In this document: positions 1 to 64,000 of the stretch, one piece after another
How positions within the stretch are numbered: the stretch's first letter is position 1
How the letters are laid out: the number at the start of each line of letters is the position of its first letter
Assembly: GCA_965223505.1 (NCBI GenBank)
Contig: CBDCWP010000038.1
Location: forward strand, 1-64,000
Direction: 5' to 3'
Origin: Planctomycetota bacterium
GTDB taxonomy: Bacteria > Planctomycetota > PLA2 > JAEUHO01
DNA length: 64,000 nt
Program-made: the position numbers and the translations under genes
Notes under the pieces: model-generated
Told to the model about the DNA's origin: nothing
The model's input: only the letters and a program-made list of their open reading frames with translations
The model's database searches: none

Positions 1-747
1 TCGCCCGCCGCCGCGTGCGGCCGAGTCGTGATCGGGACCGCGCTCGGCATGATCGCCGCCGTCAGTGCGCGCGATGGACGCATCGCGTGGATCTACCGCT
101 ACGACCGCGATGTCGACACGAAGCGCGAAGGGCGCAATCGTCACAAACCGGTGCAGGGCTCGCGCGTGACGGGCTTCACGAACGCGCCCCCGCTGCTGGC
201 ACTGGACCGTTGCTACGTGACACCGACGGACGGCAAGGCCGTGCTGGGGCTGATGGATCGTCCCCGCGGCAAGCACCGCTACATCGAGGGATGGCGACCG
301 AAACCCCGCCTGCTCGGCATGGCGGTCGAGCAGATCGGCGGCCTGGTGATGCCGACCTCCGAGAAGGAGCATCCGGTGCTCGTGCTCGTCGGCCAGGCGC
401 AGGACACCGATGTTCCCGGACCGATCGTCGAGGTCGTCGAGGCGACGACGGGATCGCGTTGGGTCGGCCGCGGCAAGGAGATCGGTTGGTCGGAGGCGAA
501 TCCGACGTCCGGGGCCGACGAACCGTATGGTCGCGTGCTCGTCACCGAGGCCGAGATCTTCGTGCCGACGGACGCGGGCATCGCGGTCTTCGATCTGCGT
601 GCGGGCGACGTGTTGGGCGTGCTGGATCTCGACGACGTCGCCAAGGGTCTGGAGGCGCCACAGCGCCCGTACGGCAACCTGATTCCCATCCCGGGCCACG
701 GGCTCGTGGCCGTGAGCGCGACCACCATCTCGTTCTGGGGGCGGTGA
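1..747 (+). CDS. 3' part of a PQQ-like beta-propeller (BamB-like repeat) protein, open at the window edge
   Basis: Frame is open from base 1 (SPAAACGRVVIGTALGMIAAVSARDGRIAWIY). Propeller-blade motifs AVxxxxGxxxW. Ends in GNLIP...ISFWGR, similar to the GNLLP motif of the 8224 protein. Confidence 0.7.
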   Translation, partial: SPAAACGRVVIGTALGMIAAVSARDGRIAWIYRYDRDVDTKREGRNRHKPVQGSRVTGFTNAPPLLALDRCYVTPTDGKAVLGLMDRPRGKHRYIEGWRPKPRLLGMAVEQIGGLVMPTSEKEHPVLVLVGQAQDTDVPGPIVEVVEATTGSRWVGRGKEIGWSEANPTSGADEPYGRVLVTEAEIFVPTDAGIAVFDLRAGDVLGVLDLDDVAKGLEAPQRPYGNLIPIPGHGLVAVSATTISFWGR

Positions 748-898
748 CCGAGGGACGCGACCAGCCCCCAGGCAAAAGCCCTGTCCAAACCCCTTTCTTT
801 CTCCCCCCGTCCGCTCCCCTTGGCCCGCAAGCGTGGTTCAATGCCTCGCCGTCCGCCGTTTCGGCGCGGATGTCGTATCTCCCCCGGAGGCTTTTCCC

Positions 899-1992
<1,094 letters not shown>

Positions 1993-2002
1993 AGTCCGAG
2001 TA

Positions 2003-2925
2003 ATGGCCAGGACCCGCGCCACCAGCAAGTACCTCGACCCCGGGTGCTCGCCGAGATCTCCCGAGCTCGACCTGCGCGCACGCCAGGTCGTCGAAGGCTA
2101 CGTCTCGGGCCTGCACAAGAGCCCGCTTTCAAGGGCTACTCCGTCGAGTTCGCCGAGCACCGGGAGTACGTCCCGGGCGACGACATCCGATTCCTGGACT
2201 GGAAGGTCTATGGCAAGACGGATCGCCTCTACATCAAGCACTACGAGGAGGAGACGAACCTCGAGGCGCACCTCGTCGTCGACGCGAGCGAGTCGATGTC
2301 GTACGACAGCCGGGACGGGGACGGCCCGAGCAAGTTCGACTACGCGAGCTGGGCCGCCGCGGGTCTCGCGTATCTGATCACGCAGCAGCAGGACGCCGCC
2401 GGGCTGGTGCTGTTCGACGAGCAGGTGCGGCTGAAGCTGCCGGCGCAGAGCAGCCAGGGGCACCTGCGCAACATCATCACCGAGCTGGACAAGGCCGAAC
2501 CGATCGCCGGCACCGGGATCGGACGCGCGCTGGCCGAGGCCGGCGAGGCGATTCGCCGCCGCGGTTTGGTCGTCCTGTTCTCGGACCTGCTCGACGACCC
2601 GAAGCAGATCCTGCGGGGTCTGCGACAGGTGCGCCAGCGCGGCCACGAGGTGTTGCTCTTCCACGTACTCGCGCACGACGAGCTGACGTTCCCCTTCCAG
2701 CGTCTCACGCGATTCGAGGGCATGGAGCTGATGCCCAACGTCACCGCGGACCCGGTCGCGCTTCGAACCGCGTACCAGGCCGAGGTGCAGGCGTTCCGGC
2801 GTCGGCTGCGCCGGGTGTGCCTCGCAAACCGCATCGACCTCGTCGAGATGGACACGTCGCAGTCGCTCGGCATCGTGCTGGCCGCCTACCTCGCGAAGCG
2901 CGCGGCGCGAAGGAAGGCGAAGTGA
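2003..2925 (+). CDS. DUF58 protein of MoxR/vWA operons (frameshifts in the first ~130 nt)
   Basis: LDLRARQVVEGYVSGLHKSP, FKGYSVEFAEHREYVPGDDIRFLDWK, DASESM, SDLL. The N-terminal motifs alternate between the ORFs starting at 2003 and 2044. Confidence 0.9.
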
Positions 2926-5381
2926 ACGTGTCACCGCTCCTCTCGCCGCTCGCCCTGCTGACGACCAGCGCGCTCCTCTGGGGCGGCGTCGCGCTCGCGT
3001 CGATTCCCATCATCATCCACTTGCTGAGTCGCCGTCGCGTCCGCAAGGTTCGTTGGGCGGCGATGCAGTGGCTGCTCAACGCGATGAAGCGCCACCAGCG
3101 CCGGCTGCGGCTCGAGAATTGGCTCATCCTCGCGATGCGCGTGGCCGCGATCATCCTGCTCGGGCTCGCACTGGCGCGACCGATTCTCACGGACTCGCCG
3201 CTGGCCGGCTTGCTCGAGAACAAACGCAGCGTGTACCTCGTGCTCGACAACTCGTACAGCACCGACGCGAAGATGGACGCCCGCTCGGTCTTCGAAGCGG
3301 TGAAGAACGAGGCCGAGCTCGTCTTCCGCACGATGAGCCGCGAAGACACGGTCTGCGTGATCCTCACGAACGACCCCGACGAAGAGGTCACGGCGGGCGT
3401 GCAGCCGCACGTGCTCGTCCCGCGCACGGTCGGCACCGAGGGCGTGGACCGGGCGAAGAAGGCGGTGGCGACGCTGCAACCGCGTCACGCGAGCGCCAGC
3501 TGGCCGGCGACGCTCGAGTCGGTGCAGAACCAGATGGCGCCGGAGGACGTGAACCGGCTCGTCGTCATCGTCACGGACTTGCAGGCGCAGAACTGGCTGC
3601 GACCCGAGCGAGAGACGCTCGCGGACGACGCCGCGGCGGAAGGCGAGGCCGCGCCGGAGGGACTCGATCGCATCCGCGAGCACATGATCGCCATCCTGCG
3701 CCGCCCGAGCCAGATGCAGATCATCGACGTCGCGCGCGGAGAGCGCCGCAATCTCGGCATCCGGGAGATCGAGAACCGCACGCCGAGCGGCGCGTTCGTC
3801 GGGCGTCCGCTGAACCTGGTGGTCAGCGTCGCCAACTACGGCGCCGCGGAGGTGAACGACGCGCAGCTCGAGGTCTACGTCGACGGCCGGCCGACACCGC
3901 AGCGCTTCGCGGTCCCGACGTTGCCCGCCGCCGACGTCGGCATGCGCATTCCGAAACCGGGCGTCGAGCAGGTGCAGGTCGATCTCGGCCGCAACACGTT
4001 CGAGTCGCCCGGATCGCACGAGATTCGCTGCAAGGTGGTTCCGCCGCGGTCGGACCCCGGCGCCGACGCGCTCGGACTCGACAGCGAGCGCTGGTTAGCG
4101 GTGAACGTACGCCCGCGGATCGAGATCGTCGCGTGGACGCGCCGCAGCCGCGACGCGAAGATGAGCGAGCTGATGTACTTGCAAGGGCTGTACGAGGGCG
4201 ACACGTCCGGCAACGGATCCGGTACCGTCGGCCCGGCGTCGCTCTACGGCTTCCGGCACGTCACGCAGGAGTCGGACCTGGTGCGCGCGATGAGCAACCG
4301 CCATCGCGAGACCGTCGACCTCGTCGTGCTGGCGAACGTGACGCCGCGTGATCCGAACATGGTCCGGATGCTGCGCGAGTTCGTTCGCGAAGGCGGCGGA
4401 CTCCTCGTGTTCACGGGCGACAATCACCGCACGCCCGAACCCTTCAACGACGCGTTCTACGGCGACGCGCCGGAAGACCGCCTGGTGCCGTACCCGATCC
4501 GCGCCGCGCAGGTGCGCGACCCGGCCAAGCAGGAGCAGCACTTCGAACTCGACTACGGCGAGCAGGAGGATCCCCACCCGCTCGCCCAGCCGTTCGTGGC
4601 CGGTGACGAATGGACGAAGACGTACCGTCCGCAGATCTGGGGCCGTACACCCTTCGTGGTTCCCGAGCCCGAGTCGGGCGGAACCGACGACGAGGAACCC
4701 GAGGAAGCAGAGGGCGTGGTGCTGCGCTACACGGACGGCGAGGCGGCGATCGTCACGTCGAAGGTCGGCTACGGGCGCACCGTGTGGATCAGCACGAGCC
4801 TGGACTACGGCTGGATGTACAAGGCGCTCTTCCCCTTCCTGCCGATCTTCCTCGAAGAGTCCGCGCTCTATCTCACGAAGCCCGATGACACGGGCCAGAA
4901 CCTGGGCATCGGCGACCCCCTGCGCGCGACGTTGCCGATGGGCGCGCAGGAGCCGCGGCTCTCGATCCCCGGCGGCACCCAGCGTGCCGTCTCGACGACC
5001 GGCGACGAAGGACCCGAAGGCGGGCGCGCGTCCATCGAGTGGCCGCAGGTCGGCACCGTCGGCATCTGGAAGCTCACCTACGACGTGCAAGATCCCACGG
5101 GCGAGGTGCGCAAGATCGAGCACCACTACGCGGTCAACCCCGAACCGATCGAGGGCGCGCTCCTTCCCGCGACGACCAGCGCGTTGCGCGAGGGCATCCC
5201 CGCCGAGCTGGGGCTCACGTTCCCGCAGACGTACGGCGACACCGGCAAGGAGATCGTCGAGGCGCGCGAGGGCGAGGTGACGCGCTACGTGTTGTGGATC
5301 CTGCTCGCGCTGCTCCTGCTGGAGTCGTTCCTGGCGATGCGCTTCGGCCGCCGTTCAACAAGCACCCCCGAGGCTTCGTAA
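2922..5381 (+). CDS. BatA N-terminal domain + vWA domain membrane protein
   Basis: IPIIIHLL...WAAMQWL...LARP BatA signature, LVLDNSYS MIDAS-like motif, VTDLQ, GGGLLVF segment, C-terminal TM helix (LLLLES). GTG start overlaps the DUF58 stop. Confidence 0.85.
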   Translation: MNVSPLLSPLALLTTSALLWGGVALASIPIIIHLLSRRRVRKVRWAAMQWLLNAMKRHQRRLRLENWLILAMRVAAIILLGLALARPILTDSPLAGLLENKRSVYLVLDNSYSTDAKMDARSVFEAVKNEAELVFRTMSREDTVCVILTNDPDEEVTAGVQPHVLVPRTVGTEGVDRAKKAVATLQPRHASASWPATLESVQNQMAPEDVNRLVVIVTDLQAQNWLRPERETLADDAAAEGEAAPEGLDRIREHMIAILRRPSQMQIIDVARGERRNLGIREIENRTPSGAFVGRPLNLVVSVANYGAAEVNDAQLEVYVDGRPTPQRFAVPTLPAADVGMRIPKPGVEQVQVDLGRNTFESPGSHEIRCKVVPPRSDPGADALGLDSERWLAVNVRPRIEIVAWTRRSRDAKMSELMYLQGLYEGDTSGNGSGTVGPASLYGFRHVTQESDLVRAMSNRHRETVDLVVLANVTPRDPNMVRMLREFVREGGGLLVFTGDNHRTPEPFNDAFYGDAPEDRLVPYPIRAAQVRDPAKQEQHFELDYGEQEDPHPLAQPFVAGDEWTKTYRPQIWGRTPFVVPEPESGGTDDEEPEEAEGVVLRYTDGEAAIVTSKVGYGRTVWISTSLDYGWMYKALFPFLPIFLEESALYLTKPDDTGQNLGIGDPLRATLPMGAQEPRLSIPGGTQRAVSTTGDEGPEGGRASIEWPQVGTVGIWKLTYDVQDPTGEVRKIEHHYAVNPEPIEGALLPATTSALREGIPAELGLTFPQTYGDTGKEIVEAREGEVTRYVLWILLALLLLESFLAMRFGRRSTSTPEAS

Positions 5382-5383
5382 GC

Positions 5384-8101
5384 ATGAACATGCTCGCTTC
5401 CTCTCTGACTCTCGCTGCCGACCGAATCGACGTCGGTCCGTGGAAGTGGGCCAACCTGCCGCCGGCATGGCTGCTGGTCGTCCTGGTCATCGCGGGCTTC
5501 TTCTGGGTTCGGTCGGTCTACGTGCGCGAGCGCGGTCGCTCCGGCCGCATGCCGCGCTTTCTGCTGGCGGGCATCCGCACGCTCGTCCTGCTGCTGGTGG
5601 TGCTCATCTTGTCCGGCCCGTTCCGGGAAGAGACCCATACGGCGCTCGAGCAGTCGCACCTCGTCGTGCTGATCGACAGCAGCGCGAGCATGCGCACGAA
5701 GGATCGCTACGAGCGCGCCGAGCAGGAGCGGCTGCTGAACGCGGCCTACCCGGTGGGCGCGCGGCCGTCCTCCACCGAAGAGGTCTCGCGCGGTGAGCTC
5801 GTGCGACGCATCCTCGCGCCCGACGGCGAACGCATGCTGCGCGAGTGGAACGATCGCTTCGTCCTGCACTTCTTCGCGTTCGACGGGGACTGGCGCTCCC
5901 TCGGTTCGCTCGCCCGCGATCGAACGGGCGACGGGGACGAGAAGACGGCCAAGGCCGGCCGCGCGCGCGAGCTCGGCGAAGCGGTTCGCGATCTGCCGAT
6001 GGACGGGGGACGCACGCGCATCGGCGCGGTCATCCGCAACGTCGCCAACGAGTTCGGCCGGCGTCACGATCGTCATCTCGCGGGGGTCATCCTGATCAGC
6101 GACGGCCGCGACACCAGTGAGGGCGAGACGCCTCAGCAGGTGCTCGCGTCACTGGGCTCGATCGCCGAAGACCTGCGGATCCAGCCGGTGATCGTCGGCA
6201 ACCCGAGCAGCGGCAAGAACCTGTGGGTCGAGAAGATCCTCGCGAAGGACTTCGTGCTCGTCGGCGACGAGGTGCTTTTCGAAGTCGTGTTGCGTCAGAG
6301 CGGCTTCGGCGCCCTGCGAGGGGTCGAAGCCGTGATGACCGCCGAGCGCATCGCCGACAAGGAAGGCAACACGCTCGCGAAACCGGTGAAGTACGAGTTC
6401 CCGTCTCGGGCGTCGAACCCGCGCACCCGCACGCGCGAGTCCAACATCGCGATGCCGGACGAAGACACGCCGGTCGAGGTGCGTCTGCGCGCGCCCTTCA
6501 ACAAGGCCGGCACGTACCGCGTCAAGATCCGCGCGAAGCTCCCGAGTGACCGCTCCAAGGAAGACGCGGTGCCGGAAGACGACGAGCGCACGCACGAGAT
6601 CGTGGTGAAGGACCAGCGCATTCGCGTCCTCTACGTCGACGACGAGCCGCGCTGGGACTGGCGTTTCCTGTCGACCTATCTGACGCGCGAGCCGCCGCCG
6701 GACGCGCTGAACCCCGACCGCCGCAGCCGCTTCGCCGTCAACGTGCTGTTGCAGGGCGCCGATCCGCAGTTCAAGCAACCGACGAGCAACGATCCCCGGC
6801 TGCGGCCGCTGCGGCAGTTCCCGCGGACGCGCCGCGAGCTGTTCGAGTACGACGTGATCATCCTGGGCGACGTCAACTGGCGGACGTTCAATCCACTCTC
6901 GCCGCAGGAGAACAAGAAGACGCTTGAGCTGCTCGTCGAGTTCGTCGAGGAAGGCGGCGGCATCGCGTTCCAGGCGGGCGACGACTACCGCAACCCGATC
7001 GAGTACCTGGCGACGCCGCTCGCCCAGCTGCTACCCGTTGCCGCGCTCGAGAGCGACCGGCGCGAGTCGGAGAAGCCGAGCTTCGTCGACCCGTTTCACA
7101 TCGAGCTGACCAACGAGGGCAAGCGGCACCCGATCTTCTCGATCGTGCCGGGACTGGACGACCGCGCGATCGCGACGCCCGAGGACATCGCCAAGACGTG
7201 GCGCGGCGACACGCCGCTCTCGCGCGACTGGAACTGGTACTGGCTCTACCGGGCGAAGGCCGGTCTGCGCCCGGGCGCGATCGATCTGGCCCGGGTGCGC
7301 GCGGCGCGCGGCGACCGCGACATGATGGACGATCGCGGTCAGCCGTTGGTCGTGTTCGCCGCGATGCCGTTCGGCAAGGGGCACGTCTTCTGGTCGTCGC
7401 TGGACTCGATCTCGCGGATCCGTCGCGAGAACCGCGACCAGTACTTCGGTCCGTTCTGGGAACAGGTGATTCGCTACCTGGCGACGTACCGGCTTCTGGG
7501 CGGCAACAAGCGCTTCAAGATCTTCACCGACAAGGAGGAGTACTTCGTCGGCGACACCGCGACCGTGGACATCACGGCGTTGGACGAATACTACGAGCCG
7601 CTCGCGGACCCGTTCCTGGACGGCGTGCAGATCGAGGTGCCCGGCGGTGAGACCATCGAGCTGACCGAGGGGCGCCGGCCGCGCAGCCGGCGGCAGGAGG
7701 GCGCACCGGGCTCGTATCGGATGTACCTCCCGCTGCGCAAACAGGGGCAGTACCGGTTGTGGATCGAGGAGACCGCGCGGGCGCCCGGTGCGCGCGCGAG
7801 TCGCGAGCGGGCGGAGCGGCGGATCACGGTGAACTTCCGCGCGAAGGAAGACATCCTGAAGGTCCCGGATCTCGAGACGATGCGCGACATCGCGCGCGAG
7901 GCGAATCCGGTAGCGCGCAAGGCGGACGCGATCAAGCTGTACGAGCTGGAAGACTTCGTGGCGAAGACGCAGGATCGTCCCCGCGAGCGGGTGCTCGATC
8001 GCGAAGAGCGAACCCAGTGGGACAAATGGTGGGTCTTGCTGCTGATCACGGCGTTGCTGGCGCTCGAGTGGGCCCTGCGCAAGTGGTGGCAGATGATCTA
8101 G
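5384..8101 (+). CDS. vWA domain / glutamine-amidotransferase-like domain membrane protein
   Basis: Two N-terminal TM helices, LIDSSASM, LISDGR, YDVIILGD, FVEEGGG, C-terminal LLALEWALRK typical of Bat-cluster proteins. Confidence 0.8.
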   Translation: MNMLASSLTLAADRIDVGPWKWANLPPAWLLVVLVIAGFFWVRSVYVRERGRSGRMPRFLLAGIRTLVLLLVVLILSGPFREETHTALEQSHLVVLIDSSASMRTKDRYERAEQERLLNAAYPVGARPSSTEEVSRGELVRRILAPDGERMLREWNDRFVLHFFAFDGDWRSLGSLARDRTGDGDEKTAKAGRARELGEAVRDLPMDGGRTRIGAVIRNVANEFGRRHDRHLAGVILISDGRDTSEGETPQQVLASLGSIAEDLRIQPVIVGNPSSGKNLWVEKILAKDFVLVGDEVLFEVVLRQSGFGALRGVEAVMTAERIADKEGNTLAKPVKYEFPSRASNPRTRTRESNIAMPDEDTPVEVRLRAPFNKAGTYRVKIRAKLPSDRSKEDAVPEDDERTHEIVVKDQRIRVLYVDDEPRWDWRFLSTYLTREPPPDALNPDRRSRFAVNVLLQGADPQFKQPTSNDPRLRPLRQFPRTRRELFEYDVIILGDVNWRTFNPLSPQENKKTLELLVEFVEEGGGIAFQAGDDYRNPIEYLATPLAQLLPVAALESDRRESEKPSFVDPFHIELTNEGKRHPIFSIVPGLDDRAIATPEDIAKTWRGDTPLSRDWNWYWLYRAKAGLRPGAIDLARVRAARGDRDMMDDRGQPLVVFAAMPFGKGHVFWSSLDSISRIRRENRDQYFGPFWEQVIRYLATYRLLGGNKRFKIFTDKEEYFVGDTATVDITALDEYYEPLADPFLDGVQIEVPGGETIELTEGRRPRSRRQEGAPGSYRMYLPLRKQGQYRLWIEETARAPGARASRERAERRITVNFRAKEDILKVPDLETMRDIAREANPVARKADAIKLYELEDFVAKTQDRPRERVLDREERTQWDKWWVLLLITALLALEWALRKWWQMI

Positions 8102-8191
8102 GCGGCAGAGGGAGCGGGACTACGCTCCCTCGCGGGACCGCCCGTCTTCCGTCTCCCCTTTCCCGTTTCCCGCCTCCCGGTTCCGCTCCGA

Positions 8192-8216
8192 TGTCCTGCC
8201 CCTTCCGGTACCCTGG
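8192..8216 (+). promoter_or_regulatory. Conserved upstream motif, probable promoter with -10-like TACCCT
   Basis: TGTCCTGCCCCTTCCGGTACCCTGG, 24/25 identical to 12803-12827, a few nt before the start codon. Confidence 0.5.
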
Positions 8217-8223
8217 CTTGCGT

Positions 8224-11200
8224 ATGCGCCCCCGGCTTCTCCTGATCGCCGTGCTCGCCGTCGCCGCGCTGCCGTCACGTCTCGTGACCGCCGAAGATTT
8301 CGACCCCCACGAGCAACCGCGGCTGTTCGCCGTTCGCGACACCAACGCCGCGCGCAACGCCATCCAGGCCGCGAGGGACGCACTCGACGCGGGCCGCATT
8401 TCGATGGGCCTGCGGGAAGCCCAGCGCGTCCTCGACGACATGCCCGACGACTTCTTCCTCGTGGCGGACGAGAGCAGCCCGCGCTCGGTCCTTTGGCGTT
8501 CCGCGGCCGAGGAGGTGCGCTTCATCCTCGAAGGCCTCACGCCCGAACAACGAGCGGTCTACGAGGAGATGACCCGGCCGAGCGCCGCCCCCATGCTCGA
8601 GCGAGCGCTCGCGCTGCGCGACATCGACCACCTCAAGGCCGTGCAGCACCGGTTCGGCGCCAGCCGGATCGGGGTGGCCGCGGGGCGGTTCATCGCGCGC
8701 TACGAGCTGTCTCGCGGCAGCTGGCGCGACGCCGCGCGCCACGCGCAGGAGGCCCTGCGTTTCGCGCCGAACGACGCCGGTCTCTGGGTCCTACTCATCG
8801 ACGCGCTGATCGGCGCGGGCGACCGCGAGGCGCTCCTGGCGCTCACGCCGCCCGCCACGATGGGGAGCGACGCGCCCGGCGCCGGCGAAGACGTTCGCTC
8901 GAGGCTCGAACAGGCGCTGGCGCGCGTTCCGGATCGCACGACGTCGCTCGACTGGCCGGCCTGGGGCGGCGACGCGTCTCGCTCCCGGCGAATCGAGAGC
9001 GACCCGCCGCTGCCGCGCCAGCTGCGTTGGAAGGAACGCACGGACTTTCGCGAACGCAGCCGCGACCGAACGGGCCGGTCCTTCCGCGAAGGAGAGCTGC
9101 AGGACATCTTCAAGGCCAAGCTCTCCAACTTCCGGCCGTCCCACCCCGTCGTCGCAGACCGCACGGTGTTCGTCGGCGACGGACGCTCCGTCCGGGCGTT
9201 CGATCTCTACTCCGGTCGCATGTTGTGGCGCTTCGACGCGGACTTCTACAGCGACGCGGACGTGCAACCGCCGTTTCGGATGTACGCACCCGGCCGCTTC
9301 GCAGAGGGCCGCACGAGCTTGGAACGCGCGTTTGCCCCGGTCGTCGTCGGCGACACGATCATCGCCACCGTCGAGGAGTGGCACCCGTACGTTGCGGACC
9401 GGCTGCAGCGCATCGAGATCAGCATGTACCTGCCTCGGCGCATCCTCGTCGCGCTCGACAAGCGCACGGGCGCGCTGCGCTGGCACATGGGCCAGGACGG
9501 GCTCGAGCACCTGACGCTCGCGCAGACCTCGATCGTCTCGCCGCCGGCGGTCTCCGAGGGGCTCGTTGTCGCCGTCGGCTCCGTCTACCACGGCAGCCAC
9601 AACGTCTCGTTCCTCGCGTTCGACCTGGAGACGGGCCGCTTGCGCTGGCGGCGGGCGCTGGGCACGGGACAGCAGGAGCTGAACCTCTTCGGCATCCCCG
9701 TGAAGGAGCTGGCGGCGAGCGCCGTGACCGTGTCCGACGGCGTCGCCTACGCGAGCACCGGACTCGGATTCGTCGCGGCCGTCGACATCCGCACGGGCGT
9801 TCCGCGCTGGCTGGCCTCGTACGACATCATCCCGGTGCGGCCCGTTCAGTACTGGTACACGGCGCCGTTGCGCATCCCGAGCGTGGCGCCGAGTCCACCG
9901 GCCGTACGCGGCGACTACGTCGTCGTCGCCCCCACCGACGGCACGCACCTGTACGCCTTCGACCGTCGGACCGGGACGATGCGCTGGCGCAAGCCCTACA
10001 AGCCCGGCAGCGCGAGCGGACACGCGCAGTACTACAACAAGTTCGTCCACTTCCTCGGCATCGTGAACGACGGCAAGCGCGACGTCGTCCTCACCACCGA
10101 CCTCACGTTGCACGCGTACCAGCTCGACAGCGTCGACGAACGTGACGGCGACCCCGAGCCGGTGGAGGTCTGGGCGGCGCTCGCGGGCTCGCTGGTCTCC
10201 GGCGTCGTGGGGCAGGGCGCCGTTGCCGGCGACGAGGTCGTCGTGCCCACGCTGGGCGGCATGCAGCGCTTCTCCCTGAGCAAGGAAGGCAAGCACCTCG
10301 GCAACCATCCGTGGCCCGAGAATGCCGAACCCGGAAACCTCCTGCCGCTCGAACGCGTGCTGCTCGTGGCGGCGCGCGAAGAGGTGCAGTGGTTCTACGA
10401 CTGGGAAGACCTCGAGCGCGACGTCGCAAAGCGCCGCCGCGAGCATCCCGACGACCCGACCATCCTGATCGAAGCCGCCGAGCTCTACCTACGCGCCGGC
10501 GAGGAGACCGAGCGGTCGCGCAAGGCGTTTCACGAAGCGCTTCGCATCGCCCAACGCGTCGCCCCGGAGTTCGTGAAGCGCGCGCAGCGGGGTCTGTATC
10601 TGTCATGGATGCTGGAAGGCGAGCGGGCCGAGGCGGTTGCCGCGAAGGCGTCGGCCGCGTACCGGGAGGCGCTTCAGTACGCCCAGTCGCCCGTCGAGCG
10701 CATCCACGCGCGGGTGCGCCTGCACGACGTGCTGCAAGACTTGCCCGACGAGCGGCTGGCGAACCTCGAAGCGCTGATTCGGGAAGCCGGCGACGCGGAG
10801 TTCGTGTTCGACGAGACCGCCGGTCCGCAGCGCGCGCGTACCGAGGGCATGTTCCTTCTGGCGCAGGCGTATCTCGACCGTGGCGAGGTCGAGCCCGCCG
10901 TAGGCGTCCTGCAGCAGGTGCTGGCCGAAGCGGGCGACGAGCTCGATGAGGACAGTGCACGCGAGCGCGCGCGCCGCACGATCGACGACATCATCGCGAG
11001 CTTCGGCCGCGCCGCGTACCGCAAGCAAGAGGAGCGCGCGAAGGAGCTGATGCGCCGCGCCGCGGACGCGGACGACGTCGCGTTGCTCGACCGTGTGATT
11101 CGCGAGTATCCGAACGCTTCGACGCTTCCGGCGGCGTTGCTGGCGCGCGGCGAGAGCCTCATCCAGAACGGCCAACCCTCGTTGGCGGTGCCCTCGCTTC

Positions 11201-12747
11201 GGCGCCTGCTCGCCGACCAGCCGCATGGCGTGCACGCGGCCAAGGCGCTCGCGCTCGTGGCGCGGGCGTATCGAGCGGAAGGCGCGCTGGGTGGCGCGCG
11301 CGTGGCGTTGATCCAGATGTCTCGCAGCCACGCGGGTGCGCGGTTCGAGATCGACGGACGCGAGTGGAGCGGCGAGCAGTTCGCGCGCGCCGAGCTCGCG
11401 CGCCTGCCGAGACGCGAGAAGGCCAAGGGCAAGAAGCACGCCCTCGAAGCGCCGCTGCACGAGGTGCACGCCGAGCGCGTGAGCCCCGACGCCAACGCGC
11501 GCGCGCTCGACGTCATCACCTCGAACGATGCGGATGAGGATGTCGAACCCTCGCCGCTCGCGGTCATGGTCTACGCCCAGTCCCTGACGGCGTTCGATCT
11601 GCGCAAGGGCGACATCGCGTGGAAGCAGAACGTCAACGGCAGCTGCCAGCGCGCGGCCTACGTCGACGGCCTGCTCGTGGTGGCGCGCACCCCGTTCATG
11701 GAGGGGCGCGCGGCCGAGGACGGCACGCAGGTCTGGGAGCGCGACGTCGGCGGTCACGTGCGCGAGATGGCGCTCGCCAACGGCGTCGTCTACGCGCTCG
11801 TGCAAGACACGCGCGGCTTGGCGGGCGGCAGCCACCTGATCGCGATGGACGCGTACCGCGGACACGAGCTGTGGCGGCGCGACCTCGGGCCGGACAACCC
11901 GCGACGGCTGCGCACCTGGCGCGGTCGCATCCTGCTGGAGCGCTCGCGCTGGGACATGAGGCAGCCGATCGGCAGCCTGCTGATCCTGGACGGGTTCAGC
12001 GGCGGGTTGCAGGACGAGTTGCGCATCCCAGTCCACGTCGATACGCCTTCCGTGCTGGTCGACGGCGCCCTGTGCGTGGCCCACGGCGAGCGGGATCCCC
12101 AACGGCACACGACCCGCCGCAGGCTCGTGGCATTCGACATCGCCAAGGGCAAGAAGCGCTGGGCCAAGACGTTGCCGAGCCAGGAGAAGATGTCGCCGAA
12201 CGTGACGGGGCTGATGCCCGACGGCAAGCGGCTCGTCGTCCTGCGAAGTGACGGCACGTTGATGACCTTCGCGATGAGCGACGGCGCGCTCGAGCAGGAG
12301 ACGCGCATCTTCGTGGGCGATCGCGTTCACGTACGCCCGTTCCGCAACAGCCCGTTGCTGCTCGACGCCAAGTCGCTGACGTTCCTGCCCACGCCGCCGC
12401 GGCCGCGCAGCCGCGGCGAGATCGAGCCGACGTTGATGTCGTTCGACCGCCGTACGGGGAAGTTGCGGTGGGAGCGTTCGTATCGCGCCGGCATCGATGT
12501 CAGCACGGTTCAGCTATGGCACCAGGACGACGTGATCTGCGCGTTCGTCACCCACCGAGAGTCGATGGTTCCGCACATCCTGGTGCGGCTGCTGAACGCA
12601 TCGACGGGCGAGCTGCTGCAGGCGATCGAACCGGTGGGTCTGTCCCAGCAACGGTGGATTCCGTCGGCCGAGGTCGGGTACGGGACATTGGTCGTCTTCG
12701 GCCGCGCGGGCGCGAGCGTCTTCGTGAAGAAGGGGTCGAACCGCTGA
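8224..12747 (+). CDS. Large secreted PQQ-like beta-propeller + TPR protein
   Basis: Signal peptide. Many AFDxxTGxxxW blades in two blocks separated by a helical TPR-like region (YPNAS, ALLARGE). Confidence 0.8.
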   Translation: MRPRLLLIAVLAVAALPSRLVTAEDFDPHEQPRLFAVRDTNAARNAIQAARDALDAGRISMGLREAQRVLDDMPDDFFLVADESSPRSVLWRSAAEEVRFILEGLTPEQRAVYEEMTRPSAAPMLERALALRDIDHLKAVQHRFGASRIGVAAGRFIARYELSRGSWRDAARHAQEALRFAPNDAGLWVLLIDALIGAGDREALLALTPPATMGSDAPGAGEDVRSRLEQALARVPDRTTSLDWPAWGGDASRSRRIESDPPLPRQLRWKERTDFRERSRDRTGRSFREGELQDIFKAKLSNFRPSHPVVADRTVFVGDGRSVRAFDLYSGRMLWRFDADFYSDADVQPPFRMYAPGRFAEGRTSLERAFAPVVVGDTIIATVEEWHPYVADRLQRIEISMYLPRRILVALDKRTGALRWHMGQDGLEHLTLAQTSIVSPPAVSEGLVVAVGSVYHGSHNVSFLAFDLETGRLRWRRALGTGQQELNLFGIPVKELAASAVTVSDGVAYASTGLGFVAAVDIRTGVPRWLASYDIIPVRPVQYWYTAPLRIPSVAPSPPAVRGDYVVVAPTDGTHLYAFDRRTGTMRWRKPYKPGSASGHAQYYNKFVHFLGIVNDGKRDVVLTTDLTLHAYQLDSVDERDGDPEPVEVWAALAGSLVSGVVGQGAVAGDEVVVPTLGGMQRFSLSKEGKHLGNHPWPENAEPGNLLPLERVLLVAAREEVQWFYDWEDLERDVAKRRREHPDDPTILIEAAELYLRAGEETERSRKAFHEALRIAQRVAPEFVKRAQRGLYLSWMLEGERAEAVAAKASAAYREALQYAQSPVERIHARVRLHDVLQDLPDERLANLEALIREAGDAEFVFDETAGPQRARTEGMFLLAQAYLDRGEVEPAVGVLQQVLAEAGDELDEDSARERARRTIDDIIASFGRAAYRKQEERAKELMRRAADADDVALLDRVIREYPNASTLPAALLARGESLIQNGQPSLAVPSLRRLLADQPHGVHAAKALALVARAYRAEGALGGARVALIQMSRSHAGARFEIDGREWSGEQFARAELARLPRREKAKGKKHALEAPLHEVHAERVSPDANARALDVITSNDADEDVEPSPLAVMVYAQSLTAFDLRKGDIAWKQNVNGSCQRAAYVDGLLVVARTPFMEGRAAEDGTQVWERDVGGHVREMALANGVVYALVQDTRGLAGGSHLIAMDAYRGHELWRRDLGPDNPRRLRTWRGRILLERSRWDMRQPIGSLLILDGFSGGLQDELRIPVHVDTPSVLVDGALCVAHGERDPQRHTTRRRLVAFDIAKGKKRWAKTLPSQEKMSPNVTGLMPDGKRLVVLRSDGTLMTFAMSDGALEQETRIFVGDRVHVRPFRNSPLLLDAKSLTFLPTPPRPRSRGEIEPTLMSFDRRTGKLRWERSYRAGIDVSTVQLWHQDDVICAFVTHRESMVPHILVRLLNASTGELLQAIEPVGLSQQRWIPSAEVGYGTLVVFGRAGASVFVKKGSNR

Positions 12748-12802
12748 CCGTCGGGAACGGAATCTGAACAGCCTGCCCGCTCCTCGTCCGTTCCTTCGCC
12801 GT

Positions 12803-12827
12803 TGTCCTGCCCCCTCCGGTACCCTGG
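12803..12827 (+). promoter_or_regulatory. Conserved upstream motif, probable promoter of a (near-)leaderless mRNA
   Basis: TGTCCTGCCCCCTCCGGTACCCTGG. TACCCT lies 6 nt before ATG 12832 and there is no SD. Confidence 0.5.
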
Positions 12828-12831
12828 ATTC

Positions 12832-14031
12832 ATGACGCGACGCATTCTCCTTTGCCTGCCACCGTTGCTCGCACTGCTCGCCGTGGGGCTCGCCCTGCAG
12901 CCGCAACCGAGCGACGCGGACGACGGCGCGCGGGCGCAGCCGCTGGTCGACGCGCGCGCCCACACCGCGATCGAGCGCGGCACCCGCTATCTGATGCGCC
13001 TCCAGAACCCGGACGGCTCGTGGCCGAGCAACGCGGGCAAGAAGATCAACGAGCGGTACGACGTGTTCCTCAACGGCACGCGCGTCTCGCACGTCGGCGT
13101 GACCTCGCTCTCCGTGCTTGCGCTGCTCGCCGGCGGCCACAAACCCGGCCGCGGCCCGCACGGCCAGGCGCTGGAGAGGGCGATCGCGTTCATCATGTCG
13201 CGGGTGCAGCCGAGCGGGTACATCGCCGCGAACGGCACGCGGATGTACAGCCACGCGTTCGCGACGCTCGCGCTGGCCGAGGTGTACGGCGTCTCGCGCA
13301 AAGCCGAGATCCGCAACAAGCTGCAAGACGCGATCGAGTTCACCGTCAAGTGCCAGAACCAGACGGGCGGGTGGCGCTACGTTCCGTTCACGAACGACTC
13401 GGACATGAGCGTCACGGTCTGCCAGGTCGTCGCGCTGCGCGCGGCGCGCAACGTGGGAATCAAGGTGCCCCGCGCGACGGTCGACCGCGCTCTGAGGTAC
13501 ATCATCGAGAGCGCGATCTCGGAAGGCGAACGCGGTCCCGCGGGCGCGTTCTGGTATCAGCCGCACGACCAGCGGTTCAACCGCCCGTCGTTTGCGCTCT
13601 GCGCAGCCGGTCTGACCGCGATGTTCCAGGCCGGCCTGTACGACGACCGTCAGGTCCGGCGCCACATTCGCGCGAACAAGATCGACAAGCCGAACCCGCC
13701 GACGATTCGCCAGTCCGTCGAGTACATGAAGAACCAGTACTGGCGCATCTGGCACCGCTCACCGAATCCGGATCACTACTTCTACTTTTACGGCAACTAC
13801 TACGCGGCGCAGGCGATGTATCAAATCGGCGGTCGCGATCCCGCCGCGTGGGAAGGTTGGTACCGGCAGGTGCGAGATCATCTGTTGGAGCGTGCGCAGT
13901 CCAACTCGCACGGCGGCAAGAAAGAGGTCTATTGGCGCAGCAACGTGGATGACACGAATGCGTACGCCACGGCCTGCGCGCTGCTGATCCTGCAGTTCCC
14001 GTTGGACTATCTGCCCATCCACCAACGCTAA
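12832..14031 (+). CDS. Prenyltransferase/squalene oxidase repeat (alpha/alpha-toroid) protein, exported
   Basis: QNPDGSW, QNQTGGWRY, MYSHAFATLALAE, SDMSVT, YYAAQAM, C-terminal YLPIHQR. Signal peptide. Confidence 0.85.
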   Translation: MTRRILLCLPPLLALLAVGLALQPQPSDADDGARAQPLVDARAHTAIERGTRYLMRLQNPDGSWPSNAGKKINERYDVFLNGTRVSHVGVTSLSVLALLAGGHKPGRGPHGQALERAIAFIMSRVQPSGYIAANGTRMYSHAFATLALAEVYGVSRKAEIRNKLQDAIEFTVKCQNQTGGWRYVPFTNDSDMSVTVCQVVALRAARNVGIKVPRATVDRALRYIIESAISEGERGPAGAFWYQPHDQRFNRPSFALCAAGLTAMFQAGLYDDRQVRRHIRANKIDKPNPPTIRQSVEYMKNQYWRIWHRSPNPDHYFYFYGNYYAAQAMYQIGGRDPAAWEGWYRQVRDHLLERAQSNSHGGKKEVYWRSNVDDTNAYATACALLILQFPLDYLPIHQR

Positions 14032-14134
14032 CGGCACCCTGGGCTGGGTGCGCTCAGGACCGCTTCGTCGTCCTCGCGTGGCCGACCACGCCACGTCCTC
14101 CTCATCGGCCTTCCGCACCCCATCCAGCGCGCCG
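14032..14134 (+). repeat. ~100-nt hairpin repeat element directly after a stop codon
   Basis: Colinear with the element after the rho stop (core CGCTTCGTCGTCCTCGCGTGG-N4-CCACGC...GTCCTCCTCATCG). Imperfect terminal inverted repeats. Confidence 0.8.
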
Positions 14135-14261
14135 TTGAATTGCCGAGCGCGAGGCCCTTGTTAGGTCGGAGAGGCGATACTCTCCCCCCTGTGCGTTTTC
14201 GACCGAACCCCTGCCCCGCATCCCGGTTTGACCGGGTGCCCTTCCCCCCCCGCGAGCCGGC

Positions 14262-14819
14262 GTGAACGAGTCCGAGCACGACTTGATGGCCCGGGTCCGC
14301 GACGGGGACCGATCGGCGTTCGAAGCGCTCTATTCCAGATTCGGTTCACCGGTCATGCGGTTCCTCTTCCGCCTCTGCGGCGACCGCGAGCTCGCTGAGG
14401 ACCTCACCCAAGAAGTCTTCGTGCGCGTCTGGCGCGCCGCGCCGCGCTGGCAGCCCCTTGGAAAAGTCAGCACCTGGCTGTTCCAGATCGCCAAGCGCGT
14501 GTGGTGGAACGAGGGGGCGAAACGAACGCGGCGCGCCAACGTCTGGCGCGACGCGGAGGCATCGACCGGCGAAACGGCCGGTGGCGATGCCGACGCGGCC
14601 GCACGCCGCGTGGCGCGCGACGAGCTCGCGCTCGCGCTCCAACGTGCGATCACGGAGCTGTCGCAGCGCCGCCGGCTGGTCTTCGTGCTCGTGCGCCTGG
14701 AAGGGTGCTCGCTTGCGGAGGCCGCTGCCATTGCGGGGATTCCGGTGGGCACCGTGAAGAGCCGCGTCGCGTCCGCGGAAGCGGCCCTTCGGCGGCGGCT
14801 GCGCAAGCACCGGCCCTAG
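14262..14819 (+). CDS. ECF (sigma-70 group 4) RNA polymerase sigma factor
   Basis: AEDLTQEVFVRVW, STWLFQIA, GIPVGTVKSR. Confidence 0.92.
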   Translation: MNESEHDLMARVRDGDRSAFEALYSRFGSPVMRFLFRLCGDRELAEDLTQEVFVRVWRAAPRWQPLGKVSTWLFQIAKRVWWNEGAKRTRRANVWRDAEASTGETAGGDADAAARRVARDELALALQRAITELSQRRRLVFVLVRLEGCSLAEAAAIAGIPVGTVKSRVASAEAALRRRLRKHRP

Positions 14820-14828
14820 ACGACCCCA

Positions 14829-15977
14829 ATGCGAAACCACATCCGACACGCCGATCTCGTCGCGCGCGCCCTCGGGGCGCTCGAGGGACCGCTGCGCAAG
14901 GACGTCGACGACGCGATCGCGTCGGCCCCCGACGTCAAGCGCCGCTTCGACGAGGTCGCGTCGCACCTGCTGCTCTACGACCGGCTGCCCGACGCGCCGC
15001 CGGCCCCTGCGTTCGATCGGATCGAAACCGCGCTCGCAACGACAGCAGACGAAGACGAAGACGCGCGCACCGGCTACGAGGCGCAGGCCGCGGCGCCCGC
15101 CGACACGCTCCGCTGGGCGGCGCCGGCGGCGCTGGCCGCGGCGGCTGTCGTGATGATCGGACTGTTCGTCTCCGGTGTCTTCGAGCCGTCCGTGGCCCCG
15201 AAGCGCGCGGCGATCACCGTCGGCGCCGGGATCGTCCGGGACGGCAGCGTCGTCTCCGCGGCCGGACCGGCGGAGCTGCGGGTCGGCGCGCGCGTTCGCA
15301 TCGTGCTCGACGGCGGCGCCCGCATCGCCGTCGAGAGCGAAGAGCGGGTCACGCTGATGGCGGGACGGGCGTACTTCGAGGTGCAGCCCGGCGCGTTCGC
15401 CGTCGCGACGTCGTACGGCGACGTCGAGGTGCTCGGGACCGCGTTCGAGGTGGACGTTCGCAACGACGAGCTAGGGGTCGGCGTGGCGGAGGGCAGCGTG
15501 CGGGCCGCCGGCAACGTGCTGGAGGCGGGGACACGACTCGCCGCGGGCCGCGTCGAGCCGGCGACGAACGGCCATCGACCGGGCCTCTGGTTCCAGCAGC
15601 CGCGCGTCACGCTGCGCCAGGCACGACCCGGGGCCGTGGCGGTCGGAGAGCGGGCCCGCCTGATCCTGACGATCGAGAACCCGGGGTTCGTGGAGCTGCG
15701 AGCGCCCATCAAAGCGGGCACGTCGGCCGTCTTCATCGACTTCACGCATCCCGACGGTAGCGAGGGGGGTACGGCGGTCCTGGCGGGGAACGTGGTCTCG
15801 GGCGGAAACCTCCCTCAACCCGGCGAAGCGGTGATACTCGGGCCGCGGAAAGCCCTACCCTTCACGGTGGAGCTCGACAGCCCCTTCACGCAACCGGGCC
15901 TCTGGCGCTGCAAGGCGCTCTTCCACTCGGCCAAGGGGCGCATCGTCTCCCCTGAAATCGAGATCGAGGTGCGCTGA
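14829..15977 (+). CDS. FecR-like anti-sigma factor with C-terminal extra domain
   Basis: Follows the ECF sigma gene. Single TM helix. GRAYFEV...VEVLGTAFEV...VAEGSV FecR motif. Confidence 0.8.
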   Translation: MRNHIRHADLVARALGALEGPLRKDVDDAIASAPDVKRRFDEVASHLLLYDRLPDAPPAPAFDRIETALATTADEDEDARTGYEAQAAAPADTLRWAAPAALAAAAVVMIGLFVSGVFEPSVAPKRAAITVGAGIVRDGSVVSAAGPAELRVGARVRIVLDGGARIAVESEERVTLMAGRAYFEVQPGAFAVATSYGDVEVLGTAFEVDVRNDELGVGVAEGSVRAAGNVLEAGTRLAAGRVEPATNGHRPGLWFQQPRVTLRQARPGAVAVGERARLILTIENPGFVELRAPIKAGTSAVFIDFTHPDGSEGGTAVLAGNVVSGGNLPQPGEAVILGPRKALPFTVELDSPFTQPGLWRCKALFHSAKGRIVSPEIEIEVR

Positions 15978-18467
15978 ATGCCTGAGTTCAAGAGTCCCGG
16001 AGACCGCTCCGTTCGCGAGATCGTCCAGCGGCTGCGCTCCCTGCGCGCCCGCATCCGCGGGATCTTCGCGGTCGTCGGCATCGCCCGGCTGGGCGTGGTG
16101 GTGCTGGGCACACTGGGCCTGTTCTTCCTCGCCGACTGGTTGCTCGATCTGCCGATGGGCGTGCGCCGGTTCGTGCGCCTGGGTCTGCTGGACCATCCGA
16201 GCTGGCTCGCGACGCTGCCCTGGCTGTTGTGCCTGGGGCTGTGCGCGTTCTTCGCCTACGTGTTCACCCGCACGCACCGCGGCGTCGCGGGGCTGTTCGC
16301 GTTCCTCACGGCGGGCATCGTCGGCGTCTGGGTGTGGTACGCGGTGCGTGTCTTCGCGCCGCTGCGCGTCCGGCTGTCCGACGAGGACATGGCGATGACG
16401 GTGGAGGAGCGCTACAAGCACCTCAACGACCGGCTTGCCGCGTCGCTCGACTTCGAGCGGGAGCTGCGCGCGCCGAGTCGCGGCGAGAGCCCGGCGATGA
16501 TGCGCAAGGTCGTCCAGGACGCGGTCGAGGCCGCCGAAGGGCTGTCGATGCACGACGCGGCGTCGGGCAAGCGCGCTGCGGCGTGGACGGGCGTGGTCGT
16601 CGGCGTGGCGTGCGTGGCGCTGATCGTCGTCGCGCTGATGCCGGCGACGATCGGCCTGTGGTGGGAGCGCTCGATCCTCGTCCAGAACACGCCGTGGCCG
16701 CGTGACACCAACATGTACGCGGTCGCGATCGACAGCGCGGGCGAGGTCTCGCGCTGGAATCCCGCACAGCCCTACTCCGTCGCGCTGGGCCGGCCCCTCA
16801 CGATCCACGCGCAGGCCGATGGCGAGGTGCCGGACGAGGCGTTCCTCGTGGACCTCATCGACGGCCAGCAGCCGCTGGCCCGGCGCATGTTCGCCGTCCC
16901 GGACATGGAAGGCGTGTTCGCCTTCGAGTTCCGCGACGTGCGGCGTCCCTTCTCCTTCGTCTTGCGGGGCGGCGACGACGAGGACGAAGAGCCGCTCTAT
17001 CGGGTCGAGATCACGATTCCGCCGCACGTGTTGAGCATCGAATCGACGGTCACCTATCCCGCGTATCTGGGCGGGACGTCGGAGACGTTCGCGCATGGCA
17101 ACGTCACGGTGCCGGAAGGCTCGACGGTCGCGGTCGCGTTCACGACCAGCATGGACGTCGCGACGGCCCAGCTGGTGATCGCCGACGACGTGCGGCCGGT
17201 CCAGTCGAGCGACCCGCGTTCGTTCTCGTTCACGTTCGAGGCCGACGCGACCCTCACCTACCGCCTCGCGCTCGAAACGCCCGATGGCAAGGTCAACGAT
17301 CCGGCCGCCGACACGTACGAGGTGCGCGTCCGGCGCGACCAGGCGCCCAGCGTCGAGTGGATCTTTCCCCGCCAGACCCTCGAGGTGACCGCGGAAGGCC
17401 GCTTGCCGCTGCTGGTGCGCACACGCGACGACCACGCCGTCACCCAGCTCGCGCTCGAGGCGCGAATCGGCAGCGACGAGATCGTCCGCTTCCCCGTCAT
17501 CGAGTTCGGGACCACCGATCCCGATCGCGAGAACGCCGTGGCGGCCGCGGACGGACCGTTCGGGCGCACCCAGGTGCTGACGTACGTCCCGCTCGAGATC
17601 AAGGACCTCGAGAGTCCCACCGGAGAGCCGCTCGTTCCGCCGGCGCGGCTGGCGTTCCGCATGGTCGCGAACGACTCGCGCGGGCAATCGCGCGAAGGCG
17701 AGTGGACGTACGTCGACGTGTTCGGCCCGGCGGAGCTCGAACGCGGACTATCGGGCCGCCGCGCGAACGCGCGCGCCGAGGTGGACCGGGTCTACGCGGA
17801 ACAGAAGGTCCGTCGTGACGAGCTCGAGGAGATCATGAGCGGCCCCGTCGGTCCGGCCGAGCTCAGCCTGCTCAAGGAGATCCGTTTCTCACAGGGCAAG
17901 CTGGCGCAGGATGCGGACCGCGCGACGCGTGGACTGATCGAGATCTTCAACAGCTTCATCTACAACCGCCTCGGGACGCGCAAGCCGACCGACGAGATCC
18001 TCTTCATGCTCGATCGGCACCATCGCGCGACGTACGGCGTGCTGCCCGCGGGCGACGCGGCGTCGTTGCCGCCGGACGAGGTCGAGTCGGCGCGGGCCTG
18101 GCAGGGTGATCCCGCTTTCCCCTATGCGCTCTACGAAGAGATCATCGCGATGCGCAAGGAGAAGGTGGACAAGGGGCTGATCACGCGCCTCGTCGCCGTC
18201 ATCGACGACGCCGTGCGCGTCGGCGGCTACCTGGCGCCGGAAGCGCACCGTGCCGCGACACGCGCCGTGTCCGGCACCAGGGAAGACATGCAGGCGGCGT
18301 TGGACGCGCAGGACGCTCACCTCGCCGCACTGGACCGGCTGCTCGACTCGATGCGGCGCTGGAAGAGCTTGAGCGATGTGACGGCGTTCCTACGCCGCCT
18401 CATCCAGGAACAGAAGACGCTGAGCGACTCGATCGAAGGCGATCCGGACGACCCCGGCGACAAGTGA
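15978..18467 (+). CDS. Membrane protein of Bat-like clusters (DUF4175-like)
   Basis: N-terminal TM helices, LNDRLAASLDF, PWPR, YPAYLG, VPEGS, DQAPSV, DDHAV, coiled-coil C terminus. Confidence 0.7.
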   Translation: MPEFKSPGDRSVREIVQRLRSLRARIRGIFAVVGIARLGVVVLGTLGLFFLADWLLDLPMGVRRFVRLGLLDHPSWLATLPWLLCLGLCAFFAYVFTRTHRGVAGLFAFLTAGIVGVWVWYAVRVFAPLRVRLSDEDMAMTVEERYKHLNDRLAASLDFERELRAPSRGESPAMMRKVVQDAVEAAEGLSMHDAASGKRAAAWTGVVVGVACVALIVVALMPATIGLWWERSILVQNTPWPRDTNMYAVAIDSAGEVSRWNPAQPYSVALGRPLTIHAQADGEVPDEAFLVDLIDGQQPLARRMFAVPDMEGVFAFEFRDVRRPFSFVLRGGDDEDEEPLYRVEITIPPHVLSIESTVTYPAYLGGTSETFAHGNVTVPEGSTVAVAFTTSMDVATAQLVIADDVRPVQSSDPRSFSFTFEADATLTYRLALETPDGKVNDPAADTYEVRVRRDQAPSVEWIFPRQTLEVTAEGRLPLLVRTRDDHAVTQLALEARIGSDEIVRFPVIEFGTTDPDRENAVAAADGPFGRTQVLTYVPLEIKDLESPTGEPLVPPARLAFRMVANDSRGQSREGEWTYVDVFGPAELERGLSGRRANARAEVDRVYAEQKVRRDELEEIMSGPVGPAELSLLKEIRFSQGKLAQDADRATRGLIEIFNSFIYNRLGTRKPTDEILFMLDRHHRATYGVLPAGDAASLPPDEVESARAWQGDPAFPYALYEEIIAMRKEKVDKGLITRLVAVIDDAVRVGGYLAPEAHRAATRAVSGTREDMQAALDAQDAHLAALDRLLDSMRRWKSLSDVTAFLRRLIQEQKTLSDSIEGDPDDPGDK

Positions 18468-18495
18468 CCCGACGTCCATGACGGTTAGGACCCCC

Positions 18496-21400
18496 ATGTC
18501 CCAGAACCCCTCCCCCACATCCGACTCCCCCTTCGGCAAGGCGAACCTGCGTTGGATCGTTCGCGGCCTGACGCTGATGCTCGTCATGGGCGTCCTGCTG
18601 CACGCCGGCGCGCCGTCGGCGCGCGCAGACGACGATCTCGAACAGGATCGCGCGAAGCGCAACGCGGCCAAGCAGGAAGAGATCAAGAGCAAGGTCACCG
18701 AGCTGCGCTCCGACATGGAGAACCTCGCAGAGGAGCTCAAGCGGGGGAACCAGGACTACGAAGAGCAGCTCGTGCGCGGTGCGCTCAAGCACCTCGACGC
18801 GGCGGATCTCTCGAAGAGCATCGAGGCGGTGGTGAGTGCCCTGAAACAGGCGCGACCGCAGAACGAACGCGCTCTGGATGCGTCGACGCAGGTGCTCGAC
18901 ACGCTGCAGCAGCTCCTGGACATCCTCGAGGACCGCAACCGCGAGTTCAGCAAGAAGGAGATCGAGGACCGCATCGAGAAGGCCAAGCGCGCGCAGGAGG
19001 AGGCCCGGCGTCTCAAGGAAGACGAGCAGAAGATCGTCGACGAGCTCAACAAGCTCGAGGAGATGGACAAGTCGAAGGCGGCGCGAGACGCCGAGCAGAT
19101 CAAGGCCGAGATCGACGAGCTTCGCAAGGACCAGGCCGACGTCCAGGAGCGCATGACGCCGGAGAAGCTCGACGAGCTCAACCGGCGCAAGGCGGCGATC
19201 GAGAACCTGCTCGAGCGCCAGAAGGACGCGCTGGATCGCACGAACGCGGCGAAGGAAGCGCGGGACAAGCAAGGCGCCAGCGAGGCGCGTGAGGCCGCGG
19301 ATCGCGCCGCGAAGGAAGCGCGCGACCTCGCCGCCCGCGAACGCAAGGCGCAGATGGAAAGCACGCGCGCGGAGCTGATGGACAAGTCGGCGCGCATGGC
19401 GCGCATCCTCGAGCAGTCGGCGGCCCGTCATCGCGACGGCGCGCGTGCGCGAGAGAACGCCGAAGACGCCAAGGCGGCGGCGGAAGCCGCGAAGGCCGCC
19501 GCCGAGGCCGCGAAGGCGGCGGGCGAAGGCAGCACGGACGAAGCGCTCGCGAAAAAGCTCGCGCAGGAGGCGGCCGCCGCGGCGCAGGCGCTCGCGGAGA
19601 AGATGCGTGCGGACCGGGAGCAGGCGTACGGCGATTCGAAGGAATCGAAGAGCGACGGATCGAAGTCCGACGACGGTTCGGAGTCCGGTGGCACCGAGAG
19701 CGACGGGTCGAAGTCCGATGGCTCGAAGTCCGACGGGTCCACGTCCGATGGTTCGAAGAGTGACGGGTCGAAGTCGAACGGGTCCAAGAGCGACGGGTCG
19801 AAATCGGACGGGTCGTCGTCGGGGACGCCTTCGTCGTCACACCCGCAGGCGCGTGACCTGGAGAAGGCGCTCGAGCAGATGGCCGCCGCGGCCAAGAAGC
19901 TCGCGAACGCGTCCGGCGCGGAGGCGAAGGCCGCCGGCGATGCGCTGCAGAAGGCGGCGAGCGCTGCCGCCGAGGCGGCGAATGCCGCGAACGCGAGCAG
20001 GTCGTCCGACGCCGACAAGGCGAGCGCGATCGCGAGCGAGAGCGAACAGCTGGCCGACACGCTCGAGACGGCGGCCAAGTCCGGCGCGCTGTCGTCGGGC
20101 AACGCTGCGAAGCCCGAGACGGCGGCGTCGAAGGCGGCCGAGGAGGCTGCGAAGGCGTTGCGCGATGCGGCGGACGCGATTCGCGCGGCCCGCGAGAAGG
20201 AAGCAGCCGGCGACAGCGGCGCCGCAGGTGACCGCTCCGAGCAAGCGCGCGCGTCGTTGGGCGAAGCCGCCGAGGCCCTCGAGCGGGCTGCGGGCGGCTC
20301 GCAGAGCGAAGGCTCCCCGAGCAGCGAGAGCCGGCCGAGCGGAGCGGAGGGCGGCGAGAGCGCGTCCGAGCGAGCCGCCGCGGAGGGCGAGCGCGCGAAG
20401 GAAGCCAACGCATTGGCCGAAGCGATCAACGCGTTGGGCGAAGAGCTGGCCAAGGCCGCGAGCGATCCGAGCGGCGCCGGCTCTCCCGAAGGCGCCCCGT
20501 CGGCGGAGGAGGCCAAGCAGGCGGCGAAGGAAGCCGCCGCGGCCGCGGCCGCCATGGCGGAGGCACGGGAGGCCATCGCGGGTGGTGAAAGCGGGCGCGC
20601 GGGCGCTGCGCAGGCGGAGGCGGCCGATCGCCTCGAGCGCGCGGCAGATCAGCTGTCCGGCGGAGGCACCAATACCGGTGGCGAGCTTGCGGACGGGCAG
20701 GCGGACATCCGCAGCGGTGCCGAGCAGCTCGCCGGCGAGATGGGCGCCGAAGGCAGCGCGTCCGAAGGCTCCGAGGGCAGCACGTCCGAAGGCTCCGAGG
20801 GCAGCACGTCCGAAGGCTCCGAGGGCAGCACGTCCGAGGGTTCCGAGGGCAGCACGTCCGAGGGCTCCGAAGGAAGCACGTCCGAGGGCTCCGAAGGCAG
20901 CACGTCCGAGGGCTCCGAGGGCAGCAAGTCCGAAGGCTCGCAGGCCGAGGCCGGCCAGAAGATGCAGGAAGCGACCTCCGCGATGAAGAACGCGGAAGAG
21001 GCGCTCGATCAGGGCGATCTCGAAGCGGGCGCGGAAGCGCAGAAGGAAGCCGTCGAGGCGCTCGACGAGGCGAGGGCGGCGCTCGACGAGGACATCCGCA
21101 ATCTGCTCGAAGAGCAGGGCCGCACGCAGGAGGAGATCGAGAAGGCGCAGCGCGAGCTCGCCGAGCGAGCCGAAGAGCTGAAGAACGCCACCGACGAGCT
21201 CGACCCCTCGACGCCCGAGGGGCAGGACGCAGCCGCGGCCGCTGCGCAGGCCATGAAGGAAGCCCAGCAGGCGATGCAGAAGGCGGGGCAGCAGGCGTCC
21301 CAGGGCGACCAGGCCGGCGCGCAGCAGTCGCAGCAGCAGGCGCAGCAAGCGATGCAGCAAGCGCAGGAACAGCTCGGGAAGCTCGGCGAGGAGTCCGCCG

Positions 21401-22335
21401 GCAACCAGGACGTCGAGGAGCGACTGAGGGAGCTGCAGGATCAGCAGGCGGCGATTCGCGAGCAGATGAAGGAGCTACAGGACCTCGTCGACGAGACCGA
21501 GTCGCCCGAGGCGAGCCAGAGCGCGCAGGGTGCGAAGGAGTCGATGCAGGAGGCCGAGCAGCAGATGCAGGGCGGCTCCCCGCCCAAGGCCAAGGAAAAC
21601 GCCGAGGATGCGCGCGACTACCTGGAGCAGCTCGAGGACCAGCTCGACGAAGAGCGGCGCCGCTACGAGTCGCTGCAGCAGGAGGAGCTGCTGTATCAGC
21701 TCGTCCGCGACCTGAAGGAGTACCGCGAGCGCGAGATCGAGATCCGCAAGACGACGATCGAGCTGACGGAAGCTTCGAAAGCGGGTCGTCTCAGCCGCGT
21801 CGAGAAGACGAAGAGCCGCAGGCTCGCGAACGAGCAGTCCGAGCTCAAGGCACTGATCGACGAGCGGCTCGCGGCCATCAAGGAAGAGGGTTCGACCGCG
21901 TTCGCTCTCGTGCTCGAGGAGGTCAGCCTCGACATGCACGAGGTGGCGAACATGCTTCGTACCGTCGATCTGGGTCCCCTCGTCGTGGGGCTCGAAGGGG
22001 AGATCATCCACCGCTTCGACAGCCTCATCGGCGGATTCGAGGACGAGATCGAACGCCGCCAGGAAGAGGAACAGGACGGCGGCGGTGGCGATCAGCAGCA
22101 GGGCGGCCAAGGCAAGCCGCCGCTCGTGCCGCCGATCGTGGAGATCAAGCTCTTGAAGCGAATGCAGGACGACCTGAACCTCAAGGCCAAGTCGTTCCTG
22201 GATCGCCATCCCAACATTCGCGAAGGCGACGACATCACCGACGCGCAACGGCGTCAGCTCGAGCGACTCTCCCACCAGCAGGGTCGGTTGAAGAAGGTGC
22301 TGGACGACATCATGAAGGCCGTGTTCGGCGGATAG
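18496..22335 (+). CDS. Large exported coiled-coil protein with low-complexity repeats
   Basis: Signal peptide, A/E/Q-rich heptads, SDGSK and SEGSEGST repeats, C-terminal PLVPPIVEIKLLKRMQ. Alternative start at 18478. Confidence 0.75.
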   Translation: MSQNPSPTSDSPFGKANLRWIVRGLTLMLVMGVLLHAGAPSARADDDLEQDRAKRNAAKQEEIKSKVTELRSDMENLAEELKRGNQDYEEQLVRGALKHLDAADLSKSIEAVVSALKQARPQNERALDASTQVLDTLQQLLDILEDRNREFSKKEIEDRIEKAKRAQEEARRLKEDEQKIVDELNKLEEMDKSKAARDAEQIKAEIDELRKDQADVQERMTPEKLDELNRRKAAIENLLERQKDALDRTNAAKEARDKQGASEAREAADRAAKEARDLAARERKAQMESTRAELMDKSARMARILEQSAARHRDGARARENAEDAKAAAEAAKAAAEAAKAAGEGSTDEALAKKLAQEAAAAAQALAEKMRADREQAYGDSKESKSDGSKSDDGSESGGTESDGSKSDGSKSDGSTSDGSKSDGSKSNGSKSDGSKSDGSSSGTPSSSHPQARDLEKALEQMAAAAKKLANASGAEAKAAGDALQKAASAAAEAANAANASRSSDADKASAIASESEQLADTLETAAKSGALSSGNAAKPETAASKAAEEAAKALRDAADAIRAAREKEAAGDSGAAGDRSEQARASLGEAAEALERAAGGSQSEGSPSSESRPSGAEGGESASERAAAEGERAKEANALAEAINALGEELAKAASDPSGAGSPEGAPSAEEAKQAAKEAAAAAAAMAEAREAIAGGESGRAGAAQAEAADRLERAADQLSGGGTNTGGELADGQADIRSGAEQLAGEMGAEGSASEGSEGSTSEGSEGSTSEGSEGSTSEGSEGSTSEGSEGSTSEGSEGSTSEGSEGSKSEGSQAEAGQKMQEATSAMKNAEEALDQGDLEAGAEAQKEAVEALDEARAALDEDIRNLLEEQGRTQEEIEKAQRELAERAEELKNATDELDPSTPEGQDAAAAAAQAMKEAQQAMQKAGQQASQGDQAGAQQSQQQAQQAMQQAQEQLGKLGEESAGNQDVEERLRELQDQQAAIREQMKELQDLVDETESPEASQSAQGAKESMQEAEQQMQGGSPPKAKENAEDARDYLEQLEDQLDEERRRYESLQQEELLYQLVRDLKEYREREIEIRKTTIELTEASKAGRLSRVEKTKSRRLANEQSELKALIDERLAAIKEEGSTAFALVLEEVSLDMHEVANMLRTVDLGPLVVGLEGEIIHRFDSLIGGFEDEIERRQEEEQDGGGGDQQQGGQGKPPLVPPIVEIKLLKRMQDDLNLKAKSFLDRHPNIREGDDITDAQRRQLERLSHQQGRLKKVLDDIMKAVFGG
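19651..19815 (+). repeat. Intragenic 15-nt tandem repeat (SDGSK)n
   Basis: About 9-10 degenerate SDGS[KT] units. Confidence 0.85.
20748..20940 (+). repeat. Intragenic 24-nt tandem repeat (SEGSEGST)n
   Basis: About 7-8 near-identical tccgaRggctccgagggcagcacg units. Confidence 0.9.
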
Positions 22336-22343
22336 GAGATCCC

Positions 22344-23132
22344 ATGCACGACGCGAAGCCCACCCGCCGGATCCGTTCCTCGATCCTCGCATTGGCGGCC
22401 TCGGTCGCGCTGTGCGCCGTACCGGCGACGCTGAGCGCCGAGGAAGAAGGACCGGGCGCGGTCGAGAAGAAGATCAAGGAGCAGATGGAGAAGATCCTGA
22501 AGCTCATGAAGGAGAACGAGGACGCGCTGCTGAAGCTCAGCACGGGCAAGTCGGCCGACCCCAAGGGGGTGGACATCGAGCCGCCGGTGCCGCCGGAGGG
22601 GTCGCCGCCTCCGTCGTCGGGCGGCTCCGGCTCGTCCGGTTCGGGTGCGTCCGGCGGCGGCGCGGGTGGGTCCAAGGGCGACGACATCCGGCGCAAGCTC
22701 GAGGAGCTGCTGGAGCAGCAGCGCGGCAGCAGCCGGATCCCCGGCGAGCTCGAGGCGCTGGTGCGCATGATCCCGACGAAGAAGGGGCAAGGAGAGGGTC
22801 AGGGCGAGCCGCAGGACCAGAGCGGCAAGGAGCCCAACGAGGCCGAGATGCGCGACAACCGCCAAGAGGAGCAGGATCCGAAGGAGAACGGGGGGCAGGA
22901 CCCGCAGGACCCCAAGGGCCCGCGTGACCCCAACGACCCGATGTCGAATCGCAAGCCCGAGCCCGATGCGCCCGAGAATCCGCAGGATCCGAAGTCGGGT
23001 TCGTTCTGGGACACGCAGCTCCCGGCCGAGATCCGCGAGGCCGCTGCAGGTGGGAAGCTCAAGATGATTCCGGTGCAGTACCGGGATCTCGTGCGCCGCT
23101 ACCTGCTCTGGCTCCAGAAGAACGCCAAGTAA
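22344..23132 (+). CDS. Secreted hypothetical protein, paralogue of the downstream gene (no Sec/Cys at the equivalent site)
   Basis: SD GGAG, signal peptide, QMEKILKLMKENEDAL, LVRMIPTKKG, C-terminal YLLWLQKNAK. Confidence 0.85.
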   Translation: MHDAKPTRRIRSSILALAASVALCAVPATLSAEEEGPGAVEKKIKEQMEKILKLMKENEDALLKLSTGKSADPKGVDIEPPVPPEGSPPPSSGGSGSSGSGASGGGAGGSKGDDIRRKLEELLEQQRGSSRIPGELEALVRMIPTKKGQGEGQGEPQDQSGKEPNEAEMRDNRQEEQDPKENGGQDPQDPKGPRDPNDPMSNRKPEPDAPENPQDPKSGSFWDTQLPAEIREAAAGGKLKMIPVQYRDLVRRYLLWLQKNAK

Positions 23133-23231
23133 ACGCGGTCCTTGGCCCCGGAAGGGCCAGGGCCACGACGATGGACTCGCTGCGCAGGCTCTGCGGCATG
23201 CGATACTGACCGGACTGACGAGGAGACCGAC

Positions 23232-23984
23232 ATGACGCTTCGTAGCTGCTTGACCAGCCTGATCGTGCTGGCCGCCCTGATCTGCGTCGCTCCCGCGGCA
23301 TTCGCCGAGGACGAGCCCCAGGGCAACGACATCCGCGCCAAGATCAAGGCGCAGATGGAGAAGATCCTGAAGCTGATGAAGGAGAACGAAGACGCTCTCA
23401 TCCAGCTCAGTGCCGGGAGCTCGGCGACGACCCGGAAGGTCGATGTGAAGGTCGACTCGCCCGACGGCGAGTCCGGCACCAGCGCCGGCTCGAAGGAAGA
23501 TCCTTCGTCGAAGGGCGAAGCGGTCGGCAAGAAGCTCGATGAGCTGTTGAAGGCGCACGCCGGCAGCGGCTCGATTCCGCCCGAGCTCGAAGAGCTCGTG
23601 CGCATGATCCCGACCTGAGACAGCTGCGGCGGCCAGTTTGGCGCGCCCAAGGACAAGCCGAGTCAGAGCCAGGGTCAGCAGAACCAGGCCGATCCGCGCG
23701 ACGGTCGGCAGAAGGACGAGGAACTTCGCAAGCAGGGCGAGCAGAACGAGCCGAAGAGCGGCGAGAAGTCGCCGAACGACCCGGCCGAGAAGCCCTACAC
23801 CGCAAAGAAGGAAGATCCGGTCGATCCCAAGGACGCCGAAGCCGCCAAGTGGCAGGGCTGGGCCGCGCAACTTCCGCCGGAAGTGCGCGATGCGATCGAC
23901 GGCGGCAAGCTCGAGCGCATCCCGCTCAAGTACCGCGAGACGGTTCGCAAGTACCTGCTCTGGCTGCAGAAGAACGCGAAGTAG
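23232..23984 (+). CDS. Secreted protein with in-frame TGA (codon 129) in a U-D-S-C motif, candidate selenoprotein, 250 aa
   Basis: SD GAGGAG and signal peptide. The frame stays open for 121 codons after TGA 23616-23618 and ends in the same YLLWLQKNAK as the paralogue. Confidence 0.8.
23628..23647 (+). promoter_or_regulatory. Candidate bacterial SECIS hairpin
   Basis: GGCGGCCA-GUU-UGGC(G)CGCC: 8-bp stem with one bulge, loop starting with GU 17 nt after UGA. Confidence 0.6.
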
Positions 23985-24146
23985 GGTCCCCGACGCCGAC
24001 CGTATCGAAGCCGCGACCACGCTGTGACCTGCGTACAACGATCGCCCCGGTGTGACGTTTCAATTCCTCCGAGGCCGGCCCCCTCGCCGGGTCGAACGCC
24101 GGAATCCGGGCTAGGATGAGCCTGCGAACGCCCGGTGGGAGCGAAC

Positions 24147-25298
24147 ATGCACCACAACGTCCAGCGACCGACGGTCCGCCGGATCGCCGTCCTTCTGGTG
24201 ATGTCGACGCTGGTGGTCTGCCTGGGCGGCAAGATCGACCTGCGCGACGCGCAAGCGCGCGACGAGGTGCGCCGCGGCGTGCCCGAGAACCCCATGCAGA
24301 GGCGCAATCGCCGCAGGGCGATCAAGCGCGGCTGCGACTTCCTCGCTTCGAAGCAGCGCACCGACGGCGGCTGGGGTGAGAACCGGGTCGTCGTCGCGTT
24401 GACGTCCCTGACGGTGCTCGCGCTGATGTCGAACGGGTCGACGGACGGCCGCGGCCCCCACGGGAAGCAGGTGCGCAAGGGCATCGACTTCCTGCTTCGC
24501 ATCGTGGAAGGGAAGGAAAAGCGCAAGAAGCGGTGGCACGAGGGCTACTTCGACTACCCCCAGGACAACACCTCGCGGATGCACGGCCAGGGCTACGCGA
24601 CGCTCGCGCTGGCCACGGCGCTCGGCACCTCGAGCAGCGAGCGCTACAACCGCATCAAGAGTGTCCTGAAGAAGGCGGTTGCGTGCATCGAGTACGCACA
24701 GACCACCACCGGCGGCTTCGGATACAAGCCGATGCCCAGCGCGGACCACGAGGGGAGCGTGACCGTGGCGGTCGCGCAGGGCCTGCGCGCGGCACGCGAC
24801 GCGGGCATCCTGATCAACAGCCAGGTGGTCCGAAAGGGGCTCCATTACTTGAAGCGCAGCCAGAAGCGAGACGGCTCGTTCAAGTACAGCACGCATCAAG
24901 ACCAATCGACGTACGCCCTGACGGCGGCGGCGTTGTCGTCTTTCTATCTCTACGGCGAGTACTCCGAGAAGGAGGTCATCGCCAAGGGCATCAGCTACAT
25001 GAAGACGCGGCTGCGCAGCCGCGGCCCGGATCTGAATTGGTACTACTACGGGCATTTCTATGCGGCGTGGACCGCGTGGCAGCACGACGGGCACACGTGG
25101 GAGAAGCGCGGGACCGAGAACTTCTGGGCCTTTTGGCAGGACGTGGTCTACACCGATCTCCTCGAGCAGAAGCAGCGGGAGGACGGTTCGTTCTATCAGG
25201 ACAACGGCCGTTACAACTTCGGCCCGGTTCTGAGCACGGCGTTCGCGGTGTTGACGTTGGCCATCCCGGACGAGGTCGTGCCGATCTTCCAGCGGTAG
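24147..25298 (+). CDS. Prenyltransferase/squalene oxidase repeat protein (second paralogue)
   Basis: QRTDGGW, MHGQGYATLALA, QTTTGGFGY, QKRDGSF, YYYGHFYAA, C-terminal VPIFQR. Confidence 0.85.
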   Translation: MHHNVQRPTVRRIAVLLVMSTLVVCLGGKIDLRDAQARDEVRRGVPENPMQRRNRRRAIKRGCDFLASKQRTDGGWGENRVVVALTSLTVLALMSNGSTDGRGPHGKQVRKGIDFLLRIVEGKEKRKKRWHEGYFDYPQDNTSRMHGQGYATLALATALGTSSSERYNRIKSVLKKAVACIEYAQTTTGGFGYKPMPSADHEGSVTVAVAQGLRAARDAGILINSQVVRKGLHYLKRSQKRDGSFKYSTHQDQSTYALTAAALSSFYLYGEYSEKEVIAKGISYMKTRLRSRGPDLNWYYYGHFYAAWTAWQHDGHTWEKRGTENFWAFWQDVVYTDLLEQKQREDGSFYQDNGRYNFGPVLSTAFAVLTLAIPDEVVPIFQR

Positions 25299-25299
25299 C

Positions 25300-25353
25300 G
25301 TAGGGGCAGCCCTTGTGGCTGCCGAATTGGGCGACCACGAGGGTCGCCCCTAC
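25300..25353. repeat. GTAG-family REP doublet (REPIN-like)
   Basis: GTAGGGGCAGCCCTTGTGGCTGCC-gaatt-GGGCGACCACGAGGGTCGCCCCTAC. Near-identical copy at 34351-34404. Confidence 0.85.
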
Positions 25354-25495
25354 TTCCGGAGCATGCGGGCCGGTCGGCCAACTGCCGAACCCCGCACCCG
25401 CATCCGCTCCCCCTCCCGCATCACACGTAACGAATCCGAAGGCAACCTGGGCGACCACTAGGTCTCGTGCACGTTCACGTCCACGCGACGCGGGT

Positions 25496-25522
25496 GTAGG
25501 GGCAGCCCTTGTGGCTGCCCAA
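25496..25522. repeat. Single GTAG REP unit (degenerate partner at ~25448-25467)
   Basis: GTAGGGGCAGCCCTTGTGGCTGCCC. Confidence 0.75.
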
Positions 25523-25552
25523 CGCGAAGCGCGACTGATGCCCCCCAAATTG

Positions 25553-25589
25553 AAAAAACGGCCCGGCGGGTCTCACTCCCACCGGGCCG
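25553..25589 (-). terminator. Intrinsic terminator of the small lipoprotein gene
   Basis: CGGCCCGGTGGG-N7-CCCGCCGGGCCG followed by T6 on the minus strand. Confidence 0.85.
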
Positions 25590-25602
25590 CTCTCTCGAAC
25601 TC

Positions 25603-25620
25603 GAGACCCGACCGGGTCTC
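25603..25620 (-). promoter_or_regulatory. Candidate SECIS hairpin with GGUC loop
   Basis: GAGACCC-GGUC-GGGUCUC perfect 7-bp stem, loop 24 nt after the second UGA, separate from the terminator. Confidence 0.55.
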
Positions 25621-25631
25621 CTAGGTGAGGT

Positions 25632-25847
25632 CTAGCCTCACCCCTTGCCGCCGCCTCACGAGCCGCCGCTCGGAGCGCCGCCTCCACCCGATGAAGGCGG
25701 AGGAGCGGCGGTGCCGCCACCCGTGCTCGGGGGCGGAGCGGCGCCGGCGCCGCTACCACCCGAACCGGAGCTCGAACGGTTGCCGGTGCAGGCCGCGATG
25801 GATACGACAAGCAAGAGAAGTCCCAACACCGTCAGGGTGCGTCGCAT
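25632..25847 (-). CDS. Small Gly/Ser/Pro-rich lipoprotein: 63 aa if the first TGA (25656-25658) is a stop, 71 aa ending SUGGGKGUG if both TGAs are recoded
   Basis: SD GGAGG 9 nt upstream. MRRTLTVLGLLLLVVSIAA-C lipobox. Own terminator. TGA GGC GGC GGC AAG GGG TGA GGC TAG. Confidence 0.75.
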
Positions 25848-25954
25848 GGGGTTTCGCCTCCGAATGTGGGTTTCCGAGCGCGCATGGTCGCAACACCCGA
25901 CGACACACGCAATCGGAAATCCCGAATACTTGTACAAACATGTATCTACGGGCC

Positions 25955-26200
25955 CTAGGGCTCGCCGGCGCCCTCGTCGCGCTGCGTCGCGTCGCGCTCC
26001 GCGAGCACTCGCAGCGCCTTCTCCGCTTGGCTGTCGTCGACGACGGACATCGTCGGCACGGTGGAGAGGTCGATCGCCGTCTCGCCGAGGGCGCCCACGA
26101 ATCCCTCGTTCGCGACGACGGCTTCGATGCCGTAGGAGACCAGCAGACCGAGAATCATGTGGGCCTCGAAAACGGTGGTCGAGTAGTCGACCCGCGTCAT
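25955..26200 (-). CDS. DUF2007-like small protein
   Basis: FEAHMILGLLVSYGIEAVVANE...QAEKALRVL. ATG overlaps the larE-like stop (ATGA). Confidence 0.7.
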   Translation of the reverse strand: MTRVDYSTTVFEAHMILGLLVSYGIEAVVANEGFVGALGETAIDLSTVPTMSVVDDSQAEKALRVLAERDATQRDEGAGEP

Positions 26201-27060
26201 GCGTCGGCGTCGTGCTCCGGTTCGGGACGGCCACGCAGCGTCTCGTTCAAGCTCCCGCTGCGAAAGCCGTCCATGTCGACACTGACGTAGGCGAAGCCCG
26301 CGGCGCGTACGCCTTCGATGGCTTTCTCCCGCACGCCGGGCGCAAGCAACGCGGGCAGATCCTCGAGCGGGACCTCGATCCGCGCGACGGGGTCGTGTAC
26401 GCGCACGCGGACGGTGCGAAAGCCCAGCTCTTTGAGTGCGCGCTCCGCGCGGTAGACGCGGTCGAGTCCGTCCTTCGTCACACGCGTACCGTACGGGAAC
26501 CGGCTGGACAAGCACGCCTCGGCCGGTTTGTCCCAGGTCGAGAGCCCGCGCGCCTTGGACAGGGCCCGCACCCACGGCTTCGTGACGCCGGCGTCCAGAA
26601 GCGGGGAGACGACGCCGTGCCGCTTCGCGGCCGCTACGCCGGGACGGTGGTCGCCGACGTCGTCGGCGTTGGTCCCGTCGAGCACGTGCGCCAGGCCGCG
26701 CGCATCCGCCAGTGCGCGAAACTCGCCGTACAGGTGGTCCTTGCAGTGGAAGCAGCGGTCCGGCGCGTTGCGACGAAACGCCTCGATGTCCGTCTCTCCC
26801 CCGTCGAGGGCCACGTGTTCGACGCCCGCGCAGCGGGCTTGCTCTCGCGCCGCCTCGAGCTCTTCGGGCGGCAGGCTCTCGGACCGGCTCGTGGCCGCCA
26901 AGGTCGCTCCGGGTCCCCAGGCCTCCGCGGCGAGATCCAACAGGAGGGCGCTGTCCGCACCACCGGAGAGCGCGACCACGCCACCGCCCTCATACCGGGC
27001 GAGTTCGGCGAAGACACGCGACGCGGCGTCCTGCGGGTCCTGGATGTTCTCGTCGGTCAT
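26197..27060 (-). CDS. larE: LarE-like ATP-dependent sulfur transferase (PP-loop family)
   Basis: SGGADS PP-loop, RCFHCK, DGTNADD..DHRPG, WDKPAEACLSSRFPYG, RVRVH, GFRSGSLN. Confidence 0.88.
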   Translation of the reverse strand: MTDENIQDPQDAASRVFAELARYEGGGVVALSGGADSALLLDLAAEAWGPGATLAATSRSESLPPEELEAAREQARCAGVEHVALDGGETDIEAFRRNAPDRCFHCKDHLYGEFRALADARGLAHVLDGTNADDVGDHRPGVAAAKRHGVVSPLLDAGVTKPWVRALSKARGLSTWDKPAEACLSSRFPYGTRVTKDGLDRVYRAERALKELGFRTVRVRVHDPVARIEVPLEDLPALLAPGVREKAIEGVRAAGFAYVSVDMDGFRSGSLNETLRGRPEPEHDADA

Positions 27061-27117
27061 CGAGAGAACAGACTACGCCACGCAGAGCCGCGGAGCCGCA
27101 GGGAACCGGCCCCATCG

Positions 27118-27152
27118 AAAACGGGGCGCCCTTCGTGTGAAGGGCGCCCCGC
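27118..27152 (-). terminator. Intrinsic terminator
   Basis: GCGGGGCGCCCTTC-ACAC-GAAGGGCGCCCCG followed by TTTT downstream of the 27180 gene. Confidence 0.75.
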
Positions 27153-27179
27153 GAGGCTGTCGATTCTGATCGTTCGCGA

Positions 27180-29996
27180 CTAGTTGTTCGTCGTGAAGTT
27201 GATGCAGAAGTCGTCGATGAAACCACCCGGATCGAACGGACCGATCGAGGCCGGCAGGAAGTACGTGTACCGCACCTGCAGGTACTCGTTTCCGCTGAAG
27301 GCGTTGAGGCCGTTCACGTTGGTGTAGTTCGGGGCGTTGTCGATACCGGAGTGCGAGAACGTGCCGACCACCTGCCAGGCCGTCGCACCGAGCAAGTCGG
27401 GCGTGCCGTCGGGAAGGATGTCGAACGAACGCGCCTCGACCTGGATGCAGACGCCGCCGTTGTTGGCGACCGCCGGGATGCCGGCGACGTAGTCGCTCAC
27501 GACCGGGTCTGCGTAGGTCGGGCCCGAGGGACCGTTGATGCCGGGCGCCGCAAGGAAGATGTTCGTCGTGACGACGGGCTCGAGCCCACCGCCCTGGAAC
27601 CGACCTGCGTCGAAGTTGCCGCGGTAGAAGCCGTTGCTGCCCTCAGTCGGAGTCACGGCTGCGCCGCCGAGACCGCTGATGATGCTGTCACCGTCTTCCA
27701 TGACCACACGGCCGATGGCGCCCGCGCCACCGTGGTTCTGCACGTTGCTGCTGTTCGCCTTCGGGGTGAAGCCGCCGCCGCCGCCCGCCGTCGTGATCGA
27801 CGTCGTAGCCGCAAGGACGATCTCGTTGGGCGTCAGAAGGCGGATGCCGCCACCCGAGCCACCGCCACCGCCGGCACCGCGTACGTAGACGGAGAACGAG
27901 CTGCCGTTGCCGCCCGAGCCGCCTGCCGCATCGATCGTGCCGAAGATGAAGATGTCACCCGAGGAGGTCACGTCGACGAAGCCGCCGCCCGCGCCACCGC
28001 CGCCACCCGTGGCGCGGTAGGCACTCGAGTTGTTCCAGGGACGCAGGTTGGCGAAGCCACCCGAGCCACCGCCCGAGCCCGCCTCCGGCGTCTGCAGCCT
28101 GCTACCGTTGTTGCCGACGGCCTCGTAGGTGAGACCCGCGTCGGGCAGACCGGAAGCAGTCAGCTTCAGCTCGTAGATGGTCCCCGTGTTGACGGACATG
28201 CCGGGCGTGCCGTCTTCGGCGTGCCCCGCGCCACCGCCACCGGCGGCCGTCATGTCCCAGGGGTTGTACTGGTTCGAGTTCTTGGTGCCGCAGGGGTTGC
28301 CGGCGAGACCGGCGCCGTCACCGCCCGGAGACGCCATGTTCGGGTCGTAGCCGGCCGAGCCGAAGCCCGCGTGACCGGCTTCGCCGAACTTGGGGTTCTG
28401 GTTGGCCTTCTCGGCGTTGCCGCCGTCGCCACCACCGGCGACGCCTTCGCCGCCCGCGCCACCGACGTCCGCGGCCTGGTAGGCCTGGCCGTTCTTGCCG
28501 TTGCTCTGAGGCGAGTTGCCGACGTTGTCGCCGCGCACCTTGAGCGTGCCGTTGTTCTCGATGACCACGTCGCCCTGGCTGAGAATGATCGCCGGGTTGC
28601 GGCCGATCACGCGCACCGTCGCACCACTGCGGATGCGGAACGTCGCGAACTCCCAGATGACCGCGGTCGAGCCGTCCGTCGAGTTGACGCAGATCTGAGC
28701 CGCGCCCGTATCGAGCTCCATGTCGGCGCCCGCATCGAAGTCGTCCTTGCCGTTGGCGTTCGCCTGCAGCGGGACGTTCGCGGCGCAGCCGCCGACGGCG
28801 TTCTGGTCGGCGGGCAGGGACGGATCCTCGAGGCTCGTGCCGTTGTCGCCGTCACCCGCGAAGAGCATGAAGCCCTGGGCCACGTTCGGCGCGCGCGCCG
28901 TGTCGTGATCGCCGGTGGTCTCGTCACCGAGCGCGCCCGGCTCGTTCGGGTTGTCGTCGTCATGCGTGAGGAGCTTCTTGCCGAACTGCGCCGGCGTGTT
29001 CTCGGTCGTGAACGACATCGTGAAGGGCGTCAAGGGCAGGCCCGCGAAGTCGACGACGTTGAACGTCAACCGAATGACGATCAGCGAGTTGTCCGGCCAC
29101 TGACCCGCAAGCGGTGTGATCGTGATGTCCGTCGCGCTCAACGTCTGGTTCAGCACGATCGAGGACGGGATGATCTGCGGCGTCGCCAGGGTGTTCTCGA
29201 CGTCCGCGCCCCAGGTGAAGGGGTCGTTCGGCGTCTGGTCCGAGGTGTCACTACCCGCGTAGAAGCCCGACGTGTTGTTGTTGGGCGCCGTCTGGCCGTT
29301 GCCGAGGATCGGGTCGCCGGTCGCGTACTGCTCGACGATGATGTTCTCGGCGCTGACCGAGCAAGGATCGAGGTTCTCGCTCATCGGCAGGAAGACCTGG
29401 TTCGTCGGGCCGATGGTGACGGCCTGCGCGCCGTTCGCCGGCACGACACCCGCGACGGTCACGGAAGGCGCAACGGCGACGACCTGGTCCTGGAACTTCT
29501 GCGGATCGTTGTCGAGACGCGTGTGGAACTCGTGGTTCGACGTGAAGTTCAGCTTCTGCCCCGACGTGTTCTGCACCGCGAACTCTTCGGGCCAACCGAT
29601 GACGGACACGCGGTACTGCGTATCCGGCTGGAAACCCGAGTTCGACAGGTCGCAGAGCGTGGGCAGCTGCGGCTCGAAGACCACGACGGAACCGTCACCG
29701 GCCAGGCGGAACTTGCCCGGGACCGTGAGGCCGAACGCGTCGCCCTGCCGGATCTGAATCGATGCCGGCGTGATGGTTGCAAGGTTGACCGGCTCGCTGA
29801 AGCGGAACTCCAGCGCGACGTTCAGTTGCAGGTTGTCAGTGCCGTCCTGGATGAAGCTGACCAGGACGAGTCCCTGGCCCGCTCCGCTGGGCCCGGGGCC
29901 GCCTGCCGTGCCGCCACAAGCGGGCGCCGCCAAGCCGATCCCGAGCACCGCGATGATGCAGGCCAGAATGCGAGTCATACGATTGGTGATGGCCAT
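27180..29996 (-). CDS. Large surface lipoprotein with Ig-like (Big_5-type) domains and Gly-rich region
   Basis: Signal peptide ending AAPA-CGG. FSEPV/MSENLD Ig-like motifs. Repeated [23 protein letters not shown]. Confidence 0.75.
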
Positions 29997-30327
29997 CTGC
30001 CGATCTCCGTTTGTTGGGTCCGAACCTCTGTTTGGTGGTGACTGCGACCTCGATACGCAGCCCCCTCCGGCATCCCGCAGGGTGCAACTCCCATACCGTC
30101 GCATACCCGGAATCCCATCCACCTGGACGGGGTGCTCCAACGGCTCGGGAACGCGGAGTTTAAGGGGGTTGAGCCCCATTCTCCAAGGGGAATGGCCCCC
30201 GCGCCCCACAACCGGAACGTTGGTCCGTGTGCGATATCGCACGAGTCGGATGAACGCCCGTCGCACGCCGCTTGTTACGGCCATGTTAGCTGGGGGCGTC
30301 GCCGGGCGACGGCGCATCGGTTCGACG

Positions 30328-31980
30328 TCAGACGCGGGCGGTCTGGCGGCCCACCACGTCGGCCAACCGCCGCTGACGTTGGGCGGATCCCAGCTCCCCC
30401 ACCGCCTCGTGGGCGCGCGCCAGGGCCTCGTAGCCGCGCGGATCGTCCGGCGCCGCGAGCACGTAGCGACGCAGCGGAAGCATCGCCTCGCGAGCCCGCC
30501 CGCAGCGCACGAGTGCCCGTCCGTAGTCGCGAAGCGCCGGGTCGTCCTCGGGAAGCACACGCGCAGCGGCGCGCCCGGCATTGACCGCGCGCAGGGTCTG
30601 GCCCGTCTGGAAGAGCCACTGCACGAGCAGGGACAGCGCCTGCGGGTGCCTTCGATTGCGGCGCAGGGCCGAGCGCAGACGCGCCCGCGCCAGGCCCAGC
30701 TTGCCCTGCTCGAGCGCCAGCTCCGCTGCGGCCGCCCACAACGACGGCACCTCCGGATTCCAGGAGAGGCCGCGAAGGAGGCCGCGCTCGGCGGCCTCCG
30801 GCCGCCCCTCCGCCAGCTGGGCGGCGGCGACGTCGAGATGCAGCTCCGGCTCCTCGGGATGGCGCCGGGCGGCGCGTGCGAGCACGCTCACCGCTTCGCG
30901 GCGGCGGCCCGAGCGTCCGAGGGAGCGGGCGAGCACGCGCGCATTCCGGATGTCGTCGGGGTCGAGACGCAGCGCCCGCCGCAGGGCACGGGCCGCTCGG
31001 ACGGGGCGGCCGAGCTCGAGCAGGGTCTCGCCGACGACGCGCCAGCTCGACGCACGGCGGGGGTGCGTCTGCAGCAGCCGTCGCAGCAGAGCGAGCCCGG
31101 CCCGGCGGTCGCCGTTGGCGATGTGCACCCGCGCGCCGAGGGCGACCACCTCCGGCTCGGGCGGCCAATCCTCGAACAGGGGGGCGAGCACGTCGCGCGC
31201 CCCGTCCGGGCGGCCGAGCTCGTTCAGGCTCTCGGCCCAGCGCGTACGGGCCTCGACGTACTCGGGATCGCCCTCCGCGGCCTCGCGATAGTGCTCCGCC
31301 GCGTCGGCCCAGCGCCCTTCACGGCGTGCGAGCTCGCCGAGCCCGTAGTGCGCATCGGTACGGAACCCCCCGTCGAGGGCCTTGAGGTACCAGTTGCGGG
31401 CGTCCGCGGGCCGGTCGAGCGCGGCATAGACGCGCGCCAGACCGACCGGCAGCTCCGGATGGTCGTCCGCGCGCAACCGCACCTGTTCCCAAGCCGAGAG
31501 CGCCTGGCTGGGCCGCCCCACGACGAGGTAGCCGACCGCGAGGTGCCGGAACACGTGCGGACAGGTCGGATCGAGCTCGACGACCCGCCGAGCGTGCTTC
31601 TCCGCGGACCGGATGTCGGCCTGGAGCGCGAAACAGTGCACGAGGTTGCAGTGGGCCTCTTCGAGCTCGTCGTCCAGCTCCTGCGCCTTGAGGAAGGCCC
31701 GGGTCGCGCGGGCGAGGTAGCCGAGGCGGCCGTAGCACAGCCCCAATCCGATCCAGGGCGCCGCGCTGGCGGGGCTCAGCGAGACGCACCGCCGGTAGCG
31801 CCGGATGGCGGCGCGCAGCTGATCGCTCTCGAGGTGGCAGTGCCCCAGGTACAGGTCGATGCGGGGGCTGATGACGCCGCGCCGGTCGAGGTTGCGAAGC
31901 ATCGTCCGCGCCACGCGCAGCTCACCCTCTTCGAAGCGTTCGACCGCCTTCGAAAGACGTCTGTCGGAGTCGTGCCACAT
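30328..31980 (-). CDS. Tetratricopeptide repeat protein
   Basis: Serial TPR motifs ([35 protein letters not shown]). Confidence 0.85.
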
Positions 31981-32169
31981 CCGGCGGAAGTCTCGCAACG
32001 CCGGGGGACACGCCCGTGGAGGGGAACGCGCCCCGGGAGGGCCGCTCGCGGTGCGGCGGGCCGCGAGAAAGCTTGGTGCGCGGCCCGTTCGCGTTCTAAC
32101 GTGCCGGATTCTGTGCCGGGTCCTGCGCAAGAACGCGCTCGATCGGGATCCGCACGTGGAGTTCAAGCC

Positions 32170-34322
<2,153 letters not shown>

Positions 34323-34329
<7 letters not shown>

Positions 34330-34349
34330 GCGGCTGCGCCGCCTACTTC
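34323..34349. terminator. Perfect 12-bp hairpin overlapping the fusA stop
   Basis: GAAGTAGGCGGC-TGC-GCCGCCTACTTC. No clear U-tract, so may be REP-like rather than a terminator. Confidence 0.4.
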
Positions 34350-34350
34350 C

Positions 34351-34404
34351 GTAGGGGCAGCCCTTGTGGCTGCCCAATTGGGCGACCACGAGAGTCGCCC
34401 CTAC
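34351..34404. repeat. GTAG-family REP doublet
   Basis: GTAGGGGCAGCCCTTGTGGCTGCCCAATTGGGCGACCACGAGAGTCGCCCCTAC. Confidence 0.85.
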
Positions 34405-34691
34405 ATTCAGAGGCCGGCCGGTGGGCCCCCCCGATCCCGGTCCCGCTCGGGGTCCCGGTCGCGCCGGATACCCGTGTTCGCCCGCACGCGCCCGACCCCT
34501 CTCCGGTCACGCCCGATACCGTGCCAGGCTGGCGATTGTCTCGTTTTCGAGTCCACCGACACCGACCAGCCTCCAGAACCGTCCTTCACGAGCCCCCAAC
34601 GCGAAAACGCAACAATCGAGCCAGGCACGTTCGTTCCCCGGCATGCCCCCCTCGACTGGCGGGTCGCTGGGGCGAAGGCGCCGCAAAGTGA

Positions 34692-34869
34692 CGGAGGACG
34701 CCGCGTGGTCTGCCACGCAAGGACGACGGCACGAAGCGCCGCCGAGCATCCAGCGATCCGCCACTGCCACGCAAGGACGACGGCACGAAGCGCCGCCGAG
34801 CATCCAGCGATCCGCCACTGCCACGCAAGGACGACGGCACGAAGCGCCGCCGAGCACCCAGCGGCCCGC
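34692..34869 (-). repeat. 54-bp tandem repeat x3, related to the post-stop-codon repeat family
   Basis: TGCCACGCAAGGACGACGGCACGAAGCGCCGCCGAGCA at 34711, 34765 and 34819. Abuts the stop codon at 34870. Confidence 0.9.
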
Positions 34870-36819
34870 CTACATGATGTTGAAGAGTTGCTGGAGACTC
34901 GCACTGCGTGCCGGATAGTTCGCGCCGGCCGTCAATCGCGCCCGGCTCTCGACCGGCTCCGGATCACAGATCAACCCCAACGCCACCACCGCCATCGAAC
35001 GCAAGTACGTGTTGCGCCCGTCGTCTTCCGCCAGCTCGATCAACGATGGCACCGTGCGCGCGTCGCGTAACCGCCCCAGACCCGCCGCAATCGCCGCCTG
35101 GCCGCCCAACGACCGCGTCAGCCGCAGCTGACGCTCCAACGTCTCCGCCGTGCCGTCCACACCGAGCATCGCCAGCGCCTTCACGGCCCCCAGGAACACG
35201 GCGCCCGAAAGACGCTCGTCCAACAGCCGGCGCAGCGCGTTCACGATGTTCTCGCGCGGCTTGCCCATCAGCCCCAGTCCCAGCGCGCAGTGCGACCGCA
35301 GCACGCCGCTCGACCCGCGGTGCTGCGCGATCTCCAGCATGTCCTTCATCGGTACCTCGCTCCGCGTCAGACCCAACGCGGCGGCGTAGGCGCCGACGTC
35401 CTCGTCCGGCCCGCGTCCGCGCGTGAGCCCCTTGTGCAGCAGCTTCACCGACGCGCGCTGGAACTCGATCGCCTCGCGACCGAACGGCCTCACGTCGCGG
35501 CAGGCCAGTCCCAGCGCAATCGACGCGTACGGACGCAGCCGGGTCGACCCCTTGTAGGCCTCGTTTTGCAGGAACCTCGCCGCCCTCGATCCCACCAGCA
35601 CCAAGGTCGACTCGGCGCGTAGGTCCGCGCCCAGCAGCTGGCCCATCGCGATCAGCGTGAGGCCGCGCGCGGTCACGTTCGGCTCCTTCTTGATCGACGC
35701 CTGCAGCGCGTCGATCGCCGCGAGCCGCGCGGCCGGCACCATGCGCTCCGCGCGCTCCCCGAGCGCGATCGCCGCCGCGCCGCGCACCGCGACGTGTTCG
35801 CGCGACTTGCCGAGCACGTGGAACAGCGTCGTGTTGCAGTTGGGTCCGCGCTCCAGCCGCGCCAACGCCGTCAACGCGTGCGAGCGCTGGAAGCCGTCCC
35901 AGCGCCGCCCCATCGACGACTTGCGCACGATGATCTGTCGCAGCGCGTGGCGCACACCCTGCGGAACGCCCTCTTGCGGTTGCATGCTCATTGCCGTGAG
36001 CAACGCGATGCGCAGATCCGCGGCTGGGAACTTCTGATACATGCGCCGCCACAACGAGCGCGTCATCTGCCGTCCGTGCCGCTCGGCCGGCACGTCTCGA
36101 TAGGGCTGATCCGAGAGCAGGGCGATGGCGTACATCGAGAACGCGCGCACGCGCGTCGACGCCTTCTTGTCGTCGAACGTACCCAGCAGGAACGAACGCA
36201 GATCGTCGAGCACCCCCTGCGGCAGGCGCTCCGCCGGATCCGTGCGCCGCATCAATCCGAGCCCGAGCACGGCCGACTCGTGCACCTCGAGCGGTTGCGT
36301 CTTGTCGAGCACGAAGCGCTTCAGAAGCCGCACCGCCATCTCGTCGCCGGTCGAAACGCGGCCGATGGCGATGAGCGCCGTCGCGACGAGGCCCGGGTCG
36401 CTGCGCTCGAGCGGATCCACGATGCGCAGGAGCAACGGGAGAACCTCTTTCGAGACGATCCGCTGTCGCAGCAGCTCGGCCTCGCCGAGGCTGCCCGGCC
36501 CAGGCCGCCCGAGATCAAAGAGCCCCTCCGACGTGTTGGTCGTGGTCGTGCGCGCCGTGCGCTCGGGCAAGAGCGCCGCGGCATTCAACATCCACCAGGC
36601 TTGCCAGCCGTCGTCGAGCCAAAAGAGGTTGCCGTTGCCGCGCCCCCGGTTCGGCGATCCGGGACCGGTCGTCACGGGCGTGGGCACGCCCGGGGCAGGC
36701 GGCCCGGCGCCGTTGCCCGGCGCCACCGGGTTCCCGCCCTTGAAGTTGCCGCCGTGCGCCCACGCACTCGCCGTGAACACGGCGCTCAACGCGACGACAC
36801 TCAGCAACACGCGAACCAT
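34870..36819 (-). CDS. Secreted HEAT-repeat protein
   Basis: Signal peptide ending AWA-HGG, Pro/Gly linker, WQAWW motif, repeated RxxAAxALG helices. Confidence 0.8.
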   Translation of the reverse strand: MVRVLLSVVALSAVFTASAWAHGGNFKGGNPVAPGNGAGPPAPGVPTPVTTGPGSPNRGRGNGNLFWLDDGWQAWWMLNAAALLPERTARTTTTNTSEGLFDLGRPGPGSLGEAELLRQRIVSKEVLPLLLRIVDPLERSDPGLVATALIAIGRVSTGDEMAVRLLKRFVLDKTQPLEVHESAVLGLGLMRRTDPAERLPQGVLDDLRSFLLGTFDDKKASTRVRAFSMYAIALLSDQPYRDVPAERHGRQMTRSLWRRMYQKFPAADLRIALLTAMSMQPQEGVPQGVRHALRQIIVRKSSMGRRWDGFQRSHALTALARLERGPNCNTTLFHVLGKSREHVAVRGAAAIALGERAERMVPAARLAAIDALQASIKKEPNVTARGLTLIAMGQLLGADLRAESTLVLVGSRAARFLQNEAYKGSTRLRPYASIALGLACRDVRPFGREAIEFQRASVKLLHKGLTRGRGPDEDVGAYAAALGLTRSEVPMKDMLEIAQHRGSSGVLRSHCALGLGLMGKPRENIVNALRRLLDERLSGAVFLGAVKALAMLGVDGTAETLERQLRLTRSLGGQAAIAAGLGRLRDARTVPSLIELAEDDGRNTYLRSMAVVALGLICDPEPVESRARLTAGANYPARSASLQQLFNIM

Positions 36820-38798
36820 CACAGAATCGTAAACGCCTCCCGTAACGCCGCGTTGGGCAACGCGTAGTTGGCCGGCAACATGATGCGCAGCAGACTGGGT
36901 CGAAGCTCCGGATCGACGAGCCGCCCGAGCGACACGACGGCCATTGCTTGCACGACCTCGCGCACGTCGCTTCGACGCGCGAGCGCGCACAACGGGTTCA
37001 CCGCTTCCAGATCGCCGAGGTTGCCGAGCGCCGTCGTGAGCTGAGCCAGCTTGGACACCGACTCGGTCTCGACGAGCTCGTCCGTCAACCGTTGCGCGAC
37101 ACCCGATCGGCCCAGGAGACCCAGCGCCAGCGCGCTGCGGCCCTGGAGCGCCGGCGACTTCGCGGCTGCGAGCCCGACGTCCAACGCCGTGAAGACGTCC
37201 TTGCTGCGGATCCCGATCTGGCCCAACGCCAGAGCGGCATGTCCGCGCAGCTCTCCGATCGCGTCGGGCTTGCGCACGACCGGCACGAGGGCCGTCGTCG
37301 CCCCGGGCAACCCCATCAATCCCAGCGCGACGGCCGCCGCGCCGCGCGCCGACGCGGTTGCGGTCTTCGCGCGAAACGCGTCGAGCAGGTACAGCTGGGC
37401 GCGATCACGGAACGCGATGCCCTCGCCGACGCTGCCGCCGTGGTGCGCGGCCAACGCCAGCGCGATCAACCCGAAGCCACGCTCGTACCACTTGCCCTTG
37501 CGCGCGCGTTGCTCGATGACGGCGCGCGCCTGGGTCGCCTCGAGCACGCGCGTGCTGCCCCCGGCCAGATCCGCGCCCAGGATCCGGCCGAGCGCGATCG
37601 CGCGCAGGCCGCCGACGAGCATGCTCTCGTCGCCCTTCGGCGCGCGCGCGAGCGCGCTTGCGAGCACGACGCGCTCGCCCGCGCCCCACTGTTCGACGAA
37701 CGTGCCGATGGCGAGCAGCGCCGAGACGCGCAGCTCGTCCTGGGTGCGGGGATTGGAGAGCACGCGCAGGATCATTGCGCGCGCGGCGGGACCGCCCTGG
37801 CGCGCGACCGCCGTCAGCGCGTGCGCCCGCTCGACCAGGTCCCACTTGCGGCCCTGGACCTTTTCGCCCGCGACGATACCGCGCAGTCCCTCGCGTACGC
37901 CCTCGGGGATGCCCGCGCGCGGCTGCAAGCCCAACGCGGTGATCAACGCGATACGCAGGCTGCGCTTCGGATAGACGTTGCCCAGCCGCTGCCAGATCAG
38001 CTGCGACAGCAGACGGCCGTCCTTGGCACGCACGTGGTCCTGGAACGGCTGATCCCCGAGCAGTCCGATCGCGTACATCGCGAAGATCCGCGTGCGCTCC
38101 GGGACGCGCAAGTGTTCCGCGCCCGCCCGTGTGTCGAACGCGTACAGCAGGCGCTGGCGCACCTTCTCGATGCGTAACGCCTGGAGCTGCTGCGCGGGGT
38201 CGGTTCTTCGCAACAGCCCGAGGCCGAGCGCGGCGGACTCGCGCACGATGCCGGGGGCGCTCTCGTCTTCCATCCAGTGCAGCAGCAGGTCGATCGAACC
38301 GGGATCGCTCGTGATCTTGCCCAGTGCGATGCATGCCGATGCGCGCACGTCAGCGCGGTACTTCGACTGCGGATCGAGGATTTCACGCAGCAGCGGCTCG
38401 ACGCGGTCCGTGGCGAGCTTTGCGCGATCCGCGTTCCATTCGGTCAGGTCACCGGGGGTGATCCAGCGTTGGCGCACCATGCGACGGTCAGGCAACGCGT
38501 GCGGCCGGTTCAGCTCCCACCAGAACTCCCAGGTGTCTTCGAAGCTCGGCGTGATCTCGCGCGGCTTGCGGCGCCCGACCCGGCCGCCGGTGAGGCCGCC
38601 GCGCCCGGGTGTCGTGATCGGACCGCCGAATCCGGGATCGACGTGTCCCGGGGTCTCGCCGGGCTTGGCACCGGGAGGGCCGCCGGGACCGCTCTCGGGA
38701 GGCGGCGGGACGAAGACGCCGCCGTGGGCGTGGGCAGGCGCGGGGTTCGCGCCACAGATCAGCGCCGCGGCCAGCGTGCAGGCGCCCCAGCGGGCCAT
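36819..38798 (-). CDS. Secreted HEAT-repeat protein (paralogue of the downstream gene)
   Basis: AHA-HGG, WEFWWELN, VRASACIALG, VRESAALGLG. Stop overlaps the next start. Alternative TTG start at 38831. Confidence 0.8.
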   Translation of the reverse strand: MARWGACTLAAALICGANPAPAHAHGGVFVPPPPESGPGGPPGAKPGETPGHVDPGFGGPITTPGRGGLTGGRVGRRKPREITPSFEDTWEFWWELNRPHALPDRRMVRQRWITPGDLTEWNADRAKLATDRVEPLLREILDPQSKYRADVRASACIALGKITSDPGSIDLLLHWMEDESAPGIVRESAALGLGLLRRTDPAQQLQALRIEKVRQRLLYAFDTRAGAEHLRVPERTRIFAMYAIGLLGDQPFQDHVRAKDGRLLSQLIWQRLGNVYPKRSLRIALITALGLQPRAGIPEGVREGLRGIVAGEKVQGRKWDLVERAHALTAVARQGGPAARAMILRVLSNPRTQDELRVSALLAIGTFVEQWGAGERVVLASALARAPKGDESMLVGGLRAIALGRILGADLAGGSTRVLEATQARAVIEQRARKGKWYERGFGLIALALAAHHGGSVGEGIAFRDRAQLYLLDAFRAKTATASARGAAAVALGLMGLPGATTALVPVVRKPDAIGELRGHAALALGQIGIRSKDVFTALDVGLAAAKSPALQGRSALALGLLGRSGVAQRLTDELVETESVSKLAQLTTALGNLGDLEAVNPLCALARRSDVREVVQAMAVVSLGRLVDPELRPSLLRIMLPANYALPNAALREAFTIL

Positions 38799-38906
38799 CG
38801 CAGCCGGAAGCGAACGCCGGTGCACCGTCAAACGGCAGCCTCCCCAGGACCTGTCAAGCAGGCCCCTCGACCATGAGAACGCCGTCGGGAGCCTGCTTGC
38901 AGCAGG

Positions 38907-41900
38907 CTATCGGTTGTTGGCCGGCTCGCTGGCCGCGTTGGTGTCGACGCCCCACTCGAGCAGCTCGGACACGACCTTGCCGTCGCGCTCGCGCTTCACG
39001 AGCCCGTTCACGGGGATCTCGCCGCAGATCCAGCGCTTGCTCACGGTGCCGCGCCGGCTCTTGAACGTGATCACGTGGCAGTCGAGCGACTTGCCGCCGA
39101 TTTCGATCGTCTCCTTGGAAACGGTCGTGTCGCCGCGGCCCTTGCCGCGCAGCGGCATCGTCTTGCGACGCTTGTGCTTCACGACGTTGCCGCGAATCAC
39201 GGTGTCGCCGTGAAGGATCTCGCTCTTGATGTGCACCTCGTCGGCCGTCACGGCGACCACGCGCAGCGTGCTGACCGTCTCCTGCCCTTGCACCACGTTT
39301 CGCATCTTGATCCACTCGCCGACCTTGGCGTCGCGAAGCGGGTGCGGAATGCCGGTCGTCTCGTCGTCGGTAGACGGTGTCGCGGCCGACGGCCCGGGCA
39401 CGGGCTTGTCGGTGACCGGCTTGTCGGTCATCGGCCTGTCGTCGGTTGCCGGTTGCTCGTCGGTGGCGGGCTTCTCGCTGTCCTTCACCTCTTCGACGCC
39501 CCACTCGAGCGCCTCGAGCAGCGTGGCCTCGCCGAGCTTGACCCGCCAAACGCCCAGCGCCGGAACAGCGTTGGTGACGTGCATCTCGAGCTGACCGCCG
39601 CCGAAGTCCACGAACACCTTCGCGACGTCGACGTTGTCACCCTTCACGTCCTGCTTGGACGTCGAGTGCTCACCGACGGGACCAAGCGCCGTCAGCGACT
39701 CGAGGAGACCCGTGTTCGGCCACGCCTCCGGCAGCGGAATGTTGAGCGGCGGGCCCTCTTCGACCTCGAACGGCGCGATCACGTTGCCGTCGACGATGTC
39801 GACGACCTTCACCTTGAGGATGATCTTCGCCTGGTCCTGCATGCCGGGCATCGTGAAGCGGTAGCGCACCCACTCGCCCTTTTTGACGTCGGCCAGCGGG
39901 TCCATGGCGCCGGCCGTCCGCTTCGCCGCGTCGCCGTCCTTGGGCGGCGTCGGCTGCGGCGTCGTGGGCTTCTTGGGCTCGTCCGCCTTCGGCGTCGCCT
40001 TGGGTGTCGTCGGCTGCTTCGGCGTCGTGGGCTTCTTCGCCTTCTGCTCGGCCTTGTACGCCTTGATGTCGGCCTTGAGCACCTCGATCGCCTTGAGCAG
40101 CTGGGGATCGCGGTTCGCGCGGCGATCCGCCGCGGTCTCTTCGACGTGGACGTGCGGCTTGACGCCGTGCCCCTCGAGGTTGGTGTCATCCAGGCCGAAG
40201 TACCCGACGTGCGGGATCCGGAACGTCGTGCCGTCCGACAGCGTGATGTCGTTCGTCCCGATCACGCCGCCGGGCGTCGGCACGCCGACGACCTTGCCGA
40301 GCTCCATGGCCTTGAAGCACCACGGGAACACCTCGGCGTCCGAAAACGAACGCTCGTTGATGAGCACGACGACCGGCCGGCCCCAGTACTGGTCGAGGTT
40401 CGGCTGCGGCAGCGTGCGGCCGCGCATCGCGCGAGGGCGCACCTTGGCGAACGGACGGGCGCTCAGGATCTGGATGAGCTGCTGGTGGATGTTGCCGCCG
40501 CCGTTGTTGCGTACGTCCAGCACCATGCCGTCGATCGGCGGCCGGCCGCGGCGCTGCTGGTTCCACGACGCGACGGCGTTGCGGAACTTCTGGAGGTTCT
40601 GCGGGTTCATCGCGCTCAGGTGGATGTAGCCGACGCGGCCGCCGGTCTTCTGCCGCACGATGCGCGCGTTGCGACGCAGCCAGGCCTGGCCCTTGAGATT
40701 CGCGATCGCGCCTGCGCCCACCGGCTCCAGCGTGTCCACCGCGCGCTCGTCGCCCAGTCCCTCCTCCGAGATCGGGCGGTAGCGCACGAGGATCTTCTTG
40801 CCGGCGGTGCCGGCGAGAAGGCGATCGATGTCGGTGTCGGCCTTGATGCGGGTCTTGTTGAGCACGACGACCTCGTCACCGACGCGCAAGCCCACCTTGT
40901 CGGCGGGGCCGCCGCGCAGCACCGAGGCGATCTTGCGCCCGCCGCTCTGGCCGGGCTTCTCGGCGAATTCGAGCCCGAGGTAGCCGGTCGGCGTCGCGCG
41001 CGCCGCGACGGCGTTCGACGTCTTGGTGCCGCCGCGAATGCCGAGGTGGCTCGCGTTGAGCTCGGCGAGCATCTGTCGGATGACGTTCTGGAACTCGTCC
41101 TTGCTCTCCGCGTCGATGGCCATGTCGCGGTACTTCGTCTTCATCGCGTCCCAGTTGACGCCGTGCATCTTCGGGTCGTAGAAGCCCTCCTTGAGGCGGC
41201 CCCAAGCCTCGTCGAAGAGGTTCGCGAGCTCGTTGCGCAGGTCGACCTCGATCGTGCCGATGAAGGAGATCTTCTCGCGGTTCTCGATGCCGCTCGGCGC
41301 CGGAACGCGATAGATCTCCTCGCGCCCGCGCGCGCCCGCCGCGTAGTAGATGAAGTCCCCGCGCGGGCTCCAGCACGCCGCGGACCCGTTGCGAGCGATC
41401 TGCATCGACGGTCCGCCGTTGACGCTCGTGACATAGAGACCGCCGGAGCGGCCGCCCGTGGGGTTGAACGACTCGTAGACCAGGAAGCGCCCGTCCGGCG
41501 AGAAGTTCGGCACCTGCAGGAAGCCGCCGCCCGAGGTCACGCGGCGAACGTCCGAGCCGTCCGCGTTCATGACGAAGATCGCCTGGTTGCCGGCGCGCGC
41601 CGAGTCGAACGCGATCAGGCGCCCGTCCGGCGAGAACACCGGATCGTCGTCCGCGGCCGGGTCCTTCGTGAGCTGCGTCGTCTTCTTCGTCTTGACGTCG
41701 ATCGTCCAGATGTCGCGGTTGCCGCTGCGCTCCGAGCAGAAGACGAGCTTCGTGCCGTCGGGCGACCACGCGTGGAAGAAGTCGCCCTTCTCGTGCTTGG
41801 TGATCTGCTCGATCTTGCCCGTCTTCAGGTCGATCGTGAAGATGCAGCTGCCCTTCGCGCGATCCGACTGGAATGCGACCTTGGTGCCGTCCGGGCTGAA

Positions 41901-42995
41901 GCGCGGCCACTCGTCCTTGTGGATGCCCGTCGTCAGACGCGCGGCGTTGCCGCCGTTGGCGGGCATGGTCCACAGATCGCCGTGCACGCTGAAGACGAGC
42001 CGTCCGTCCTTCGAAACGTGCACCTGCTGGGTGCCCGAGTTGATCGTGCGCTTGGCGATCCCGCTGTGGCGCACGTCGCTCAGGATCGTGAGCTTGATCG
42101 GGTTCGCGGGCGCGTCCTTGGCCGTGACGTCCGTGTGGAAGAGCTTGCCGCCGCGCTCGAACACGACGCGCTTGCCGTCCGGCGACGGGTCGGGGCGGTG
42201 CACGTCCAGCCCGGTGTACTTGCTGATCTGCGTGCGCTCGCCGCCGGCCGCGGGGATGCTGTAGAAGTTCGCGACGCCCTTCTCCTCGGCGACGTAGTAG
42301 ATCGTCTTGCCGTCCTTGGAGAACCACGGGTAGCGCTCGTTGCCGTCGGTCTTGGTGACGCGCTTCGGGTCGGCGTCGGGGTCGCCGACGGGCATCGTGT
42401 AGATGTCGTAGTTGCCCGAGCCCTCGTAGTTGTCCTGGTAGATCGTGTTGGTGCCGTTCACGTAGACGATGTGCTTGCCGTCGGACGAGTACGCGACGTC
42501 GCGCACGTTGCCGTCGCGCGTGAGGCGGCGGACGCTGCCGCCCGTGACCGGAACCTCGAACGCGTTGAGACCGGGCGTGCCGGCGTCGCGGTTGGAGACG
42601 AACAGCAGCCGCTTCCCGTCGGGCGACCACTCGCACATGATCTCGATACCGCTGTGGAACGTGACGCGCTTCGGCACGCCGCCGTCGACGCCGACGACGA
42701 AGAGGTCGTAGCCGCCGTTGCGCTGGGACGAGAAGGCGATGTGCTTCCCGTCGGGACTGATGCGCGGCAGCGTGTCCTGCGCCTCGTGGATCGTGAGCCG
42801 GTCGGCGTGCTTGCCGTCGGTCTTCGCGACCCAGATGTCGCCGCGGTAGGCGAACGCGACGGTCTTGCCGTCGGGCGTCAGCGAGGGGTAGCGCAGACCG
42901 CGCGTCTCCTTGTCGGCGGCGGAGGCGTCGCCGGCCGAGACGGCGAGCAGCGCAACGAGAGCGGCGAGCGAGAGGAAGGAACCGAGTCGCAGCAT
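38907..42995 (-). CDS. Tricorn-like S41 protease (TolB/PD40 propellers, PDZ, S41 catalytic domain) with C-terminal extension
   Basis: Multiple P.wSPDG repeats, MLAELNASH, PDZ GGPADKVGL, DVRNNGGG, SFSDAE, NLEGHGVKP. Confidence 0.9.
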   Translation of the reverse strand: MLRLGSFLSLAALVALLAVSAGDASAADKETRGLRYPSLTPDGKTVAFAYRGDIWVAKTDGKHADRLTIHEAQDTLPRISPDGKHIAFSSQRNGGYDLFVVGVDGGVPKRVTFHSGIEIMCEWSPDGKRLLFVSNRDAGTPGLNAFEVPVTGGSVRRLTRDGNVRDVAYSSDGKHIVYVNGTNTIYQDNYEGSGNYDIYTMPVGDPDADPKRVTKTDGNERYPWFSKDGKTIYYVAEEKGVANFYSIPAAGGERTQISKYTGLDVHRPDPSPDGKRVVFERGGKLFHTDVTAKDAPANPIKLTILSDVRHSGIAKRTINSGTQQVHVSKDGRLVFSVHGDLWTMPANGGNAARLTTGIHKDEWPRFSPDGTKVAFQSDRAKGSCIFTIDLKTGKIEQITKHEKGDFFHAWSPDGTKLVFCSERSGNRDIWTIDVKTKKTTQLTKDPAADDDPVFSPDGRLIAFDSARAGNQAIFVMNADGSDVRRVTSGGGFLQVPNFSPDGRFLVYESFNPTGGRSGGLYVTSVNGGPSMQIARNGSAACWSPRGDFIYYAAGARGREEIYRVPAPSGIENREKISFIGTIEVDLRNELANLFDEAWGRLKEGFYDPKMHGVNWDAMKTKYRDMAIDAESKDEFQNVIRQMLAELNASHLGIRGGTKTSNAVAARATPTGYLGLEFAEKPGQSGGRKIASVLRGGPADKVGLRVGDEVVVLNKTRIKADTDIDRLLAGTAGKKILVRYRPISEEGLGDERAVDTLEPVGAGAIANLKGQAWLRRNARIVRQKTGGRVGYIHLSAMNPQNLQKFRNAVASWNQQRRGRPPIDGMVLDVRNNGGGNIHQQLIQILSARPFAKVRPRAMRGRTLPQPNLDQYWGRPVVVLINERSFSDAEVFPWCFKAMELGKVVGVPTPGGVIGTNDITLSDGTTFRIPHVGYFGLDDTNLEGHGVKPHVHVEETAADRRANRDPQLLKAIEVLKADIKAYKAEQKAKKPTTPKQPTTPKATPKADEPKKPTTPQPTPPKDGDAAKRTAGAMDPLADVKKGEWVRYRFTMPGMQDQAKIILKVKVVDIVDGNVIAPFEVEEGPPLNIPLPEAWPNTGLLESLTALGPVGEHSTSKQDVKGDNVDVAKVFVDFGGGQLEMHVTNAVPALGVWRVKLGEATLLEALEWGVEEVKDSEKPATDEQPATDDRPMTDKPVTDKPVPGPSAATPSTDDETTGIPHPLRDAKVGEWIKMRNVVQGQETVSTLRVVAVTADEVHIKSEILHGDTVIRGNVVKHKRRKTMPLRGKGRGDTTVSKETIEIGGKSLDCHVITFKSRRGTVSKRWICGEIPVNGLVKRERDGKVVSELLEWGVDTNAASEPANNR

Positions 42996-43111
42996 GGAGA
43001 GCTCCAATTGACGGGCAGCCCAACAGGCTAGCAGATCCGCCGCGGCGGGGTGTCCAACGACAGGGCGCTGTTCAGCTCGAAAGACGAAGACCGTGCGAAC
43101 GTCCCGCGGTC

Positions 43112-44044
43112 GAGGAGGGCACCGCGTGGAGCCCGCGCGAGGACGACGAAGCGGCCTCGACGCGCCCAGCCAACGTGCCGCCTAGTCGTCGTCTTCGTCG
43201 TCCCGGGGCTGCGCCAGCGTGTTGTACGTTCCGCGCGTAGCGGGCGGCGCGTTGGATGGGATGCGGAAGGTCGATGAGGAGGACGACGCGTGGTAGCCCA
43301 CGCGCGGACGACGAAGCGGCCTCGACGCGCCCAGCCAACGTGCCGCCTAGTCGTCGTCTTCGTCGTCCCGGTGCTGCGCCAGCGTGTTGTACGTTCCGCG
43401 CGTAGCGGGCGGCGCGTTGGATGGGATGCGGAAGGTCGATGAGGAGGACGACGCGTGGTAGCCCACGCGAGGACGACGAAGCGGCCTCGACGCGCCCAGC
43501 CAACGTGCCGCCTAGTCGTCGTCCTCGTCGTCCCGGGGCTGCGCCAGCATGTGTACGTTCCGCGCGTAGCGGGCGGCGCGTTGGATGGGATGCGGAAGGT
43601 CGATGAGGAGGACGACGCGTGGTAGCCCACGCGAGGACGACGAAGCGGCCTCGACGCGCCCAGCCAACGTACCGCCTAGTCGTCGTCCTCGTCGTCCCGG
43701 GGCTGCGCCAGCATGTGTACGTTCCGCGCGTAGCGGGCGGCGCGTTGGATGGGATGCGGAAGGTCGATGAGGAGGACGACGCGTGGTAGCCCACGCGAGG
43801 ACGACGAAGCGGCCTCGACGCGCCCAGCCAACGTGCCGCCTAGTAGTCGTCCTCGTCGTCCCGGGGCTGCGCCAGCATGTGTACGTTCCGCGCGTAGCGG
43901 GCGGCGCGTTGGATGGGATGCGGAAGGTCGATGAGGAGGACGACGCGTGGTAGCCCACGCGAGGACGACGAAGCGGCCTCGACGCGCCCAGCCAACGTGC
44001 CGCCTAGTAGTCGTCCTCGTCGTCCCGGGGCTGCGCCAGCATGT
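43112..44044 (-). repeat. 164-165-bp tandem array: five extra copies of the rho 3' end, each with a hairpin element
   Basis: Copies of the rho stop codon at 43182, 43347, 43512, 43676 and 43840; the real stop is at 44004. Confidence 0.95.
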
Positions 44045-45338
44045 TGAGGAACGCCTCGTTGTCCTTGCTGTCGTCCATCTTGTGGATCAGCAGCTCCATG
44101 GCTTCCGCGCTGCGGACCCGGTCGATCACACGCCGCAGCGTGTAGATCTTCTCGAGCAGGTCCGGCCGGATCAGCTTCTCTTCCTTCCGCGTGCCGGAGA
44201 GTCCCACGTCGATCGCGGGCCAGATGCGCTGCTCCGCCAGCTGGCGGTCCAACACCAGCTCCATGTTGCCGGTGCCCTTGAACTCCTCGAAGATCACCTG
44301 GTCCATGCGCGAACCGGTCTCGATCAACGCCGTGGCGATGATCGTCAACGATCCGCCGTCCTCGACGTTGCGCGCGGCGCCGAAGAAGGCCTTCGGCTTC
44401 TCCAACGTACGCGAGTCGATGCCACCCGACATCGTGCGGCCGCCGCTTCGCTGCAGCAGGTTGTAGGCGCGCCCGAGACGCGTCAGCGAGTCCATGAGGA
44501 TCACGACGTCGCGCCCCGTCTCCACGAGACGCTTCGCCTTGCGCAAGACCATCTCGGTCAGCTTCACGTGCATCTCGGGCGTGTTGTCGTTCGTCGACGC
44601 CACGACCTCGCCGGTCGTCGCGCGCTTGAACGCCGTCGCCTCTTCCGGACGTTCGTCGACGAGCAGGATCATCAGGTACGCGTCGGGATGGTAGTCCTGC
44701 ACGGCCTGCGCGATCTTCTGCAGGATCACCGTCTTGCCGGCGCGCGGCGGCGAGACCAGCAGCCCGCGTTGGCCGAAGCCGATCGGGCAGAGCATGTCGA
44801 TGATGCGCAGCGTGATGTCGCCGTTCGCCGACAGGTTCATCGGCCGGTCGGGATCGATCACGGTGAGCTCGTCCCACTGCGGCGTCTTGTGGTAGAGGTG
44901 CGGCGCGACCCCGCAGATCGAGAGCGGCTTGATGAGCTGCGGGTTCTGCCCGCGGCGCTTCGGCGGCCCCATCTCGCCGTCGATCGTGACGCCGTTGCGC
45001 AGGCCGTACTGGCGAACGACCGCCGGGGCCACGTACGCGTCGTCGTTCGACGCCGCATACGTCTGGTCGGGGCGGCGCAGGAATCCGTGCCCGTCCCGCG
45101 TCGCATCCAGGACGCCGAACTCGTAGAGATCGAGCGTCGAGGGCGGCTCGAACGGGTTCGCCGGGTCGGGCGCGGGCGGATCCGGCTTGTCCGTCAGGGA
45201 CGTGATGATGCCGGCGTCGTCCCACGCGCTGTTGCTGACGCTGCTGCTGGCGCGTGCGCCACCGCCACCGCCGCCGCCCCCTCCCCGGGAACGCCCACGG
45301 CCGCCACGGCGTCTGCGTCTGCGACTTCCTGTCGCCAT
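44004..45338 (-). CDS. rho: Transcription termination factor Rho
   Basis: GHGFLR, PIGFGQRGLLVSPPRAGKT, LLVDERPEE, MDSLTRL, FFGAARN, EEFKGTGNMEL. Confidence 0.96.
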   Translation of the reverse strand: MATGSRRRRRRGGRGRSRGGGGGGGGGARASSSVSNSAWDDAGIITSLTDKPDPPAPDPANPFEPPSTLDLYEFGVLDATRDGHGFLRRPDQTYAASNDDAYVAPAVVRQYGLRNGVTIDGEMGPPKRRGQNPQLIKPLSICGVAPHLYHKTPQWDELTVIDPDRPMNLSANGDITLRIIDMLCPIGFGQRGLLVSPPRAGKTVILQKIAQAVQDYHPDAYLMILLVDERPEEATAFKRATTGEVVASTNDNTPEMHVKLTEMVLRKAKRLVETGRDVVILMDSLTRLGRAYNLLQRSGGRTMSGGIDSRTLEKPKAFFGAARNVEDGGSLTIIATALIETGSRMDQVIFEEFKGTGNMELVLDRQLAEQRIWPAIDVGLSGTRKEEKLIRPDLLEKIYTLRRVIDRVRSAEAMELLIHKMDDSKDNEAFLNMLAQPRDDEDDY

Positions 45339-45741
45339 ATCGGGTCCTCGCAATGCGATTCACTTCAGAGCGGCTGCGACCCAGGCCCTCGATTGGGCCC
45401 GAGTCCCGTCATTCGCCGGCGCGGTCCGCACGCATCCATTGCAGGGTGCCCAAGCCGAAGATGCCCCCGCTTGGGTGTGGCTGCGCGCGAACGTCGCCCC
45501 GAATGATGGCAAATGCCATGAGTGGGAAGCCCGTTCAGGAGGCCTCCCGGCGCTCTGCGCGGATGGAATGCTACGTCCTCCCCCGGCGCAGGCAACGAGA
45601 AACCACGGAAATGCCTGATCGACGCGTCGAATTCCGGTCCCTCCCGGCCCGAGGGCCCCGCGCAGACGTCGACGGGTCGCGGGCCGAGCGGCTACCTTGT
45701 GCAACCTTTCCCGCGGACTCCCCGCGGCCCTGGAACAGCTC

Positions 45742-47139
45742 ATGGACTTCGACGTTTCCACCCTCGGCCCGTGCCGCAAGAAGGTCTCGGTGACGATCTC
45801 CCCGGATCGCATCCAAGAAGCCTTCGACAAGAAGTACGACGAGATCAACGACAACGTGGCACTGCCGGGCTTCCGGCGCGGTCGCGCGCCCCGGCGCCTG
45901 CTCGAGAAGCGCTTTTCGGACAAGCTCGGCGACGAGGTGAAGGAAGAGCTCGTCAAGGCGGCCATGGAACAGCTCGTGGACGACAAGAAGGTCGAGCCGC
46001 TGGCCGCGCCCGAGATCGACATCGAGGCGCTCGAGCTCGATCCGAGCTCCGAGATGAAGTTCGAGTTCGAGCTGGTGACCAAGCCCGAGTTCGAGACGCC
46101 GAAGTACGCCGGACTCGAGGTCAAGGTGCCCCCGGTCGAGGTGACGACCGAGCACGAAGACAACGCGATCGACGACCTGCGGCGCCGCAGCGCGACGCTC
46201 GAGAACGCCGACACGACCGTCGACGACGGCGACGTGTTGATCCTCGACTGGGAAGCGCGCGACGGCGACAGCATCGAGTCGCAAGACACCAACGTCTACT
46301 ACCCCTTCGGCCGCGGCGTCCTGGCAGGCTTCGTCGTCGAAGGCTTCGACGACCAGCTGCGCGGCAAGAAGGTCGGCGCGGAGGCCACCGCGACCGTCCA
46401 GGTCGCCGCAGACGATCCGCGCGAGGAACTTCGCGGCCGGGAGCTCGCATTGACGGCGACGCTCAAGGAAGTGAAGCGGTACGTTCTGCCGGAGATCGAC
46501 GAAGCATTCTTGAAGCAGCACGACTACGACGACGCGGACGAGCTGCGCGCCGACATGAACAAGCAGCTCACCCGCGCGATGAAGCGCAACCAGGAGCGCG
46601 ACGCCGAGACACGCCTCGTCGATCAGATCGTCGACGCGGTCGAGATCGAGCTGCCTGAAGAGTTCGTCGAGCGCGAGCTCGAGACCTGGGCGCAGCGCAA
46701 GCGAATGTCGCTGCAGGTCGAGAACGTCGCCGAGGATGAGATCGCCAAAGCGGTCGACGCCGACGCCGACGACGCCAAGTCGTCGATCGAGCAGGACATG
46801 CGCAAGTTCTTCCTGCTGGATCGCATCGCGGACGAAGAGGAGATCGAGGCGACGGAAGCCGACATGTCGGCCGCGATCCAGGAGATGGCCATGGCTTACG
46901 GCCGGCCGTTCGAGGAGATCGCCGGCTCGTTCCGCGACCCCAACCGCCTGAGCGAGCTCAGGACGATGATTCGCCATCGCAAGGCGCGCGAGCGCATGCG
47001 GACCGTCGCGAAGATCGTCGAAGACGCGTCGCTCGCGGAGCCGAAGAAGGCGGCGAAGAAGAAGGCGGCCAAGAAGAAACCCGCCGCGAAGAAGAAGGCC
47101 GCCAAGAAGAAGGCGGCGAAGAAGAAGACGGCGAAGTAA
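45742..47139 (+). CDS. tig: Trigger factor
   Basis: LPGFRRGRAP signature, FKBP-like middle domain, position upstream of clpP-clpX, Lys/Ala-rich tail. Confidence 0.92.
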   Translation: MDFDVSTLGPCRKKVSVTISPDRIQEAFDKKYDEINDNVALPGFRRGRAPRRLLEKRFSDKLGDEVKEELVKAAMEQLVDDKKVEPLAAPEIDIEALELDPSSEMKFEFELVTKPEFETPKYAGLEVKVPPVEVTTEHEDNAIDDLRRRSATLENADTTVDDGDVLILDWEARDGDSIESQDTNVYYPFGRGVLAGFVVEGFDDQLRGKKVGAEATATVQVAADDPREELRGRELALTATLKEVKRYVLPEIDEAFLKQHDYDDADELRADMNKQLTRAMKRNQERDAETRLVDQIVDAVEIELPEEFVERELETWAQRKRMSLQVENVAEDEIAKAVDADADDAKSSIEQDMRKFFLLDRIADEEEIEATEADMSAAIQEMAMAYGRPFEEIAGSFRDPNRLSELRTMIRHRKARERMRTVAKIVEDASLAEPKKAAKKKAAKKKPAAKKKAAKKKAAKKKTAK

Positions 47140-47178
47140 CCCGAATCAAGGTCTCGAACCAACAGCGTGGAAGCACAC

Positions 47179-47868
47179 ATGTCATTCGACCCGTACGCGC
47201 ACGGCAACGAGCAATTCACCAAGGGCCCGTGGGGCTACATCCCCAACCCGACGATCATCGAGCGAACCGGTCGTGGTGAGCGCCACTACGACATCTGGAG
47301 CCGGCTGCTGGAGGACCGCATCATCTTCCTCGGCACGCCGATCAACGACACGGTCGCCAACTTCCTGACCGGGCAGCTGCTCTTCCTCGAGAAGGCGGAT
47401 CGCAACCGCGACGTGCACCTGTACATCAACAGCCCCGGCGGCTCGATCAGCGCCGGCCTCGCCGTGTACGACACGATGCAGTACATCTCGTGCCCGGTTG
47501 AGACCGTGTGTATCGGGAGCGCGGCCAGCATGGGCGCGCTGCTGCTCGCGGCGGGCACGCCCGGCAAGCGCTACGCGCTGTCGAACGCGCGCATCATGAT
47601 CCACCAGCCGTGGGGCGGTGCGCAGGGCACGGCGGCCGACATCGAGATCCAGGCCGAGGAGATCCTCGAAGCGCGGCGCATCATCAACGGCATCCTCGCC
47701 AGCCATACGGGCCGCCCGATCGAGGAGATCGAGCGCGACACCGAGCGCGACAAGTACCTCGCCGCGAACGACGCCCGGGAGTACGGCATCATCGACGAGG
47801 TGCTGGAGCCCAAGAAGGGCCCGGGCGCCGACGCGAACGACGGAAAGTCGGGCGAAAACGGCAAGTAA
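47179..47868 (+). CDS. clpP: ATP-dependent Clp protease proteolytic subunit
   Basis: [24 protein letters not shown]. Confidence 0.96.
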
Positions 47869-47997
47869 CAGGACGTGGCCCGTCGTTTGCCGGATGTAAA
47901 CACCGGTCCCTGCATCGGTTGCACATCGGAACCTGGGCGCGGCTGCGCCGCACGCTAGACTTACGGCGCCCCGAAAGCTCAGCGGAGAGATCAGCGG

Positions 47998-49304
<1,307 letters not shown>

Positions 49305-49308
<4 letters not shown>

Positions 49309-50354
49309 CCCCCTCGGACGCGCAGACCGTCTCCCTCTCTGCGATGTCGCCGGCGGAGATCGAAGCGCTCGTCGTGAGCTGGGACGAGCCCGCCTACCGC
49401 GCGAAGCAGATCTTCCAGGCCGTGCAGCGCGACGGCGTGCTGGATCCGGATCGCATCACGACGTTGCCGCTGGCGCTGCGCGAGCGCATGCAGGCGTCCT
49501 GCACGCCGGCGACGAAGCTGGTCGAGGCGCAGACGTCCGCCGACGGCACGCGCAAGTACCTCTTCGAGCTTCGCGACGGGAAGCGCGTCGAGTCGGTGCT
49601 CATTCCCGAGGGCGACCGCGCGACGGTATGCGTCTCGGCCCAGGTCGGGTGCCCGATTGCCTGCGTGTTCTGCGCGTCGGGCGTCAAGGGCCTGATTCGC
49701 AACCTCGATGTCGCCGAGATCGCGGAACAGCTGCTTCACGTCGCCGCCGACCTCGGCAAGCGGCCCACCAACATCGTGATGATGGGCATGGGCGAGCCGC
49801 TGCTCAATCTGAAGAACGTCGCGGCGGCGATTCGGCTCTGGACCCACGAGCAGGGCATGAACTTCTCGCCGCGGCGCATCACGGTCTCGACGGCCGGCAC
49901 GCCCGCGAAGATCGACCAGCTTGCGGAGATGGCGCTCGGCGTCCAGCTGGCGATCTCGTTGCACGCGCCCAACGACGAGGTGCGCGCCGAGCTGGTTCCG
50001 GGCAGCCCGCAGGGGCGCGTTCGGGGACTCGTCGATGCCGCCGCGCGATTCGCCAAGTCCACCCGCCGCGATGCGACGGTCGAGTACGTGCTGATCGGCG
50101 GGCTGAACGACCGCCCGGAGCACGCCCGCGACCTGGCGGACGCGGTGCGCGGCCGGCACATCCACGTCAATCTCATTCCGCTCAACCCCGTCGGGCACCG
50201 TCCGGACCTGAGACCACCGTCGGACGTCGCGGCGGAGGGGTTCGCGCGCTACCTCAAGGAACGCGGCGTGTCGGTCACGCTGCGCACGCAGCGCGGCGAG
50301 GACATCGACGCCGCGTGCGGACAGCTTGCGTTGGAGCGCTCTCTCAGCGAGTAG
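49305..50354 (+). CDS. rlmN: 23S rRNA/tRNA m2A methyltransferase (radical SAM)
   Basis: [36 protein letters not shown]. Confidence 0.93.
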
Positions 50355-50398
50355 CGAATCCGGTTCGCGGCGCGCGCCGTTCCGCGTAGCTTGCCCCG

Positions 50399-50728
50399 AT
50401 GGACGTCACCGAGGACCTCGTTCGCCACGTCGCGCAGCTGGCGCGTCTCGATCTCACCGAGGAAGAGGTGCGTTCGATGCAACCCCAGCTGGCGCGCATC
50501 TTCGAGCACGTCGAGGGGCTCCAGTCACTCGACGTCGGCGACGCGGACCCGGCGACCCTCGCCCCCATCGACCTGGAGGCGCTTCGGGACGACGTCGAAG
50601 GCCCGACGCTGACGACGCGCGAGGTGATGGGCAACGCGCCGGATCACGACGGCTTCTTCATCGTCGTGCCGCGCTTCTTCGACGACGACGGCGGCGCCTC
50701 CGACGGCGAAGACGGGGACGCGCCGTGA
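50399..50728 (+). CDS. gatC: Asp/Glu-tRNA amidotransferase subunit C
   Basis: VRHVAQLARL, LRDD, NAP...FFIVPR. Confidence 0.93.
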   Translation: MDVTEDLVRHVAQLARLDLTEEEVRSMQPQLARIFEHVEGLQSLDVGDADPATLAPIDLEALRDDVEGPTLTTREVMGNAPDHDGFFIVVPRFFDDDGGASDGEDGDAP

Positions 50729-52209
50729 CGCACCCGCTCGACACGTCCGTCGCCGAGATGGCCCGCCGCGTGCGCGATCCGGACGACGACCTGACCGCGC
50801 GCGCGCTCGTCGACGAGAGCCTGCGCCGCATCGAAGCCCTCGACGAGCGCGTCAACGCGTTCCTGTGCACGACGGCCGAGCTCGCGCGCGATCAGGCGGG
50901 CGCCGTCGACGCGGCCGTGACGGCAGGCAAGGACGTCGGCGCGCTGGCGGGCGTGCCGTTGGCGGTGAAGGACAACCTGGCCGTTCCGGGCGTGCCCCTG
51001 ACGTGCTCGTCGAAGATCCTCGGGGACTACGTGCCGCCGCGTTGGGCGACGAGCGTCGAGCGCGCCGTTGCCGCCGGCGCGTGCATCGTCGGCAAGACCA
51101 ACCTGGACGAGTTCGCGATGGGCTCGTCGACCGAGAACTCCGCCTTCGGCCCCACGCGCAACCCGTTCGACCTCGAGCGGGTGCCGGGCGGTTCGTCGGG
51201 CGGCAGCGCCGCGGCGGTGGCCGCCGGCATGGTGCCGCTCGCCCTGGGCAGCGACACGGGCGGCTCGATCCGCCAGCCCGCGGGACTGTGCGGCATCACG
51301 GGCATCAAGCCGTCGTACGGACGCGTTTCGCGCAACGGTCTCGTGGCCTTCGCGTCGAGCCTCGACCAGGTCGGGCCGCTGGCGCGCTCGGTGGACGACG
51401 CGACCACGTTGCTGGATGTGATCGCCGGCCCCGATCCGCTCGACGCCACGACGGTAGCGTACGACCACGGTGTGTCGAGCAGCACGGCCGACGACGTGCT
51501 GTCCGGTCTGCGCGTCGGGCGCGTCGAGGAGTTCGCGCTGGCAGGCGACGAGTACACCGACGCCCGCGAGTCGGTGGAGGCCGTTCGCGAGCGGCTCTTC
51601 GATGCGGGCGCGACCGACGTGCCGCTGTCGATGCCGATCACGTCGGGTTCGATCCCGATCTACTACGTCGTGGCGCCGGCGGAGGCATCGAGCAACCTCG
51701 CGCGGTTCGACGGCGTGCGCTACGGCATCCGCGAGCGCGGCGACAGCTTGCAGGACCTGTACGCGCGCACGCGCGACGCGGGGTTCGGCGCCGAGGTCAA
51801 GCGCCGCATCCTGATCGGCACGTTCGCGCTGTCCGCGGGCTATGCGGACGCGTACTACAAGAAGGCGATGTCGGCACGCGCGGCCTTACGCGACGGGTTC
51901 CGCGCGGCGTTCGAGGAGGCGGACGTGATCGTCTCGGGAACGACGCCCCAAAGCGCGTTCCGCATCGGCGAGAAGACGGACGACCCGCTCTCGATGTATC
52001 TGTGCGACGTGCTGACGGTCGCCGCCAACCTGGCCGGCGTTCCGGCGATGTCGATTCCCTGTGGCACCGACGCGAGCGGACTGCCGCTGGGCTTGCAGGT
52101 GTGGGCGCCGCTCGGCCGCGAAGACCGCATGATCGCGGTCGCGCGCGCCATCGAAGCCATGTTGCCGAATGCGCCGCGTTCTCCATTGGCCGAGGAGGTG
52201 TCCGCATGA
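50725..52209 (+). CDS. gatA: Asp/Glu-tRNA amidotransferase subunit A
   Basis: AVKDN, GKTNLDEFAMGSSTE, GGSSGGS, GSDTGGSIRQP, SSNLARFDG. Confidence 0.96.
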   Translation: MTHPLDTSVAEMARRVRDPDDDLTARALVDESLRRIEALDERVNAFLCTTAELARDQAGAVDAAVTAGKDVGALAGVPLAVKDNLAVPGVPLTCSSKILGDYVPPRWATSVERAVAAGACIVGKTNLDEFAMGSSTENSAFGPTRNPFDLERVPGGSSGGSAAAVAAGMVPLALGSDTGGSIRQPAGLCGITGIKPSYGRVSRNGLVAFASSLDQVGPLARSVDDATTLLDVIAGPDPLDATTVAYDHGVSSSTADDVLSGLRVGRVEEFALAGDEYTDARESVEAVRERLFDAGATDVPLSMPITSGSIPIYYVVAPAEASSNLARFDGVRYGIRERGDSLQDLYARTRDAGFGAEVKRRILIGTFALSAGYADAYYKKAMSARAALRDGFRAAFEEADVIVSGTTPQSAFRIGEKTDDPLSMYLCDVLTVAANLAGVPAMSIPCGTDASGLPLGLQVWAPLGREDRMIAVARAIEAMLPNAPRSPLAEEVSA

Positions 52210-53648
52210 GCACGCCTCGGCTCATCGTCGGCATGGAGGTGCACCTGCAGCTCAAGACGAAGACGAAGTGCTTCTCCGCGAGCCCGGTGAACTTCGGCGC
52301 CGATCCGAACTCGCTGACGGATCCCGTCGTGCTGGGCCTGCCGGGCGCGCTGCCGGTCCTCAACCGCGAGGCCGTGCGACTGGCCGTGCGCACGGGCTTG
52401 GCGTTGGGGTGCGAGATCGCCGACGTCACGAAGTGGGACCGCAAGAACTACTTCTATCCGGACCTTCCGAAGGGCTACCAGATCAGCCAGTACGACAAGC
52501 CCTTGTGCGTGAACGGCGCGGTCGAGATCGACGACGACGAGGGCAATCCGAAGCAGATCCGCATTCGCCGCGCGCACCTCGAAGAGGACACGGGCAAGTC
52601 GACCCACGACGAAGGCGGCGCGAAGTCGCGGGTGGACCTGAACCGCGCGGGCACGCCGCTGCTCGAGATCGTGTCGGAGCCGGACATCGCTTCGTCGGGC
52701 GAAGCGGCGCGATACCTCGACGCCTTGCGCGAGATCGTCGCGTACGTGGGCACGTCGGACGCCAACATGGAGGAGGGCAACCTGCGCTGCGAGCCGAACA
52801 TCAACCTGGTGTTCGAGAACGGCGACCGCTCCCCCATCGTCGAGGTCAAGAACGTCAACTCGGTGCGCAACGTGGCGAACGCGATCGAGTACGAGATCGT
52901 GCGCCAGACGAAGGCGTACGAGGAGAACGGCGAGACGATCGAGAACACACCGCGCTCGACGCGCGGATGGCACGACGACAACGAAGCGACGGTGCACCAG
53001 CGCTTCAAGGAATCGGAGGACGACTACCGCTACTTCCCGGAGCCCGATCTGCCGCCGCTGCGCATCGCGCGGGACTTCGTGGAGACGGAACGCGCTGCCT
53101 TGCCGGAGCTCGCGCGGGCGCGGCGGGCGCGTTACGAGGCCGAGTATTCACTCTCGACGTACGACGCGGGCGTGTTGACGGCCGATCCGGCGGTGTCGAA
53201 CTGGTTCGAGGCGGTGCTGGACGTCGGTCGCGACCCCAAGGCGGCGGCGAACTGGGTGACGGGCGAGCTGATGCGTCACTTGAACGAGCACAAGCTCTCG
53301 TTGGCGGACGTGAAGCTGGCGCCGGCGGGCCTCGGCGAGCTGATCGACCTGCAGTCGGCTGGCACGATCAACGCGCGGACGGCGAAGGAGCTGTTCCGCG
53401 AGATCGTGTCGACGGGCGAGTCGGCCAAGCAGCTCGTGGACGAGCGCGGGTTGGGGCAGGTCTCGGACACGGATGCGATTCGCGCGGCGTGCGAGGCGGC
53501 GATCGTGGCGCAGCCGGCGGCGGCCCAGGACTTCAAGTCGGGCAACGACAAGGCGATCGGCCGACTCATCGGCGAGACGATGAAGGCGCTCGGCGGCCGC
53601 GGTGACCCGGCGCTGGTGCGCAAGGTTCTGATCGAGCTGTTGCGCTAG
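52206..53648 (+). CDS. gatB: Asp/Glu-tRNA amidotransferase subunit B
   Basis: GMEVHLQL, RKNYFYPDLPKGYQISQ, HLEED, DYRYFPEPDL. Confidence 0.97.
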   Translation: MSTPRLIVGMEVHLQLKTKTKCFSASPVNFGADPNSLTDPVVLGLPGALPVLNREAVRLAVRTGLALGCEIADVTKWDRKNYFYPDLPKGYQISQYDKPLCVNGAVEIDDDEGNPKQIRIRRAHLEEDTGKSTHDEGGAKSRVDLNRAGTPLLEIVSEPDIASSGEAARYLDALREIVAYVGTSDANMEEGNLRCEPNINLVFENGDRSPIVEVKNVNSVRNVANAIEYEIVRQTKAYEENGETIENTPRSTRGWHDDNEATVHQRFKESEDDYRYFPEPDLPPLRIARDFVETERAALPELARARRARYEAEYSLSTYDAGVLTADPAVSNWFEAVLDVGRDPKAAANWVTGELMRHLNEHKLSLADVKLAPAGLGELIDLQSAGTINARTAKELFREIVSTGESAKQLVDERGLGQVSDTDAIRAACEAAIVAQPAAAQDFKSGNDKAIGRLIGETMKALGGRGDPALVRKVLIELLR

Positions 53649-53703
53649 CGGTCCGGTTGCGTGAGTGGGGGGCAGCTCCTCTCCGAGAAAGGCTCGGGGC
53701 TGT

Positions 53704-53721
53704 GCGTCGTGACCACGGCGC
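53704..53721 (-). promoter_or_regulatory. Candidate SECIS hairpin with GGUC loop
   Basis: GCG(C)CGU-GGUC-ACG(A)CGC, loop 18 nt after the UGA at 53733-53735. Confidence 0.5.
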
Positions 53722-53732
53722 CCGCCCTAGCC

Positions 53733-54776
53733 TCAGGCCGGGCCGTTCGGGTCCGGCGGCACCCACTCGTCGGTCTTGCGACGGTAGACGTACACGCTGT
53801 CGCAGTCCGAACACTGGAGTCGCAGTAGGCCGGACTTGTACGTCCCGATCATCACTTCGTGAGTGTCGAGCTTGACCTCGATTCGTCCGTCGCGGATGCG
53901 CCACCTGAAGTCCGCGAGATCACCCTTCGCCGACGGCGCGCGCGGCGGCGGCTCCTCGACGACCGGTTGGGGCGAGCCGCCACACCCTCCGCACGCCGCG
54001 TCCGGCACCTCCGAACCGGTAGGCGGCGCCGGAGCAGCAAGCGGACCGTCGTGCCTGCACTCGCCGTTGTCAAGGAGCGTGATCTGGCGCATGGCGCTGC
54101 TGTTGAAAGCCTTCTGCGCCTGCGTCTCGGGATCCTCAGCGGACGACGCGTAGATCGCGCGCCGCGTCTCGGTTTCGTCGAGCACCCAGATCCCCGCCAG
54201 GTCCGCTTGCGAGATCGTCGGGGCATCGTCGGTGAAGATCAGAATCGCGGCGACGACGGCGGCGAGCACGCCCGTACCCGCAAGGACGAGCTTCTTCGGA
54301 AACGGCGGCGCGGGTGGCGGCGGCGGCGGTGGGAGCGGCTCGACGACGACGCCGGCGGCGTCTTCTTGCGAGGGGTCGGCCGTTCGACGAACCGCTCGCG
54401 CAAGCCGGTCGATGTGCTTCTCGAGATCGCCGTCGAGGGCGTTGAGCCACTGCTTGCGACCCAGGTAGTACGCCAGGCCTTCGGCAGGTTCGACGTCGTC
54501 GATTCGGAACGGAATCACCTTCGACTCGTGCCGCGCCGCCTGGTCGAGCTCTCGCTCGACATGCTGCGACCCATTCGAGAACTTCGAGAACACGAGGACG
54601 AACACCGGCGCGGAGTTGATGCCGCGAACGATCGCCGCCGCAAAGTTCTCGCCCAGTCGCACGTCGCGCGGCGCGATCCAGCACTTCACGTCGCGAGACT
54701 CGAGCCCCGCGCAGATCTGTTCCGCAATCTGCTTGTCCTCGGACCCGTAGCTGATGAACACGTCCCGCTTCGTCAT
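53733..54776 (-). CDS. TIR-domain protein with TM helix and Cys-containing C-terminal domain; may extend to TAG 53727 via UGA recoding
   Basis: DVFISY, CWIAPRD, SQHVERE. Pro-rich linker, TM helix, ACGGCGG and CSDC motifs. Confidence 0.88.
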   Translation of the reverse strand: MTKRDVFISYGSEDKQIAEQICAGLESRDVKCWIAPRDVRLGENFAAAIVRGINSAPVFVLVFSKFSNGSQHVERELDQAARHESKVIPFRIDDVEPAEGLAYYLGRKQWLNALDGDLEKHIDRLARAVRRTADPSQEDAAGVVVEPLPPPPPPPAPPFPKKLVLAGTGVLAAVVAAILIFTDDAPTISQADLAGIWVLDETETRRAIYASSAEDPETQAQKAFNSSAMRQITLLDNGECRHDGPLAAPAPPTGSEVPDAACGGCGGSPQPVVEEPPPRAPSAKGDLADFRWRIRDGRIEVKLDTHEVMIGTYKSGLLRLQCSDCDSVYVYRRKTDEWVPPDPNGPA

Positions 54777-55123
54777 GCCATCTCCAACACGGACACGAAC
54801 TTCGATTGTCTCCGGCGCCGAATCTGTTTTCAACCAGCCCTGTCGAACGGCGCAGTCCTGGGGTCTCAGCTGCGGATCACCACGCACCTAGGCGGAATCG
54901 AGTCCAGTTGCTTTCGCGAATCGCCCTTCGGGCTCGCTACGGCGCGTTCGGCTCGGCCGCTACCGACTCAGCACCGCCGGTCCCCGTATCGACAAGCGGT
55001 ACGACGAACGGTCGCCGACGATGCGTCCCCGCACGTCGGGGTGTCGAAACGATGCCCCCATCTCAACTTGACCATCCTTGTTCGCGTCAACGCGCGCGCC
55101 TACGATTCCTCGCCGGAGGTTGG

Positions 55124-56287
55124 ATGGCGCCGGTGGTTCGATGTGCATTGACGGCACTGTTGATTGGAACGACGCTGCCGCTGACCGCGTGCCACGGTGC
55201 GCGCGTCGTGCACGACCGCACGCCGCCGGCCGTCACCGTCGCGGACGCCGACCCGGACAAACCTGCCCCGCCGTTGAAGTCCGCGTCGCGTCGTTCGAAG
55301 CTCTCGATGTCGAACGCACGACGAGCCCGCTCGACCGGGTGGACGTTCGTCGACACCCCCATCGGACGCGGGTTCTTCACACCGCAAGGTTCGCGCGACG
55401 GCATCGCGTGTACGCCGCTGCACGCGTCCGTCGCGTACCGGCACGAGGAAGTGCTCGACGTCGGGCTCTTCTACAACGTCAATCCGCGCCTCACGGTGGG
55501 ACTCCTCGGGCAGCGCCTGGAACGTCGCCGCAAGGCGCGGGTCGACGGCCAGCTGATCGACCCGACCGACCTGAGCAGCTTCATTCCCGAGGTCACGCTC
55601 GACGAGCGCACGACGTCGCTCTCGTTCGGACCGTTCGCCCAGCTGCTGCTGCGTCGCGAGTGCGGACCGATGCCGGCGATCTACCTCGGCGGCTACGCGC
55701 TCGAGTGGGGCGAGATCACGTCCGCGAGCACGACGATCAGCCGACCGACGCTGGTCCTCGACGCGGCTTCGACCGTCGCGAAGAAGGGGGATCGCGCCGA
55801 TCGGTTCCGGTCCATCTACATCGGTGCCTCGAAACGGGTGCCGGGCTTCCGCCCGAACCGACTCGTGCGCGACATGCGCTTCTACGGCGGCGGCGGCTGG
55901 GGCATGCGCAGCGGGTCGCGGTACACCACCGCCGTCACGGGCAGCGGCGATCCGCGCATCCGGTTCGTGCGCCGCTCGATCACGCGCCACAGCGTCGTGG
56001 GGTGGCTGGGCACGGAAGCGCGGCTGCCGAAGGACTTCTACCTGTACGGCGAGGTCTTCACCGGCGACGAGTGCGACTTCGGATGGGCCGCCGGACTGCG
56101 CTGGCAAAGTCCGTTCGGCGTCAGCTTCAGCATCGGCATCTACGACTGCACGCGACCCATCCAGTCACGCGCGCTGGACCTGGTCTATTTGGAGGGCGGC
56201 GTGGGCTCGCAGCCGTCCCTGGCGACGGGCGGTTCCGGCGGCGCCGGCGGCGGCACGGCCACGCTCGGGCACCTCTGGGGCGACTGA
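55124..56287 (+). CDS. Hypothetical exported protein, possibly an outer-membrane beta-barrel or lipoprotein
   Basis: LTA-C lipobox-like signal. Alternating beta-strand patterns (FYLYGEVF, WAAGLRWQ, FSIGIY). Confidence 0.55.
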   Translation: MAPVVRCALTALLIGTTLPLTACHGARVVHDRTPPAVTVADADPDKPAPPLKSASRRSKLSMSNARRARSTGWTFVDTPIGRGFFTPQGSRDGIACTPLHASVAYRHEEVLDVGLFYNVNPRLTVGLLGQRLERRRKARVDGQLIDPTDLSSFIPEVTLDERTTSLSFGPFAQLLLRRECGPMPAIYLGGYALEWGEITSASTTISRPTLVLDAASTVAKKGDRADRFRSIYIGASKRVPGFRPNRLVRDMRFYGGGGWGMRSGSRYTTAVTGSGDPRIRFVRRSITRHSVVGWLGTEARLPKDFYLYGEVFTGDECDFGWAAGLRWQSPFGVSFSIGIYDCTRPIQSRALDLVYLEGGVGSQPSLATGGSGGAGGGTATLGHLWGD

Positions 56288-56312
56288 CCGACGGGGCGGT
56301 GGGACTCGGACC

Positions 56313-57398
56313 CTACTTCCGACAGAGCACGAAGAGCACGGGGTTCGACCCGCTCACGGAACCGCCGGAGATGATCGCGATGCGTCCGTCGGCGCTGACG
56401 GCGCCGACCATGTCTTCGTTCCCGAACACGCCGCTGCGATCGGCTACGACCGCCCCGTCGGTGCTCACGTTGTAGACGGCCGACCCCATCACCGCCCCCA
56501 GGGTGGTGCCGTCGAAGCGGGTCGCGTCGATCGAGAGCTGGTTGACCCCGTCCGCCGTGATCGTGCCGGTGATGGACTCGAACGGTCCGGTCAGGTCCTT
56601 CTCGATCCCCACGACCCAGTACGAACCGGAGAGCGTCGCGTTGGTTGCCGCGGTCGCGGCGCGCATCAGAAGCAGGATCGCCGGCGGCGTCGAGTTCGCG
56701 TTGCCCCCCGCGAACGCGCCGAAGCCGCCGCCGGTCATCAGACAGCCGTCGTGCAACGCCCCGAACAGGCTGACCGTGGCCAATCCACTCGGCGCCACCG
56801 TGTAGGTGCCGGGAAGCATGCCCCCGTCTTGCAAGCCGTCCTCGTTGATCGCGCCGGTGCCGTCGTACGCGCTCACACCATCGAACGCGACCTTGGTCGA
56901 GTGGAGGCTGCCGGCCGAGCCCTGGTCGAGGTACGCCGTCATGTGGAAGTCGCCCGTGAGCGTCGCGGGCGAGAAAGCCCCGACGGAGCGAATGAGCACG
57001 AGGATGAGGGGCGTGATCGTCGTGCTGGTCGTTGCCAGGATCGCGCAGTTCCCGTCCCCGGAGATGCCGCCTCGCACGACCTCGGTCGCCGCTTGAAACA
57101 CGCGCAGCGTGCCGTCGGGATCGACGGTGTACGTCAACCCTTGCGCGCCCGGAGCGCTCACCATGCCGCCGTCGTTGGCCATGCCGTCCAGCGTGACGTT
57201 GCCGGCGCCGTCGCTGACGGCGGTGCCCCAGGTCGCCGTGCCGCCGCCCGCGCCGCCACTGGGTTCGTACAGCGCGAGCCAGTACGTGCCTGCGAACGAC
57301 GCGACGCCGATCACGCCGCCGTCGCTTCCTCCCCCGCCGCACGAACCGAGGATCAAGGTCAGGCCGACCAGCAACGGTGCGAAACGCGATCGAGTCAT
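56313..57398 (-). CDS. Hypothetical lipoprotein with three internal beta-rich repeats
   Basis: SD AGGAG. LGS-CGGGG lipobox. Repeats of AxLxGxY/F...YTVxxDG. Confidence 0.75.
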   Translation of the reverse strand: MTRSRFAPLLVGLTLILGSCGGGGSDGGVIGVASFAGTYWLALYEPSGGAGGGTATWGTAVSDGAGNVTLDGMANDGGMVSAPGAQGLTYTVDPDGTLRVFQAATEVVRGGISGDGNCAILATTSTTITPLILVLIRSVGAFSPATLTGDFHMTAYLDQGSAGSLHSTKVAFDGVSAYDGTGAINEDGLQDGGMLPGTYTVAPSGLATVSLFGALHDGCLMTGGGFGAFAGGNANSTPPAILLLMRAATAATNATLSGSYWVVGIEKDLTGPFESITGTITADGVNQLSIDATRFDGTTLGAVMGSAVYNVSTDGAVVADRSGVFGNEDMVGAVSADGRIAIISGGSVSGSNPVLFVLCRK

Positions 57399-57559
57399 GC
57401 TTCTCCTCCTTCTCAGGCGGAGAGACTAGCAGATCCCTTGAACCGGTCGCAGCGCGCGATTCGACCATCGCCTCGGACCCGTGCGCGCGCCTTCACGATT
57501 CCCAGGCGGCAATTCCGGCCGTGCCGACCGACTACATGGCAATCCAAAGGAGGGACGCC

Positions 57560-58795
57560 ATGTCGTTCACCGCTCGGTTCGTCGTTCTGGTGCTTGTCGG
57601 GTTCGGACTCGCCGCATGTGGCGGAGGCGGCGGTCCGTCGGTCGCGCCGACGGTCGGACTCGGGCAACCGCCGACACAAATTCTCACGGTGACGAACCAC
57701 GACGACGACGGCCCGGGCTCGCTGCGTCAGGCCGTCGCCGATGCGCCCCCGGGCGCCTGGGTGGTCTTCGATCCGGGTCTCGTCGTGGGCATCGTCCAGC
57801 TCGCGACCCCGATCGAGATCACCAAGATCGTCACGATCGGCGGTCTGACCGGCGCCGGCACGCGCCACAAGATCTCGGGCCAGGCCGCGTCGCAGGTTTT
57901 CATCGTCAACGGCGGGGGGCTGCAGCTGAACGACCTCATCATCGAGGAGGGCTTCTCCTTGACTGCCGGAGGCGCGATCGAAGCGTACGACGCGCCGGTT
58001 GTCTGCTGGCGAACGGCGTTCGTCGCTTGCTTCGCTCAAAACGTGGGCGGCGCGGTGCTCGTGCAGAACGGCTCGCTGAACGTCTACGACTCGGCGTTCA
58101 CAGGCAACATCACGAACGGGGCGGCGGGCGCCGTCGCGATGCTGGAGAGCGACGCACGGATCGAGCGATCTTCCTTCTACATGAACGCAGCAACGCAGGT
58201 CGGCGGCGCCCTGAGGCTCGAAGGCGGGACGACGACCGTCGTCAACTCGTCGTTCCACGAGAACGAGGCCAACGGGCCCGGGGCGGACGGCGGCGCGATC
58301 TCCGTCGCCACCGGACCCGTGTCTTCGCCGGCGTTTCTACGCGCCTTCAACGTGACCGCGACGCAGAACACGGCGACGTCCGAAGGGGGCGGCATCTACG
58401 TGAACGCGCTCGCAAACCCGGCGGAAATCGAGCTTCATCGCTGCATCGTCGCGCTGAACAACGCAGGCAACGACACGGACATCGCGTACGGCGCCGGCAG
58501 CACCGACGCGGCGGGCTCGTACAACTTCGTCGGTGTCGGCGACGGGAAGCTGCTCCACGGCCTGCAGAACAACCAGGTCGGCGACGGCTTCGCGCCCCTC
58601 GACCCCATGATGCTGGCGCCGTTCTCCCTTCCGGATGGACGCATGGTGAGCCTGCCCCTGCCCGCCGGCCCGTGTGTCGACACCGTTCCGGCCGGCCAGA
58701 ACCCGAACCCGGAGGGCTTTCCGATGCTGGTCGATCTGCGTTTCCTGCCGCGCGATCCCGGTCTGCCCTCGGACCTGGGTTGCTGCGAGCTCTAG
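57560..58795 (+). CDS. Lipoprotein with right-handed beta-helix (Pmp-like GGAI / FxxN) repeats
   Basis: SD AAAGGAGG. LAA-CGGGG. VTNHDDDGPGSLRQA, repeated GGA[IV], C-terminal DLGCCEL. Confidence 0.8.
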   Translation: MSFTARFVVLVLVGFGLAACGGGGGPSVAPTVGLGQPPTQILTVTNHDDDGPGSLRQAVADAPPGAWVVFDPGLVVGIVQLATPIEITKIVTIGGLTGAGTRHKISGQAASQVFIVNGGGLQLNDLIIEEGFSLTAGGAIEAYDAPVVCWRTAFVACFAQNVGGAVLVQNGSLNVYDSAFTGNITNGAAGAVAMLESDARIERSSFYMNAATQVGGALRLEGGTTTVVNSSFHENEANGPGADGGAISVATGPVSSPAFLRAFNVTATQNTATSEGGGIYVNALANPAEIELHRCIVALNNAGNDTDIAYGAGSTDAAGSYNFVGVGDGKLLHGLQNNQVGDGFAPLDPMMLAPFSLPDGRMVSLPLPAGPCVDTVPAGQNPNPEGFPMLVDLRFLPRDPGLPSDLGCCEL

Positions 58796-59494
58796 CTACT
58801 TCCCACCCGCCATGAGGGCGGCTGCGACGGCTTCGGCGTCGGCGTGCGAGACGACGTTCGTGAGCGCCTCCGCGAACTCCTGTTGAATCAGCACCGTCGT
58901 CGACGCGACGATCTCCCGGCGATCGATCGTGCCGCCGGCGGCGATCGTCGCCTGGGCCTCGGTCTTCACCTCGTCCCAGATCTGGCGGATCCGGGGTTGG
59001 AAGTCGGTGAACGCCTCGGTGATGCCGCTGCGCTGCTTCTCGTCGAGACCAAGCGCCAGCTTCTTCAGCGCGCGTTCGACGCGTTCGGCGTTCTTCATGA
59101 TGCGGTCGTCGCGCTCGACGGCCTTACGCAGCGTGCGGAAGCGCTGGACGTCTTCCGGCGTGGGCTGCCAGTCCGCCGCCGAGGCGAACGGCGCGACCGT
59201 CTCCTCCGATGGACGCTCACCGGACGAACTCGAGTCCGCCCCCGATTCCGACGACGGCGCTTCCGCCGACTCGAGCGCCTCGATCCGGTCGAGGACGCTC
59301 GCATCGAGCTTCGTCTCGAGCTGCGGGCGCCGGTCGGACTCGAGCGCCGCGAGACGCCGCTCGAGATCGGTCGTGTCGACACTGCCCGTGACGACCGCGT
59401 CCCGCGGCGCCGGCTCGTCCCGCAGCTGGTCGTACACGACGATCGCGCCCGCGGCGGTCGCCACGTTCAACAGCAGGATCGGAAGGATCTTCAT
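58796..59494 (-). CDS. Hypothetical membrane-anchored helical protein
   Basis: N-terminal hydrophobic anchor, coiled coil, normal codon usage. Confidence 0.65.
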   Translation of the reverse strand: MKILPILLLNVATAAGAIVVYDQLRDEPAPRDAVVTGSVDTTDLERRLAALESDRRPQLETKLDASVLDRIEALESAEAPSSESGADSSSSGERPSEETVAPFASAADWQPTPEDVQRFRTLRKAVERDDRIMKNAERVERALKKLALGLDEKQRSGITEAFTDFQPRIRQIWDEVKTEAQATIAAGGTIDRREIVASTTVLIQQEFAEALTNVVSHADAEAVAAALMAGGK

Positions 59495-59625
59495 GGCCGT
59501 CTCCAAGCGTTTCCCTCGAAGAGGGTACCCCCTGGACGCTCGCCGCCCACCCGAGCGGCGGCCGCAGGTGATGGATGCGGTGAAACCCCTCCCGTGCCTA
59601 TGCTGTACCCGTCCTCGGAGGTCCC

Positions 59626-61116
59626 ATGCGCTACCGTTCCGTCCTCGCCCTGACATTCGTGGTGCTGCTCGCGTTCCCCGCGGCCGCCGAAGAACCGGCG
59701 CAGGCGCCCGAGGTCAAGCCCGGCGATCAGATCAGCTGGGTCACGGACCTGACCCAGGCGTTCGCGCGCGCCAAGGCGAAGAAGAAGGTCCTCATGATCT
59801 GCGTCAACGCCAACGAGGTGGACGAAGGACGGATCGAGCCGGCGGCCAAAGGACTGCGCGAGGTCGTCTACAAGGACGTTCGCATCGTCAAGAAGTCGCG
59901 CGAGTTCGTCATGGCGTTCCTCACGCCGCAAGGATCGTCGGCGGACTACGGTGAGCTGCGGGCGCTCGGCATCGAGGGGTTGATCGTCTCGCCGCAGCAC
60001 ATCTTCGTTCATCCCGACGGCAAACCGTTGCTCGGACGACACAAGTACTGGCCGCACGGCAAGGGCGAGAACGCCGTGAGCGCGCTCACCAAGATGATGA
60101 ACGCCGCGCTCGAGAAGTACGCCGAGATGGCCGGCGCGCCGGAACCCGGGGCGCCCGAGAAGCCGGCGGCGCCGGAGCCGGAGCTGCCGCCCGAGGGGCC
60201 GGACGCGGGCGCGATCAACACGAAGGCGCGTCAGGACTGGATCGCATCGACGTTACTCACGGTCAAGACCGGCGCGCCGACGAAGCGCAAGGAAGCCCTG
60301 CAGCTGCTCGTCACGAAGGACAAGGACGGGGACTGCATCGATGCGCTGCTGCTGGCGCTGCCCACATACGAGGAAAAGACCGAAATCCTCGTCGACGCCA
60401 TCCGTGCTTTGGGACGCAACAAGCTGGAGAAGGCCGCGCTGCCGCTTGCCGCGTATCTCAAGCACGACAACCGCGACGTGCGCGGCAACGCCGCCGTGAG
60501 CCTCGAGTACATCGGTTCGCCGGCGGCGCTGCCGGAGCTCAAGAAGCGGTCGGCCAAGGAGAAGGACGAGGACGTCTCGAACCACATGTATCGGGCGATC
60601 GGCCGCTGTGGCGCCGGCGACGGAAAGGTTCGCGCGCTGCTGGTCAAGAAGACGACGAGCGCCAAGAGCGAGAAGATGTCGTACGGCCCGATCATCGGGC
60701 TGGCGTACGCCGGACGCGAGGTCAAGACCGCGCGCGCGGTCGAGAAGCTGTTGAAGAAGGTCGGGCCACCGGCGTTCGGACGCCGGGCCGGACGCAATCT
60801 CGACAACGTCGTGAAGCGTGCGCTCCTGGTCTGGTGCCTCGGGCAGGTCGGCGACGACAAGAGCGCCAAATTCATGAAGGAACGCATGATCAAGCCGATC
60901 GAGAACGCCTCCAGCCGCTTCGTCGAGCCGATCATCCGCGGCTACGAATCCGTGGCGAGCTACTGCCTGGGCGTCGAGGAGGAGAAGGAGGCGGTCGAGG
61001 CCACCATGCAGGGCACCATCGACTTCCTGCGCCGGGACCCGTTCATGGACCCCATGCGCCGCGACCGGGACACAACCGAGTTCAAGCCGCTGGGCGAGTG
61101 GGAAGGCTCCACGTAG
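59626..61116 (+). CDS. Secreted thioredoxin-like fold + HEAT-repeat protein
   Basis: SD GGAGG, signal peptide, ISWVTDLTQAFARAK...VLMI, PQHIFVHPDG, VRGNAAVSLE. Confidence 0.75.
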   Translation: MRYRSVLALTFVVLLAFPAAAEEPAQAPEVKPGDQISWVTDLTQAFARAKAKKKVLMICVNANEVDEGRIEPAAKGLREVVYKDVRIVKKSREFVMAFLTPQGSSADYGELRALGIEGLIVSPQHIFVHPDGKPLLGRHKYWPHGKGENAVSALTKMMNAALEKYAEMAGAPEPGAPEKPAAPEPELPPEGPDAGAINTKARQDWIASTLLTVKTGAPTKRKEALQLLVTKDKDGDCIDALLLALPTYEEKTEILVDAIRALGRNKLEKAALPLAAYLKHDNRDVRGNAAVSLEYIGSPAALPELKKRSAKEKDEDVSNHMYRAIGRCGAGDGKVRALLVKKTTSAKSEKMSYGPIIGLAYAGREVKTARAVEKLLKKVGPPAFGRRAGRNLDNVVKRALLVWCLGQVGDDKSAKFMKERMIKPIENASSRFVEPIIRGYESVASYCLGVEEEKEAVEATMQGTIDFLRRDPFMDPMRRDRDTTEFKPLGEWEGST

Positions 61117-61249
61117 CGCCGCGCAGTAGCAACCCGGTTACCGGTTGGTTGTGAGAACGGCGCTCAGATGGCGGGGCCGGGGAACACGGTCGCCGTGCGT
61201 TCGTCGTACTCTGTAGCGAGTGCGTTCTCGGGCAACGGAGTCGACCGGT

Positions 61250-62827
61250 ATGAGCAGCCGCATTGCATGTCTCGTGAGCCTCGTGGCGCTCACGTTTTCG
61301 GTCACGACCGCGGAAGCGAAGGAGGCCGAGAAGGCCCCCGCCGCCCAGCCGGGCGACCAGATCGTCTGGATCAAGGATCTTCCGAAGGCCTTCGCGCGTG
61401 CGAAGGAGAAGAAGAAGATCCTGATGATCTGCGTCAACGCGAAGCAGGTCGACCAGGGCCGCAACGAGCCGGCGGCCAAGGGCCTGCGCGAGATCGTCTA
61501 CAAGGACGTGCGCATCGTCGGCAAGTCGCGCGAGTTCGTGATGGCGTATCTGACGCCGCAAGGCACGTCGGCCGACTACGGCGAGTTGCGCGCGTTCGGG
61601 ATCGAGGGACTGATTGTCTCGCCGCAGCACATCTTCGTGCACCCGGATGGCGATGAGCTCATCTCGCGGCATGAGTATTGGCCGCACGGCCAGGGCGAGA
61701 ACGCGGTCAAGGCGCTGTTGAAGCTCATGAACGACGCCCAGGCGAAGTACGCCAAGATGACGCCAGAGCGGGGCGGCAAAGCGCCTGCGCCGCCGGACGA
61801 CGACGACCTGGAGATGGAGCCCGAGCCGCCGACGCCGGAACAGGACACGCCCACTGAGTCCGACGCGGCGCTGCGCAAGCAGTGGATCGACGAGCGGCTG
61901 CACAACGTGAAGCTCGGCGCGGCTTCGAAGCGCGTCGAGTCGATCTCGTTGCTGATCGAGCACGACAAGGATGGCGACTGCCTGGGGCCGTTGCTCGCCT
62001 TGCTGACCGAGGTCGAGGACGTACACGTCCTCACCGACCTCGTGCGCGGGCTCGGTGTGAACGAGCTCGACAAGGCCGCGCTGCCGCTGACGAAGTTCCT
62101 CAAGCACAAGGAGAAGGTCATTCGAGCCAACGCCGCGATCAGCCTGGAGCACATCGGCTGTCCCGAGGCCGCGGCGGAGCTGCGTTCGCGCGCGTCGCGC
62201 GAGAAGGACCTGATCGTCCAGCGACACATCTACCGTGCGCTCGGACGCTGCGGAGCGGGCGACGCGAAGGCGCGCGCGACGCTGCTGAAGGCGGCGAAGG
62301 AGACGAAGGACATCCCGCGTTCCTACGGAGCACTGGTGGGGCTCTCGTACTTCAAGGGCGACAAGAAGGCCGCGAGCGGGCTCGAGAAGATCATTCAGCG
62401 GATCGGGCCGCCGTCATGGGGCCGCGGCGGCGGCAGTTGGGAGCGTGGCACGCAGCGCACGCTGGCAATTTGGGCGCTCGCGCACGTCGGTGACGAGAAG
62501 AGCGCCGACTTCCTCAAGGAAAAGCTCATCGCGCCGATCGAGAAACGCGGTGGTCGATGGTCGGGCCGCTTCTTGAGCTTCTTCAACGCCGCCGCGTCGA
62601 TCCTCCTCGGCGACGAAGACGCCCGCGACAACCTCGACAACGGGTTGCGCTACTACCTCGCGCGGGCCCAGGAGGAGCACCCTTGGATGGACCAGGATCG
62701 GCAGGACCGTGACTTCTCGGGATTCACCCCGCACGCGGACTGGGACGTTCCGAAGGAGAGCGGCTTCGGTGGCGGCGGCGGTGGTCCCGGGCCCGGTGGA
62801 GGCGGCGGCGGGAGCGGGAATCGCTAG
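61250..62827 (+). CDS. Secreted thioredoxin-like fold + HEAT-repeat protein (tandem paralogue)
   Basis: N-terminal domain nearly identical to the upstream gene. IRANAAISLE, YRALGRCG. Confidence 0.75.
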   Translation: MSSRIACLVSLVALTFSVTTAEAKEAEKAPAAQPGDQIVWIKDLPKAFARAKEKKKILMICVNAKQVDQGRNEPAAKGLREIVYKDVRIVGKSREFVMAYLTPQGTSADYGELRAFGIEGLIVSPQHIFVHPDGDELISRHEYWPHGQGENAVKALLKLMNDAQAKYAKMTPERGGKAPAPPDDDDLEMEPEPPTPEQDTPTESDAALRKQWIDERLHNVKLGAASKRVESISLLIEHDKDGDCLGPLLALLTEVEDVHVLTDLVRGLGVNELDKAALPLTKFLKHKEKVIRANAAISLEHIGCPEAAAELRSRASREKDLIVQRHIYRALGRCGAGDAKARATLLKAAKETKDIPRSYGALVGLSYFKGDKKAASGLEKIIQRIGPPSWGRGGGSWERGTQRTLAIWALAHVGDEKSADFLKEKLIAPIEKRGGRWSGRFLSFFNAAASILLGDEDARDNLDNGLRYYLARAQEEHPWMDQDRQDRDFSGFTPHADWDVPKESGFGGGGGGPGPGGGGGGSGNR

Positions 62828-63049
62828 CGCCTGTCCGAAGACGCGCCCTGCTGCGGTCGGCGATTCTCTCGCAGCGCAGGTCCCGATATCGGAATGGCGT
62901 CCCGAACCGGCGTAACCCGCGGGACGTTTCGCGCGATGCCCCCATATGGGGCGGGGGCCTCGACGGAAGGGCTACCGGTGCGCCCCGACCGGGCGACGTG
63001 TTCCGAAACGCCGGGTAGGATTCCGGCTCGCCGCACCTCGGGAGAGCCG

Positions 63050-63625
63050 ATGAGCCGCAAGGCAAAGAACCTCGTTTGGATCGACCTGGAGATGACCGGG
63101 CTCGACCACGACCGCTGCTCGATCCTCGAGATCGCAACCATCGTCACCACCGAGGACCTCGAGGTCGTCGCCGAAGGCCCCGACTTCGCGATCCACAACA
63201 CCGAGGCGCAGCTCGAGACGCTCTCCGAATGGAGCCGCGAGCACTTCACGGCCTCGGGACTGCTGGAGCGCTGCGCCGCCTCGGACATCGACCGCGCGCA
63301 GGCCGAAGCCGAGACGTTGGCCTTCGTCAAGAAGCACTGCAAGCGCGAGAAGTCGCCGCTCTGCGGCAACTCCGTCCACACCGACCGCGCGTTTCTCTAC
63401 AACCAGATGCGCCAGCTCCACGACTACCTGCACTACCGCAACGTCGACGTGTCGAGCTGGAAGGAGATGCTGCGCCGCTGGTACCCGCACGCCTATGACC
63501 CGCCTCGCAAGGCAGGCAAGCACGAAGCGCTCGCAGACATCCGCGAGTCGATCGCCGAACTGCGCTACTACCGCGATGCGTTCGTGCGCGCGCCGGACGC
63601 AGCGGCCGATCAGAAGCGCGGATAG
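63050..63625 (+). CDS. orn: Oligoribonuclease
   Basis: LVWIDLEMTGL, PLCGNSV, HYRNVDVSS, HEALADIRESIAELRYYR. Confidence 0.96.
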   Translation: MSRKAKNLVWIDLEMTGLDHDRCSILEIATIVTTEDLEVVAEGPDFAIHNTEAQLETLSEWSREHFTASGLLERCAASDIDRAQAEAETLAFVKKHCKREKSPLCGNSVHTDRAFLYNQMRQLHDYLHYRNVDVSSWKEMLRRWYPHAYDPPRKAGKHEALADIRESIAELRYYRDAFVRAPDAAADQKRG

Positions 63626-64000
63626 CTCTCCGGGAATCGAATCAGGTTCCACGTTCGCTCGTACGCGGCCCAGTGGGGCCATCCCATCGCGTGGTACAGG
63701 TCGGCGCGTGCCGCGAAGTCCTTCTCGTCGGGCTCGTCCGCATCGTCGATCAGCCGCTCGAGCACCTTCAGCGCCGCGCCGAACCGGCCGTGCCCCCGCT
63801 CGTACGCGATCTGAACACGCGCGTTCTCCTCGTCGCTCATGTCGGCCCAGCGCTTGAGCTCCGTGTACGCCGCCTCGAACTCGTTCGCACGCTTCGGCCG
63901 ACCCGCCAGCGCGCGCACCTTCGTTCGCAACGCATCGATGAGCGCCGCCTTTCGCGGCGCCATCTCGTCGTCGCGCTTCTTGTCCTGCTTGTCGTCGGGG
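63610..64000 (-). CDS. 3' end of a gene open at the window edge, resembling the tripeptidyl-peptidase II C terminus
   Basis: Frame open to the edge. Ends MGWPHWAAYERTWNLIRFPESYPRF. Confidence 0.6.
   Translation of the reverse strand, partial: PDDKQDKKRDDEMAPRKAALIDALRTKVRALAGRPKRANEFEAAYTELKRWADMSDEENARVQIAYERGHGRFGAALKVLERLIDDADEPDEKDFAARADLYHAMGWPHWAAYERTWNLIRFPESYPRF

What the first reader, a model, noticed from the sequence alone, without database searches (positions are those of the whole stretch)
23232..23984. Candidate new selenoprotein: in-frame UGA in a U-x-x-C motif, with a Sec-free tandem paralogue as internal control
Seen: the ORF track stops at ...ELVRMIPT* (TGA 23616-23618). 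The same frame continues D-S-C-G-G-Q-F... for 121 sense codons to TAG 23982-23984. It ends WAAQLPPEVRDAIDGGKLERIPLKYRETVRKYLLWLQKNAK, which aligns with the end of the upstream paralogue 22344-23132 (WDTQLPAEIREAAAGGKLKMIPVQYRDLVRRYLLWLQKNAK). The TGA sits three codons before a Cys, giving U129-D-S-C132. A hairpin follows: GGCGGCCA-GUU-UGGC(G)CGCC (23628-23647), loop 17 nt after UGA, built with a TTT Phe codon that is uncommon here. The paralogue has AAG (K-K-G-Q) at this site, three substitutions from TGA, so it is not a simple nonsense change from the paralogue codon. Known: UxxC is a classic selenoprotein redox motif, and bacterial SECIS elements are hairpins just 3' of UGA with a G at the start of the apical loop. 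Inference: a secreted, non-thioredoxin-fold selenoprotein inside a MoxR/vWA/prenyltransferase-repeat cluster. I recognise no described selenoprotein family like it.
Basis: partly seen in the sequence, partly recalled or inferred. Interest (0 to 1): 0.9.

Follow-up and report, generated by a model that had tools for sequence, protein, structure and literature searches.

The report
Uncatalogued exported selenoprotein in Planctomycetota
The "stop" codon in the middle of this gene almost certainly encodes selenocysteine, so two apparent gene fragments are one exported protein of a family missing from current selenoprotein catalogues and routinely cut in half by gene finders.

Summary

- **The codon:** ORF 23232-23984 has one in-frame TGA (23616-18), giving U129-D-S-C132.
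- **Decoding genes:** the genome has tRNA-Sec, selA, selB and a Sec-containing selD.
- **Conservation:** the TGA lies in the same alignment column, always as U-x-x-C, in 13 of the 29 genomes of this Planctomycetota family (10 genera). A 14th case is a metagenome contig.
- **Mis-called genes:** 65 of 152 database homologues end exactly at this column.
- **Cys forms:** two close homologues carry Cys there (CDSC, CSGNC).
- **Downstream coding:** codons after the TGA evolve as coding sequence.
- **SECIS-like hairpin:** all 23 TGA loci examined have a 5-10 bp hairpin whose loop starts 20-28 nt from the U of the UGA. The AGUUC loop recurs in two different reading frames.
- **Wider spread:** nine distant forms in three other Planctomycetota families carry a TGA in the same flexible linker.
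- **No known family:** Pfam and NCBIfam give no match, and none of the 119 families in a 2026 inventory fits.
- **Protein and setting:** it is exported, helical and largely disordered, with no thioredoxin fold. It always sits in an expanded MoxR/Bat-type envelope cluster.

Selenium insertion and function are untested.

The parts
23232..23984 (+). Full selenoprotein gene: 250 codons plus TAG stop. UGA 23616-18 is read as Sec.
   Evidence: Orthologues with a TGA in the same column.
23220..23225 (+). Shine-Dalgarno-like GAGGAG, 6 nt before the ATG
   Evidence: Read (sequence only).
23232..23306 (+). Predicted Sec-type signal peptide (residues 1-25, ...APAAFA|EDE). Inferred.
   Evidence: Hydrophobic N-terminus followed by A-x-A then acidic residues, conserved in all rows. 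AF2 helix 5-18. No signal-peptide predictor was available.
23616..23618 (+). UGA = selenocysteine codon (U129)
   Evidence: Same column in 13 genomes and 1 metagenome contig. 65 of 152 database homologues end here. TGA kept in public-run contigs.
23625..23627 (+). TGC = Cys132, the partner in U-x-x-C
   Evidence: Invariant in all 13 Sec forms. It is TGT in L036 and TGC elsewhere, a synonymous change.
23628..23647 (+). SECIS-like hairpin: 8 bp with one bulged G, apical loop GUU at 23636-38
   Evidence: An equivalent hairpin is at all 23 TGA loci and at 0 of 19 Sec-free homologues.
23826..23981 (+). Conserved C-terminal helical domain (residues 199-250; W...LPPE.RD......IP..YR..V..Y..WL)
   Evidence: pLDDT 83-95. 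Invariant W210, L214, P215 and P231 across 49 sequences.
22344..23132 (+). Tandem Sec-free paralogue (262 aa) with neither Sec nor Cys at the site
   Evidence: 43% identity..
18478..22335 (+). Conserved upstream neighbour: 1285-aa exported protein with no family match
   Evidence: No Pfam or NCBIfam hit. Syntenic upstream gene. Similar signal peptide.
24135..25298 (+). Conserved downstream neighbour: prenyltransferase/squalene-cyclase-like alpha/alpha-toroid protein
   Evidence: Pfam SQHop_cyclase_C and Prenyltrans. Syntenic.
15978..18467 (+). DUF4175 protein of the cluster
   Evidence: Pfam PF13779, E 1.4e-7.
820..1863 (+). MoxR-type AAA+ ATPase heading the cluster
   Evidence: Pfam AAA_3, E 8.8e-64.
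2044..2925 (+). DUF58/VWA protein
   Evidence: Pfam DUF58, E 1.3e-49.
2817..8101 (+). Two VWA membrane proteins: a BatA N-terminal type, then a GATase1-like type. These are ORF limits; the true starts are not determined.
   Evidence: Pfam BatA, VWA_2 and GATase1_like.

Best explanation
Gene 23232-23984 encodes one 250-residue protein, not two fragments.

**How it is read.** UGA 23616-18 is read as selenocysteine by the genome's own SelB/Sec-tRNA(Sec) system. That system is recruited by the hairpin at 23628-47 just downstream, which acts as a bacterial SECIS inside the coding sequence.

**What the product looks like.** It carries a Sec-type signal peptide, so it works outside the cytoplasm. It has three helical segments, then U129-x-x-C132 at the start of a long disordered charged linker, then a compact conserved C-terminal helical domain.

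**Where it belongs.** It is one member of a Planctomycetota-wide family that always sits between a roughly 1285-aa exported protein and an alpha/alpha-toroid protein, inside an expanded MoxR/DUF58/BatA-VWA/DUF4175 envelope cluster.

**What is shown.** The TGA is conserved, the downstream frame is coding, the RNA hairpin is conserved, the decoding genes are present, and the synteny holds.

**What is inferred.** Three things rest on inference:
- that Sec, rather than another residue, is inserted;
- that the protein is exported;
- that the U-x-x-C pair is a selenenylsulfide redox centre on a flexible arm serving the envelope complex. I put this at about 0.45, against about 0.3 for soft-metal binding.

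The confidence given is for the gene being a genuine selenoprotein gene.
For: 1. **Decoding genes in the genome.** tRNA-Sec (69.2 bits, anticodon tca), selA (507 bits), selB (336 bits) and selD (338 bits, itself with one in-frame TGA) are all present.
2. **Conserved TGA.** It lies in the same column with Cys at +3 in 13 of 29 genomes of the family, spanning 10 of 16 genera, at 34-47% protein identity to the window's protein. A 14th case is a metagenome contig.
3. **Mis-called genes.** Of 152 database homologues, 65 end exactly at the column and 23 are C-terminal fragments.
4. **Cys forms.** P0007 has CDSC and P0014 has CSGNC at the site.
5. **Coding constraint after the TGA.** L030 against L036 shows 17, 11 and 46 differences at codon positions 1, 2 and 3 over 125 codons, with 32 synonymous and 28 non-synonymous codon changes. 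The Cys codon varies synonymously.
6. **No way to start downstream.** There is no in-frame start for 88 codons after the TGA.
7. **Hairpin.** All 23 TGA loci have a 5-10 bp hairpin with the loop starting at +20 to +28. Loops are (A)GUU(N) in 15 and GG-type in 8.
   - With the same finder, 0 of 19 Sec-free homologues have such a hairpin.
   - Of 1500 random in-frame window positions, 1 gave a GUU-type and 9 a GG-type hairpin.
   - The AGUUC loop is read as Gln-Phe in this lineage and as Ser-Ser in distant ones, so it is kept as RNA.
8. **TGA is not a general sense codon.**
9. **selB across the groups.** It is present in 28 of 29 family genomes and in 10 of 10 distant genomes checked.
10. **Synteny.** Both flanking genes are found in 24 of 29 loci, and one flank in the other 5.
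Against: - No selenium incorporation, peptide or transcript evidence exists.
- Cys homologues are very few: 2 close ones and 1 distant one among the 60 database proteins that span the site. The DNA behind P0007 and P0014 could not be fetched, so their Cys codons are unverified.
- Most homologues, including the tandem paralogue, have neither Sec nor Cys there. The motif is therefore dispensable for the family's core role.
- Overall folding energy after the TGA is not clearly lower than controls.
  - Against synonymous recodings the mean z is -1.0, and 5 of 14 loci fall below 0.05.
  - Against Sec-free homologues the Mann-Whitney p is 0.26.
- The hairpin criteria were set after seeing the data.
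- selB occurs in 285 of 401 sampled Planctomycetota genomes, so co-occurrence with the TGA forms discriminates weakly.
- The site lies in a region the structure model leaves at pLDDT below 50, which is unusual for a catalytic Sec.
Confidence: 0.85

Rival explanations
1. The TGA is a true stop. The locus is a pseudogene, or a split gene giving a 128-aa exported N-terminal protein and an untranslated or separately translated remainder.
For: Gene callers annotate it this way: 65 truncated and 23 C-terminal database entries. TGA is a normal stop in this genome.
Against: - The same TGA column is kept across 10 genera, in 14 independent sequences.
- There is a third-position excess downstream of the TGA.
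- U-x-x-C sits directly at the codon and is invariant.
- There is no in-frame start for 88 codons, and no signal peptide for a downstream product.
- Full-length Sec-free orthologues occupy the same syntenic slot.
Confidence: 0.03
2. The UGA is read through, but not as Sec. Near-cognate suppression would insert Trp, Cys or Arg, with the hairpin acting as a generic read-through stimulator.
For: No experiment shows selenium. The hairpin is small, and GC-rich coding sequence folds easily.
Against: - Every genome with the TGA form that could be checked belongs to a Sec-decoding lineage.
- U-x-x-C and the CDSC homologue are the classical Sec/Cys signature.
- The loop position and the G/U-containing apical loops fit the bacterial SECIS pattern as I recall it.
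- A stop-and-suppress design conserved in 14 sequences, with no Trp or Arg forms among the close full-length homologues, would be odd. The R, K and Q forms lack the Cys as well.
Confidence: 0.05
3. It is a selenoprotein, but the Sec/Cys pair binds a soft metal or metalloid (for example Cu, Hg, Zn or As) on a flexible arm. It would then act as a chaperone for MoxR/VWA-driven cofactor insertion, not as a redox catalyst.
For: - MoxR-VWA pairs are known from other systems as metal or cofactor insertion chaperones (recalled general knowledge).
- The site is disordered and rich in Gly and Ser.
- Distant forms carry extra CxxC-like pairs beside the Sec (C-S-G-G-C, C-P-S-C). One TGA-free relative has D-C-G-D-C and S-C-E-S-C.
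- Several catalogued selenoproteins are metal binders (Table 1 of PMC13188914).
Against: - No metal-binding domain or transporter was recognised in the cluster.
- U-x-x-C is most often a redox motif (PMC13188914 section 7).
- Many family members lack any Cys or Sec.
Confidence: 0.3

Closest known systems
Bacterial selenoprotein genes decoded through an in-ORF SECIS by SelB (prototype: E. coli fdhF; recalled)
   Same: In-frame UGA with a hairpin directly 3' of it, and an apical loop with G/U about 17-25 nt downstream. Three loci here have GGUC or GGGC tetraloops, like the GGUC loop I recall for fdhF. The genome carries selA, selB, selC and selD.
   Different: The protein is unrelated to formate dehydrogenase. 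The commonest loop here is AGUUC or AGUUG. No binding to SelB has been shown.
U-x-x-C selenoproteins with a thioredoxin-like fold (Trx, Grx, DsbA-like, Prx-like, SaoT and others; Table 1 of PMC13188914)
   Same: U-x-x-C motif. Some of them are extracytoplasmic.
   Different: No Trx-type Pfam or NCBIfam match. The AF2 model is all-helical and disordered, and the motif falls in a stretch with pLDDT below 50. Cys homologues are rare rather than abundant.
Bat (Bacteroides aerotolerance) / MoxR-DUF58-BatA-VWA envelope operons
   Same: The cluster has MoxR AAA_3, DUF58, BatA N-terminal plus VWA, and further VWA proteins.
   Different: It is expanded with a PQQ-propeller/TPR giant protein, two alpha/alpha-toroid proteins, a FecR-domain protein, DUF4175, a 1285-aa protein and this selenoprotein family. 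BatB to BatE were not identified. My literature searches found no selenoprotein reported in such operons.
Eukaryotic intrinsically disordered selenoproteins SELENOK and SELENOS (recalled)
   Same: Sec lies in a disordered segment rather than in a folded active site.
   Different: Different domain of life. Those are membrane-anchored, with Sec near the C-terminus and the SECIS in the 3' UTR. There is no sequence relationship.
Earlier notes of this scan on other genomes (e1-3904603, e1-4649486)
   Same: Exported protein cut in two by a TGA, at the end of a MoxR/Bat-type cluster in Planctomycetota. e1-3904603 shares 35 of 64 short words with the family-f6 form P0155.
   Different: These are other lineages and other local motifs (T-U-S-G rather than T-U-x-S-C). 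They are AI notes, not independent evidence.

Membership tests
Bacterial selenoprotein (SelB/SECIS-decoded UGA) | In-frame UGA conserved at the same position in orthologues | tested here: met
   13 genomes in 10 genera, plus 1 metagenome contig, all in the same column.
Bacterial selenoprotein (SelB/SECIS-decoded UGA) | Coding conservation continues in frame downstream of the UGA | tested here: met
   17, 11 and 46 differences at codon positions 1, 2 and 3. Conserved C-terminal domain.
Bacterial selenoprotein (SelB/SECIS-decoded UGA) | Stem-loop shortly 3' of the UGA with G in the apical loop. The bSECIS criteria are recalled; bSECISearch itself was not run. | tested here: met
   Present at 23 of 23 TGA loci and 0 of 19 Sec-free homologues. 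The loop motif is independent of reading frame. Criteria were chosen post hoc.
Bacterial selenoprotein (SelB/SECIS-decoded UGA) | selA, selB, selD and tRNA-Sec in the genome | tested here: met
   selB in 28 of 29 and selA in 27 of 29 family genomes.
Bacterial selenoprotein (SelB/SECIS-decoded UGA) | Homologues with Cys in place of Sec | tested here: inconclusive
   Only P0007 (CDSC) and P0014 (CSGNC), plus one distant single-Cys form, among 60 database proteins spanning the site. Their DNA could not be inspected.
Bacterial selenoprotein (SelB/SECIS-decoded UGA) | Selenium shown in the protein | not testable with these tools
   Needs 75Se labelling or mass spectrometry.
Thioredoxin-fold U-x-x-C oxidoreductases | Thioredoxin-like fold around the motif | tested here: not met
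   No Pfam or NCBIfam hit. The AF2 model has helices only, with the motif in a stretch of pLDDT below 50. No PDB fold match at E<=0.001.
Any of the 119 selenoprotein families/subfamilies listed in PMC13188914 Table 1 | Match to the family's InterPro-based domain model (Pfam, NCBIfam/TIGR, cd, PTHR) | tested here: not met
   Pfam: nothing above the gathering score (best E 0.098). NCBIfam release 20: 0 families at E<=0.01. The cd and PTHR models were not searchable here. Table read.
MoxR/Bat-type envelope operon (context, not the protein itself) | MoxR AAA_3 ATPase, DUF58, and BatA-N/VWA proteins in one co-directional cluster | tested here: met

The most novel reading that the evidence does not exclude
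This is one member of a phylum-wide, uncatalogued family of exported and largely disordered selenoproteins. In them Sec sits on a flexible Gly/Ser-rich arm (P/G-T-U motifs).

- Decoding uses a family-specific SECIS with an AGUUC-type loop.
- Sec has been lost repeatedly.
- Cys forms are almost absent, which is why Sec/Cys-pair discovery pipelines have missed the family.
- It is an integral part of an expanded MoxR/Bat envelope machine. That would give this long-unexplained 'aerotolerance-type' system a selenium-dependent redox or metal-handling step.
Probability: 0.45. Interest if true: 0.75.

Novelty: new member of a known kind. Interest (0 to 1): 0.66.

Why it matters
- **Annotation.** Dozens of database entries for this family are half-proteins. 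65 of the 152 homologues examined end at the Sec codon and 23 more are C-terminal fragments. A family model would repair them.
- **Discovery methods.** Current selenoprotein finders lean on Cys-containing homologues. The deep-Sep authors say their algorithm may miss selenoproteins that lack them (PMC12013277, passages seen). This family is such a case, which suggests the bacterial selenoproteome is under-counted in Cys-poor, disordered and exported proteins.
- **Biology.** A Sec/Cys centre on a flexible arm gives an experimental handle on MoxR/Bat-type envelope clusters, whose function is still unknown. Selenium dependence and U-to-C or U-to-S variants could be tested.
- **Evolution.** The locus shows repeated loss of Sec and the same RNA loop kept in two reading frames. 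That makes it a clean case for studying how SECIS elements evolve inside coding sequence.

Tried and rejected
- **RNAalifold on the ungapped codon alignment** found only a 3-bp consensus, because the hairpins are out of register between subgroups. I replaced it with per-sequence hairpin enumeration.
- **Whole-segment folding energy** did not separate the groups.
  - Against synonymous recodings the mean z was -1.0, with 5 of 14 loci below 0.05.
  - Sec loci against Sec-free homologues gave p=0.26.
- **Profile comparison with the two upstream neighbours** showed no homology beyond a similar signal peptide.
- **Foldseek against the PDB** gave no match at E<=0.001.
- **The metagenome locus scan** returned only 1 locus.
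- **The genome-contig scan** returned 11 loci, all matching genomes already held through G handles. They were useful only for the record titles, 'Planctomycetota / Planctomycetia bacterium' MAGs.
- **The word-indexed protein search** gave only 5 hits.
- **Sequencing runs:** no RNA holder was listed, so nothing can be said about expression.
- **Small-share run holders** (mangrove and marine sediment) were not used for habitat. The one laid (X5) holds only short matches at 85% likeness or more from a relative.
- **G160**, a TGA-bearing match, gave no profile hit in the stretch I fetched and is not counted.
- **Two-Sec membrane protein lead (e1-5114677):** The contig starts inside the gene upstream of moxR, so this could not be assessed.
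- **Literature searches** for a description of this family found none.
Full report
**Observation.** The ORF starting at ATG 23232 has a GAGGAG 6 nt upstream. It runs to an in-frame TGA at 23616-18 and continues in the same frame for 121 sense codons to TAG 23982-84. Read-through gives a 250-aa protein with U129-D-S-C132.

- The upstream gene 22344-23132 is a full-length paralogue, 43% identical, with K-K-G-Q (AAG...) at the site.
- TTT is indeed rare here: 11 against 184 TTC in nine ORFs. TGA is an ordinary stop, ending 4 of those 9 ORFs with no internal TGA in any.
- Contigs of three public runs, from two samples of one study, cover the codon with no other letter. One of these runs may be the window's own source.

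**Decoding machinery.** The window's genome (44 contigs, 92% complete) has all four components.
- tRNA-Sec scores 69.2 bits, and ARAGORN calls it SeC with anticodon tca.
- selA scores 507 bits and selB 336 bits.
- selD scores 338 bits. It lies next to selA and itself contains an in-frame TGA in G-A-G-G-U-A-A-K, followed by a 7-bp hairpin.

**Conservation of the TGA.** Six-frame searches of relatives found homologues in 35 of 61 genomes. Thirteen genomes, all in the window's own taxonomic family (29 genomes, 16 genera), have exactly one TGA inside the match.
- In a MAFFT alignment the TGA falls in one column in all 13, within M-[IV]-P-x-U-x-[SG]-C. Cys at +3 is invariant and varies synonymously: TGT in one locus, TGC in the rest.
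- The 13 genomes span 10 genera. Their proteins are 34-47% identical to the window's.
- A 14th Sec form is on a metagenome contig.
- Titles of matching records call these organisms Planctomycetota or Planctomycetia MAGs.
- The whole class-level group holds only 40 species genomes. 34 of them have the family and 13 have the Sec form.

**Database picture.** A profile of the 13 Sec forms was run against 1.84 billion cluster representatives. It gave 400 hits at E<=1e-3, of which 173 were at E<=1e-10. I examined 152 database proteins:
- 65 end exactly at the Sec column (...M-I-P-T, -L or -Q);
- 23 are C-terminal fragments;
- 4 are otherwise partial;
- 60 span the site.

Among the 60 that span the site, the Sec column holds Cys in three: P0007 (C-D-S-C), P0014 (C-S-G-N-C) and a distant single-Cys protein. 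The rest have Q, S, R, G, K and similar residues, with no Cys nearby. So gene callers split this gene routinely, and Cys forms are rare.

**Is the downstream part translated?** Three points say yes.
- For the closest Sec pair (L030 and L036), differences after the TGA fall 17, 11 and 46 at codon positions 1, 2 and 3 over 125 codons. 32 codon changes are synonymous and 28 are not.
- The first in-frame start-type codon in the window gene is 88 codons after the TGA, inside the conserved C-terminal domain.
- Sec-free full-length orthologues occupy the identical syntenic slot.

**The RNA element.** Whole-segment folding energies do not discriminate in this 68.5% G+C DNA (G+C). Against synonymous recodings the mean z is -1.0, and against Sec-free homologues p is 0.26.

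A specific hairpin does discriminate. With one enumeration routine, all 23 TGA loci have a 5-10 bp stem, with at most one bulge, whose loop starts 20-28 nt from the U of the UGA. These are the 14 loci of this lineage plus 9 distant ones. Loops are (A)GUU(N) in 15 and GGUC, GGGC, GGUCA, CGGGU or GGG in 8.

The same routine, with cut-offs of at least 5 bp and -5 kcal/mol and the same loop window, gave these controls:
- 0 of 19 Sec-free homologues have such a hairpin at the aligned site.
- Among 1500 random in-frame positions of the window's long ORFs, 328 have some hairpin. Only 1 of those has a GUU-type loop and 9 have a GG-type loop.

The criteria were chosen after seeing the data, but the contrast is large. 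The AGUUC loop is read c-AG-UUc (Gln-Phe or Gln-Leu) in this lineage and AGU-UCG (Ser-Ser) in distant lineages. The loop is therefore conserved as RNA, not as peptide. Loop position and G/U content fit the bacterial SECIS pattern as I recall it. bSECISearch itself was not available.

**Beyond the lineage.** In an even sample of 401 Planctomycetota genomes, 99 have a family match at E<=1e-6. Ten matches outside the class contain a TGA. I fetched these and confirmed nine:
- family f13: I-P-C-U-N-G-S and L-P-P-U-G-G-G;
- family f6: G-G-T-U-S-G;
- family f35: G-T-U-[SEKD], with C-x-G-G-C or C-P-S-C further on.

In each the TGA is in the Gly/Ser-rich linker and is followed by a hairpin. One f35 relative without a TGA has D-C-G-D-C and S-C-E-S-C instead. 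All ten of these genomes have selB. However, selB is in 285 of the 401 sampled genomes, so this co-occurrence is weak evidence.

**Evolution.** In a maximum-likelihood tree of 32 rows the Sec label needs 6 changes, and at least 4 are forced by well-supported branches.
- Sec-free forms L047 and L033 nest inside Sec clades.
- In two of the three genomes with a tandem pair, the Sec-free copy groups with its own Sec neighbour, with supports of 99/99 and 90/89. This points to repeated duplication or to gene conversion. In the window's own genome the placement of the two copies is unresolved.
- In the other ten Sec genomes the Sec form is the only copy found on the stretch held. Where both flanks are held, it lies between the 1285-aa gene and the alpha-toroid gene.

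**The protein.** It has no Pfam family above threshold and no NCBIfam family. AlphaFold2 with a 49-row alignment gives mean pLDDT 68.
- The helices are an N-terminal hydrophobic one at 5-18, then 31-60, 91-109 and 117-125.
- Residues 126-198 carry only two very short helices and score low. pLDDT is below 50 for 131-142 and 144-155, and U-x-x-C sits at the start of this stretch.
- A confident C-terminal helical domain spans 199-249, with pLDDT 83-95.
- There is no thioredoxin fold and no PDB fold match.
- Export is inferred from the conserved hydrophobic N-terminus and the A-x-A then acidic junction.

**Context.** The co-directional cluster runs in this order:
1. MoxR (AAA_3)
2. DUF58
3. BatA-N/VWA
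4. GATase1-like/VWA
5. a PQQ-propeller/TPR giant protein
6. an alpha/alpha-toroid (prenyltransferase-like) protein
7. a FecR-domain protein
8. DUF4175
9. a 1285-aa exported protein
10. the Sec-free paralogue
11. the selenoprotein
12. a second alpha/alpha-toroid protein
13. a 512-aa protein

The order '1285-aa gene, this family, alpha-toroid gene' holds on both sides in 24 of 29 relatives' loci and on one side in the other 5, including the sister family that has only Sec-free forms.

**Comparison with what is known.** The May 2026 review PMC13188914 lists 119 prokaryotic selenoprotein families or subfamilies, each with an InterPro-type model. I read section 7, parts 1-2, including Table 1. Pfam and NCBIfam release 20 give no match for this protein, so it is none of the families defined by those models. 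The few cd and PTHR models could not be searched, but they describe folded Trx-like, CopZ, BtuF and Fe-S domains.

The deep-Sep paper (PMC12013277, passages seen) states that its method may miss selenoproteins lacking Cys homologues, which fits this family. Full-text searches returned nothing on this family. The terms were selenoprotein with Planctomycetes/SECIS, with Planctomycetota and with MoxR, plus DUF4175 alone and a search on new selenoprotein families. The supplementary table of candidates in PMC4807772 (S9) was not opened and could in principle list a relative.

Earlier AI notes of this scan describe the same kind of split exported protein at the end of MoxR/Bat clusters in other Planctomycetota. 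e1-3904603 shares 35 of 64 short words with the f6 form, and e1-4649486 came up in a word search. They agree with this report but are not independent evidence.

**Verdict.** This is a genuine, uncatalogued selenoprotein gene with canonical decoding (confidence about 0.85). Its function is still inferred: a Sec/Cys centre on a flexible extracytoplasmic arm of an expanded MoxR/Bat envelope system, more likely redox than metal-binding. Selenium insertion has not been shown.

Noticed in passing
G000:C8:36851-39232 (loci L009, L018): selA and selD are adjacent. selD is itself a selenoprotein gene, with TGA in G-A-G-G-U-A-A-K followed by a 7-bp stem and 8-nt loop.
   Followed up: partly
L024 and L026: In two of the three genomes with a tandem pair, the Sec-free copy groups with its own Sec neighbour in the tree (supports 99/99 and 90/89). 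This suggests gene conversion or repeated duplication followed by loss of U-x-x-C. The window's own pair is unresolved.
   Followed up: partly
L124-L133 (G279, G202, G264, G167, G111, G240, G403, G339, G366): Distant Planctomycetota relatives carry the TGA in other local motifs (G-G-T-U-S-G, I-P-C-U-N-G, L-P-P-U-G-G). In family f35 it lies at a different point of the linker, before the middle helix. Several have C-x-G-G-C or C-P-S-C nearby.
   Followed up: partly
L128 (G072:C2:157500-159000): A family-f35 relative without a TGA has two Cys pairs (D-C-G-D-C and S-C-E-S-C) in the same linker. It may be a Cys counterpart of the f35 Sec forms.
   Followed up: no
window 18478-22335: The 1285-aa upstream neighbour has no family match. 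It carries a signal peptide ending A-R-A then D-D-D, much like the selenoprotein family's A-R-A then E.
   Followed up: no
window 12802-14031 and 24135-25298: The cluster holds two prenyltransferase/squalene-cyclase-like alpha/alpha-toroid genes. The second is the invariant downstream neighbour of the selenoprotein.
   Followed up: partly
phylum sample of 401 genomes: selB above the curated cut-off in 282 of 401 sampled Planctomycetota genomes (285 at E<=1e-60). Sec decoding is therefore widespread in the phylum.
   Followed up: no
P0119 (database protein): One truncated homologue ends ...M-I-P-C, so its Sec would follow a Cys directly (a C-U dyad), as in the f13 forms.
   Followed up: no
window 1-747: The contig starts inside the gene upstream of moxR. 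An earlier scan note (e1-5114677) reports a two-Sec membrane protein heading such a cluster in another genome, and this could not be checked here.
   Followed up: partly

Follow-up and report, generated by a model that had tools for sequence, protein, structure and literature searches.

Mammalian thioredoxin reductase (TrxR) ends in Gly-Cys-Sec-Gly, a C-terminus carried on a flexible arm with a partner cysteine and joined to a flavoprotein body. Rat TrxR (Sec498-Gly499) has been made in E. coli with a 17-nt SECIS of the E. coli type and a GGUC loop (PMC3834832). SaoC, the CD2366 family Cys-Cys-COOH (seleno)protein (NF040734), belongs to the SAO system of anaerobes (Haft and Gwadz 2022, bioRxiv 10.1101/2022.07.06.499078). 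According to the available text of that preprint, SaoC proteins have a signal peptide or are lipoproteins, carry a Cys/Sec pair at the extreme C-terminus and are mostly Cys forms. A hairpin with a G-containing loop past the stop acts as the SECIS, and the family was overlooked by annotation because its UGA abuts the real stop. The "star" families listed in Table 1 of a review (AEM 2026, PMC13188914), namely UXX-star 1 and 2 (NF041114 and NF041211), KCU-star/DUF466 (NF033934), GUXX-star and UXPK-star, have Sec a few residues from the C-terminus, so near that the SECIS lies at or beyond the stop. Their products, as the accessible part of the review describes them, are routinely truncated in databases.

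The window analyzed here is a whole stretch of 64,000 nt of DNA from an uncultured planctomycete, for which the initial annotation had proposed four in-frame UGAs, each followed by a hairpin, in three unrelated genes for exported proteins. All four UGAs were found, at 23616 to 23618 on the positive strand (gene 1) and at 25656 to 25658 and 25638 to 25640 (gene 2) and 53733 to 53735 (gene 3) on the negative strand. The hairpins lay where claimed: a stem-loop with a G/U-containing apical loop about 16 to 37 nt past the UGA was present in all four cases, the loops starting at +20, +23, +27, and +21 from the U of the UGA, and three of the four loops start with G (GUU in gene 1, GGUC in genes 2 and 3). 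Five TGA stops named for comparison (747, 12747, 15977, 18467, and 56287) lacked any hairpin of at least 6 bp at that position. Export of all three products agreed with what could be seen by eye in the sequence: a signal peptide in gene 1, a lipobox in gene 2, and a membrane helix in gene 3. It is very probable that UGA is recoded to selenocysteine (Sec) in these three genes by the ordinary bacterial route, so that Sec would be inserted at the UGAs. The reading is supported by the Sec machinery, by conserved TGAs with conserved codons after them, by Cys/Sec pairing among gene 2 paralogs, and by hairpin covariation. The Sec assignment made by the initial annotation stands firmly for genes 1 and 2 and is only probable for gene 3, whose outer domain has no homologue.

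The sequences suggest that these genes work like the SaoC, UXX-star, and KCU-star families but are not members of them. None of genes 1 to 3 matched the NCBIfam models of SaoC or the star families at E values up to 0.01. Gene 2 has no sequence similarity to SaoC (no NCBIfam match) and comes from a different phylum, and no SAO gene neighborhood was found in the 64-kb window. SaoC, as the preprint's available text describes it, ends in C-U-stop (UGA-UAG), whereas the tails described here end in U-G-stop, with the partner Cys or Sec 3 to 8 residues upstream. By name or motif, Table 1 of PMC13188914 (119 families), as far as it was accessible, contains no U-G-stop lipoprotein tail, IP-x-U-x-S-C protein, or TIR protein. 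As in TrxR, Sec is the next-to-last residue of the tails, with Gly and a stop after it, and a partner Cys sits on a flexible C-terminal arm; the construct, as described in the available text, likewise has a GGUC-loop hairpin. One relative's protein ends in ...P-C-U-G-stop. However, the TrxR system is engineered or eukaryotic, whereas the arrangement here is natural and bacterial; the partner is usually 6 to 7 residues off, not adjacent as in TrxR, and there is no flavoprotein body. The resemblance is functional and involves no homology. Gene 1 shares U-x-x-C and a signal peptide with the UxxC thioredoxin-fold selenoproteins (TlpA-like, Redoxin, AhpC-TSA, and Thioredoxin_7), many exported members of which are encoded in the same genome, but it has no Pfam domain and its AF2 model consists of helices and disorder.

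The genome encodes tRNA-Sec (contig C43, 10939 to 11037), the only tRNA with a UCA anticodon that was found, and its matches to selA (507 bits), selB (336 bits), and selD (338 bits) all lie above the curated cut-offs. The selD gene has an in-frame TGA of its own, at GGU-AAK. The selABCD set that the initial annotation called for, selB and selC included, is present. Its view of UGA as a normal stop also held, because TGA closes 1726 of the 4347 coding-like ORFs (1.6% of the 106,468 TGA triplets), and lineage-wide reassignment is thus absent. At least 23 selenoprotein genes were counted genome-wide, mainly for exported proteins with a thioredoxin fold. In 17 of 26 additional read-through candidates a Pfam domain extends across the TGA, and UGA is followed by the same hairpin type at the catalytic Cys sites of selD and of 17 redox proteins with Pfam support. 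Among 41 related genomes, selA was matched in 37; G004 and G007 had no selA match, yet both have selB, and G004 also has tRNA-Sec. The lineage is selenoprotein rich, as had been suggested, and no sister group free of sel genes was found among these 41 genomes. Terminal Sec tails amount to a handful per genome and are not a pervasive class: genome-wide, TGA-N-stop ends were not enriched (16 of 1722), nor was a short tail with a GU-loop hairpin (37 of 571 after TGA versus 34 of 759 after TAG).

Gene 1 (23232 to 23984, positive strand; TAG stop at 23982 to 23984) is predicted to encode a secreted selenoprotein of 250 aa with UGA as Sec129. The product would consist of a signal peptide (...VAPAAFA/EDEP, by eye from the sequence), a long helix, a flexible U129-D-S-C132 segment, and a C-terminal helical region. 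Read through, the sequence runs ...RMIPT-U-DSC-GGQFG... and continues for 121 further codons, and its C-terminus resembles the upstream paralog A (22344 to 23132, positive strand; ...RMIPTKKGQG...). Paralog A has no TGA and no Cys at the site, with K and G at the columns of U129 and C132; it falls in unnamed Planctomycetota clusters (Atlas), and tandem pairs of this type are also present in G001 and G003. Gene 1 was matched in 31 of the 41 related genomes, and exactly one internal TGA occurs in this genome and 10 others, which represent different genera. In all 11 TGA-bearing orthologs the site reads IP-x-U-x-[S/G]-C, with U129 and C132 retained, and the 121 codons past the TGA are conserved. 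Neither the 40 relatives nor the protein search yielded a Cys-form homologue, and gene 1 matched no Pfam or NCBIfam family (NCBIfam at E up to 0.01). Its AF2 model (pLDDT 63, pTM 0.24) is mostly helices and disorder, has no thioredoxin fold, and places U-x-x-C in a flexible stretch. The SECIS-like hairpin (23625 to 23649; loop GUU at 23636 to 23638) has a bulged stem and lies inside the ORF. By eye, all 11 orthologs are able to form a hairpin at an equal offset, with stems that vary between clades and loops of (A)GUU(N), GGUC, or GGGC. The public predicted proteins are fragments of 135 to 159 aa that end at the TGA. The gene sits in a MoxR/DUF58/BatA/DUF4175 envelope cluster.

Gene 2 (25632 to 25847, negative strand) is a candidate gene for a 71-aa lipoprotein precursor with lipobox Cys20. 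Its leader reads ...VVSIAAC, and relatives have LGAC, LAAC, VTAC, LAGC, and similar lipoboxes, as judged by eye. The read-through end is ...PSGGS-U-GGGKG-U-G-TAG (S-U64-GGGKG-U70-G71), in which the first UGA would give Sec64 and the second a penultimate Sec70, followed by GGC and the TAG at 25632 to 25634. No Pfam or NCBIfam match was obtained (NCBIfam at E up to 0.01). The hairpin GGGUGAGG-CUAGA-CCUCACCU (25623 to 25643), whose loop is the one at +23 from the first UGA, spans the second UGA. A SECIS-like hairpin in the 3' UTR, GAGACCC-GGUC-GGGUCUC (25603 to 25620), begins its loop at +27 from the U of the second UGA; it was matched with 28.8 bits by R2, a model of this element, and shows covariation within the family. 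This hairpin is not the terminator, because a separate intrinsic-terminator-like stem with a U-tract (25553 to 25590; read from sequence and fold) stands downstream.

The end of gene 2 belongs to a tail family with the pattern [C/U]-GG-x(1-2)-K-[G/A]-U-G-stop, represented by 20 distinct Sec tails in Planctomycetota MAGs. Within the 41 genomes the pattern was matched 13 times, in 8 genomes and always in one family, compared with 2 matches for the reversed control. All 13 close low-complexity ORFs, 11 of them with a lipobox leader (of the other two, one is truncated by a contig end and one lacks a leader in the stretch printed). Scanning 185,579 species genomes added 15 tails at 12 loci, exclusively in Planctomycetota MAGs. 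Of the 20 tails, 5 have TGA at the first tail position and 15 have TGC or TGT, with the downstream GG-x-K-G/A-U-G codons in frame; where it is TGA, the next 5 to 6 in-frame codons are conserved. All 12 tails examined, which had been collected without demanding GGN-TAG, continue from TGA into GGC and TAG or TAA. Both Sec positions of gene 2 have Cys codons in some homologues: the first is Cys in most family members, and the second is Cys in paralogs ending in ...GK[GAS]-C-G-TAG. Two Cys-form tails stand in tandem with Sec forms. On contig C40, a Sec tail ...CGGGKG-U-G-TAG (224338 to 224364) and its tandem Cys paralog ...CGGGKG-C-G-TAG (224860 to 224886) share their signal peptide and body. The Cys/TGA pairing anticipated by the initial annotation therefore exists.

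A perfect hairpin of at least 6 bp, with its loop at +20 to +27, accompanies every one of the 20 distinct Sec tails; across this GC-rich genome, 28 to 29% of all ORF ends have a 6-bp hairpin in an equal window. Seven tails have a GGUC(G) loop, five have GUC, and three have GUU, and the hairpins lack U-tracts. All seven stem pairs vary on both sides, and 100% of the 131 cells are paired, versus 31 to 43% in slid controls. The covariation score was 0.595, compared with 0.172 in shuffles, none of 500 of which reached it, a result that leans toward the model because the alignment was fitted to the model's structure. The hairpin is not restricted to Sec forms, since Cys-form tails often carry one beyond the stop as well (5 of 10, including one GGUC loop). 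After the first tail position, a hairpin of at least 6 bp was found in 5 of 5 U-first versus 8 of 15 C-first tails, and the first-UGA hairpin of gene 2 is not specific to U-first tails. Single-sequence folding gave z values of -0.39 for gene 1, -1.50 and -1.16 for the gene 2 pair, and -2.13 for gene 3, and no Rfam family was matched in the window. By single-sequence energy the hairpins are not beyond chance, whereas by comparison (conservation, Cys pairing, and covariation) they are. Across the 41 genomes, model R2 matched 19 places in 11, all of one family. Six of its seven new places were U-G-stop tails on other exported proteins of relatives (CFTUG in three, CATUG, CUG, and GKG-U-GGDSAGKG-U-G).

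Gene 3 (53727 to 54776, negative strand; TAG stop at 53727 to 53729) would encode 349 aa ending in ...PNGPA-U348-G349. Its TIR_2 domain (PF13676, aa 6 to 125) scored 76.7 bits against a cut-off of 28, and a single membrane helix (aa 163 to 181, nt 54234 to 54290) with KK on its N-terminal flank was read from the sequence. NCBIfam matches were weak and confined to the TIR region; the gene was assigned to no defense system because the Thoeris and retron TIR equivalogs scored far below their cut-offs. A search of 40 relatives and 5.8 billion proteins matched the TIR part only and yielded no homologue of the outer domain, so what speaks for this gene is its DNA signature. The UGA lies in the 9-mer TGAGGCTAG, as in the lipoprotein tails; this 9-mer has six copies in the genome, four of which terminate coding ORFs and are then followed by a hairpin. 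The extended stem-loop (53689 to 53734) contains the apical stem GCGCCGU-GGUC-ACGACGC, with one C.A mismatch and its GGUC loop at 53711 to 53714 (+21), within a longer stem. Its MFE is -23.9 kcal/mol, and 5 of 200 shuffles folded equally well. There is no Cys within 20 residues of the TGA, and model R2 did not detect the hairpin. Apart from the TIR gene, none of the 4347 coding-like ORFs ends in TGA-GGC-TAG. The signature suggests that this UGA probably encodes a penultimate Sec.

Were the TGAs ordinary stops, nonsense mutations, or assembly errors, gene 1 would be a pseudogene, gene 2 slightly shorter, and the hairpins terminators or GC-rich noise. The background frequency of such hairpins, their weak folding energies, their presence on Cys forms, and the public gene calls that stop at TGA all fit this account. 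Nevertheless, in 11 genomes from different genera the gene 1 TGA occupies a single column and the 121 codons that follow it are conserved, GGC and a stop follow the TGA in all 12 tails examined, and the five tails with a first TGA continue with 5 to 6 conserved in-frame codons. Gene 2 tails have Cys paralogs, the hairpins have no U-tracts, and the gene 2 terminator is separate. Assembly error is opposed by the four TGAs being identical, with no alternative letters, in contigs from three runs and two samples of one study. The comparative data contradict the ordinary-stop or pseudogene reading of genes 1 and 2, and we give this explanation the slightest chance of those weighed. Scarcely more credible is read-through by a near-cognate or suppressor tRNA (Trp, Cys, or Gly), or a lineage-wide reassignment of UGA. 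UGA does invariably precede G, and the identity of the residue is read here from sequence. However, TGA pairs with Cys codons and never with Trp or Gly codons, no UCA-anticodon tRNA other than tRNA-Sec was found, the same hairpin type recurs at the catalytic Cys sites of the 17 redox proteins and selD, and reassignment conflicts with the share of ORFs that end in UGA.

For gene 3 only, the TGA might be a real stop, with GGC-TAG and the GGUC stem-loop arising by chance or left as the functionless 3' end of a captured tail. The missing outer-domain homologue and nearby Cys, the mismatch in the apical stem, a z value of just -2.13, the miss by R2, and the lack of enrichment of TGA-N-stop ends favor that view. 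Against it stand the uniqueness of the TGA-GGC-TAG end, the remaining ORF-end copies of TGAGGCTAG, which are demonstrable Sec tails, the rarity of GGUC-loop hairpins (694 in 10.3 Mb, both strands), and the lineage's U-G-stop tails on several unrelated exported proteins. A rough hand estimate from these counts puts the joint chance of the gene 3 signature at approximately 1e-4 to 1e-3 per genome. We consider a real stop in gene 3 unlikely, though to a lesser degree than the two explanations above.

If UGA is read as Sec, the hairpin, with its G/U-containing apical loop 20 to 27 nt past the UGA, would recruit SelB and Sec-tRNA(Sec). In gene 1 the hairpin would act from within the ORF, and Sec would form part of a U-x-x-C redox motif in a flexible segment of the secreted protein. 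For genes 2 and 3 the ribosome would decode UGA-GGC and halt at UAG, leaving a penultimate Sec and a hairpin entirely in the 3' UTR; gene 2 would carry an additional Sec (Cys in most relatives) 6 to 7 residues upstream on a Gly-rich arm. The Cys-Sec or Sec-Sec tail could form a selenenylsulfide or a chelating pair and may act on oxidants or soft metals beyond the cytoplasmic membrane. For the tail, a redox role comes close to an even chance, metal binding is nearly as likely, and other roles are improbable. Tentatively, the U-G-stop tail and 3'-UTR hairpin might serve as a natural, portable "selenol tag" that this lineage has attached to many unrelated exported proteins. The tag would be a self-contained 3' cassette made up of a few tail codons, UGA-GGC-UAG, and the SECIS. 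Its bearers would then be tiny and Cys/Pro-rich lipoproteins, a membrane protein, Pro/Arg-rich secreted proteins, and the TIR-domain transmembrane protein. Each would gain a membrane-tethered Cys-Sec or Sec-Sec arm for extracytoplasmic redox or soft-metal chemistry, and the TIR protein would link an outside selenol sensor to cytoplasmic TIR signaling.

The sequences point to at least two well-supported new selenoprotein families, the secreted U-x-x-C protein and the lipoproteins with a [C/U]-x5-6-U-G tail, and to other U-G-stop tails besides. They are new families within a known kind of gene, as terminal-Sec families have been described before. In the accessible text of the review (PMC13188914), the strings "Planctomycet," "PVC," and "Verrucomicrobi" are absent, and no paper with both "selenoproteome" and "Planctomycetota" was found in the literature searched. 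That text places bacterial SECIS elements within coding regions, unlike the SECIS-like elements of the U-G-stop tails, which sit entirely in the 3' UTR. Sec-Gly-stop with a bacterial-type SECIS would be the natural counterpart of the rat TrxR construct for E. coli, as far as that construct is described in the available text (PMC3834832). Standard annotation shortens gene 2, and probably gene 3, because the UGA lies just two codons ahead of the true stop; as the initial annotation had foreseen, such terminal additions go unseen, and in relatives they occur on several unrelated exported proteins. An R2-type model is able to find U-G-stop tails. Gene callers truncate or split such genes, which leaves the exported redox and metal-handling part of these MAGs' proteomes under-read.

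The initial annotation proposed that four in-frame UGA codons in three unrelated genes encode selenocysteine (Sec, U): gene 1 (23232..23984, + strand; TGA at 23616), gene 2 (25632..25847, − strand; TGAs at 25656 and 25638) and gene 3 (53727..54776, − strand; TGA at 53733). Each TGA was indeed found in frame, with hairpin loops 17 to 24 nt downstream as described, and none of five TGA stops taken as controls (747, 12747, 15977, 18467 and 56287) was followed by a hairpin of ≥6 bp. The view that UGA is still a normal stop also held, since TGA closes 1,726 of the 4,347 coding-like open reading frames (ORFs) in this genome (G000, GCA_965223505.1), with TAG closing 2,386 and TAA 235. TAG is thus the commonest stop in a genome of 68% G+C; it is read by RF1, not RF2. 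Contigs from three sequencing runs, which cover two samples of a single study and may include the source sample, carried identical letters at the TGAs. Taken singly, the hairpins were not beyond chance: their folding z-scores were −0.39, −1.50, −1.16 and −2.13, and a perfect 6-bp hairpin occupies the same interval after 28 to 29% of all coding-like ORF ends in G000. Rfam at gathering thresholds gave no match in the whole window (G+C, ~68%). The case for Sec rests on comparison, here with a set of 41 related genomes.

The genome carries the Sec machinery that the initial annotation expected: selB, selA and selD scored above curated cut-offs, and ARAGORN found one tRNA-Sec. The selD gene itself has the canonical TGA. 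A selA match was present in 37 of the 41 related genomes (36 above the cut-off). The two same-family genomes lacking such a match both carry selB, and one (G004) also has a tRNA-Sec, so there was no Sec-free sister group for comparison. A crude scan of G000 for TGAs flanked by coding-like sequence returned numerous U-x-x-C sites. Twenty-six candidates were read through, and in 17 the best stretch of a Pfam domain spans the TGA (AhpC-TSA/Redoxin, Thioredoxin_7, DsbD, DUF3179, CMD, ArsC, T4_deiodinase, LysR_substrate and FG-GAP). Most of these 17 have signal peptides, and the candidates' hairpin loops are again GGUC, GUC or GUU, 20 to 32 nt 3′ of the UGA. With selD, gene 1 and four tails included, the total reaches at least 23 predicted selenoprotein genes. 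G000 thus appears selenoprotein rich, yet below the records of 57 and 63 quoted in the available portion of a 2026 AEM selenoprotein review (PMC13188914).

Other loci of G000 also have in-frame TGAs. An OxyR-like LysR regulator outside the window (C33:14172-15131, − strand) reads ...LLLEDGH-U-LRDQAWAIC, followed by a GGUC-loop hairpin; LysR_substrate spans the TGA, and the best NCBIfam match is OxyR (NF008361; 282 bits, below the cut-off of 329). We take the TGA to lie where E. coli OxyR has its sensing Cys199. The 2026 review (PMC13188914) does not mention OxyR. On the same contig, a secreted protein with two HMA domains (C33:25832-26527, + strand) has ...DDLT-U-VVC... in the first metal-binding motif and scores 89 bits, below the cut-off of 95, against NCBIfam model NF041115, metal-binding (seleno)protein. 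A secreted WD40-repeat protein (C30, ~182958, + strand) contains two TGAs two codons apart (...YPPGKG-U-GP-U-VASVAF...), beyond which its ORF runs for ~280 codons. In another secreted protein (C30:299674-301278, − strand), without a Pfam or NCBIfam family, the TGA stands directly behind the signal peptide (...TIPAEAG-U-CGGGGSKGS...) and has a GGUC-loop hairpin. A lipoprotein on C41 (near 14259, − strand) ends ...FNAGG-C-GPGG-U-GIPN-stop, with a hairpin (AUCGGC-AGUU-GCCGAU) and then a separate terminator; possibly, it is another near-terminal Cys...Sec tail.

Read across its TGA, gene 1 (ATG at 23232) gives ...ELVRMIPT-U-DSC-GGQFG... and runs for another 121 codons to a TAG at 23982-23984. Its C-terminus, ...YLLWLQKNAK, is shared with the adjoining upstream paralog (22344-23132), which lacks both the U and the C of U-x-x-C. 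The read-through protein has a match in 31 of the 41 genomes. Eleven matches (G000, G001, G003, G004, G008, G011, G012, G014, G015, G020 and G022) have a single TGA each, always within IP-x-U-x-[S/G]-C. When these sequences were read by eye, a hairpin was possible at the same offset in each of the 11, with stems that vary by clade (e.g., CGGGCC/GGCUCG, GGCUC/GAGCC and GCGGGUC/GAUCCGC). No Cys form was found in related genomes or by protein search, and the public predicted proteins are fragments of 135 to 159 aa. Gene 1 matched no Pfam or NCBIfam family, and its paralog fell only into unnamed clusters of the protein atlas. A low-confidence AF2 model (pLDDT 63, pTM 0.24) consists of helices and disorder, with U-x-x-C on a flexible stretch.

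Upstream of gene 1 lies an aerotolerance-type envelope cluster (748-18464) with MoxR (AAA_3, 748-1860), DUF58 (1993-2922), BatA-like, GATase1-like and 1,698-aa PQQ/beta-propeller proteins, ECF sigma (14232-14816), FecR (14820-15974) and DUF4175 (15978-18464); a 1,285-aa coiled-coil gene is also found upstream. Downstream is a secreted squalene-cyclase-like gene, which also occurs 3′ of the G011 ortholog. Between this gene and gene 2 there is a high-copy repeat (25268-25361 and 25456-25549), whose palindromic unit (translating as ...VGATFVVAQ...GCPY) recurs elsewhere in G000. Its summed contig depth was ~270 to 340 in sequencing runs X1 and X3 and 50 to 160 in X2, with many joints; beside the repeat, depth was ~4 in X1 and X3.

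Gene 2 (ATG at 25847) is a 71-codon lipoprotein-like ORF (...VVSIAAC, with Cys20) that ends ...PSGGS-U-GGGKG-U-G-TAG and shares the nine bases TGA-GGC-TAG with gene 3. Its GGUC hairpin is not a terminator, since a separate stem with a U-tract follows on the 3′ side. The pattern TGH-GGN-GGN-N9-12-TGA-GGN-TAG had 13 matches in 8 of the 41 genomes, all of one family, versus 2 in the reversed control. All 13 tails end low-complexity ORFs; a lipobox leader is present in 11, a contig end truncates another, and the last has no leader in the stretch printed. With the GGN-TAG requirement lifted, 15 places were found: 11 known tails, one with GGC-TAA and three that were left out (one with an out-of-frame gap, one in a distant family and one in G024). 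A global scan (one genome per species, 185,579 species) gave 17 loci, 12 of them, with 15 tails, in Planctomycetota MAGs. The other five, from Verrucomicrobia/Opitutaceae MAGs (L063, L071, L074, L077 and L078), were dropped as accidental pattern matches, not lipoprotein tails: they hold an unrelated repeat that translates as FCAFCAFCGGLKA-stop-G-stop and is flanked by AT-rich sequence.

The tail consensus is [S/A]-[C/U]-GG-x(1-2)-K-[G/A]-U-G-stop. Among 20 distinct tails, 5 have TGA at the first position and the other 15 have TGC/TGT; the true stop is TAG in 19. A hairpin after the first UGA is unsupported as a Sec-specific signal, being present in 5/5 U-first versus 8/15 C-first tails. Counts from a Cys-tail pattern are meaningless, because the reversed control gave more matches (34 versus 10); by sequence, the ten comprise six clear family members, two lipoproteins with CGGCGGP[AG]GCG ends and two unclear cases. 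Cys forms at the penultimate position do exist in the family. In G000, the Sec gene at C40:224338-224364 is paired in tandem with a copy ~500 nt away that shares its leader and CCCDDPCAPD body but ends ...GKG-C-G-TAG, and G001 has a similar pair. Tail-bearing bodies include tiny lipoproteins, TSIT...WTTP lipoproteins, Cys/Pro-rich lipoproteins and a membrane protein (C21:126415-127188, ortholog of locus L069).

All 20 distinct Sec tails, and 5 of 10 Cys-form tails, are followed by a perfect 6- to 10-bp hairpin whose loop falls at +20 to +27. RNAalifold predicted no pairs from a plain MAFFT alignment of the 20 tails because spacer lengths differ; RNA models of the hairpin, R1 and R2, were therefore built. 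In a model-fitted alignment of 21 matches, all 131 cells were paired and both-side changes occurred in all seven pairs, as opposed to 31 to 43% of cells paired in slid controls. The covariation score was 0.595 versus 0.172 in shuffles, none of 500 of which reached it. This is support, not proof, since fitting to a model favors structure. According to PMC3834832, rat TrxR (Sec498-Gly499) was made in E. coli with the help of an E. coli-type SECIS, ggttgcaGGTCtgcacc, which has the same loop as the GGUC here. R2 matched 19 places in 11 of the 41 genomes, all of the same family. Seven had been unrecognized, and the ends at six of these are ...C-F-T-U-G (three genera), ...C-A-T-U-G, ...P-C-U-G and ...GKG-U-GGDSAGKG-U-G.

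Gene 3 (ATG at 54776) encodes a protein in which a TIR_2 domain (PF13676, scoring 76.7 bits) is combined with a single membrane helix and a C-terminal part of 168 aa that ends ...PPDPNGPA-U-G-TAG. Its homologues are limited to the TIR part; the outer domain had none in related genomes or by protein search. Against Sec are the lack of a Cys near the UGA, a mismatch in the stem and the lack of an R2 match, R1 scoring 8.4 bits there. In its favor, the gene ends in TGAGGCTAG, of which G000 has six copies, four at ORF ends followed by hairpins; the GGUC apical loop sits in a 46-nt stem; and such tails occur on unrelated proteins. We consider it probable that this UGA, too, encodes Sec.

Across G000, TGA-one codon-stop was not enriched (TGA 16/1,722, TAG 28/2,377, TAA 5/234), nor were tails of ≤4 codons with a GU-loop hairpin (TGA 37/571, TAG 34/759, TAA 2/33). 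GGUC-loop hairpins followed coding-like stops in 8 cases for TGA and 1 each for TAG and TAA; this excess is only modest, because ten control loops gave 0 to 5 after TGA. Each genome has a handful of terminal tails, and there is no genome-wide excess.

Terminal Sec has precedents. In the accessible text of Haft and Gwadz (10.1101/2022.07.06.499078), SaoC proteins have a signal peptide or lipoprotein leader and end in CC or CU, their genes having UGA-UAG and then a GGU-loop hairpin past the stop; KCU-COOH DUF466 proteins are also cited. Table 1 of the 2026 review (PMC13188914) counts 119 families, with UXX-star, KCU-star, SaoC and a selenobacteriocin among them. The three families described here have no entry in the available portion of that table, although supplements of the primary papers could hold such candidates, and no NCBIfam model matched them. 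On these grounds the families appear to be new, and the kind of gene already known, with an apparently ordinary recoding mechanism. Since six of the seven newly recognized R2 places lie where another exported protein ends in U-G-stop, the U-G-stop tail with a 3′-UTR hairpin is a recurrent module in this lineage.

Follow-up and report, generated by a model that had tools for sequence, protein, structure and literature searches.

The gene at 25847..25632 on the reverse strand of the window (the whole stretch of 64,000 nucleotides that was analyzed) very probably represents a genuine gene, whose product would be a small membrane-anchored peptide with two selenocysteines (Sec) at its end. Judged from the sequence, the second of its two in-frame UGA codons very likely specifies Sec, and the first one probably does so too. 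The features of the locus are outlined in Table 1.

Table 1 Positions of the gene, its codons of interest and the downstream RNA elements in the window.
Feature	Position	Strand	Details and basis
Full CDS	25632..25847	(-)	71 codons (U64, U70) + TAG; translated with TGA = U, family comparison
Shine-Dalgarno GGAGG	25857..25861	(-)	9 nt 5' of ATG; read from sequence
Start ATG	25847-25845	(-)	read from sequence
Predicted lipoprotein signal peptide MRRTLTVLGLLLLVVSIAA + Cys20 (lipobox I-A-A-C)	25788..25847	(-)	motif inspection, family parallels
Lipobox Cys20 codon	25790-25788	(-)	read from sequence
First in-frame TGA (proposed Sec64)	25656..25658	(-)	family comparison
Second in-frame TGA (proposed Sec70)	25638..25640	(-)	family comparison
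Proposed true stop TAG	25632..25634	(-)	TAG in 17/18 members, TAA in 1, TGA in none
Hairpin 1, GGUGAGG-CUAGA-CCUCACC	25642-25624; with G-U extension 25623..25643	(-)	8 bp, loop CUAGA
Hairpin 2, GAGACCC-GGUC-GGGUCUC, candidate SECIS in 3' UTR	25603..25620	(-)	7 bp, loop GGUC
Intrinsic terminator	about 25552..25596	(-)	long G+C-rich stem, 7-nt loop, U6; from folding

The first TGA is preceded by 63 sense codons. The encoded protein begins with MRRTLTVLGLLLLVVSIAAC and continues after the lipobox Cys20 as a Gly/Ser/Pro/Ala linker up to the first TGA, in which no cysteine occurs besides the lipidated Cys20. Bacterial lipoboxes follow the consensus [LVI][ASTVI][GAS]C and are preceded by a positive n-region and a hydrophobic core. 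On inspection all of these parts were recognized (MRR as n-region, TLTVLGLLLLVVS as core, followed by I-A-A-C), which qualifies the protein as a predicted lipoprotein. The gene closes with TGA-GGC-GGC-GGC-AAG-GGG-TGA-GGC-TAG, and gene callers would stop it at 25656. Positions 25540-25900 were matched with 0 differences by Logan contigs of two runs, which possibly represent the source sample. The promoter/terminator scan of the locus returned no promoter-like sites; the terminator was missed by this simple scan and is clear in folding. Evidently, the original prediction had described the locus correctly, as the gene, its Shine-Dalgarno sequence, lipobox, tether and TGA..TGA..TAG tail were confirmed in every sequence detail, together with the coordinates and distances of the two hairpins and of the separate terminator.

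The machinery for Sec insertion was found in the same genome. The tRNA-Sec scored 69.2 bits (above the cut-off), selB and selA scored 335.7 and 507.2 bits (both above their curated cut-offs), and selD, which itself carries one in-frame TGA, scored 338.1 bits (above the cut-off). Furthermore, selA was detected in 27 of the 29 genomes of the taxonomic family. A lack of sel genes, which had been named as an argument against Sec when the gene was first described, can be set aside, as selA, selB, selD and tRNA-Sec are all present.

A blastn search with the locus in 41 relatives gave short matches only, through which tail paralogues were revealed by chance. A pattern search for homologous tails, in line with the search suggested in the original prediction, and a further metagenome match unveiled 18 genes that share the tail [C/U]-G-G-(x)-G-K-G-[U/C]-G-stop. 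Of these, 17 belong to eight of the 40 class genomes and one lies on a metagenome contig. The reversed tail pattern served as a control and gave 0 matches in the 40 class genomes, compared with 17 for the true pattern. The family is confined to three Planctomycetota genera, and within these few genera the tail is found on otherwise unrelated membrane-anchored proteins. A lipobox signal peptide is present in all members but one, the exception being a TM protein. In some members many extra cysteines are arranged in C-D-P-C-type repeats. All counts given for the family refer to related members and do not represent independent events.

At the second position of the tail TGA was found in 16 of the 18 genes and TGC in two, and at the first position 14 genes carry TGY (Cys) and four, including the gene described here, TGA. 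TAA and TAG, which had been considered as possible counter-evidence, occur at neither position; only TGA or Cys codons were observed. The two positions are spaced by 5-6 residues (18-21 nt). While the last Gly of the tail is encoded by GGC in all members, the other tail Gly codons are GGC, GGT or GGG and their changes are synonymous only. The four genes with TGA at both positions (U..U; three genera and one metagenome contig) have kept the tail, the stop and both hairpins intact. For the U..U orthologues G001 and L083, 29 of the 30 nt after the first TGA are identical and the single change is synonymous, compared with an identity of 61% (244/400 columns) in the coding part that precedes the tail and of 54% in the 45 nt that follow it. 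Thus, synonymous-only Gly changes, the shared G-stop end and the 29/30-nt tail point to a coding constraint past the UGA.

According to a recent review (PMC13188914), bacterial SECIS elements are stem-loops that mostly lie 16-37 nt past the UGA, with a small apical loop whose first two nucleotides include a G (frequently as GG or GU). Hairpin 2 fits this consensus for the second UGA, with its 7 bp stem, the loop GGUC and a loop start 24 nt past that codon; measured from the first UGA its loop lies at 42 nt, outside the quoted range. The same arrangement was found in 15 of the 16 genes with TGA at the second position, whose hairpins have stems no shorter than 7 bp (7-9 bp) and a GU-containing loop of 3-5 nt that starts 18-24 nt past the UGA, and in neither of the two Cys forms was a SECIS-type hairpin observed. 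The background after 3639 long TGA-ended ORFs was 5.2% for stems of at least 6 bp, 2.5% for at least 7 bp and 0.7% in the 18-24 nt window. The loop of hairpin 2 contains GU in every gene but one. Downstream codons, stop and hairpin 2 are conserved in the homologues, and the hairpin 2 stem covaries: its positions 1-7 are paired in 16/16 genes with 2-4 pair types per position, a count that originates from a hairpin-anchored script and is fitted to the structure, so that the independent evidence is the ratio of 15/16 versus 2.5-5.2%. When the 16 downstream regions were aligned with MAFFT, RNAalifold predicted 0 pairs, since the stems are shifted against each other by spacers of variable length. 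As MAFFT placed trimmed hairpins with 3-nt and 4-nt loops in different registers, the pairs were consequently counted in the hairpin-anchored manner. In analogy to hairpin 2, the UxxC redoxin-type selenoprotein candidates of the same genome are followed by hairpins with stems of 7-8 bp at 19-34 nt past the UGA and the loops GUC, GUU, GUCG, AGUUCG or GGUC. An Rfam scan of 25300-26100 at E <= 1 gave no SECIS family and three sub-threshold chance matches.

The 113-nt tail folds with -66.4 kcal/mol (z = -6.59), and 0 of 200 shuffles folded as well. Within this fold hairpin 1 starts its stem 12 nt and its loop 20 nt past the first UGA, with the second UGA inside the 5' arm and the TAG stop inside the loop. 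Its loop CUAGA lacks the GU motif, and only if the closing G-C pair were to open would a G fall within the first two loop positions. The majority of the C..U genes and a single C..C gene possess hairpin 1 as well, so that it is not specific to a first UGA. Its mean folding energy was -13.3 kcal/mol in the U..U genes (n = 4) versus -10.4 kcal/mol in the others (n = 12), which with p = 0.064 is a trend only. The original weighting, in which hairpin 1 was the weaker SECIS match, was borne out: hairpin 2 suits the second UGA well as a SECIS, and hairpin 1 is a weak match for the first UGA only.

With respect to the first UGA it has to be considered that the C..U family may be real and that the first TGA nevertheless acts as a stop in this gene, leaving a recently truncated or a deliberately low-yield copy which mostly produces a 63-residue linker lipoprotein. 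The prevalence of Cys at the first position (14/18), from which a single base change (TGC to TGA) leads to the present codon, is consistent with this reading, as is the lack of a GU-loop hairpin 16-37 nt past the first UGA; moreover, the gene has no same-genus orthologue with which its conservation could be compared. Against this, all four U..U genes retain a perfect tail, stop and both hairpins, the tail shared by G001 and L083 stands out from the 54-61% identity around it, and without read-through the mature product would hold no conserved residue, so that we consider a stop at the first TGA distinctly unlikely. Two ordinary stops, with TGAGGCTAG and the hairpins as RNA-level elements and the TGC forms as chance one-codon extensions, would account for the conservation of TGAGGCTAG at the nucleotide level, for its overlap with hairpin 1 and for hairpins after stops, which are common in this 67% G+C genome (5.2% by the criterion used). 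This explanation is very improbable, since TGC replaces TGA in frame in two genes whose frame ends at the same G-TAG, all changes in the intervening Gly codons are synonymous, hairpin 2 resembles the candidate SECIS of the UxxC selenoprotein candidates and has no counterpart in the Cys forms, a separate terminator follows the hairpins, and the Sec machinery is present. From the family pattern, the hairpins and the 29/30-nt tail we therefore concluded that the second UGA is almost certainly and the first UGA probably a Sec codon. Of the membrane-tethered di-Sec peptide originally proposed, the second Sec is thus well supported by the family and SECIS evidence, while the first is probable only.

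As a working model, the stand-alone gene would encode a 71-residue prolipoprotein, from which cleavage by signal peptidase II and lipidation at Cys20 would yield a disordered, membrane-anchored peptide of ~52 residues with the end Sec-Gly-Gly-Gly-Lys-Gly-Sec-Gly. Both UGAs would be recoded by SelB with Sec-tRNA(Sec), and the real stop would be the RF1-specific UAG. By comparison with the family, the second UGA would be served by hairpin 2 in the 3' UTR. For the first UGA either hairpin 1 (right distance, atypical loop) might be used, or hairpin 2 at long range, with hairpin 1 folded into a compact spacer. In E. coli Sec insertion is only 30-40% efficient per UGA (PMC4513850), and two UGAs would therefore give a low full-length yield. 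A more far-reaching version, which we regard as unlikely in its entirety, describes the product as a kind of 'fishing line' that is held by its lipid anchor, has no domain and would function solely through the terminal Sec-x5-Sec dyad. It would require two recoding events within seven codons with RNA elements at or beyond the stop, and hairpin 1 would be either a second, non-canonical SECIS or a collapsible spacer that equalizes the SECIS distance (12 nt plus the folded helix for the first UGA, 17 nt once melted for the second). Tail and SECIS would form a portable module, transferred to no fewer than four membrane-anchored carriers that are unrelated to each other, and the peptide might provide Planctomycetota with a selenol trap in the periplasm that captures soft metals or metalloids, or with a minimal tethered peroxidase.

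The family was further compared with known systems. Searches of Pfam and NCBIfam with seven tail/cluster proteins (E <= 1) gave nothing above threshold. A chance match of the pattern scan, L072 of Neisseria musculi, which we take to be a FeoB-associated Cys-rich membrane protein, has a tail that ends exactly in C-GGGKG-C-G. Both types are anchored to a membrane by their N-terminus and carry, after a short linker, a Cys/Gly-rich tail at the C-terminus, but L072 possesses a TM-helix anchor instead of a lipobox, its tail is probably cytoplasmic and it contains no Sec; none of the seven proteins matched the Pfam family of FeoB-associated Cys-rich proteins at E <= 1. Close parallels were found in SaoC (NF040734; 10.1101/2022.07.06.499078), a (lipo)protein family of the Cys-Cys-COOH type in which some members are CU-COOH selenoproteins. 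Like the tail family, these are mostly lipoproteins with a chalcogen pair as the functional motif at the extreme C-terminus, in which Sec aligns with an otherwise conserved Cys, a UAG comes shortly after the UGA, a 7-bp SECIS with a G-containing loop lies in the 3' UTR, and database entries are truncated at the UGA. Unlike the tail family, SaoC has an average length of 158 aa, an adjacent CC/CU pair instead of C/U-x5,6-U-G, and a transporter neighbourhood of nine genes that is conserved in anaerobes (10.1101/2022.07.06.499078), whereas the tail family has no NCBIfam match, no conserved neighbourhood, several unrelated carriers and four members with two Sec.

Small bacterial selenoproteins with Sec 1-3 residues from the C-terminus are also known as KCU-star (DUF466, NF033934) and UXX-star (NF041114, NF041211) (PMC13188914). 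They differ from the present family in their motifs, with no HMM match at E <= 1, they are mostly single-Sec proteins, and the available part of the review does not report them as lipid-anchored linker-only peptides (PMC13188914). Two UGAs a few codons apart occur in the UxxU metal-binding protein NF041115, the FmdB-family UxxU proteins and TsoB (UxxxxU), several of these double-Sec types having been proposed as metal ligands (PMC13188914, available part). In contrast to those listed there, the spacing of 5-6 residues (18-21 nt) is wider here, both Sec belong to the C-terminal 8-9 residues, and the two candidate SECIS hairpins are located at the stop codon or further downstream. The tail family was not among the entries seen of the 2026 review table (PMC13188914), and no description of the tail was found in titles and abstracts on C-terminal Sec lipoproteins or Planctomycetes selenoproteins.

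Two chalcogen residues, linked by a flexible Gly-rich loop and placed at the tip of a long tether, would constitute a dyad, for which we tentatively suggest the chelation of a soft metal or metalloid. A redox-active swinging arm that alternates between selenol and Se-S or Se-Se forms is possible, if on the unlikely side: Sec would react with a peroxide or disulfide and be resolved by the Cys or Sec six residues away. Extended to an exported thioredoxin-like protein that recycles the Se-S or Se-Se ring, so that the peptide would work as a tethered minimal peroxidase or electron shuttle, this reading is given the same doubtful standing. Animal thioredoxin reductase, a folded flavoprotein with a eukaryotic SECIS, terminates in a flexible Gly-Cys-Sec-Gly. 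The penultimate Sec followed by Gly and the nearby Cys of the tail resemble this GCUG end, in which Cys and Sec are adjacent, unlike here, and several exported UxxC thioredoxin-like selenoprotein candidates in the genome could serve as reductants. A swinging arm is less easily reconciled with the lack of a folded domain, of a conserved neighbouring reductase and of activating residues apart from one Lys, and the C-D-P-C-type Cys repeats of some members look more like metal binding or cross-linking.

Cross-linking itself, with the members as structural envelope lipoproteins joined via Se-S or S-S bonds to Cys/Pro-rich wall proteins in analogy to a small lipoprotein rich in Cys that belongs to the outer-membrane complex of chlamydiae, appears quite improbable. 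Planctomycete envelopes are reported to be rich in proline and cystine, Pro-rich and Cys-rich linkers occur in the family, and a C..C paralogue gave a weak Pfam match to Chlam_OMP3 (E = 0.012, 16.4 bits), all of which speaks for it. That match is under the threshold (cut-off 25), though, the gene described here has no linker Cys besides the lipidated one, and the family is limited to three genera. The RiPP-like precursor considered in the original prediction, here of the selenobacteriocin/selenobiotic type with radical SAM maturation, found no support and is hardly credible: the tail S-U-G...G-U-G recalls the entry 'Selenobacteriocin, TIGR04081, motif SGUG, 2 Sec' in the review table (PMC13188914), but a genome search with TIGR04081 gave no match up to E <= 10, the best match to the maturase TIGR04082 reaches 24.2 bits versus a cut-off of 350, no modifying enzyme is conserved beside any member, and RiPP leaders are not signal peptides of the lipoprotein type.

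If confirmed, these genes would represent a selenoprotein family that is absent from current catalogues and systematically truncated by gene callers; for the gene described here the truncation would remove every conserved residue beyond the signal peptide. A peptide without a folded domain would then owe its function to Sec alone, and the role of selenium in the periplasmic metal and redox chemistry of Planctomycetota would become testable. Two UGAs 18-21 nt apart with candidate SECIS at or beyond the stop would furthermore provide a natural test of the reach and repeated use of the SelB-SECIS system, with relevance to the engineering of C-terminal or multiple Sec in bacteria.

The neighbourhood comparison gave no conserved partner gene of the tail genes, and among the 29 genomes of the taxonomic family the neighbouring DUF2007 protein was matched only in its own genome. 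The best score in a protein atlas (0.78, 'Lipoprotein family protein', Planctomycetota) was taken as a lead only. Beside the long-form members a neighbour of ~560 aa is conserved (AlphaFold2 mean pLDDT 40.4), and a homologue of it with 33% identity is encoded in the present genome, where no tail gene follows it.

Direct reading of the minus strand of 25400-26100 bore out the gene layout of the original prediction. An ATG at 25847, with GGAGG 9 nt upstream, opens 63 sense codons (start MRRTLTVLGLLLLVVSIAAC) which, on inspection, encode a signal peptide with positive n-region, hydrophobic core and lipobox (I-A-A-C), and beyond the lipobox solely Gly, Ser, Pro, Ala and Thr up to the proposed tail U-GGGKG-U-G, whose first and second UGA are called positions 1 and 2 hereafter. 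The loop distances that had been claimed, 20 nt from the first UGA for hairpin 1 and 24 nt from the second UGA for hairpin 2, were correct. A long-stem terminator with U6, distinct from both hairpins, lies downstream of them.

Features at the 3' end of the window gene
Feature	Position	Strand	Remark
First TGA	25658-25656	minus	followed by GGC GGC GGC AAG GGG
Second TGA	25640-25638	minus	followed by GGC
TAG stop	25634-25632	minus	
Hairpin 1	25643-25623	minus	second TGA within the 5' arm, TAG within the loop
Hairpin 2	25620-25603	minus	loop GGUC

For the 113-nt tail region the folding energy is -66.4 kcal/mol (z = -6.59), a value reached by 0 of 200 shuffles, and independent Logan contigs from two runs, possibly of the source sample, are letter-identical across 25540-25900. 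The convergent neighbour (24135-25298, plus strand) is a 387-aa ORF with a hydrophobic N-terminal stretch and squalene-hopene-cyclase C-terminal/prenyltransferase alpha-alpha-toroid repeats; a Pfam scan covering part of the neighbours of the other tail genes revealed no such ORF beside them, and it is unlikely to be connected with the C-terminal Cys/Sec tail.

Comparison of the window locus with its relatives by blastn gave unexpected matches to the gene's final 40 nt at other sites, and on reading these proved to have this tail too, with Sec and Cys exchanged. The pattern TGH-GGN-GGN-(0-6 nt)-AAR-GGN-TGH-GGN-TAR was then run over all 40 class genomes and found 17 matches in 8 of them, namely the genome of the window (three matches), all six of one genus (g5) and the single genome of another (g2); the reversed pattern, used as a control, gave none. 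The only two matches outside these genera, from an even sample of 401 phylum genomes, were judged to be chance (out-of-frame gap; no Gly run). A stricter pattern with GGC TAG fixed was run over 185,579 species genomes and returned 22 loci, ten of which (13 matches) were the same genes, every record being titled as a Planctomycetota MAG; the other 12 had no supporting ORF, apart from a Neisseria peptide. From 24 loci of a metagenome scan three family members were obtained: L083, which had not turned up before, and a pair almost identical to genes of a single genome already found, the remaining 21 having an out-of-frame gap (15) or being in frame without an ORF (6). Related tails and TGA pairs, for which the original prediction had suggested a search, were thus found, as a working set of 18 genes with Sec/Cys swaps at both positions.

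At position 2, 16 of the 18 tails have TGA and two have TGC; at position 1, 14 have TGC or TGT and four have TGA. These four, denoted U..U, are the window gene, L083 and one gene each in the related genomes G043 (contig C6) and G001 (contig C101). TAA or TAG occurs at neither position in any of the 18, and the ordinary stop codons in place of the first TGA that might have spoken against the original prediction were not seen, every gene having TGY or TGA there. Between the two positions a Gly-containing stretch (e.g. G-G-G-G) precedes K-G, with Gly codons varying only synonymously; the last Gly is always GGC (18/18), and 17 genes end with TAG, one with TAA and none with TGA. The carriers comprise tiny lipoproteins with a low-complexity linker, among them the window gene, tiny lipoproteins dense in C-D-P-C-type repeats, lipoproteins with 113-135 residues before the tail and conserved TSITG...WTTP motifs, and one 273-residue protein with TM helices, 265 of its residues preceding the tail; every carrier except this last one starts with a lipobox signal peptide. 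Because the carriers differ and are all membrane-anchored, the tail reads as a portable C-terminal module.

The genome of the window (5.15 Mb, 44 contigs, 92% complete, 67% G+C) contains the sel genes on which the original prediction depends: a tRNA-Sec (69.2 bits), selA, selB and selD, the last with an in-frame TGA of its own. Selenocysteine decoding is accordingly predicted to be available from its gene content. Within the taxonomic family selA was found in 27 of 29 genomes; it is absent from one 57%-complete genome and from G004, in which no selA was detected, yet tail genes are present.

For the second UGA we fixed beforehand what would count as a candidate hairpin: no fewer than 6 bp in the stem, GU within a loop of 3-6 nt, and the loop beginning 16-37 nt past the UGA. 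Such a hairpin follows 15 of the 16 genes with TGA at position 2 and neither of the two with TGC, and all 15 have 7-9 bp stems with the loop starting 18-24 nt past the UGA; in L053, the one gene left, the hairpin is 10 bp long and its loop CUUG lies at 23 nt. After 3639 long TGA-ended ORFs of the genome of the window, a set which contains spurious frames and gives a base rate only, the frequency was 5.2% (at least 6 bp), 2.5% (at least 7 bp) and 0.7% (18-24 nt). Covariation had been proposed as a check on both hairpins. It held for the stem of hairpin 2, where a loop-anchored comparison showed positions 1-7 paired in 16/16 with 2-4 pair types each and positions 8-9 breaking down; for hairpin 1 it amounted to compensatory changes in one gene with Cys at both positions (C..C; GGUGCG/CGCACC). 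A plain MAFFT alignment shows an invariant loop G, with the next U present in 15/16. Furthermore, hairpin 2 resembles the hairpins of the genome's own candidate selenoprotein genes, its form fits the bacterial SECIS consensus as far as given in the accessible part of PMC13188914, and SaoC, according to the available text of 10.1101/2022.07.06.499078, provides a precedent for a 3'-UTR SECIS serving a C-terminal Sec. The second UGA of the family very probably encodes Sec.

The first UGA is aligned with Cys in 14 homologues, and tail, stop and both hairpins are intact in all four U..U genes. For the orthologues in G001 and L083, upstream coding identity is 61% (244/400 alignment columns) and that of the 45 nt past the stop 54%; their tails match at 29 of 30 nt, the lone change being a synonymous GGC/GGT right after the first TGA. 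Together with hairpin 2 and the Sec machinery, the Sec/Cys swaps support the core of the original prediction, a membrane-tethered di-Sec peptide, and the window gene is probably read through both UGAs. Since E. coli inserts Sec with 30-40% efficiency per UGA (PMC4513850, in part), the full-length yield may be low.

The loop of hairpin 2 lies 40-45 nt from the first UGA in the U..U genes, beyond the usual 16-37 nt cited in the consulted portion of PMC13188914. Hairpin 1 may be a second, atypical SECIS: in these genes it starts 12-15 nt and has its loop 20-22 nt past the first UGA, the place expected of a SECIS, but its loops (CUAGA, CUAGA, GCUAGGA and GGCUAG) are without the GU seen in hairpin 2. 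Alternatively, it may be a compact spacer which lets hairpin 2 serve both UGAs. Neither explanation accounts for its presence in most genes with Cys and Sec (C..U) and in one C..C gene. In the window gene, and at the equivalent site of 17 relatives, the stop codon and the second UGA or UGC always fall within hairpin 1, which is kept in differing pairing registers, and TGAGGCTAG is kept at the nucleotide level in this region. The 31-nt windows around hairpin 1 are more stable, at about -11.2 kcal/mol, than ordinary stop-codon windows of the genome at -7.2 (sd 3.2; p = 1.5e-7, the members not being independent), and the greater stability in U..U than in C..U genes is marginal (-13.3 versus -10.4 kcal/mol, p = 0.064). 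No hairpin-1-like element was found at the other candidate selenoprotein genes of this genome.

With regard to function, we tentatively favour a dyad that binds soft metals or metalloids, because several members add further Cys, either Gly-run-spaced (C-G5-C-G3KG-U-G) or in C-D-P-C-type repeats. A redox arm ranks next and would be a doubtful assignment, an envelope cross-linker third and improbable. The RiPP-like precursor of the original prediction was largely excluded by searches for the selenobacteriocin peptide (TIGR04081) and maturase (TIGR04082). Among the compared genomes no conserved neighbour of the window gene was found. The long-form tail genes lie after a conserved secreted protein of ~560 aa, which has no Pfam match and an unusable predicted model. 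In two genera the CDPC-rich tail genes adjoin purD and sit two genes from a Fur-family-like regulator, a weak link. For example, L042:7696-9958 (contig C40 of the genome of the window, about 223695-225957) has six genes for tiny Cys-rich lipoproteins in tandem (38-74 residues, Cys in C-D-P-C-type and Gly-run-spaced arrangement), of which one bears a C..U and another a C..C tail; purD lies alongside in divergent orientation and the Fur-family-like gene two genes further, an arrangement also seen around the CDPC-type tail gene of G043 (contig C40).

The recoding mechanism would be the known bacterial one. The nearest described cases are SaoC, whose CC/CU-COOH lipoproteins have their SECIS in the 3' UTR (10.1101/2022.07.06.499078, available text), the UXX-star and KCU-star families, and proteins with two Sec in a UxxU or UxxxxU motif (PMC13188914, accessible part); in an NCBIfam scan the models of these families did not match the tail proteins. 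The tail motif was found neither in the accessible part of the selenoprotein table of that 2026 review nor in the literature titles and abstracts searched. What appears new is the motif itself, its modular use across different carriers, a product without a folded domain and the pairing of two UGAs with hairpins that both lie at or past the stop codon. A Neisseria musculi record (L072:701-727) encodes a small protein that has a TM helix at its N-terminus and ends in C-GG-C-DR-C-GGGKG-C-G. Its last eight residues are the Cys form of the planctomycete tail, whereas its anchor is a TM helix and not the lipobox of all tail carriers but one; we take it to be probably a FeoB-associated Cys-rich membrane protein. 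The likeness could reflect convergence or distant kinship, and the peptide is treated as an analogue alone.

A crude scan of the genome of the window for in-frame TGAs gave 201 candidates, mostly noise, out of which several thioredoxin-like U-x-x-C candidates were chosen by motif; these have 7-8 bp hairpins 19-34 nt past the UGA with loops GUC, GUU, GUCG, AGUUCG or GGUC, and one reads N-U-G-P-C. The hairpin downstream of the in-frame TGA of selD (L018, contig C8, 38315-39232; motif G-G-U-A-A-K) is unlike these GU-loop hairpins. A LysR-family regulator (L119:673-1578, minus strand; contig C33, 14172-15077) has an in-frame TGA in LLLEDGH-U-LRDQ, with the hairpin UCUGCC-GGUC-GGCAGG 28 nt past it, and OxyR as top NCBIfam match (282.5 bits, under the cut-off of 329). 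The TGA presumably occupies the position of the peroxide-sensing Cys of OxyR, and the gene is a candidate selenocysteine OxyR; neither OxyR nor LysR occurs in the 2026 selenoproteome review (PMC13188914). Finally, on the minus strand of contig C21, 61443 nt from the contig end, a Gly-rich ORF with an in-frame TGA (...GAMRYG-U-GGAAGAAV...) and the hairpin GGGGCUGC-GGU-GCAGCCCC 20 nt downstream is a selenoprotein candidate without family assignment.

Follow-up and report, generated by a model that had tools for sequence, protein, structure and literature searches.

A TIR transmembrane protein gene ending in TGA-GGC-TAG in a selenocysteine-using Planctomycetota genome

The locus and its TIR protein

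At the 3' end of a gene for a predicted membrane protein with an N-terminal TIR domain, two stop codons stand a single codon apart and are followed by a small hairpin. The gene lies in a 64,000-nucleotide stretch of DNA, analysed as a whole and hereafter called the window, from a Planctomycetota MAG of 5.15 Mb and 67.5% GC. It is convergent with gatB, which ends at 53648, across a GC-rich spacer of 78 nt, and its neighbours are gatCAB and lipoprotein genes. The features are:

53736..54776, minus strand: coding sequence of the TIR-TM protein, 347 aa by table 11; ATG at 54776, last sense codon GCC at 53736-53738
53727..53735, minus strand: TGA GGC TAG, read either as a stop codon, with the second stop in tandem by chance, or as Sec-Gly-stop; one of 6 copies of this nonamer in the genome
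54402..54761, minus strand: TIR_2 domain (Pfam PF13676), residues 6-125, predicted cytoplasmic
54234..54290, minus strand: single predicted TM helix, residues ~163-181 (Kyte-Doolittle 19-residue maximum of 2.7 at residue 163)
53736..54221, minus strand: orphan outer domain, residues 186-347, with 5 Cys and the Pro-rich tail PPDPNGPA
53697..53724, minus strand: interrupted hairpin; apical part GCGCCGU-GGUC-ACGACGC at 53704-53721, extended by outer GGGC/GCCC pairs
54805..54833, minus strand, upstream of the TIR gene: sigma-70-like promoter match TTGAAA-17-GACAAT, a match to the consensus only

The ending GCC TGA GGC TAG reported in a first-pass annotation was found as described on the minus strand at 53727-53738 (GCC 53736-53738, TGA 53733-53735, GGC 53730-53732, TAG 53727-53729), with GGCGGGCGCCGTGGTCACGACGCACAG directly after the TAG. 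If TGA is read as selenocysteine (Sec, U), the product has 349 aa and the C-terminus ...RRKTDEWVPPDPNGPAUG. The ATG is preceded at 8-11 nt by a Shine-Dalgarno-like GGAG, and the promoter-like match begins 29 nt upstream of the gene start; one such match was found, where shuffled sequence would give 0.1. A terminator scan of 53300-55300, including the gatB/TIR spacer, found no intrinsic terminator with a T-run.

The protein matches TIR_2 at 76.7 bits against a cut-off of 28 (E = 2.7e-21; 79.4 bits in a genome-wide TIR_2 search) over profile positions 1-121 of 122. This match, together with hydropathy, bears out the proposed order of TIR domain, TM helix and outer domain. The TIR domain forms the N-terminus itself, with neither signal peptide nor lipobox before it, and a Pro-rich linker and KK precede the helix. 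The TIR domain is predicted to be cytoplasmic and the C-terminal domain to lie outside. The HVERE in which a Glu had been proposed at the usual TIR position occupies residues 72-76, and in a PDB alignment Glu 75, within HVERELD, falls opposite the Glu of the ARELD motif of 4c7m, a Brucella TIR domain; this Glu is the putative NADase catalytic residue. The domain, that of TcpB/BtpA (PDB 4c7m, 4lzp), is the closest solved sequence, at E = 0.0041 with only 78 residues aligned. TcpB is a pathogen's effector, secreted and soluble, whereas the protein described here would be membrane-anchored and carry an outer domain.

The layout of N-terminal TIR domain, TM helix and variable C-terminus is common to thousands of proteins, and a phmmer search with the whole protein gave 24,037 matches at E <= 0.001; the 150 matches listed cover the TIR part only, and weaker outer-domain matches could be hidden below them. 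Bacterial proteins of this layout share the same TIR_2 motifs (FISY...CWIAPRD...VxRE...IPFRIDDV), the Pro-rich linker and the one TM helix. Judged by its sequence, the protein thus joins a large uncharacterised group of N-terminal TIR proteins with variable ectodomains. The examples inspected carry SnoaL-like, TPR or other regions, and the outer domain here is unrelated to any found. Among known TIR anti-phage systems (Thoeris ThsB, TIR-SAVED, retron-TIR, Pycsar TIR), no full-length match to a system protein was obtained; PADLOC gave partial TIR-domain matches to PDC-S66 (3.6e-8) and ThsB (2.3e-4) over ~80 residues, and NCBIfam a partial one of 27 bits against a cut-off of 600. Redox or metal sensing, or a role in defence, might be conjectured for such a protein.

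The outer domain holds Cys 240, 262, 265, 322 and 325, with ACGGCGG at residue 261 and CSDC at 322 supplying the CGGC and CSDC pairs and Cys 240 the further Cys that the first-pass annotation had listed beyond the helix. Residues 186-347 had no homologue in 5.8 billion clustered proteins or in collections of genome contigs and metagenome contigs, and only low-complexity matches in 28 family genomes; the domain appears to be a lineage-specific, Cys-rich orphan. In the ESM Atlas, the best scores were 0.88-0.89, under the guide value of 0.9. A lipocalin-like cluster at 0.88 is a sub-threshold lead. A single-sequence AlphaFold2 model, with Cys in place of Sec, was unusable (mean pLDDT 37.4, pTM 0.29); because its confidence is so low, it says nothing on the distance between residue 348 and a Cys pair.

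It could be asked whether the frame is decaying or mis-called, which would make its ending meaningless. The absence of relatives of the outer domain in all collections searched would fit this view, as would synteny: no TIR gene lies within 2.5 kb after gatB in three close relatives, all Planctomycetota MAGs with GatB 70-77% identical to that of the host. However, the TIR_2 match is full-length, codon-position GC is gene-like and typical for the genome (GC3 0.81, GC1 > GC2), and the Shine-Dalgarno-like and promoter-like sites are in place. Moreover, the stretch is identical in contigs of 4 sequencing runs from 2 studies, so that no strain variation can be read from it. A non-functional frame is thus very improbable.

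Selenocysteine in the host and its Sec-Gly lipoproteins

The genome holds complete Sec machinery: tRNA-Sec scored 69.2 bits, selA 507.2, selB 335.7 and selD 338.1, and selD itself contains an in-frame TGA (GAGG-U-AAK). Lack of such machinery, named in the first-pass annotation as grounds for giving up a Sec reading of the TIR gene, is therefore no objection here. Formate dehydrogenase alpha (TIGR01553) gave no match over cut-off, and no internal stop, in the host genome. A scan for in-frame TGA codons with coding-type GC on both sides yielded 200 candidates, from which 30 were picked by redox motif. When 31 sites were read through, 18 showed a Pfam domain match extending across the TGA, and SelD brings the robust sites to 19. 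The families concerned are AhpC-TSA/Redoxin, Thioredoxin_7, PMSR, CMD, deiodinase-like, DUF3179, FG-GAP and an OxyR-like LysR regulator. The presence of at least 19 predicted in-frame Sec sites is thus well supported.

SECIS counts were redone on the 19 robust sites because at least 2 of the 30 motif-picked sites (C9-54258 and C10-17049) seem to mark gene boundaries instead of Sec. In 14 of the 19, the UGA is followed after 14-28 nt by a loop that starts with GU or GGU and is closed by a stem of at least 5 perfect pairs or of at least 6 with a single mismatch. The loop begins GGUC in 6 of the 19, so GGUC can be regarded as a native SECIS loop of this genome.

Evidence for Sec at the very end of proteins comes from a group of small lipoproteins. 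The nonamer TGAGGCTAG occurs six times in the host genome: three copies end small lipoproteins, one ends the TIR gene, and two follow frames that lack coding-type GC3. The lipoproteins ending in TGA GGC TAG lie at 25632-25847 (minus strand) of the window, where the first-pass annotation had already recognised the shared ending, and on contigs C20 and C40. Their tails read ...SCGGGKG-U-G, ...SCGGAEGS-U-G and ...S-U-GGGKG-U-G, and the upstream TGA of the window lipoprotein stands at a position held by Cys in its paralogues. The 7-bp stems that follow differ in sequence (GCCGGCU/AGCCGGC, GCCGCGC/GCGCGGC, GAGACCC/GGGUCUC) and yet keep their pairing; a GU-bearing loop lies 20-24 nt after the UGA.

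Beyond the host, the pattern TGAGGNTAG-N(9-19)-GGTC occurs at 25 sites in 29 family genomes, against 55 for a reversed control. The 25 comprise 9 lipoproteins of the class, 1 other lipoprotein (...STCFT-U-G), the TIR gene and 14 unrelated sites. The unrelated sites mostly have GGG, and one of them, L062, closes a hairpin of 6 pairs and 1 mismatch. A covariance model, R2, was built from ten class 3' ends; an earlier model from 3 sequences (R1) was over-fitted to sequence and served for realignment only, and two MAFFT alignments of the class elements (A1, A2) were dropped for gaps within the stem. At E <= 0.05, R2 located 36 sites, spread over 18 of the 40 genomes searched from this order. For a count of tails, only R2 sites with 7 perfect pairs were kept, so stem quality in that set is given by construction; a Cys or in-frame TGA precedes the terminal TGA by 2-9 residues in 27 of its 28 distinct tails. 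In ten class members unselected for stem strength, apical hairpins range from -9.9 to -16.2 kcal/mol. No Pfam or NCBIfam model matches these lipoproteins. Because the class turns up in 18 of these 40 genomes, it is very probable, as far as sequence comparison can tell, that this lineage truly decodes Sec-Gly-stop with the help of a SECIS in the 3' UTR.

Bacterial selenoproteins whose Sec is the last residue or adjoins it are also described in a preprint on SaoC and KCU-star proteins (Haft and Gwadz 2022, bioRxiv 10.1101/2022.07.06.499078). SaoC (CC-COOH) lipoproteins end in C-UGA-UAG, with a 7-bp stem and a GGU loop placed after the true stop. In their homologues, the position of this UGA is taken by an otherwise invariant Cys of a CC pair, support that the TIR gene lacks.

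The 3' element of the TIR gene

The hairpin after the TIR gene has the form given in the first-pass annotation, GCG(C)CGU-GGUC-ACG(A)CGC: its stem, GCGCCGU/ACGACGC, contains 6 pairs and one C.A mismatch, and the GGUC loop starts 18 nt after the UGA. The parallel drawn there with Escherichia coli fdhF holds on the K-12 sequence, where GGTC also begins 18 nt after the in-frame TGA. Loop and spacing are thus the same in both elements, although the fdhF element lies inside coding sequence, whereas the TIR hairpin follows the stop and carries the mismatch. The upper stem of the fdhF SECIS carries a bulged U. Mammalian thioredoxin reductase ends in Gly-Cys-Sec-Gly on a flexible arm, where the Cys adjacent to Sec forms a selenenylsulfide, and its eukaryotic SECIS lies far downstream. 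The candidate Sec of the TIR protein would likewise be penultimate and followed by Gly, but is preceded by Gly-Pro-Ala.

A further comparison is with the lipoproteins of the lineage ([C/U]GGG(G)K(G/A)-Sec-Gly-stop). They share TGA GGC TAG with the TIR gene, as well as a GU-containing loop, which in the class lies 16-25 nt after the UGA, and a flexible tail predicted to be extracytoplasmic. The lipoproteins are short, with a lipobox, a low-complexity mature chain, a Cys or Sec close to the terminal Sec and strong stems of 7 bp or longer, whereas the TIR protein has no lipobox, no Cys/Sec 2-9 residues upstream and no strong stem. The nearest Cys to candidate Sec 348 is Cys 325, 23 residues upstream, with none within 22. 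Apart from the nonamer and the loop letters, the TIR site is without any hallmark of the class.

The energy of the apical hairpin, -4.6 kcal/mol, is close to what chance supplies: pattern matches after TAG stops have a median of -5.4 and L062 has -4.0 kcal/mol. Of the 14 robust in-frame elements 12 are stronger, as is every one of the 10 3'-UTR elements measured; the other two in-frame hairpins, at -3.3 and -2.5 kcal/mol, are as weak or weaker. A 45-nt fold at the TIR end has z = -1.42 at -20.7 kcal/mol, a stability equalled by 19 of 200 shuffles; taken alone, the hairpin does not exceed chance. R2, which is biased against outsiders because it carries family-specific sequence, gave the TIR site 16.8 bits, compared with 29.4, 29.2 and 27.6 for held-out class members, 19.7 for L062 and 15.8 and 12.7 for sites with the nonamer only. 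The site is absent from host-genome R2 matches at E <= 10, with 150 first-look candidates scored. Rfam placed no SECIS or other family over it at E up to 10, nor any in the whole window at gathering scores.

The genome-wide motif count suggested in the first-pass annotation gave a divided answer. Taken singly, the parts of the element are at background level. GGUC hairpins as good as that of the TIR gene were counted after 6 of 1538 TAG stops and after 0.34% of positions picked at random, with no excess after TGA stops (5 of 1166, of which 3 are really in-frame Sec sites). TGA plus one codon plus a stop is found at 9 of 1166 TGA stops versus 15 of 1539 for the same arrangement at TAG stops. 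A looser hairpin definition, in which 7 positions could include one mismatch and the loop needed only to contain a G, was useless, passing 68% of TGA and 71% of TAG stops. The conjunction, on the other hand, is rare: stop-GGN-stop was seen in 1 of 2875 proxy genes, namely the TIR gene, and TGA-GGN-stop with a GGUC hairpin would be expected by chance at gene ends ~0.006 times per genome (an arithmetic estimate), or ~0.03 times in any context (estimated from the pattern sites of the family genomes). Across 29 genomes, the two weak-hairpin look-alikes observed (TIR and L062) compare with ~0.5-0.7 expected, a difference compatible with chance. The host's 10 further TIR_2 genes all lack an ending of this type.

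Ordinary stop or selenocysteine

Because the RNA signal is weak here, the UGA of the TIR gene is more likely an ordinary stop, and we put the probability of a plain UGA stop in a single-pass TIR-TM protein of 347 aa at about 0.65. Under this preferred reading, translation would most likely end at the UGA, and the GGC-TAG and weak GGUC hairpin would be a coincidence in the 78-nt spacer between the convergent genes, where the hairpin may contribute to mRNA 3'-end stability or termination. The product would cross the membrane once, its TM helix joining a cytoplasmic TIR_2 domain to an outer domain that is Cys-rich and specific to the lineage. The TIR_2 domain is probably an NAD-cleaving or oligomerising signalling module, and the outer domain probably senses something outside the cytoplasm, clustering then switching the TIR domain on.

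Alternatively, the UGA might be recoded, fully or in part, through SelB acting on the 3'-UTR GGUC hairpin, giving a 349-aa protein ending in Sec-Gly. This recoding is possible but unlikely, and is retained as a reading because the organism has both the tools and the habit. The host combines complete machinery and at least 19 robust sites with three lipoproteins that share the identical TGA-GGC-TAG and a hairpin, similar endings occur across the order, and in the class an upstream TGA alternates with Cys while stems vary and stay paired. GGUC at 18 nt falls within the 16-28 nt of real elements and fits host elements as well as fdhF, the tail is predicted to be extracytoplasmic as in the class, two of the 14 in-frame hairpins are no stronger, and SaoC offers a precedent for a hairpin past the true stop. 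Together with the rarity of the conjunction, these points keep part of the original proposal, that the TIR protein uses Sec, alive: the machinery, the conserved Sec-Gly lipoproteins and GGUC in 6 of 19 robust sites favour it. On the other side, the mismatched stem is chance-like and outside the range of the ten measured class members, the class model rates the site only 1-4 bits above the bare nonamer, and no Cys/Sec partner stands near the candidate Sec. No homologues of the outer domain were found, so neither a Cys/Sec pair nor conservation can lend support; the ten other TIR_2 genes of the host have no such ending; and L062, a look-alike just as good, is found in a relative, on an Arg-rich frame that is not a gene.

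Were Sec inserted, the flexible Pro-rich tail would lie outside the cytoplasm, and its selenol might, tentatively, act as a redox-, electrophile- or metal-reactive switch. It is equally tentative that this selenol would pair with the Cys of CGGC or CSDC and so couple outside chemistry to the cytoplasmic TIR domain. A weak, inefficient SECIS would cost little, because stopping at the UGA still gives an almost complete protein; the site could be a young, low-efficiency recoding site, and could have been copied in kind from the Sec-Gly lipoproteins of the lineage. The fullest version, a first TIR-domain selenoprotein that is receptor-like, bears an outer Sec-Gly tail, uses a minimal SECIS past the true stop and gates its TIR domain (an NADase) by the selenol, is more doubtful still. 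Among the papers listed by a full-text literature search, all on animal or human topics, none paired Sec with a bacterial TIR protein. Should the Sec reading hold, selenium redox chemistry outside the cell would be linked to a TIR module of immunity or signalling.

Whichever way the TIR gene is read, the lineage holds a sizeable and apparently unmodelled class of lipoproteins that probably end in Sec-Gly and that gene callers would shorten by at least 2 residues. The arrangement TGA-GGC-TAG is very probably used elsewhere by the host for a final Sec, and is more likely an ordinary stop at the TIR gene. If it is a plain stop, the TIR gene is a calibration case, in which a textbook-looking ending can arise beside genuine ones in a Sec-rich, GC-rich genome, and stem strength, a nearby Cys/Sec partner and conservation are what tells genuine endings from look-alikes.

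Small lipoproteins ending in TGA-GGC-TAG

Window 25632-25847, (-) strand: small lipoprotein with the C-terminal motif and 3'-UTR hairpin of the class
Other class loci: L036 and L037 (contigs C20 and C40 of the same genome, G000), L039, L044, L045, L049, L054, L055, L057, L059, L075-L104
G000 contig C8, 85447-85485, (+) strand, within locus L074: lipoprotein-type 3' element without TGA

A C-terminal motif, [C/U]GGG(G)K(G/A)-TGA-GGC-TAG (U, in-frame TGA read as Sec), is common to the small lipoproteins, with variant termini such as ...TCFT-U-G, ...DCAT-U-G and ...GGT-U-R. Downstream of TGA-GGC-TAG, the 3' UTR carries a strong hairpin with loops including GGUC, GUC, GUU and CGUGU. A covariance model of this element, built from ten class 3' ends, gave 36 matches (E <= 0.05) in 18 of 40 genomes of the order. 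Tandem gene copies are frequent, and a second TGA, upstream of the terminal one, interchanges with Cys among members. Searches of Pfam and NCBIfam models returned no match to the class, which, judged from sequence, is probably an undescribed selenoprotein family with a Sec-Gly terminus. The contig C8 element, scoring 25.2 bits against the lipoprotein 3' element, reads ...CAAGGGGCTAG..., lacks the TGA and may be a decayed copy.

Other genes with in-frame TGA, and a tandem repeat

Window 23133-23984, (+) strand: secreted low-complexity protein, TGA in ...RMIPT-U-DSCGGQF... (UxxC motif)
G000:C33:14172-15131, (-) strand (L135): OxyR-like LysR regulator, TGA in LLLLEDGH-U-LRDQ
G000:C24:62476-63852 (L117): deiodinase-like protein with EF-hands, TGA in SYT-U-QPF
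G000:C12:90290-92386 (L112): DUF3179 protein, in-frame TGA
G000:C44:245733-247079 (L132): FG-GAP repeat protein, TGA in VW-U-C
G000:C33:25832-26527 (L122): HMA-domain protein, TGA in U-VV-C
Window 43455-43953, (+) strand: ~164-nt unit, three head-to-tail copies, three near-identical 56-aa ORFs

In the OxyR-like regulator, HTH_1 and LysR_substrate matches span the TGA, and a 7-bp hairpin with GGUC lies 28 nt 3' of it. The candidate Sec would take the place of the peroxide-sensing Cys. U-VV-C of the HMA-domain protein precedes a normal CGGC metal site. The secreted protein, without a match in Pfam, is encoded beside a paralogous gene and has only a short hairpin, GCCA-GUU-UGGC.

Stop codon use

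TAG is the most frequent stop in this 67% GC genome (TAG 1539, TGA 1166 and TAA 170 in 2875 proxy genes), a predominance that may be linked to the frequent recoding of UGA as Sec.
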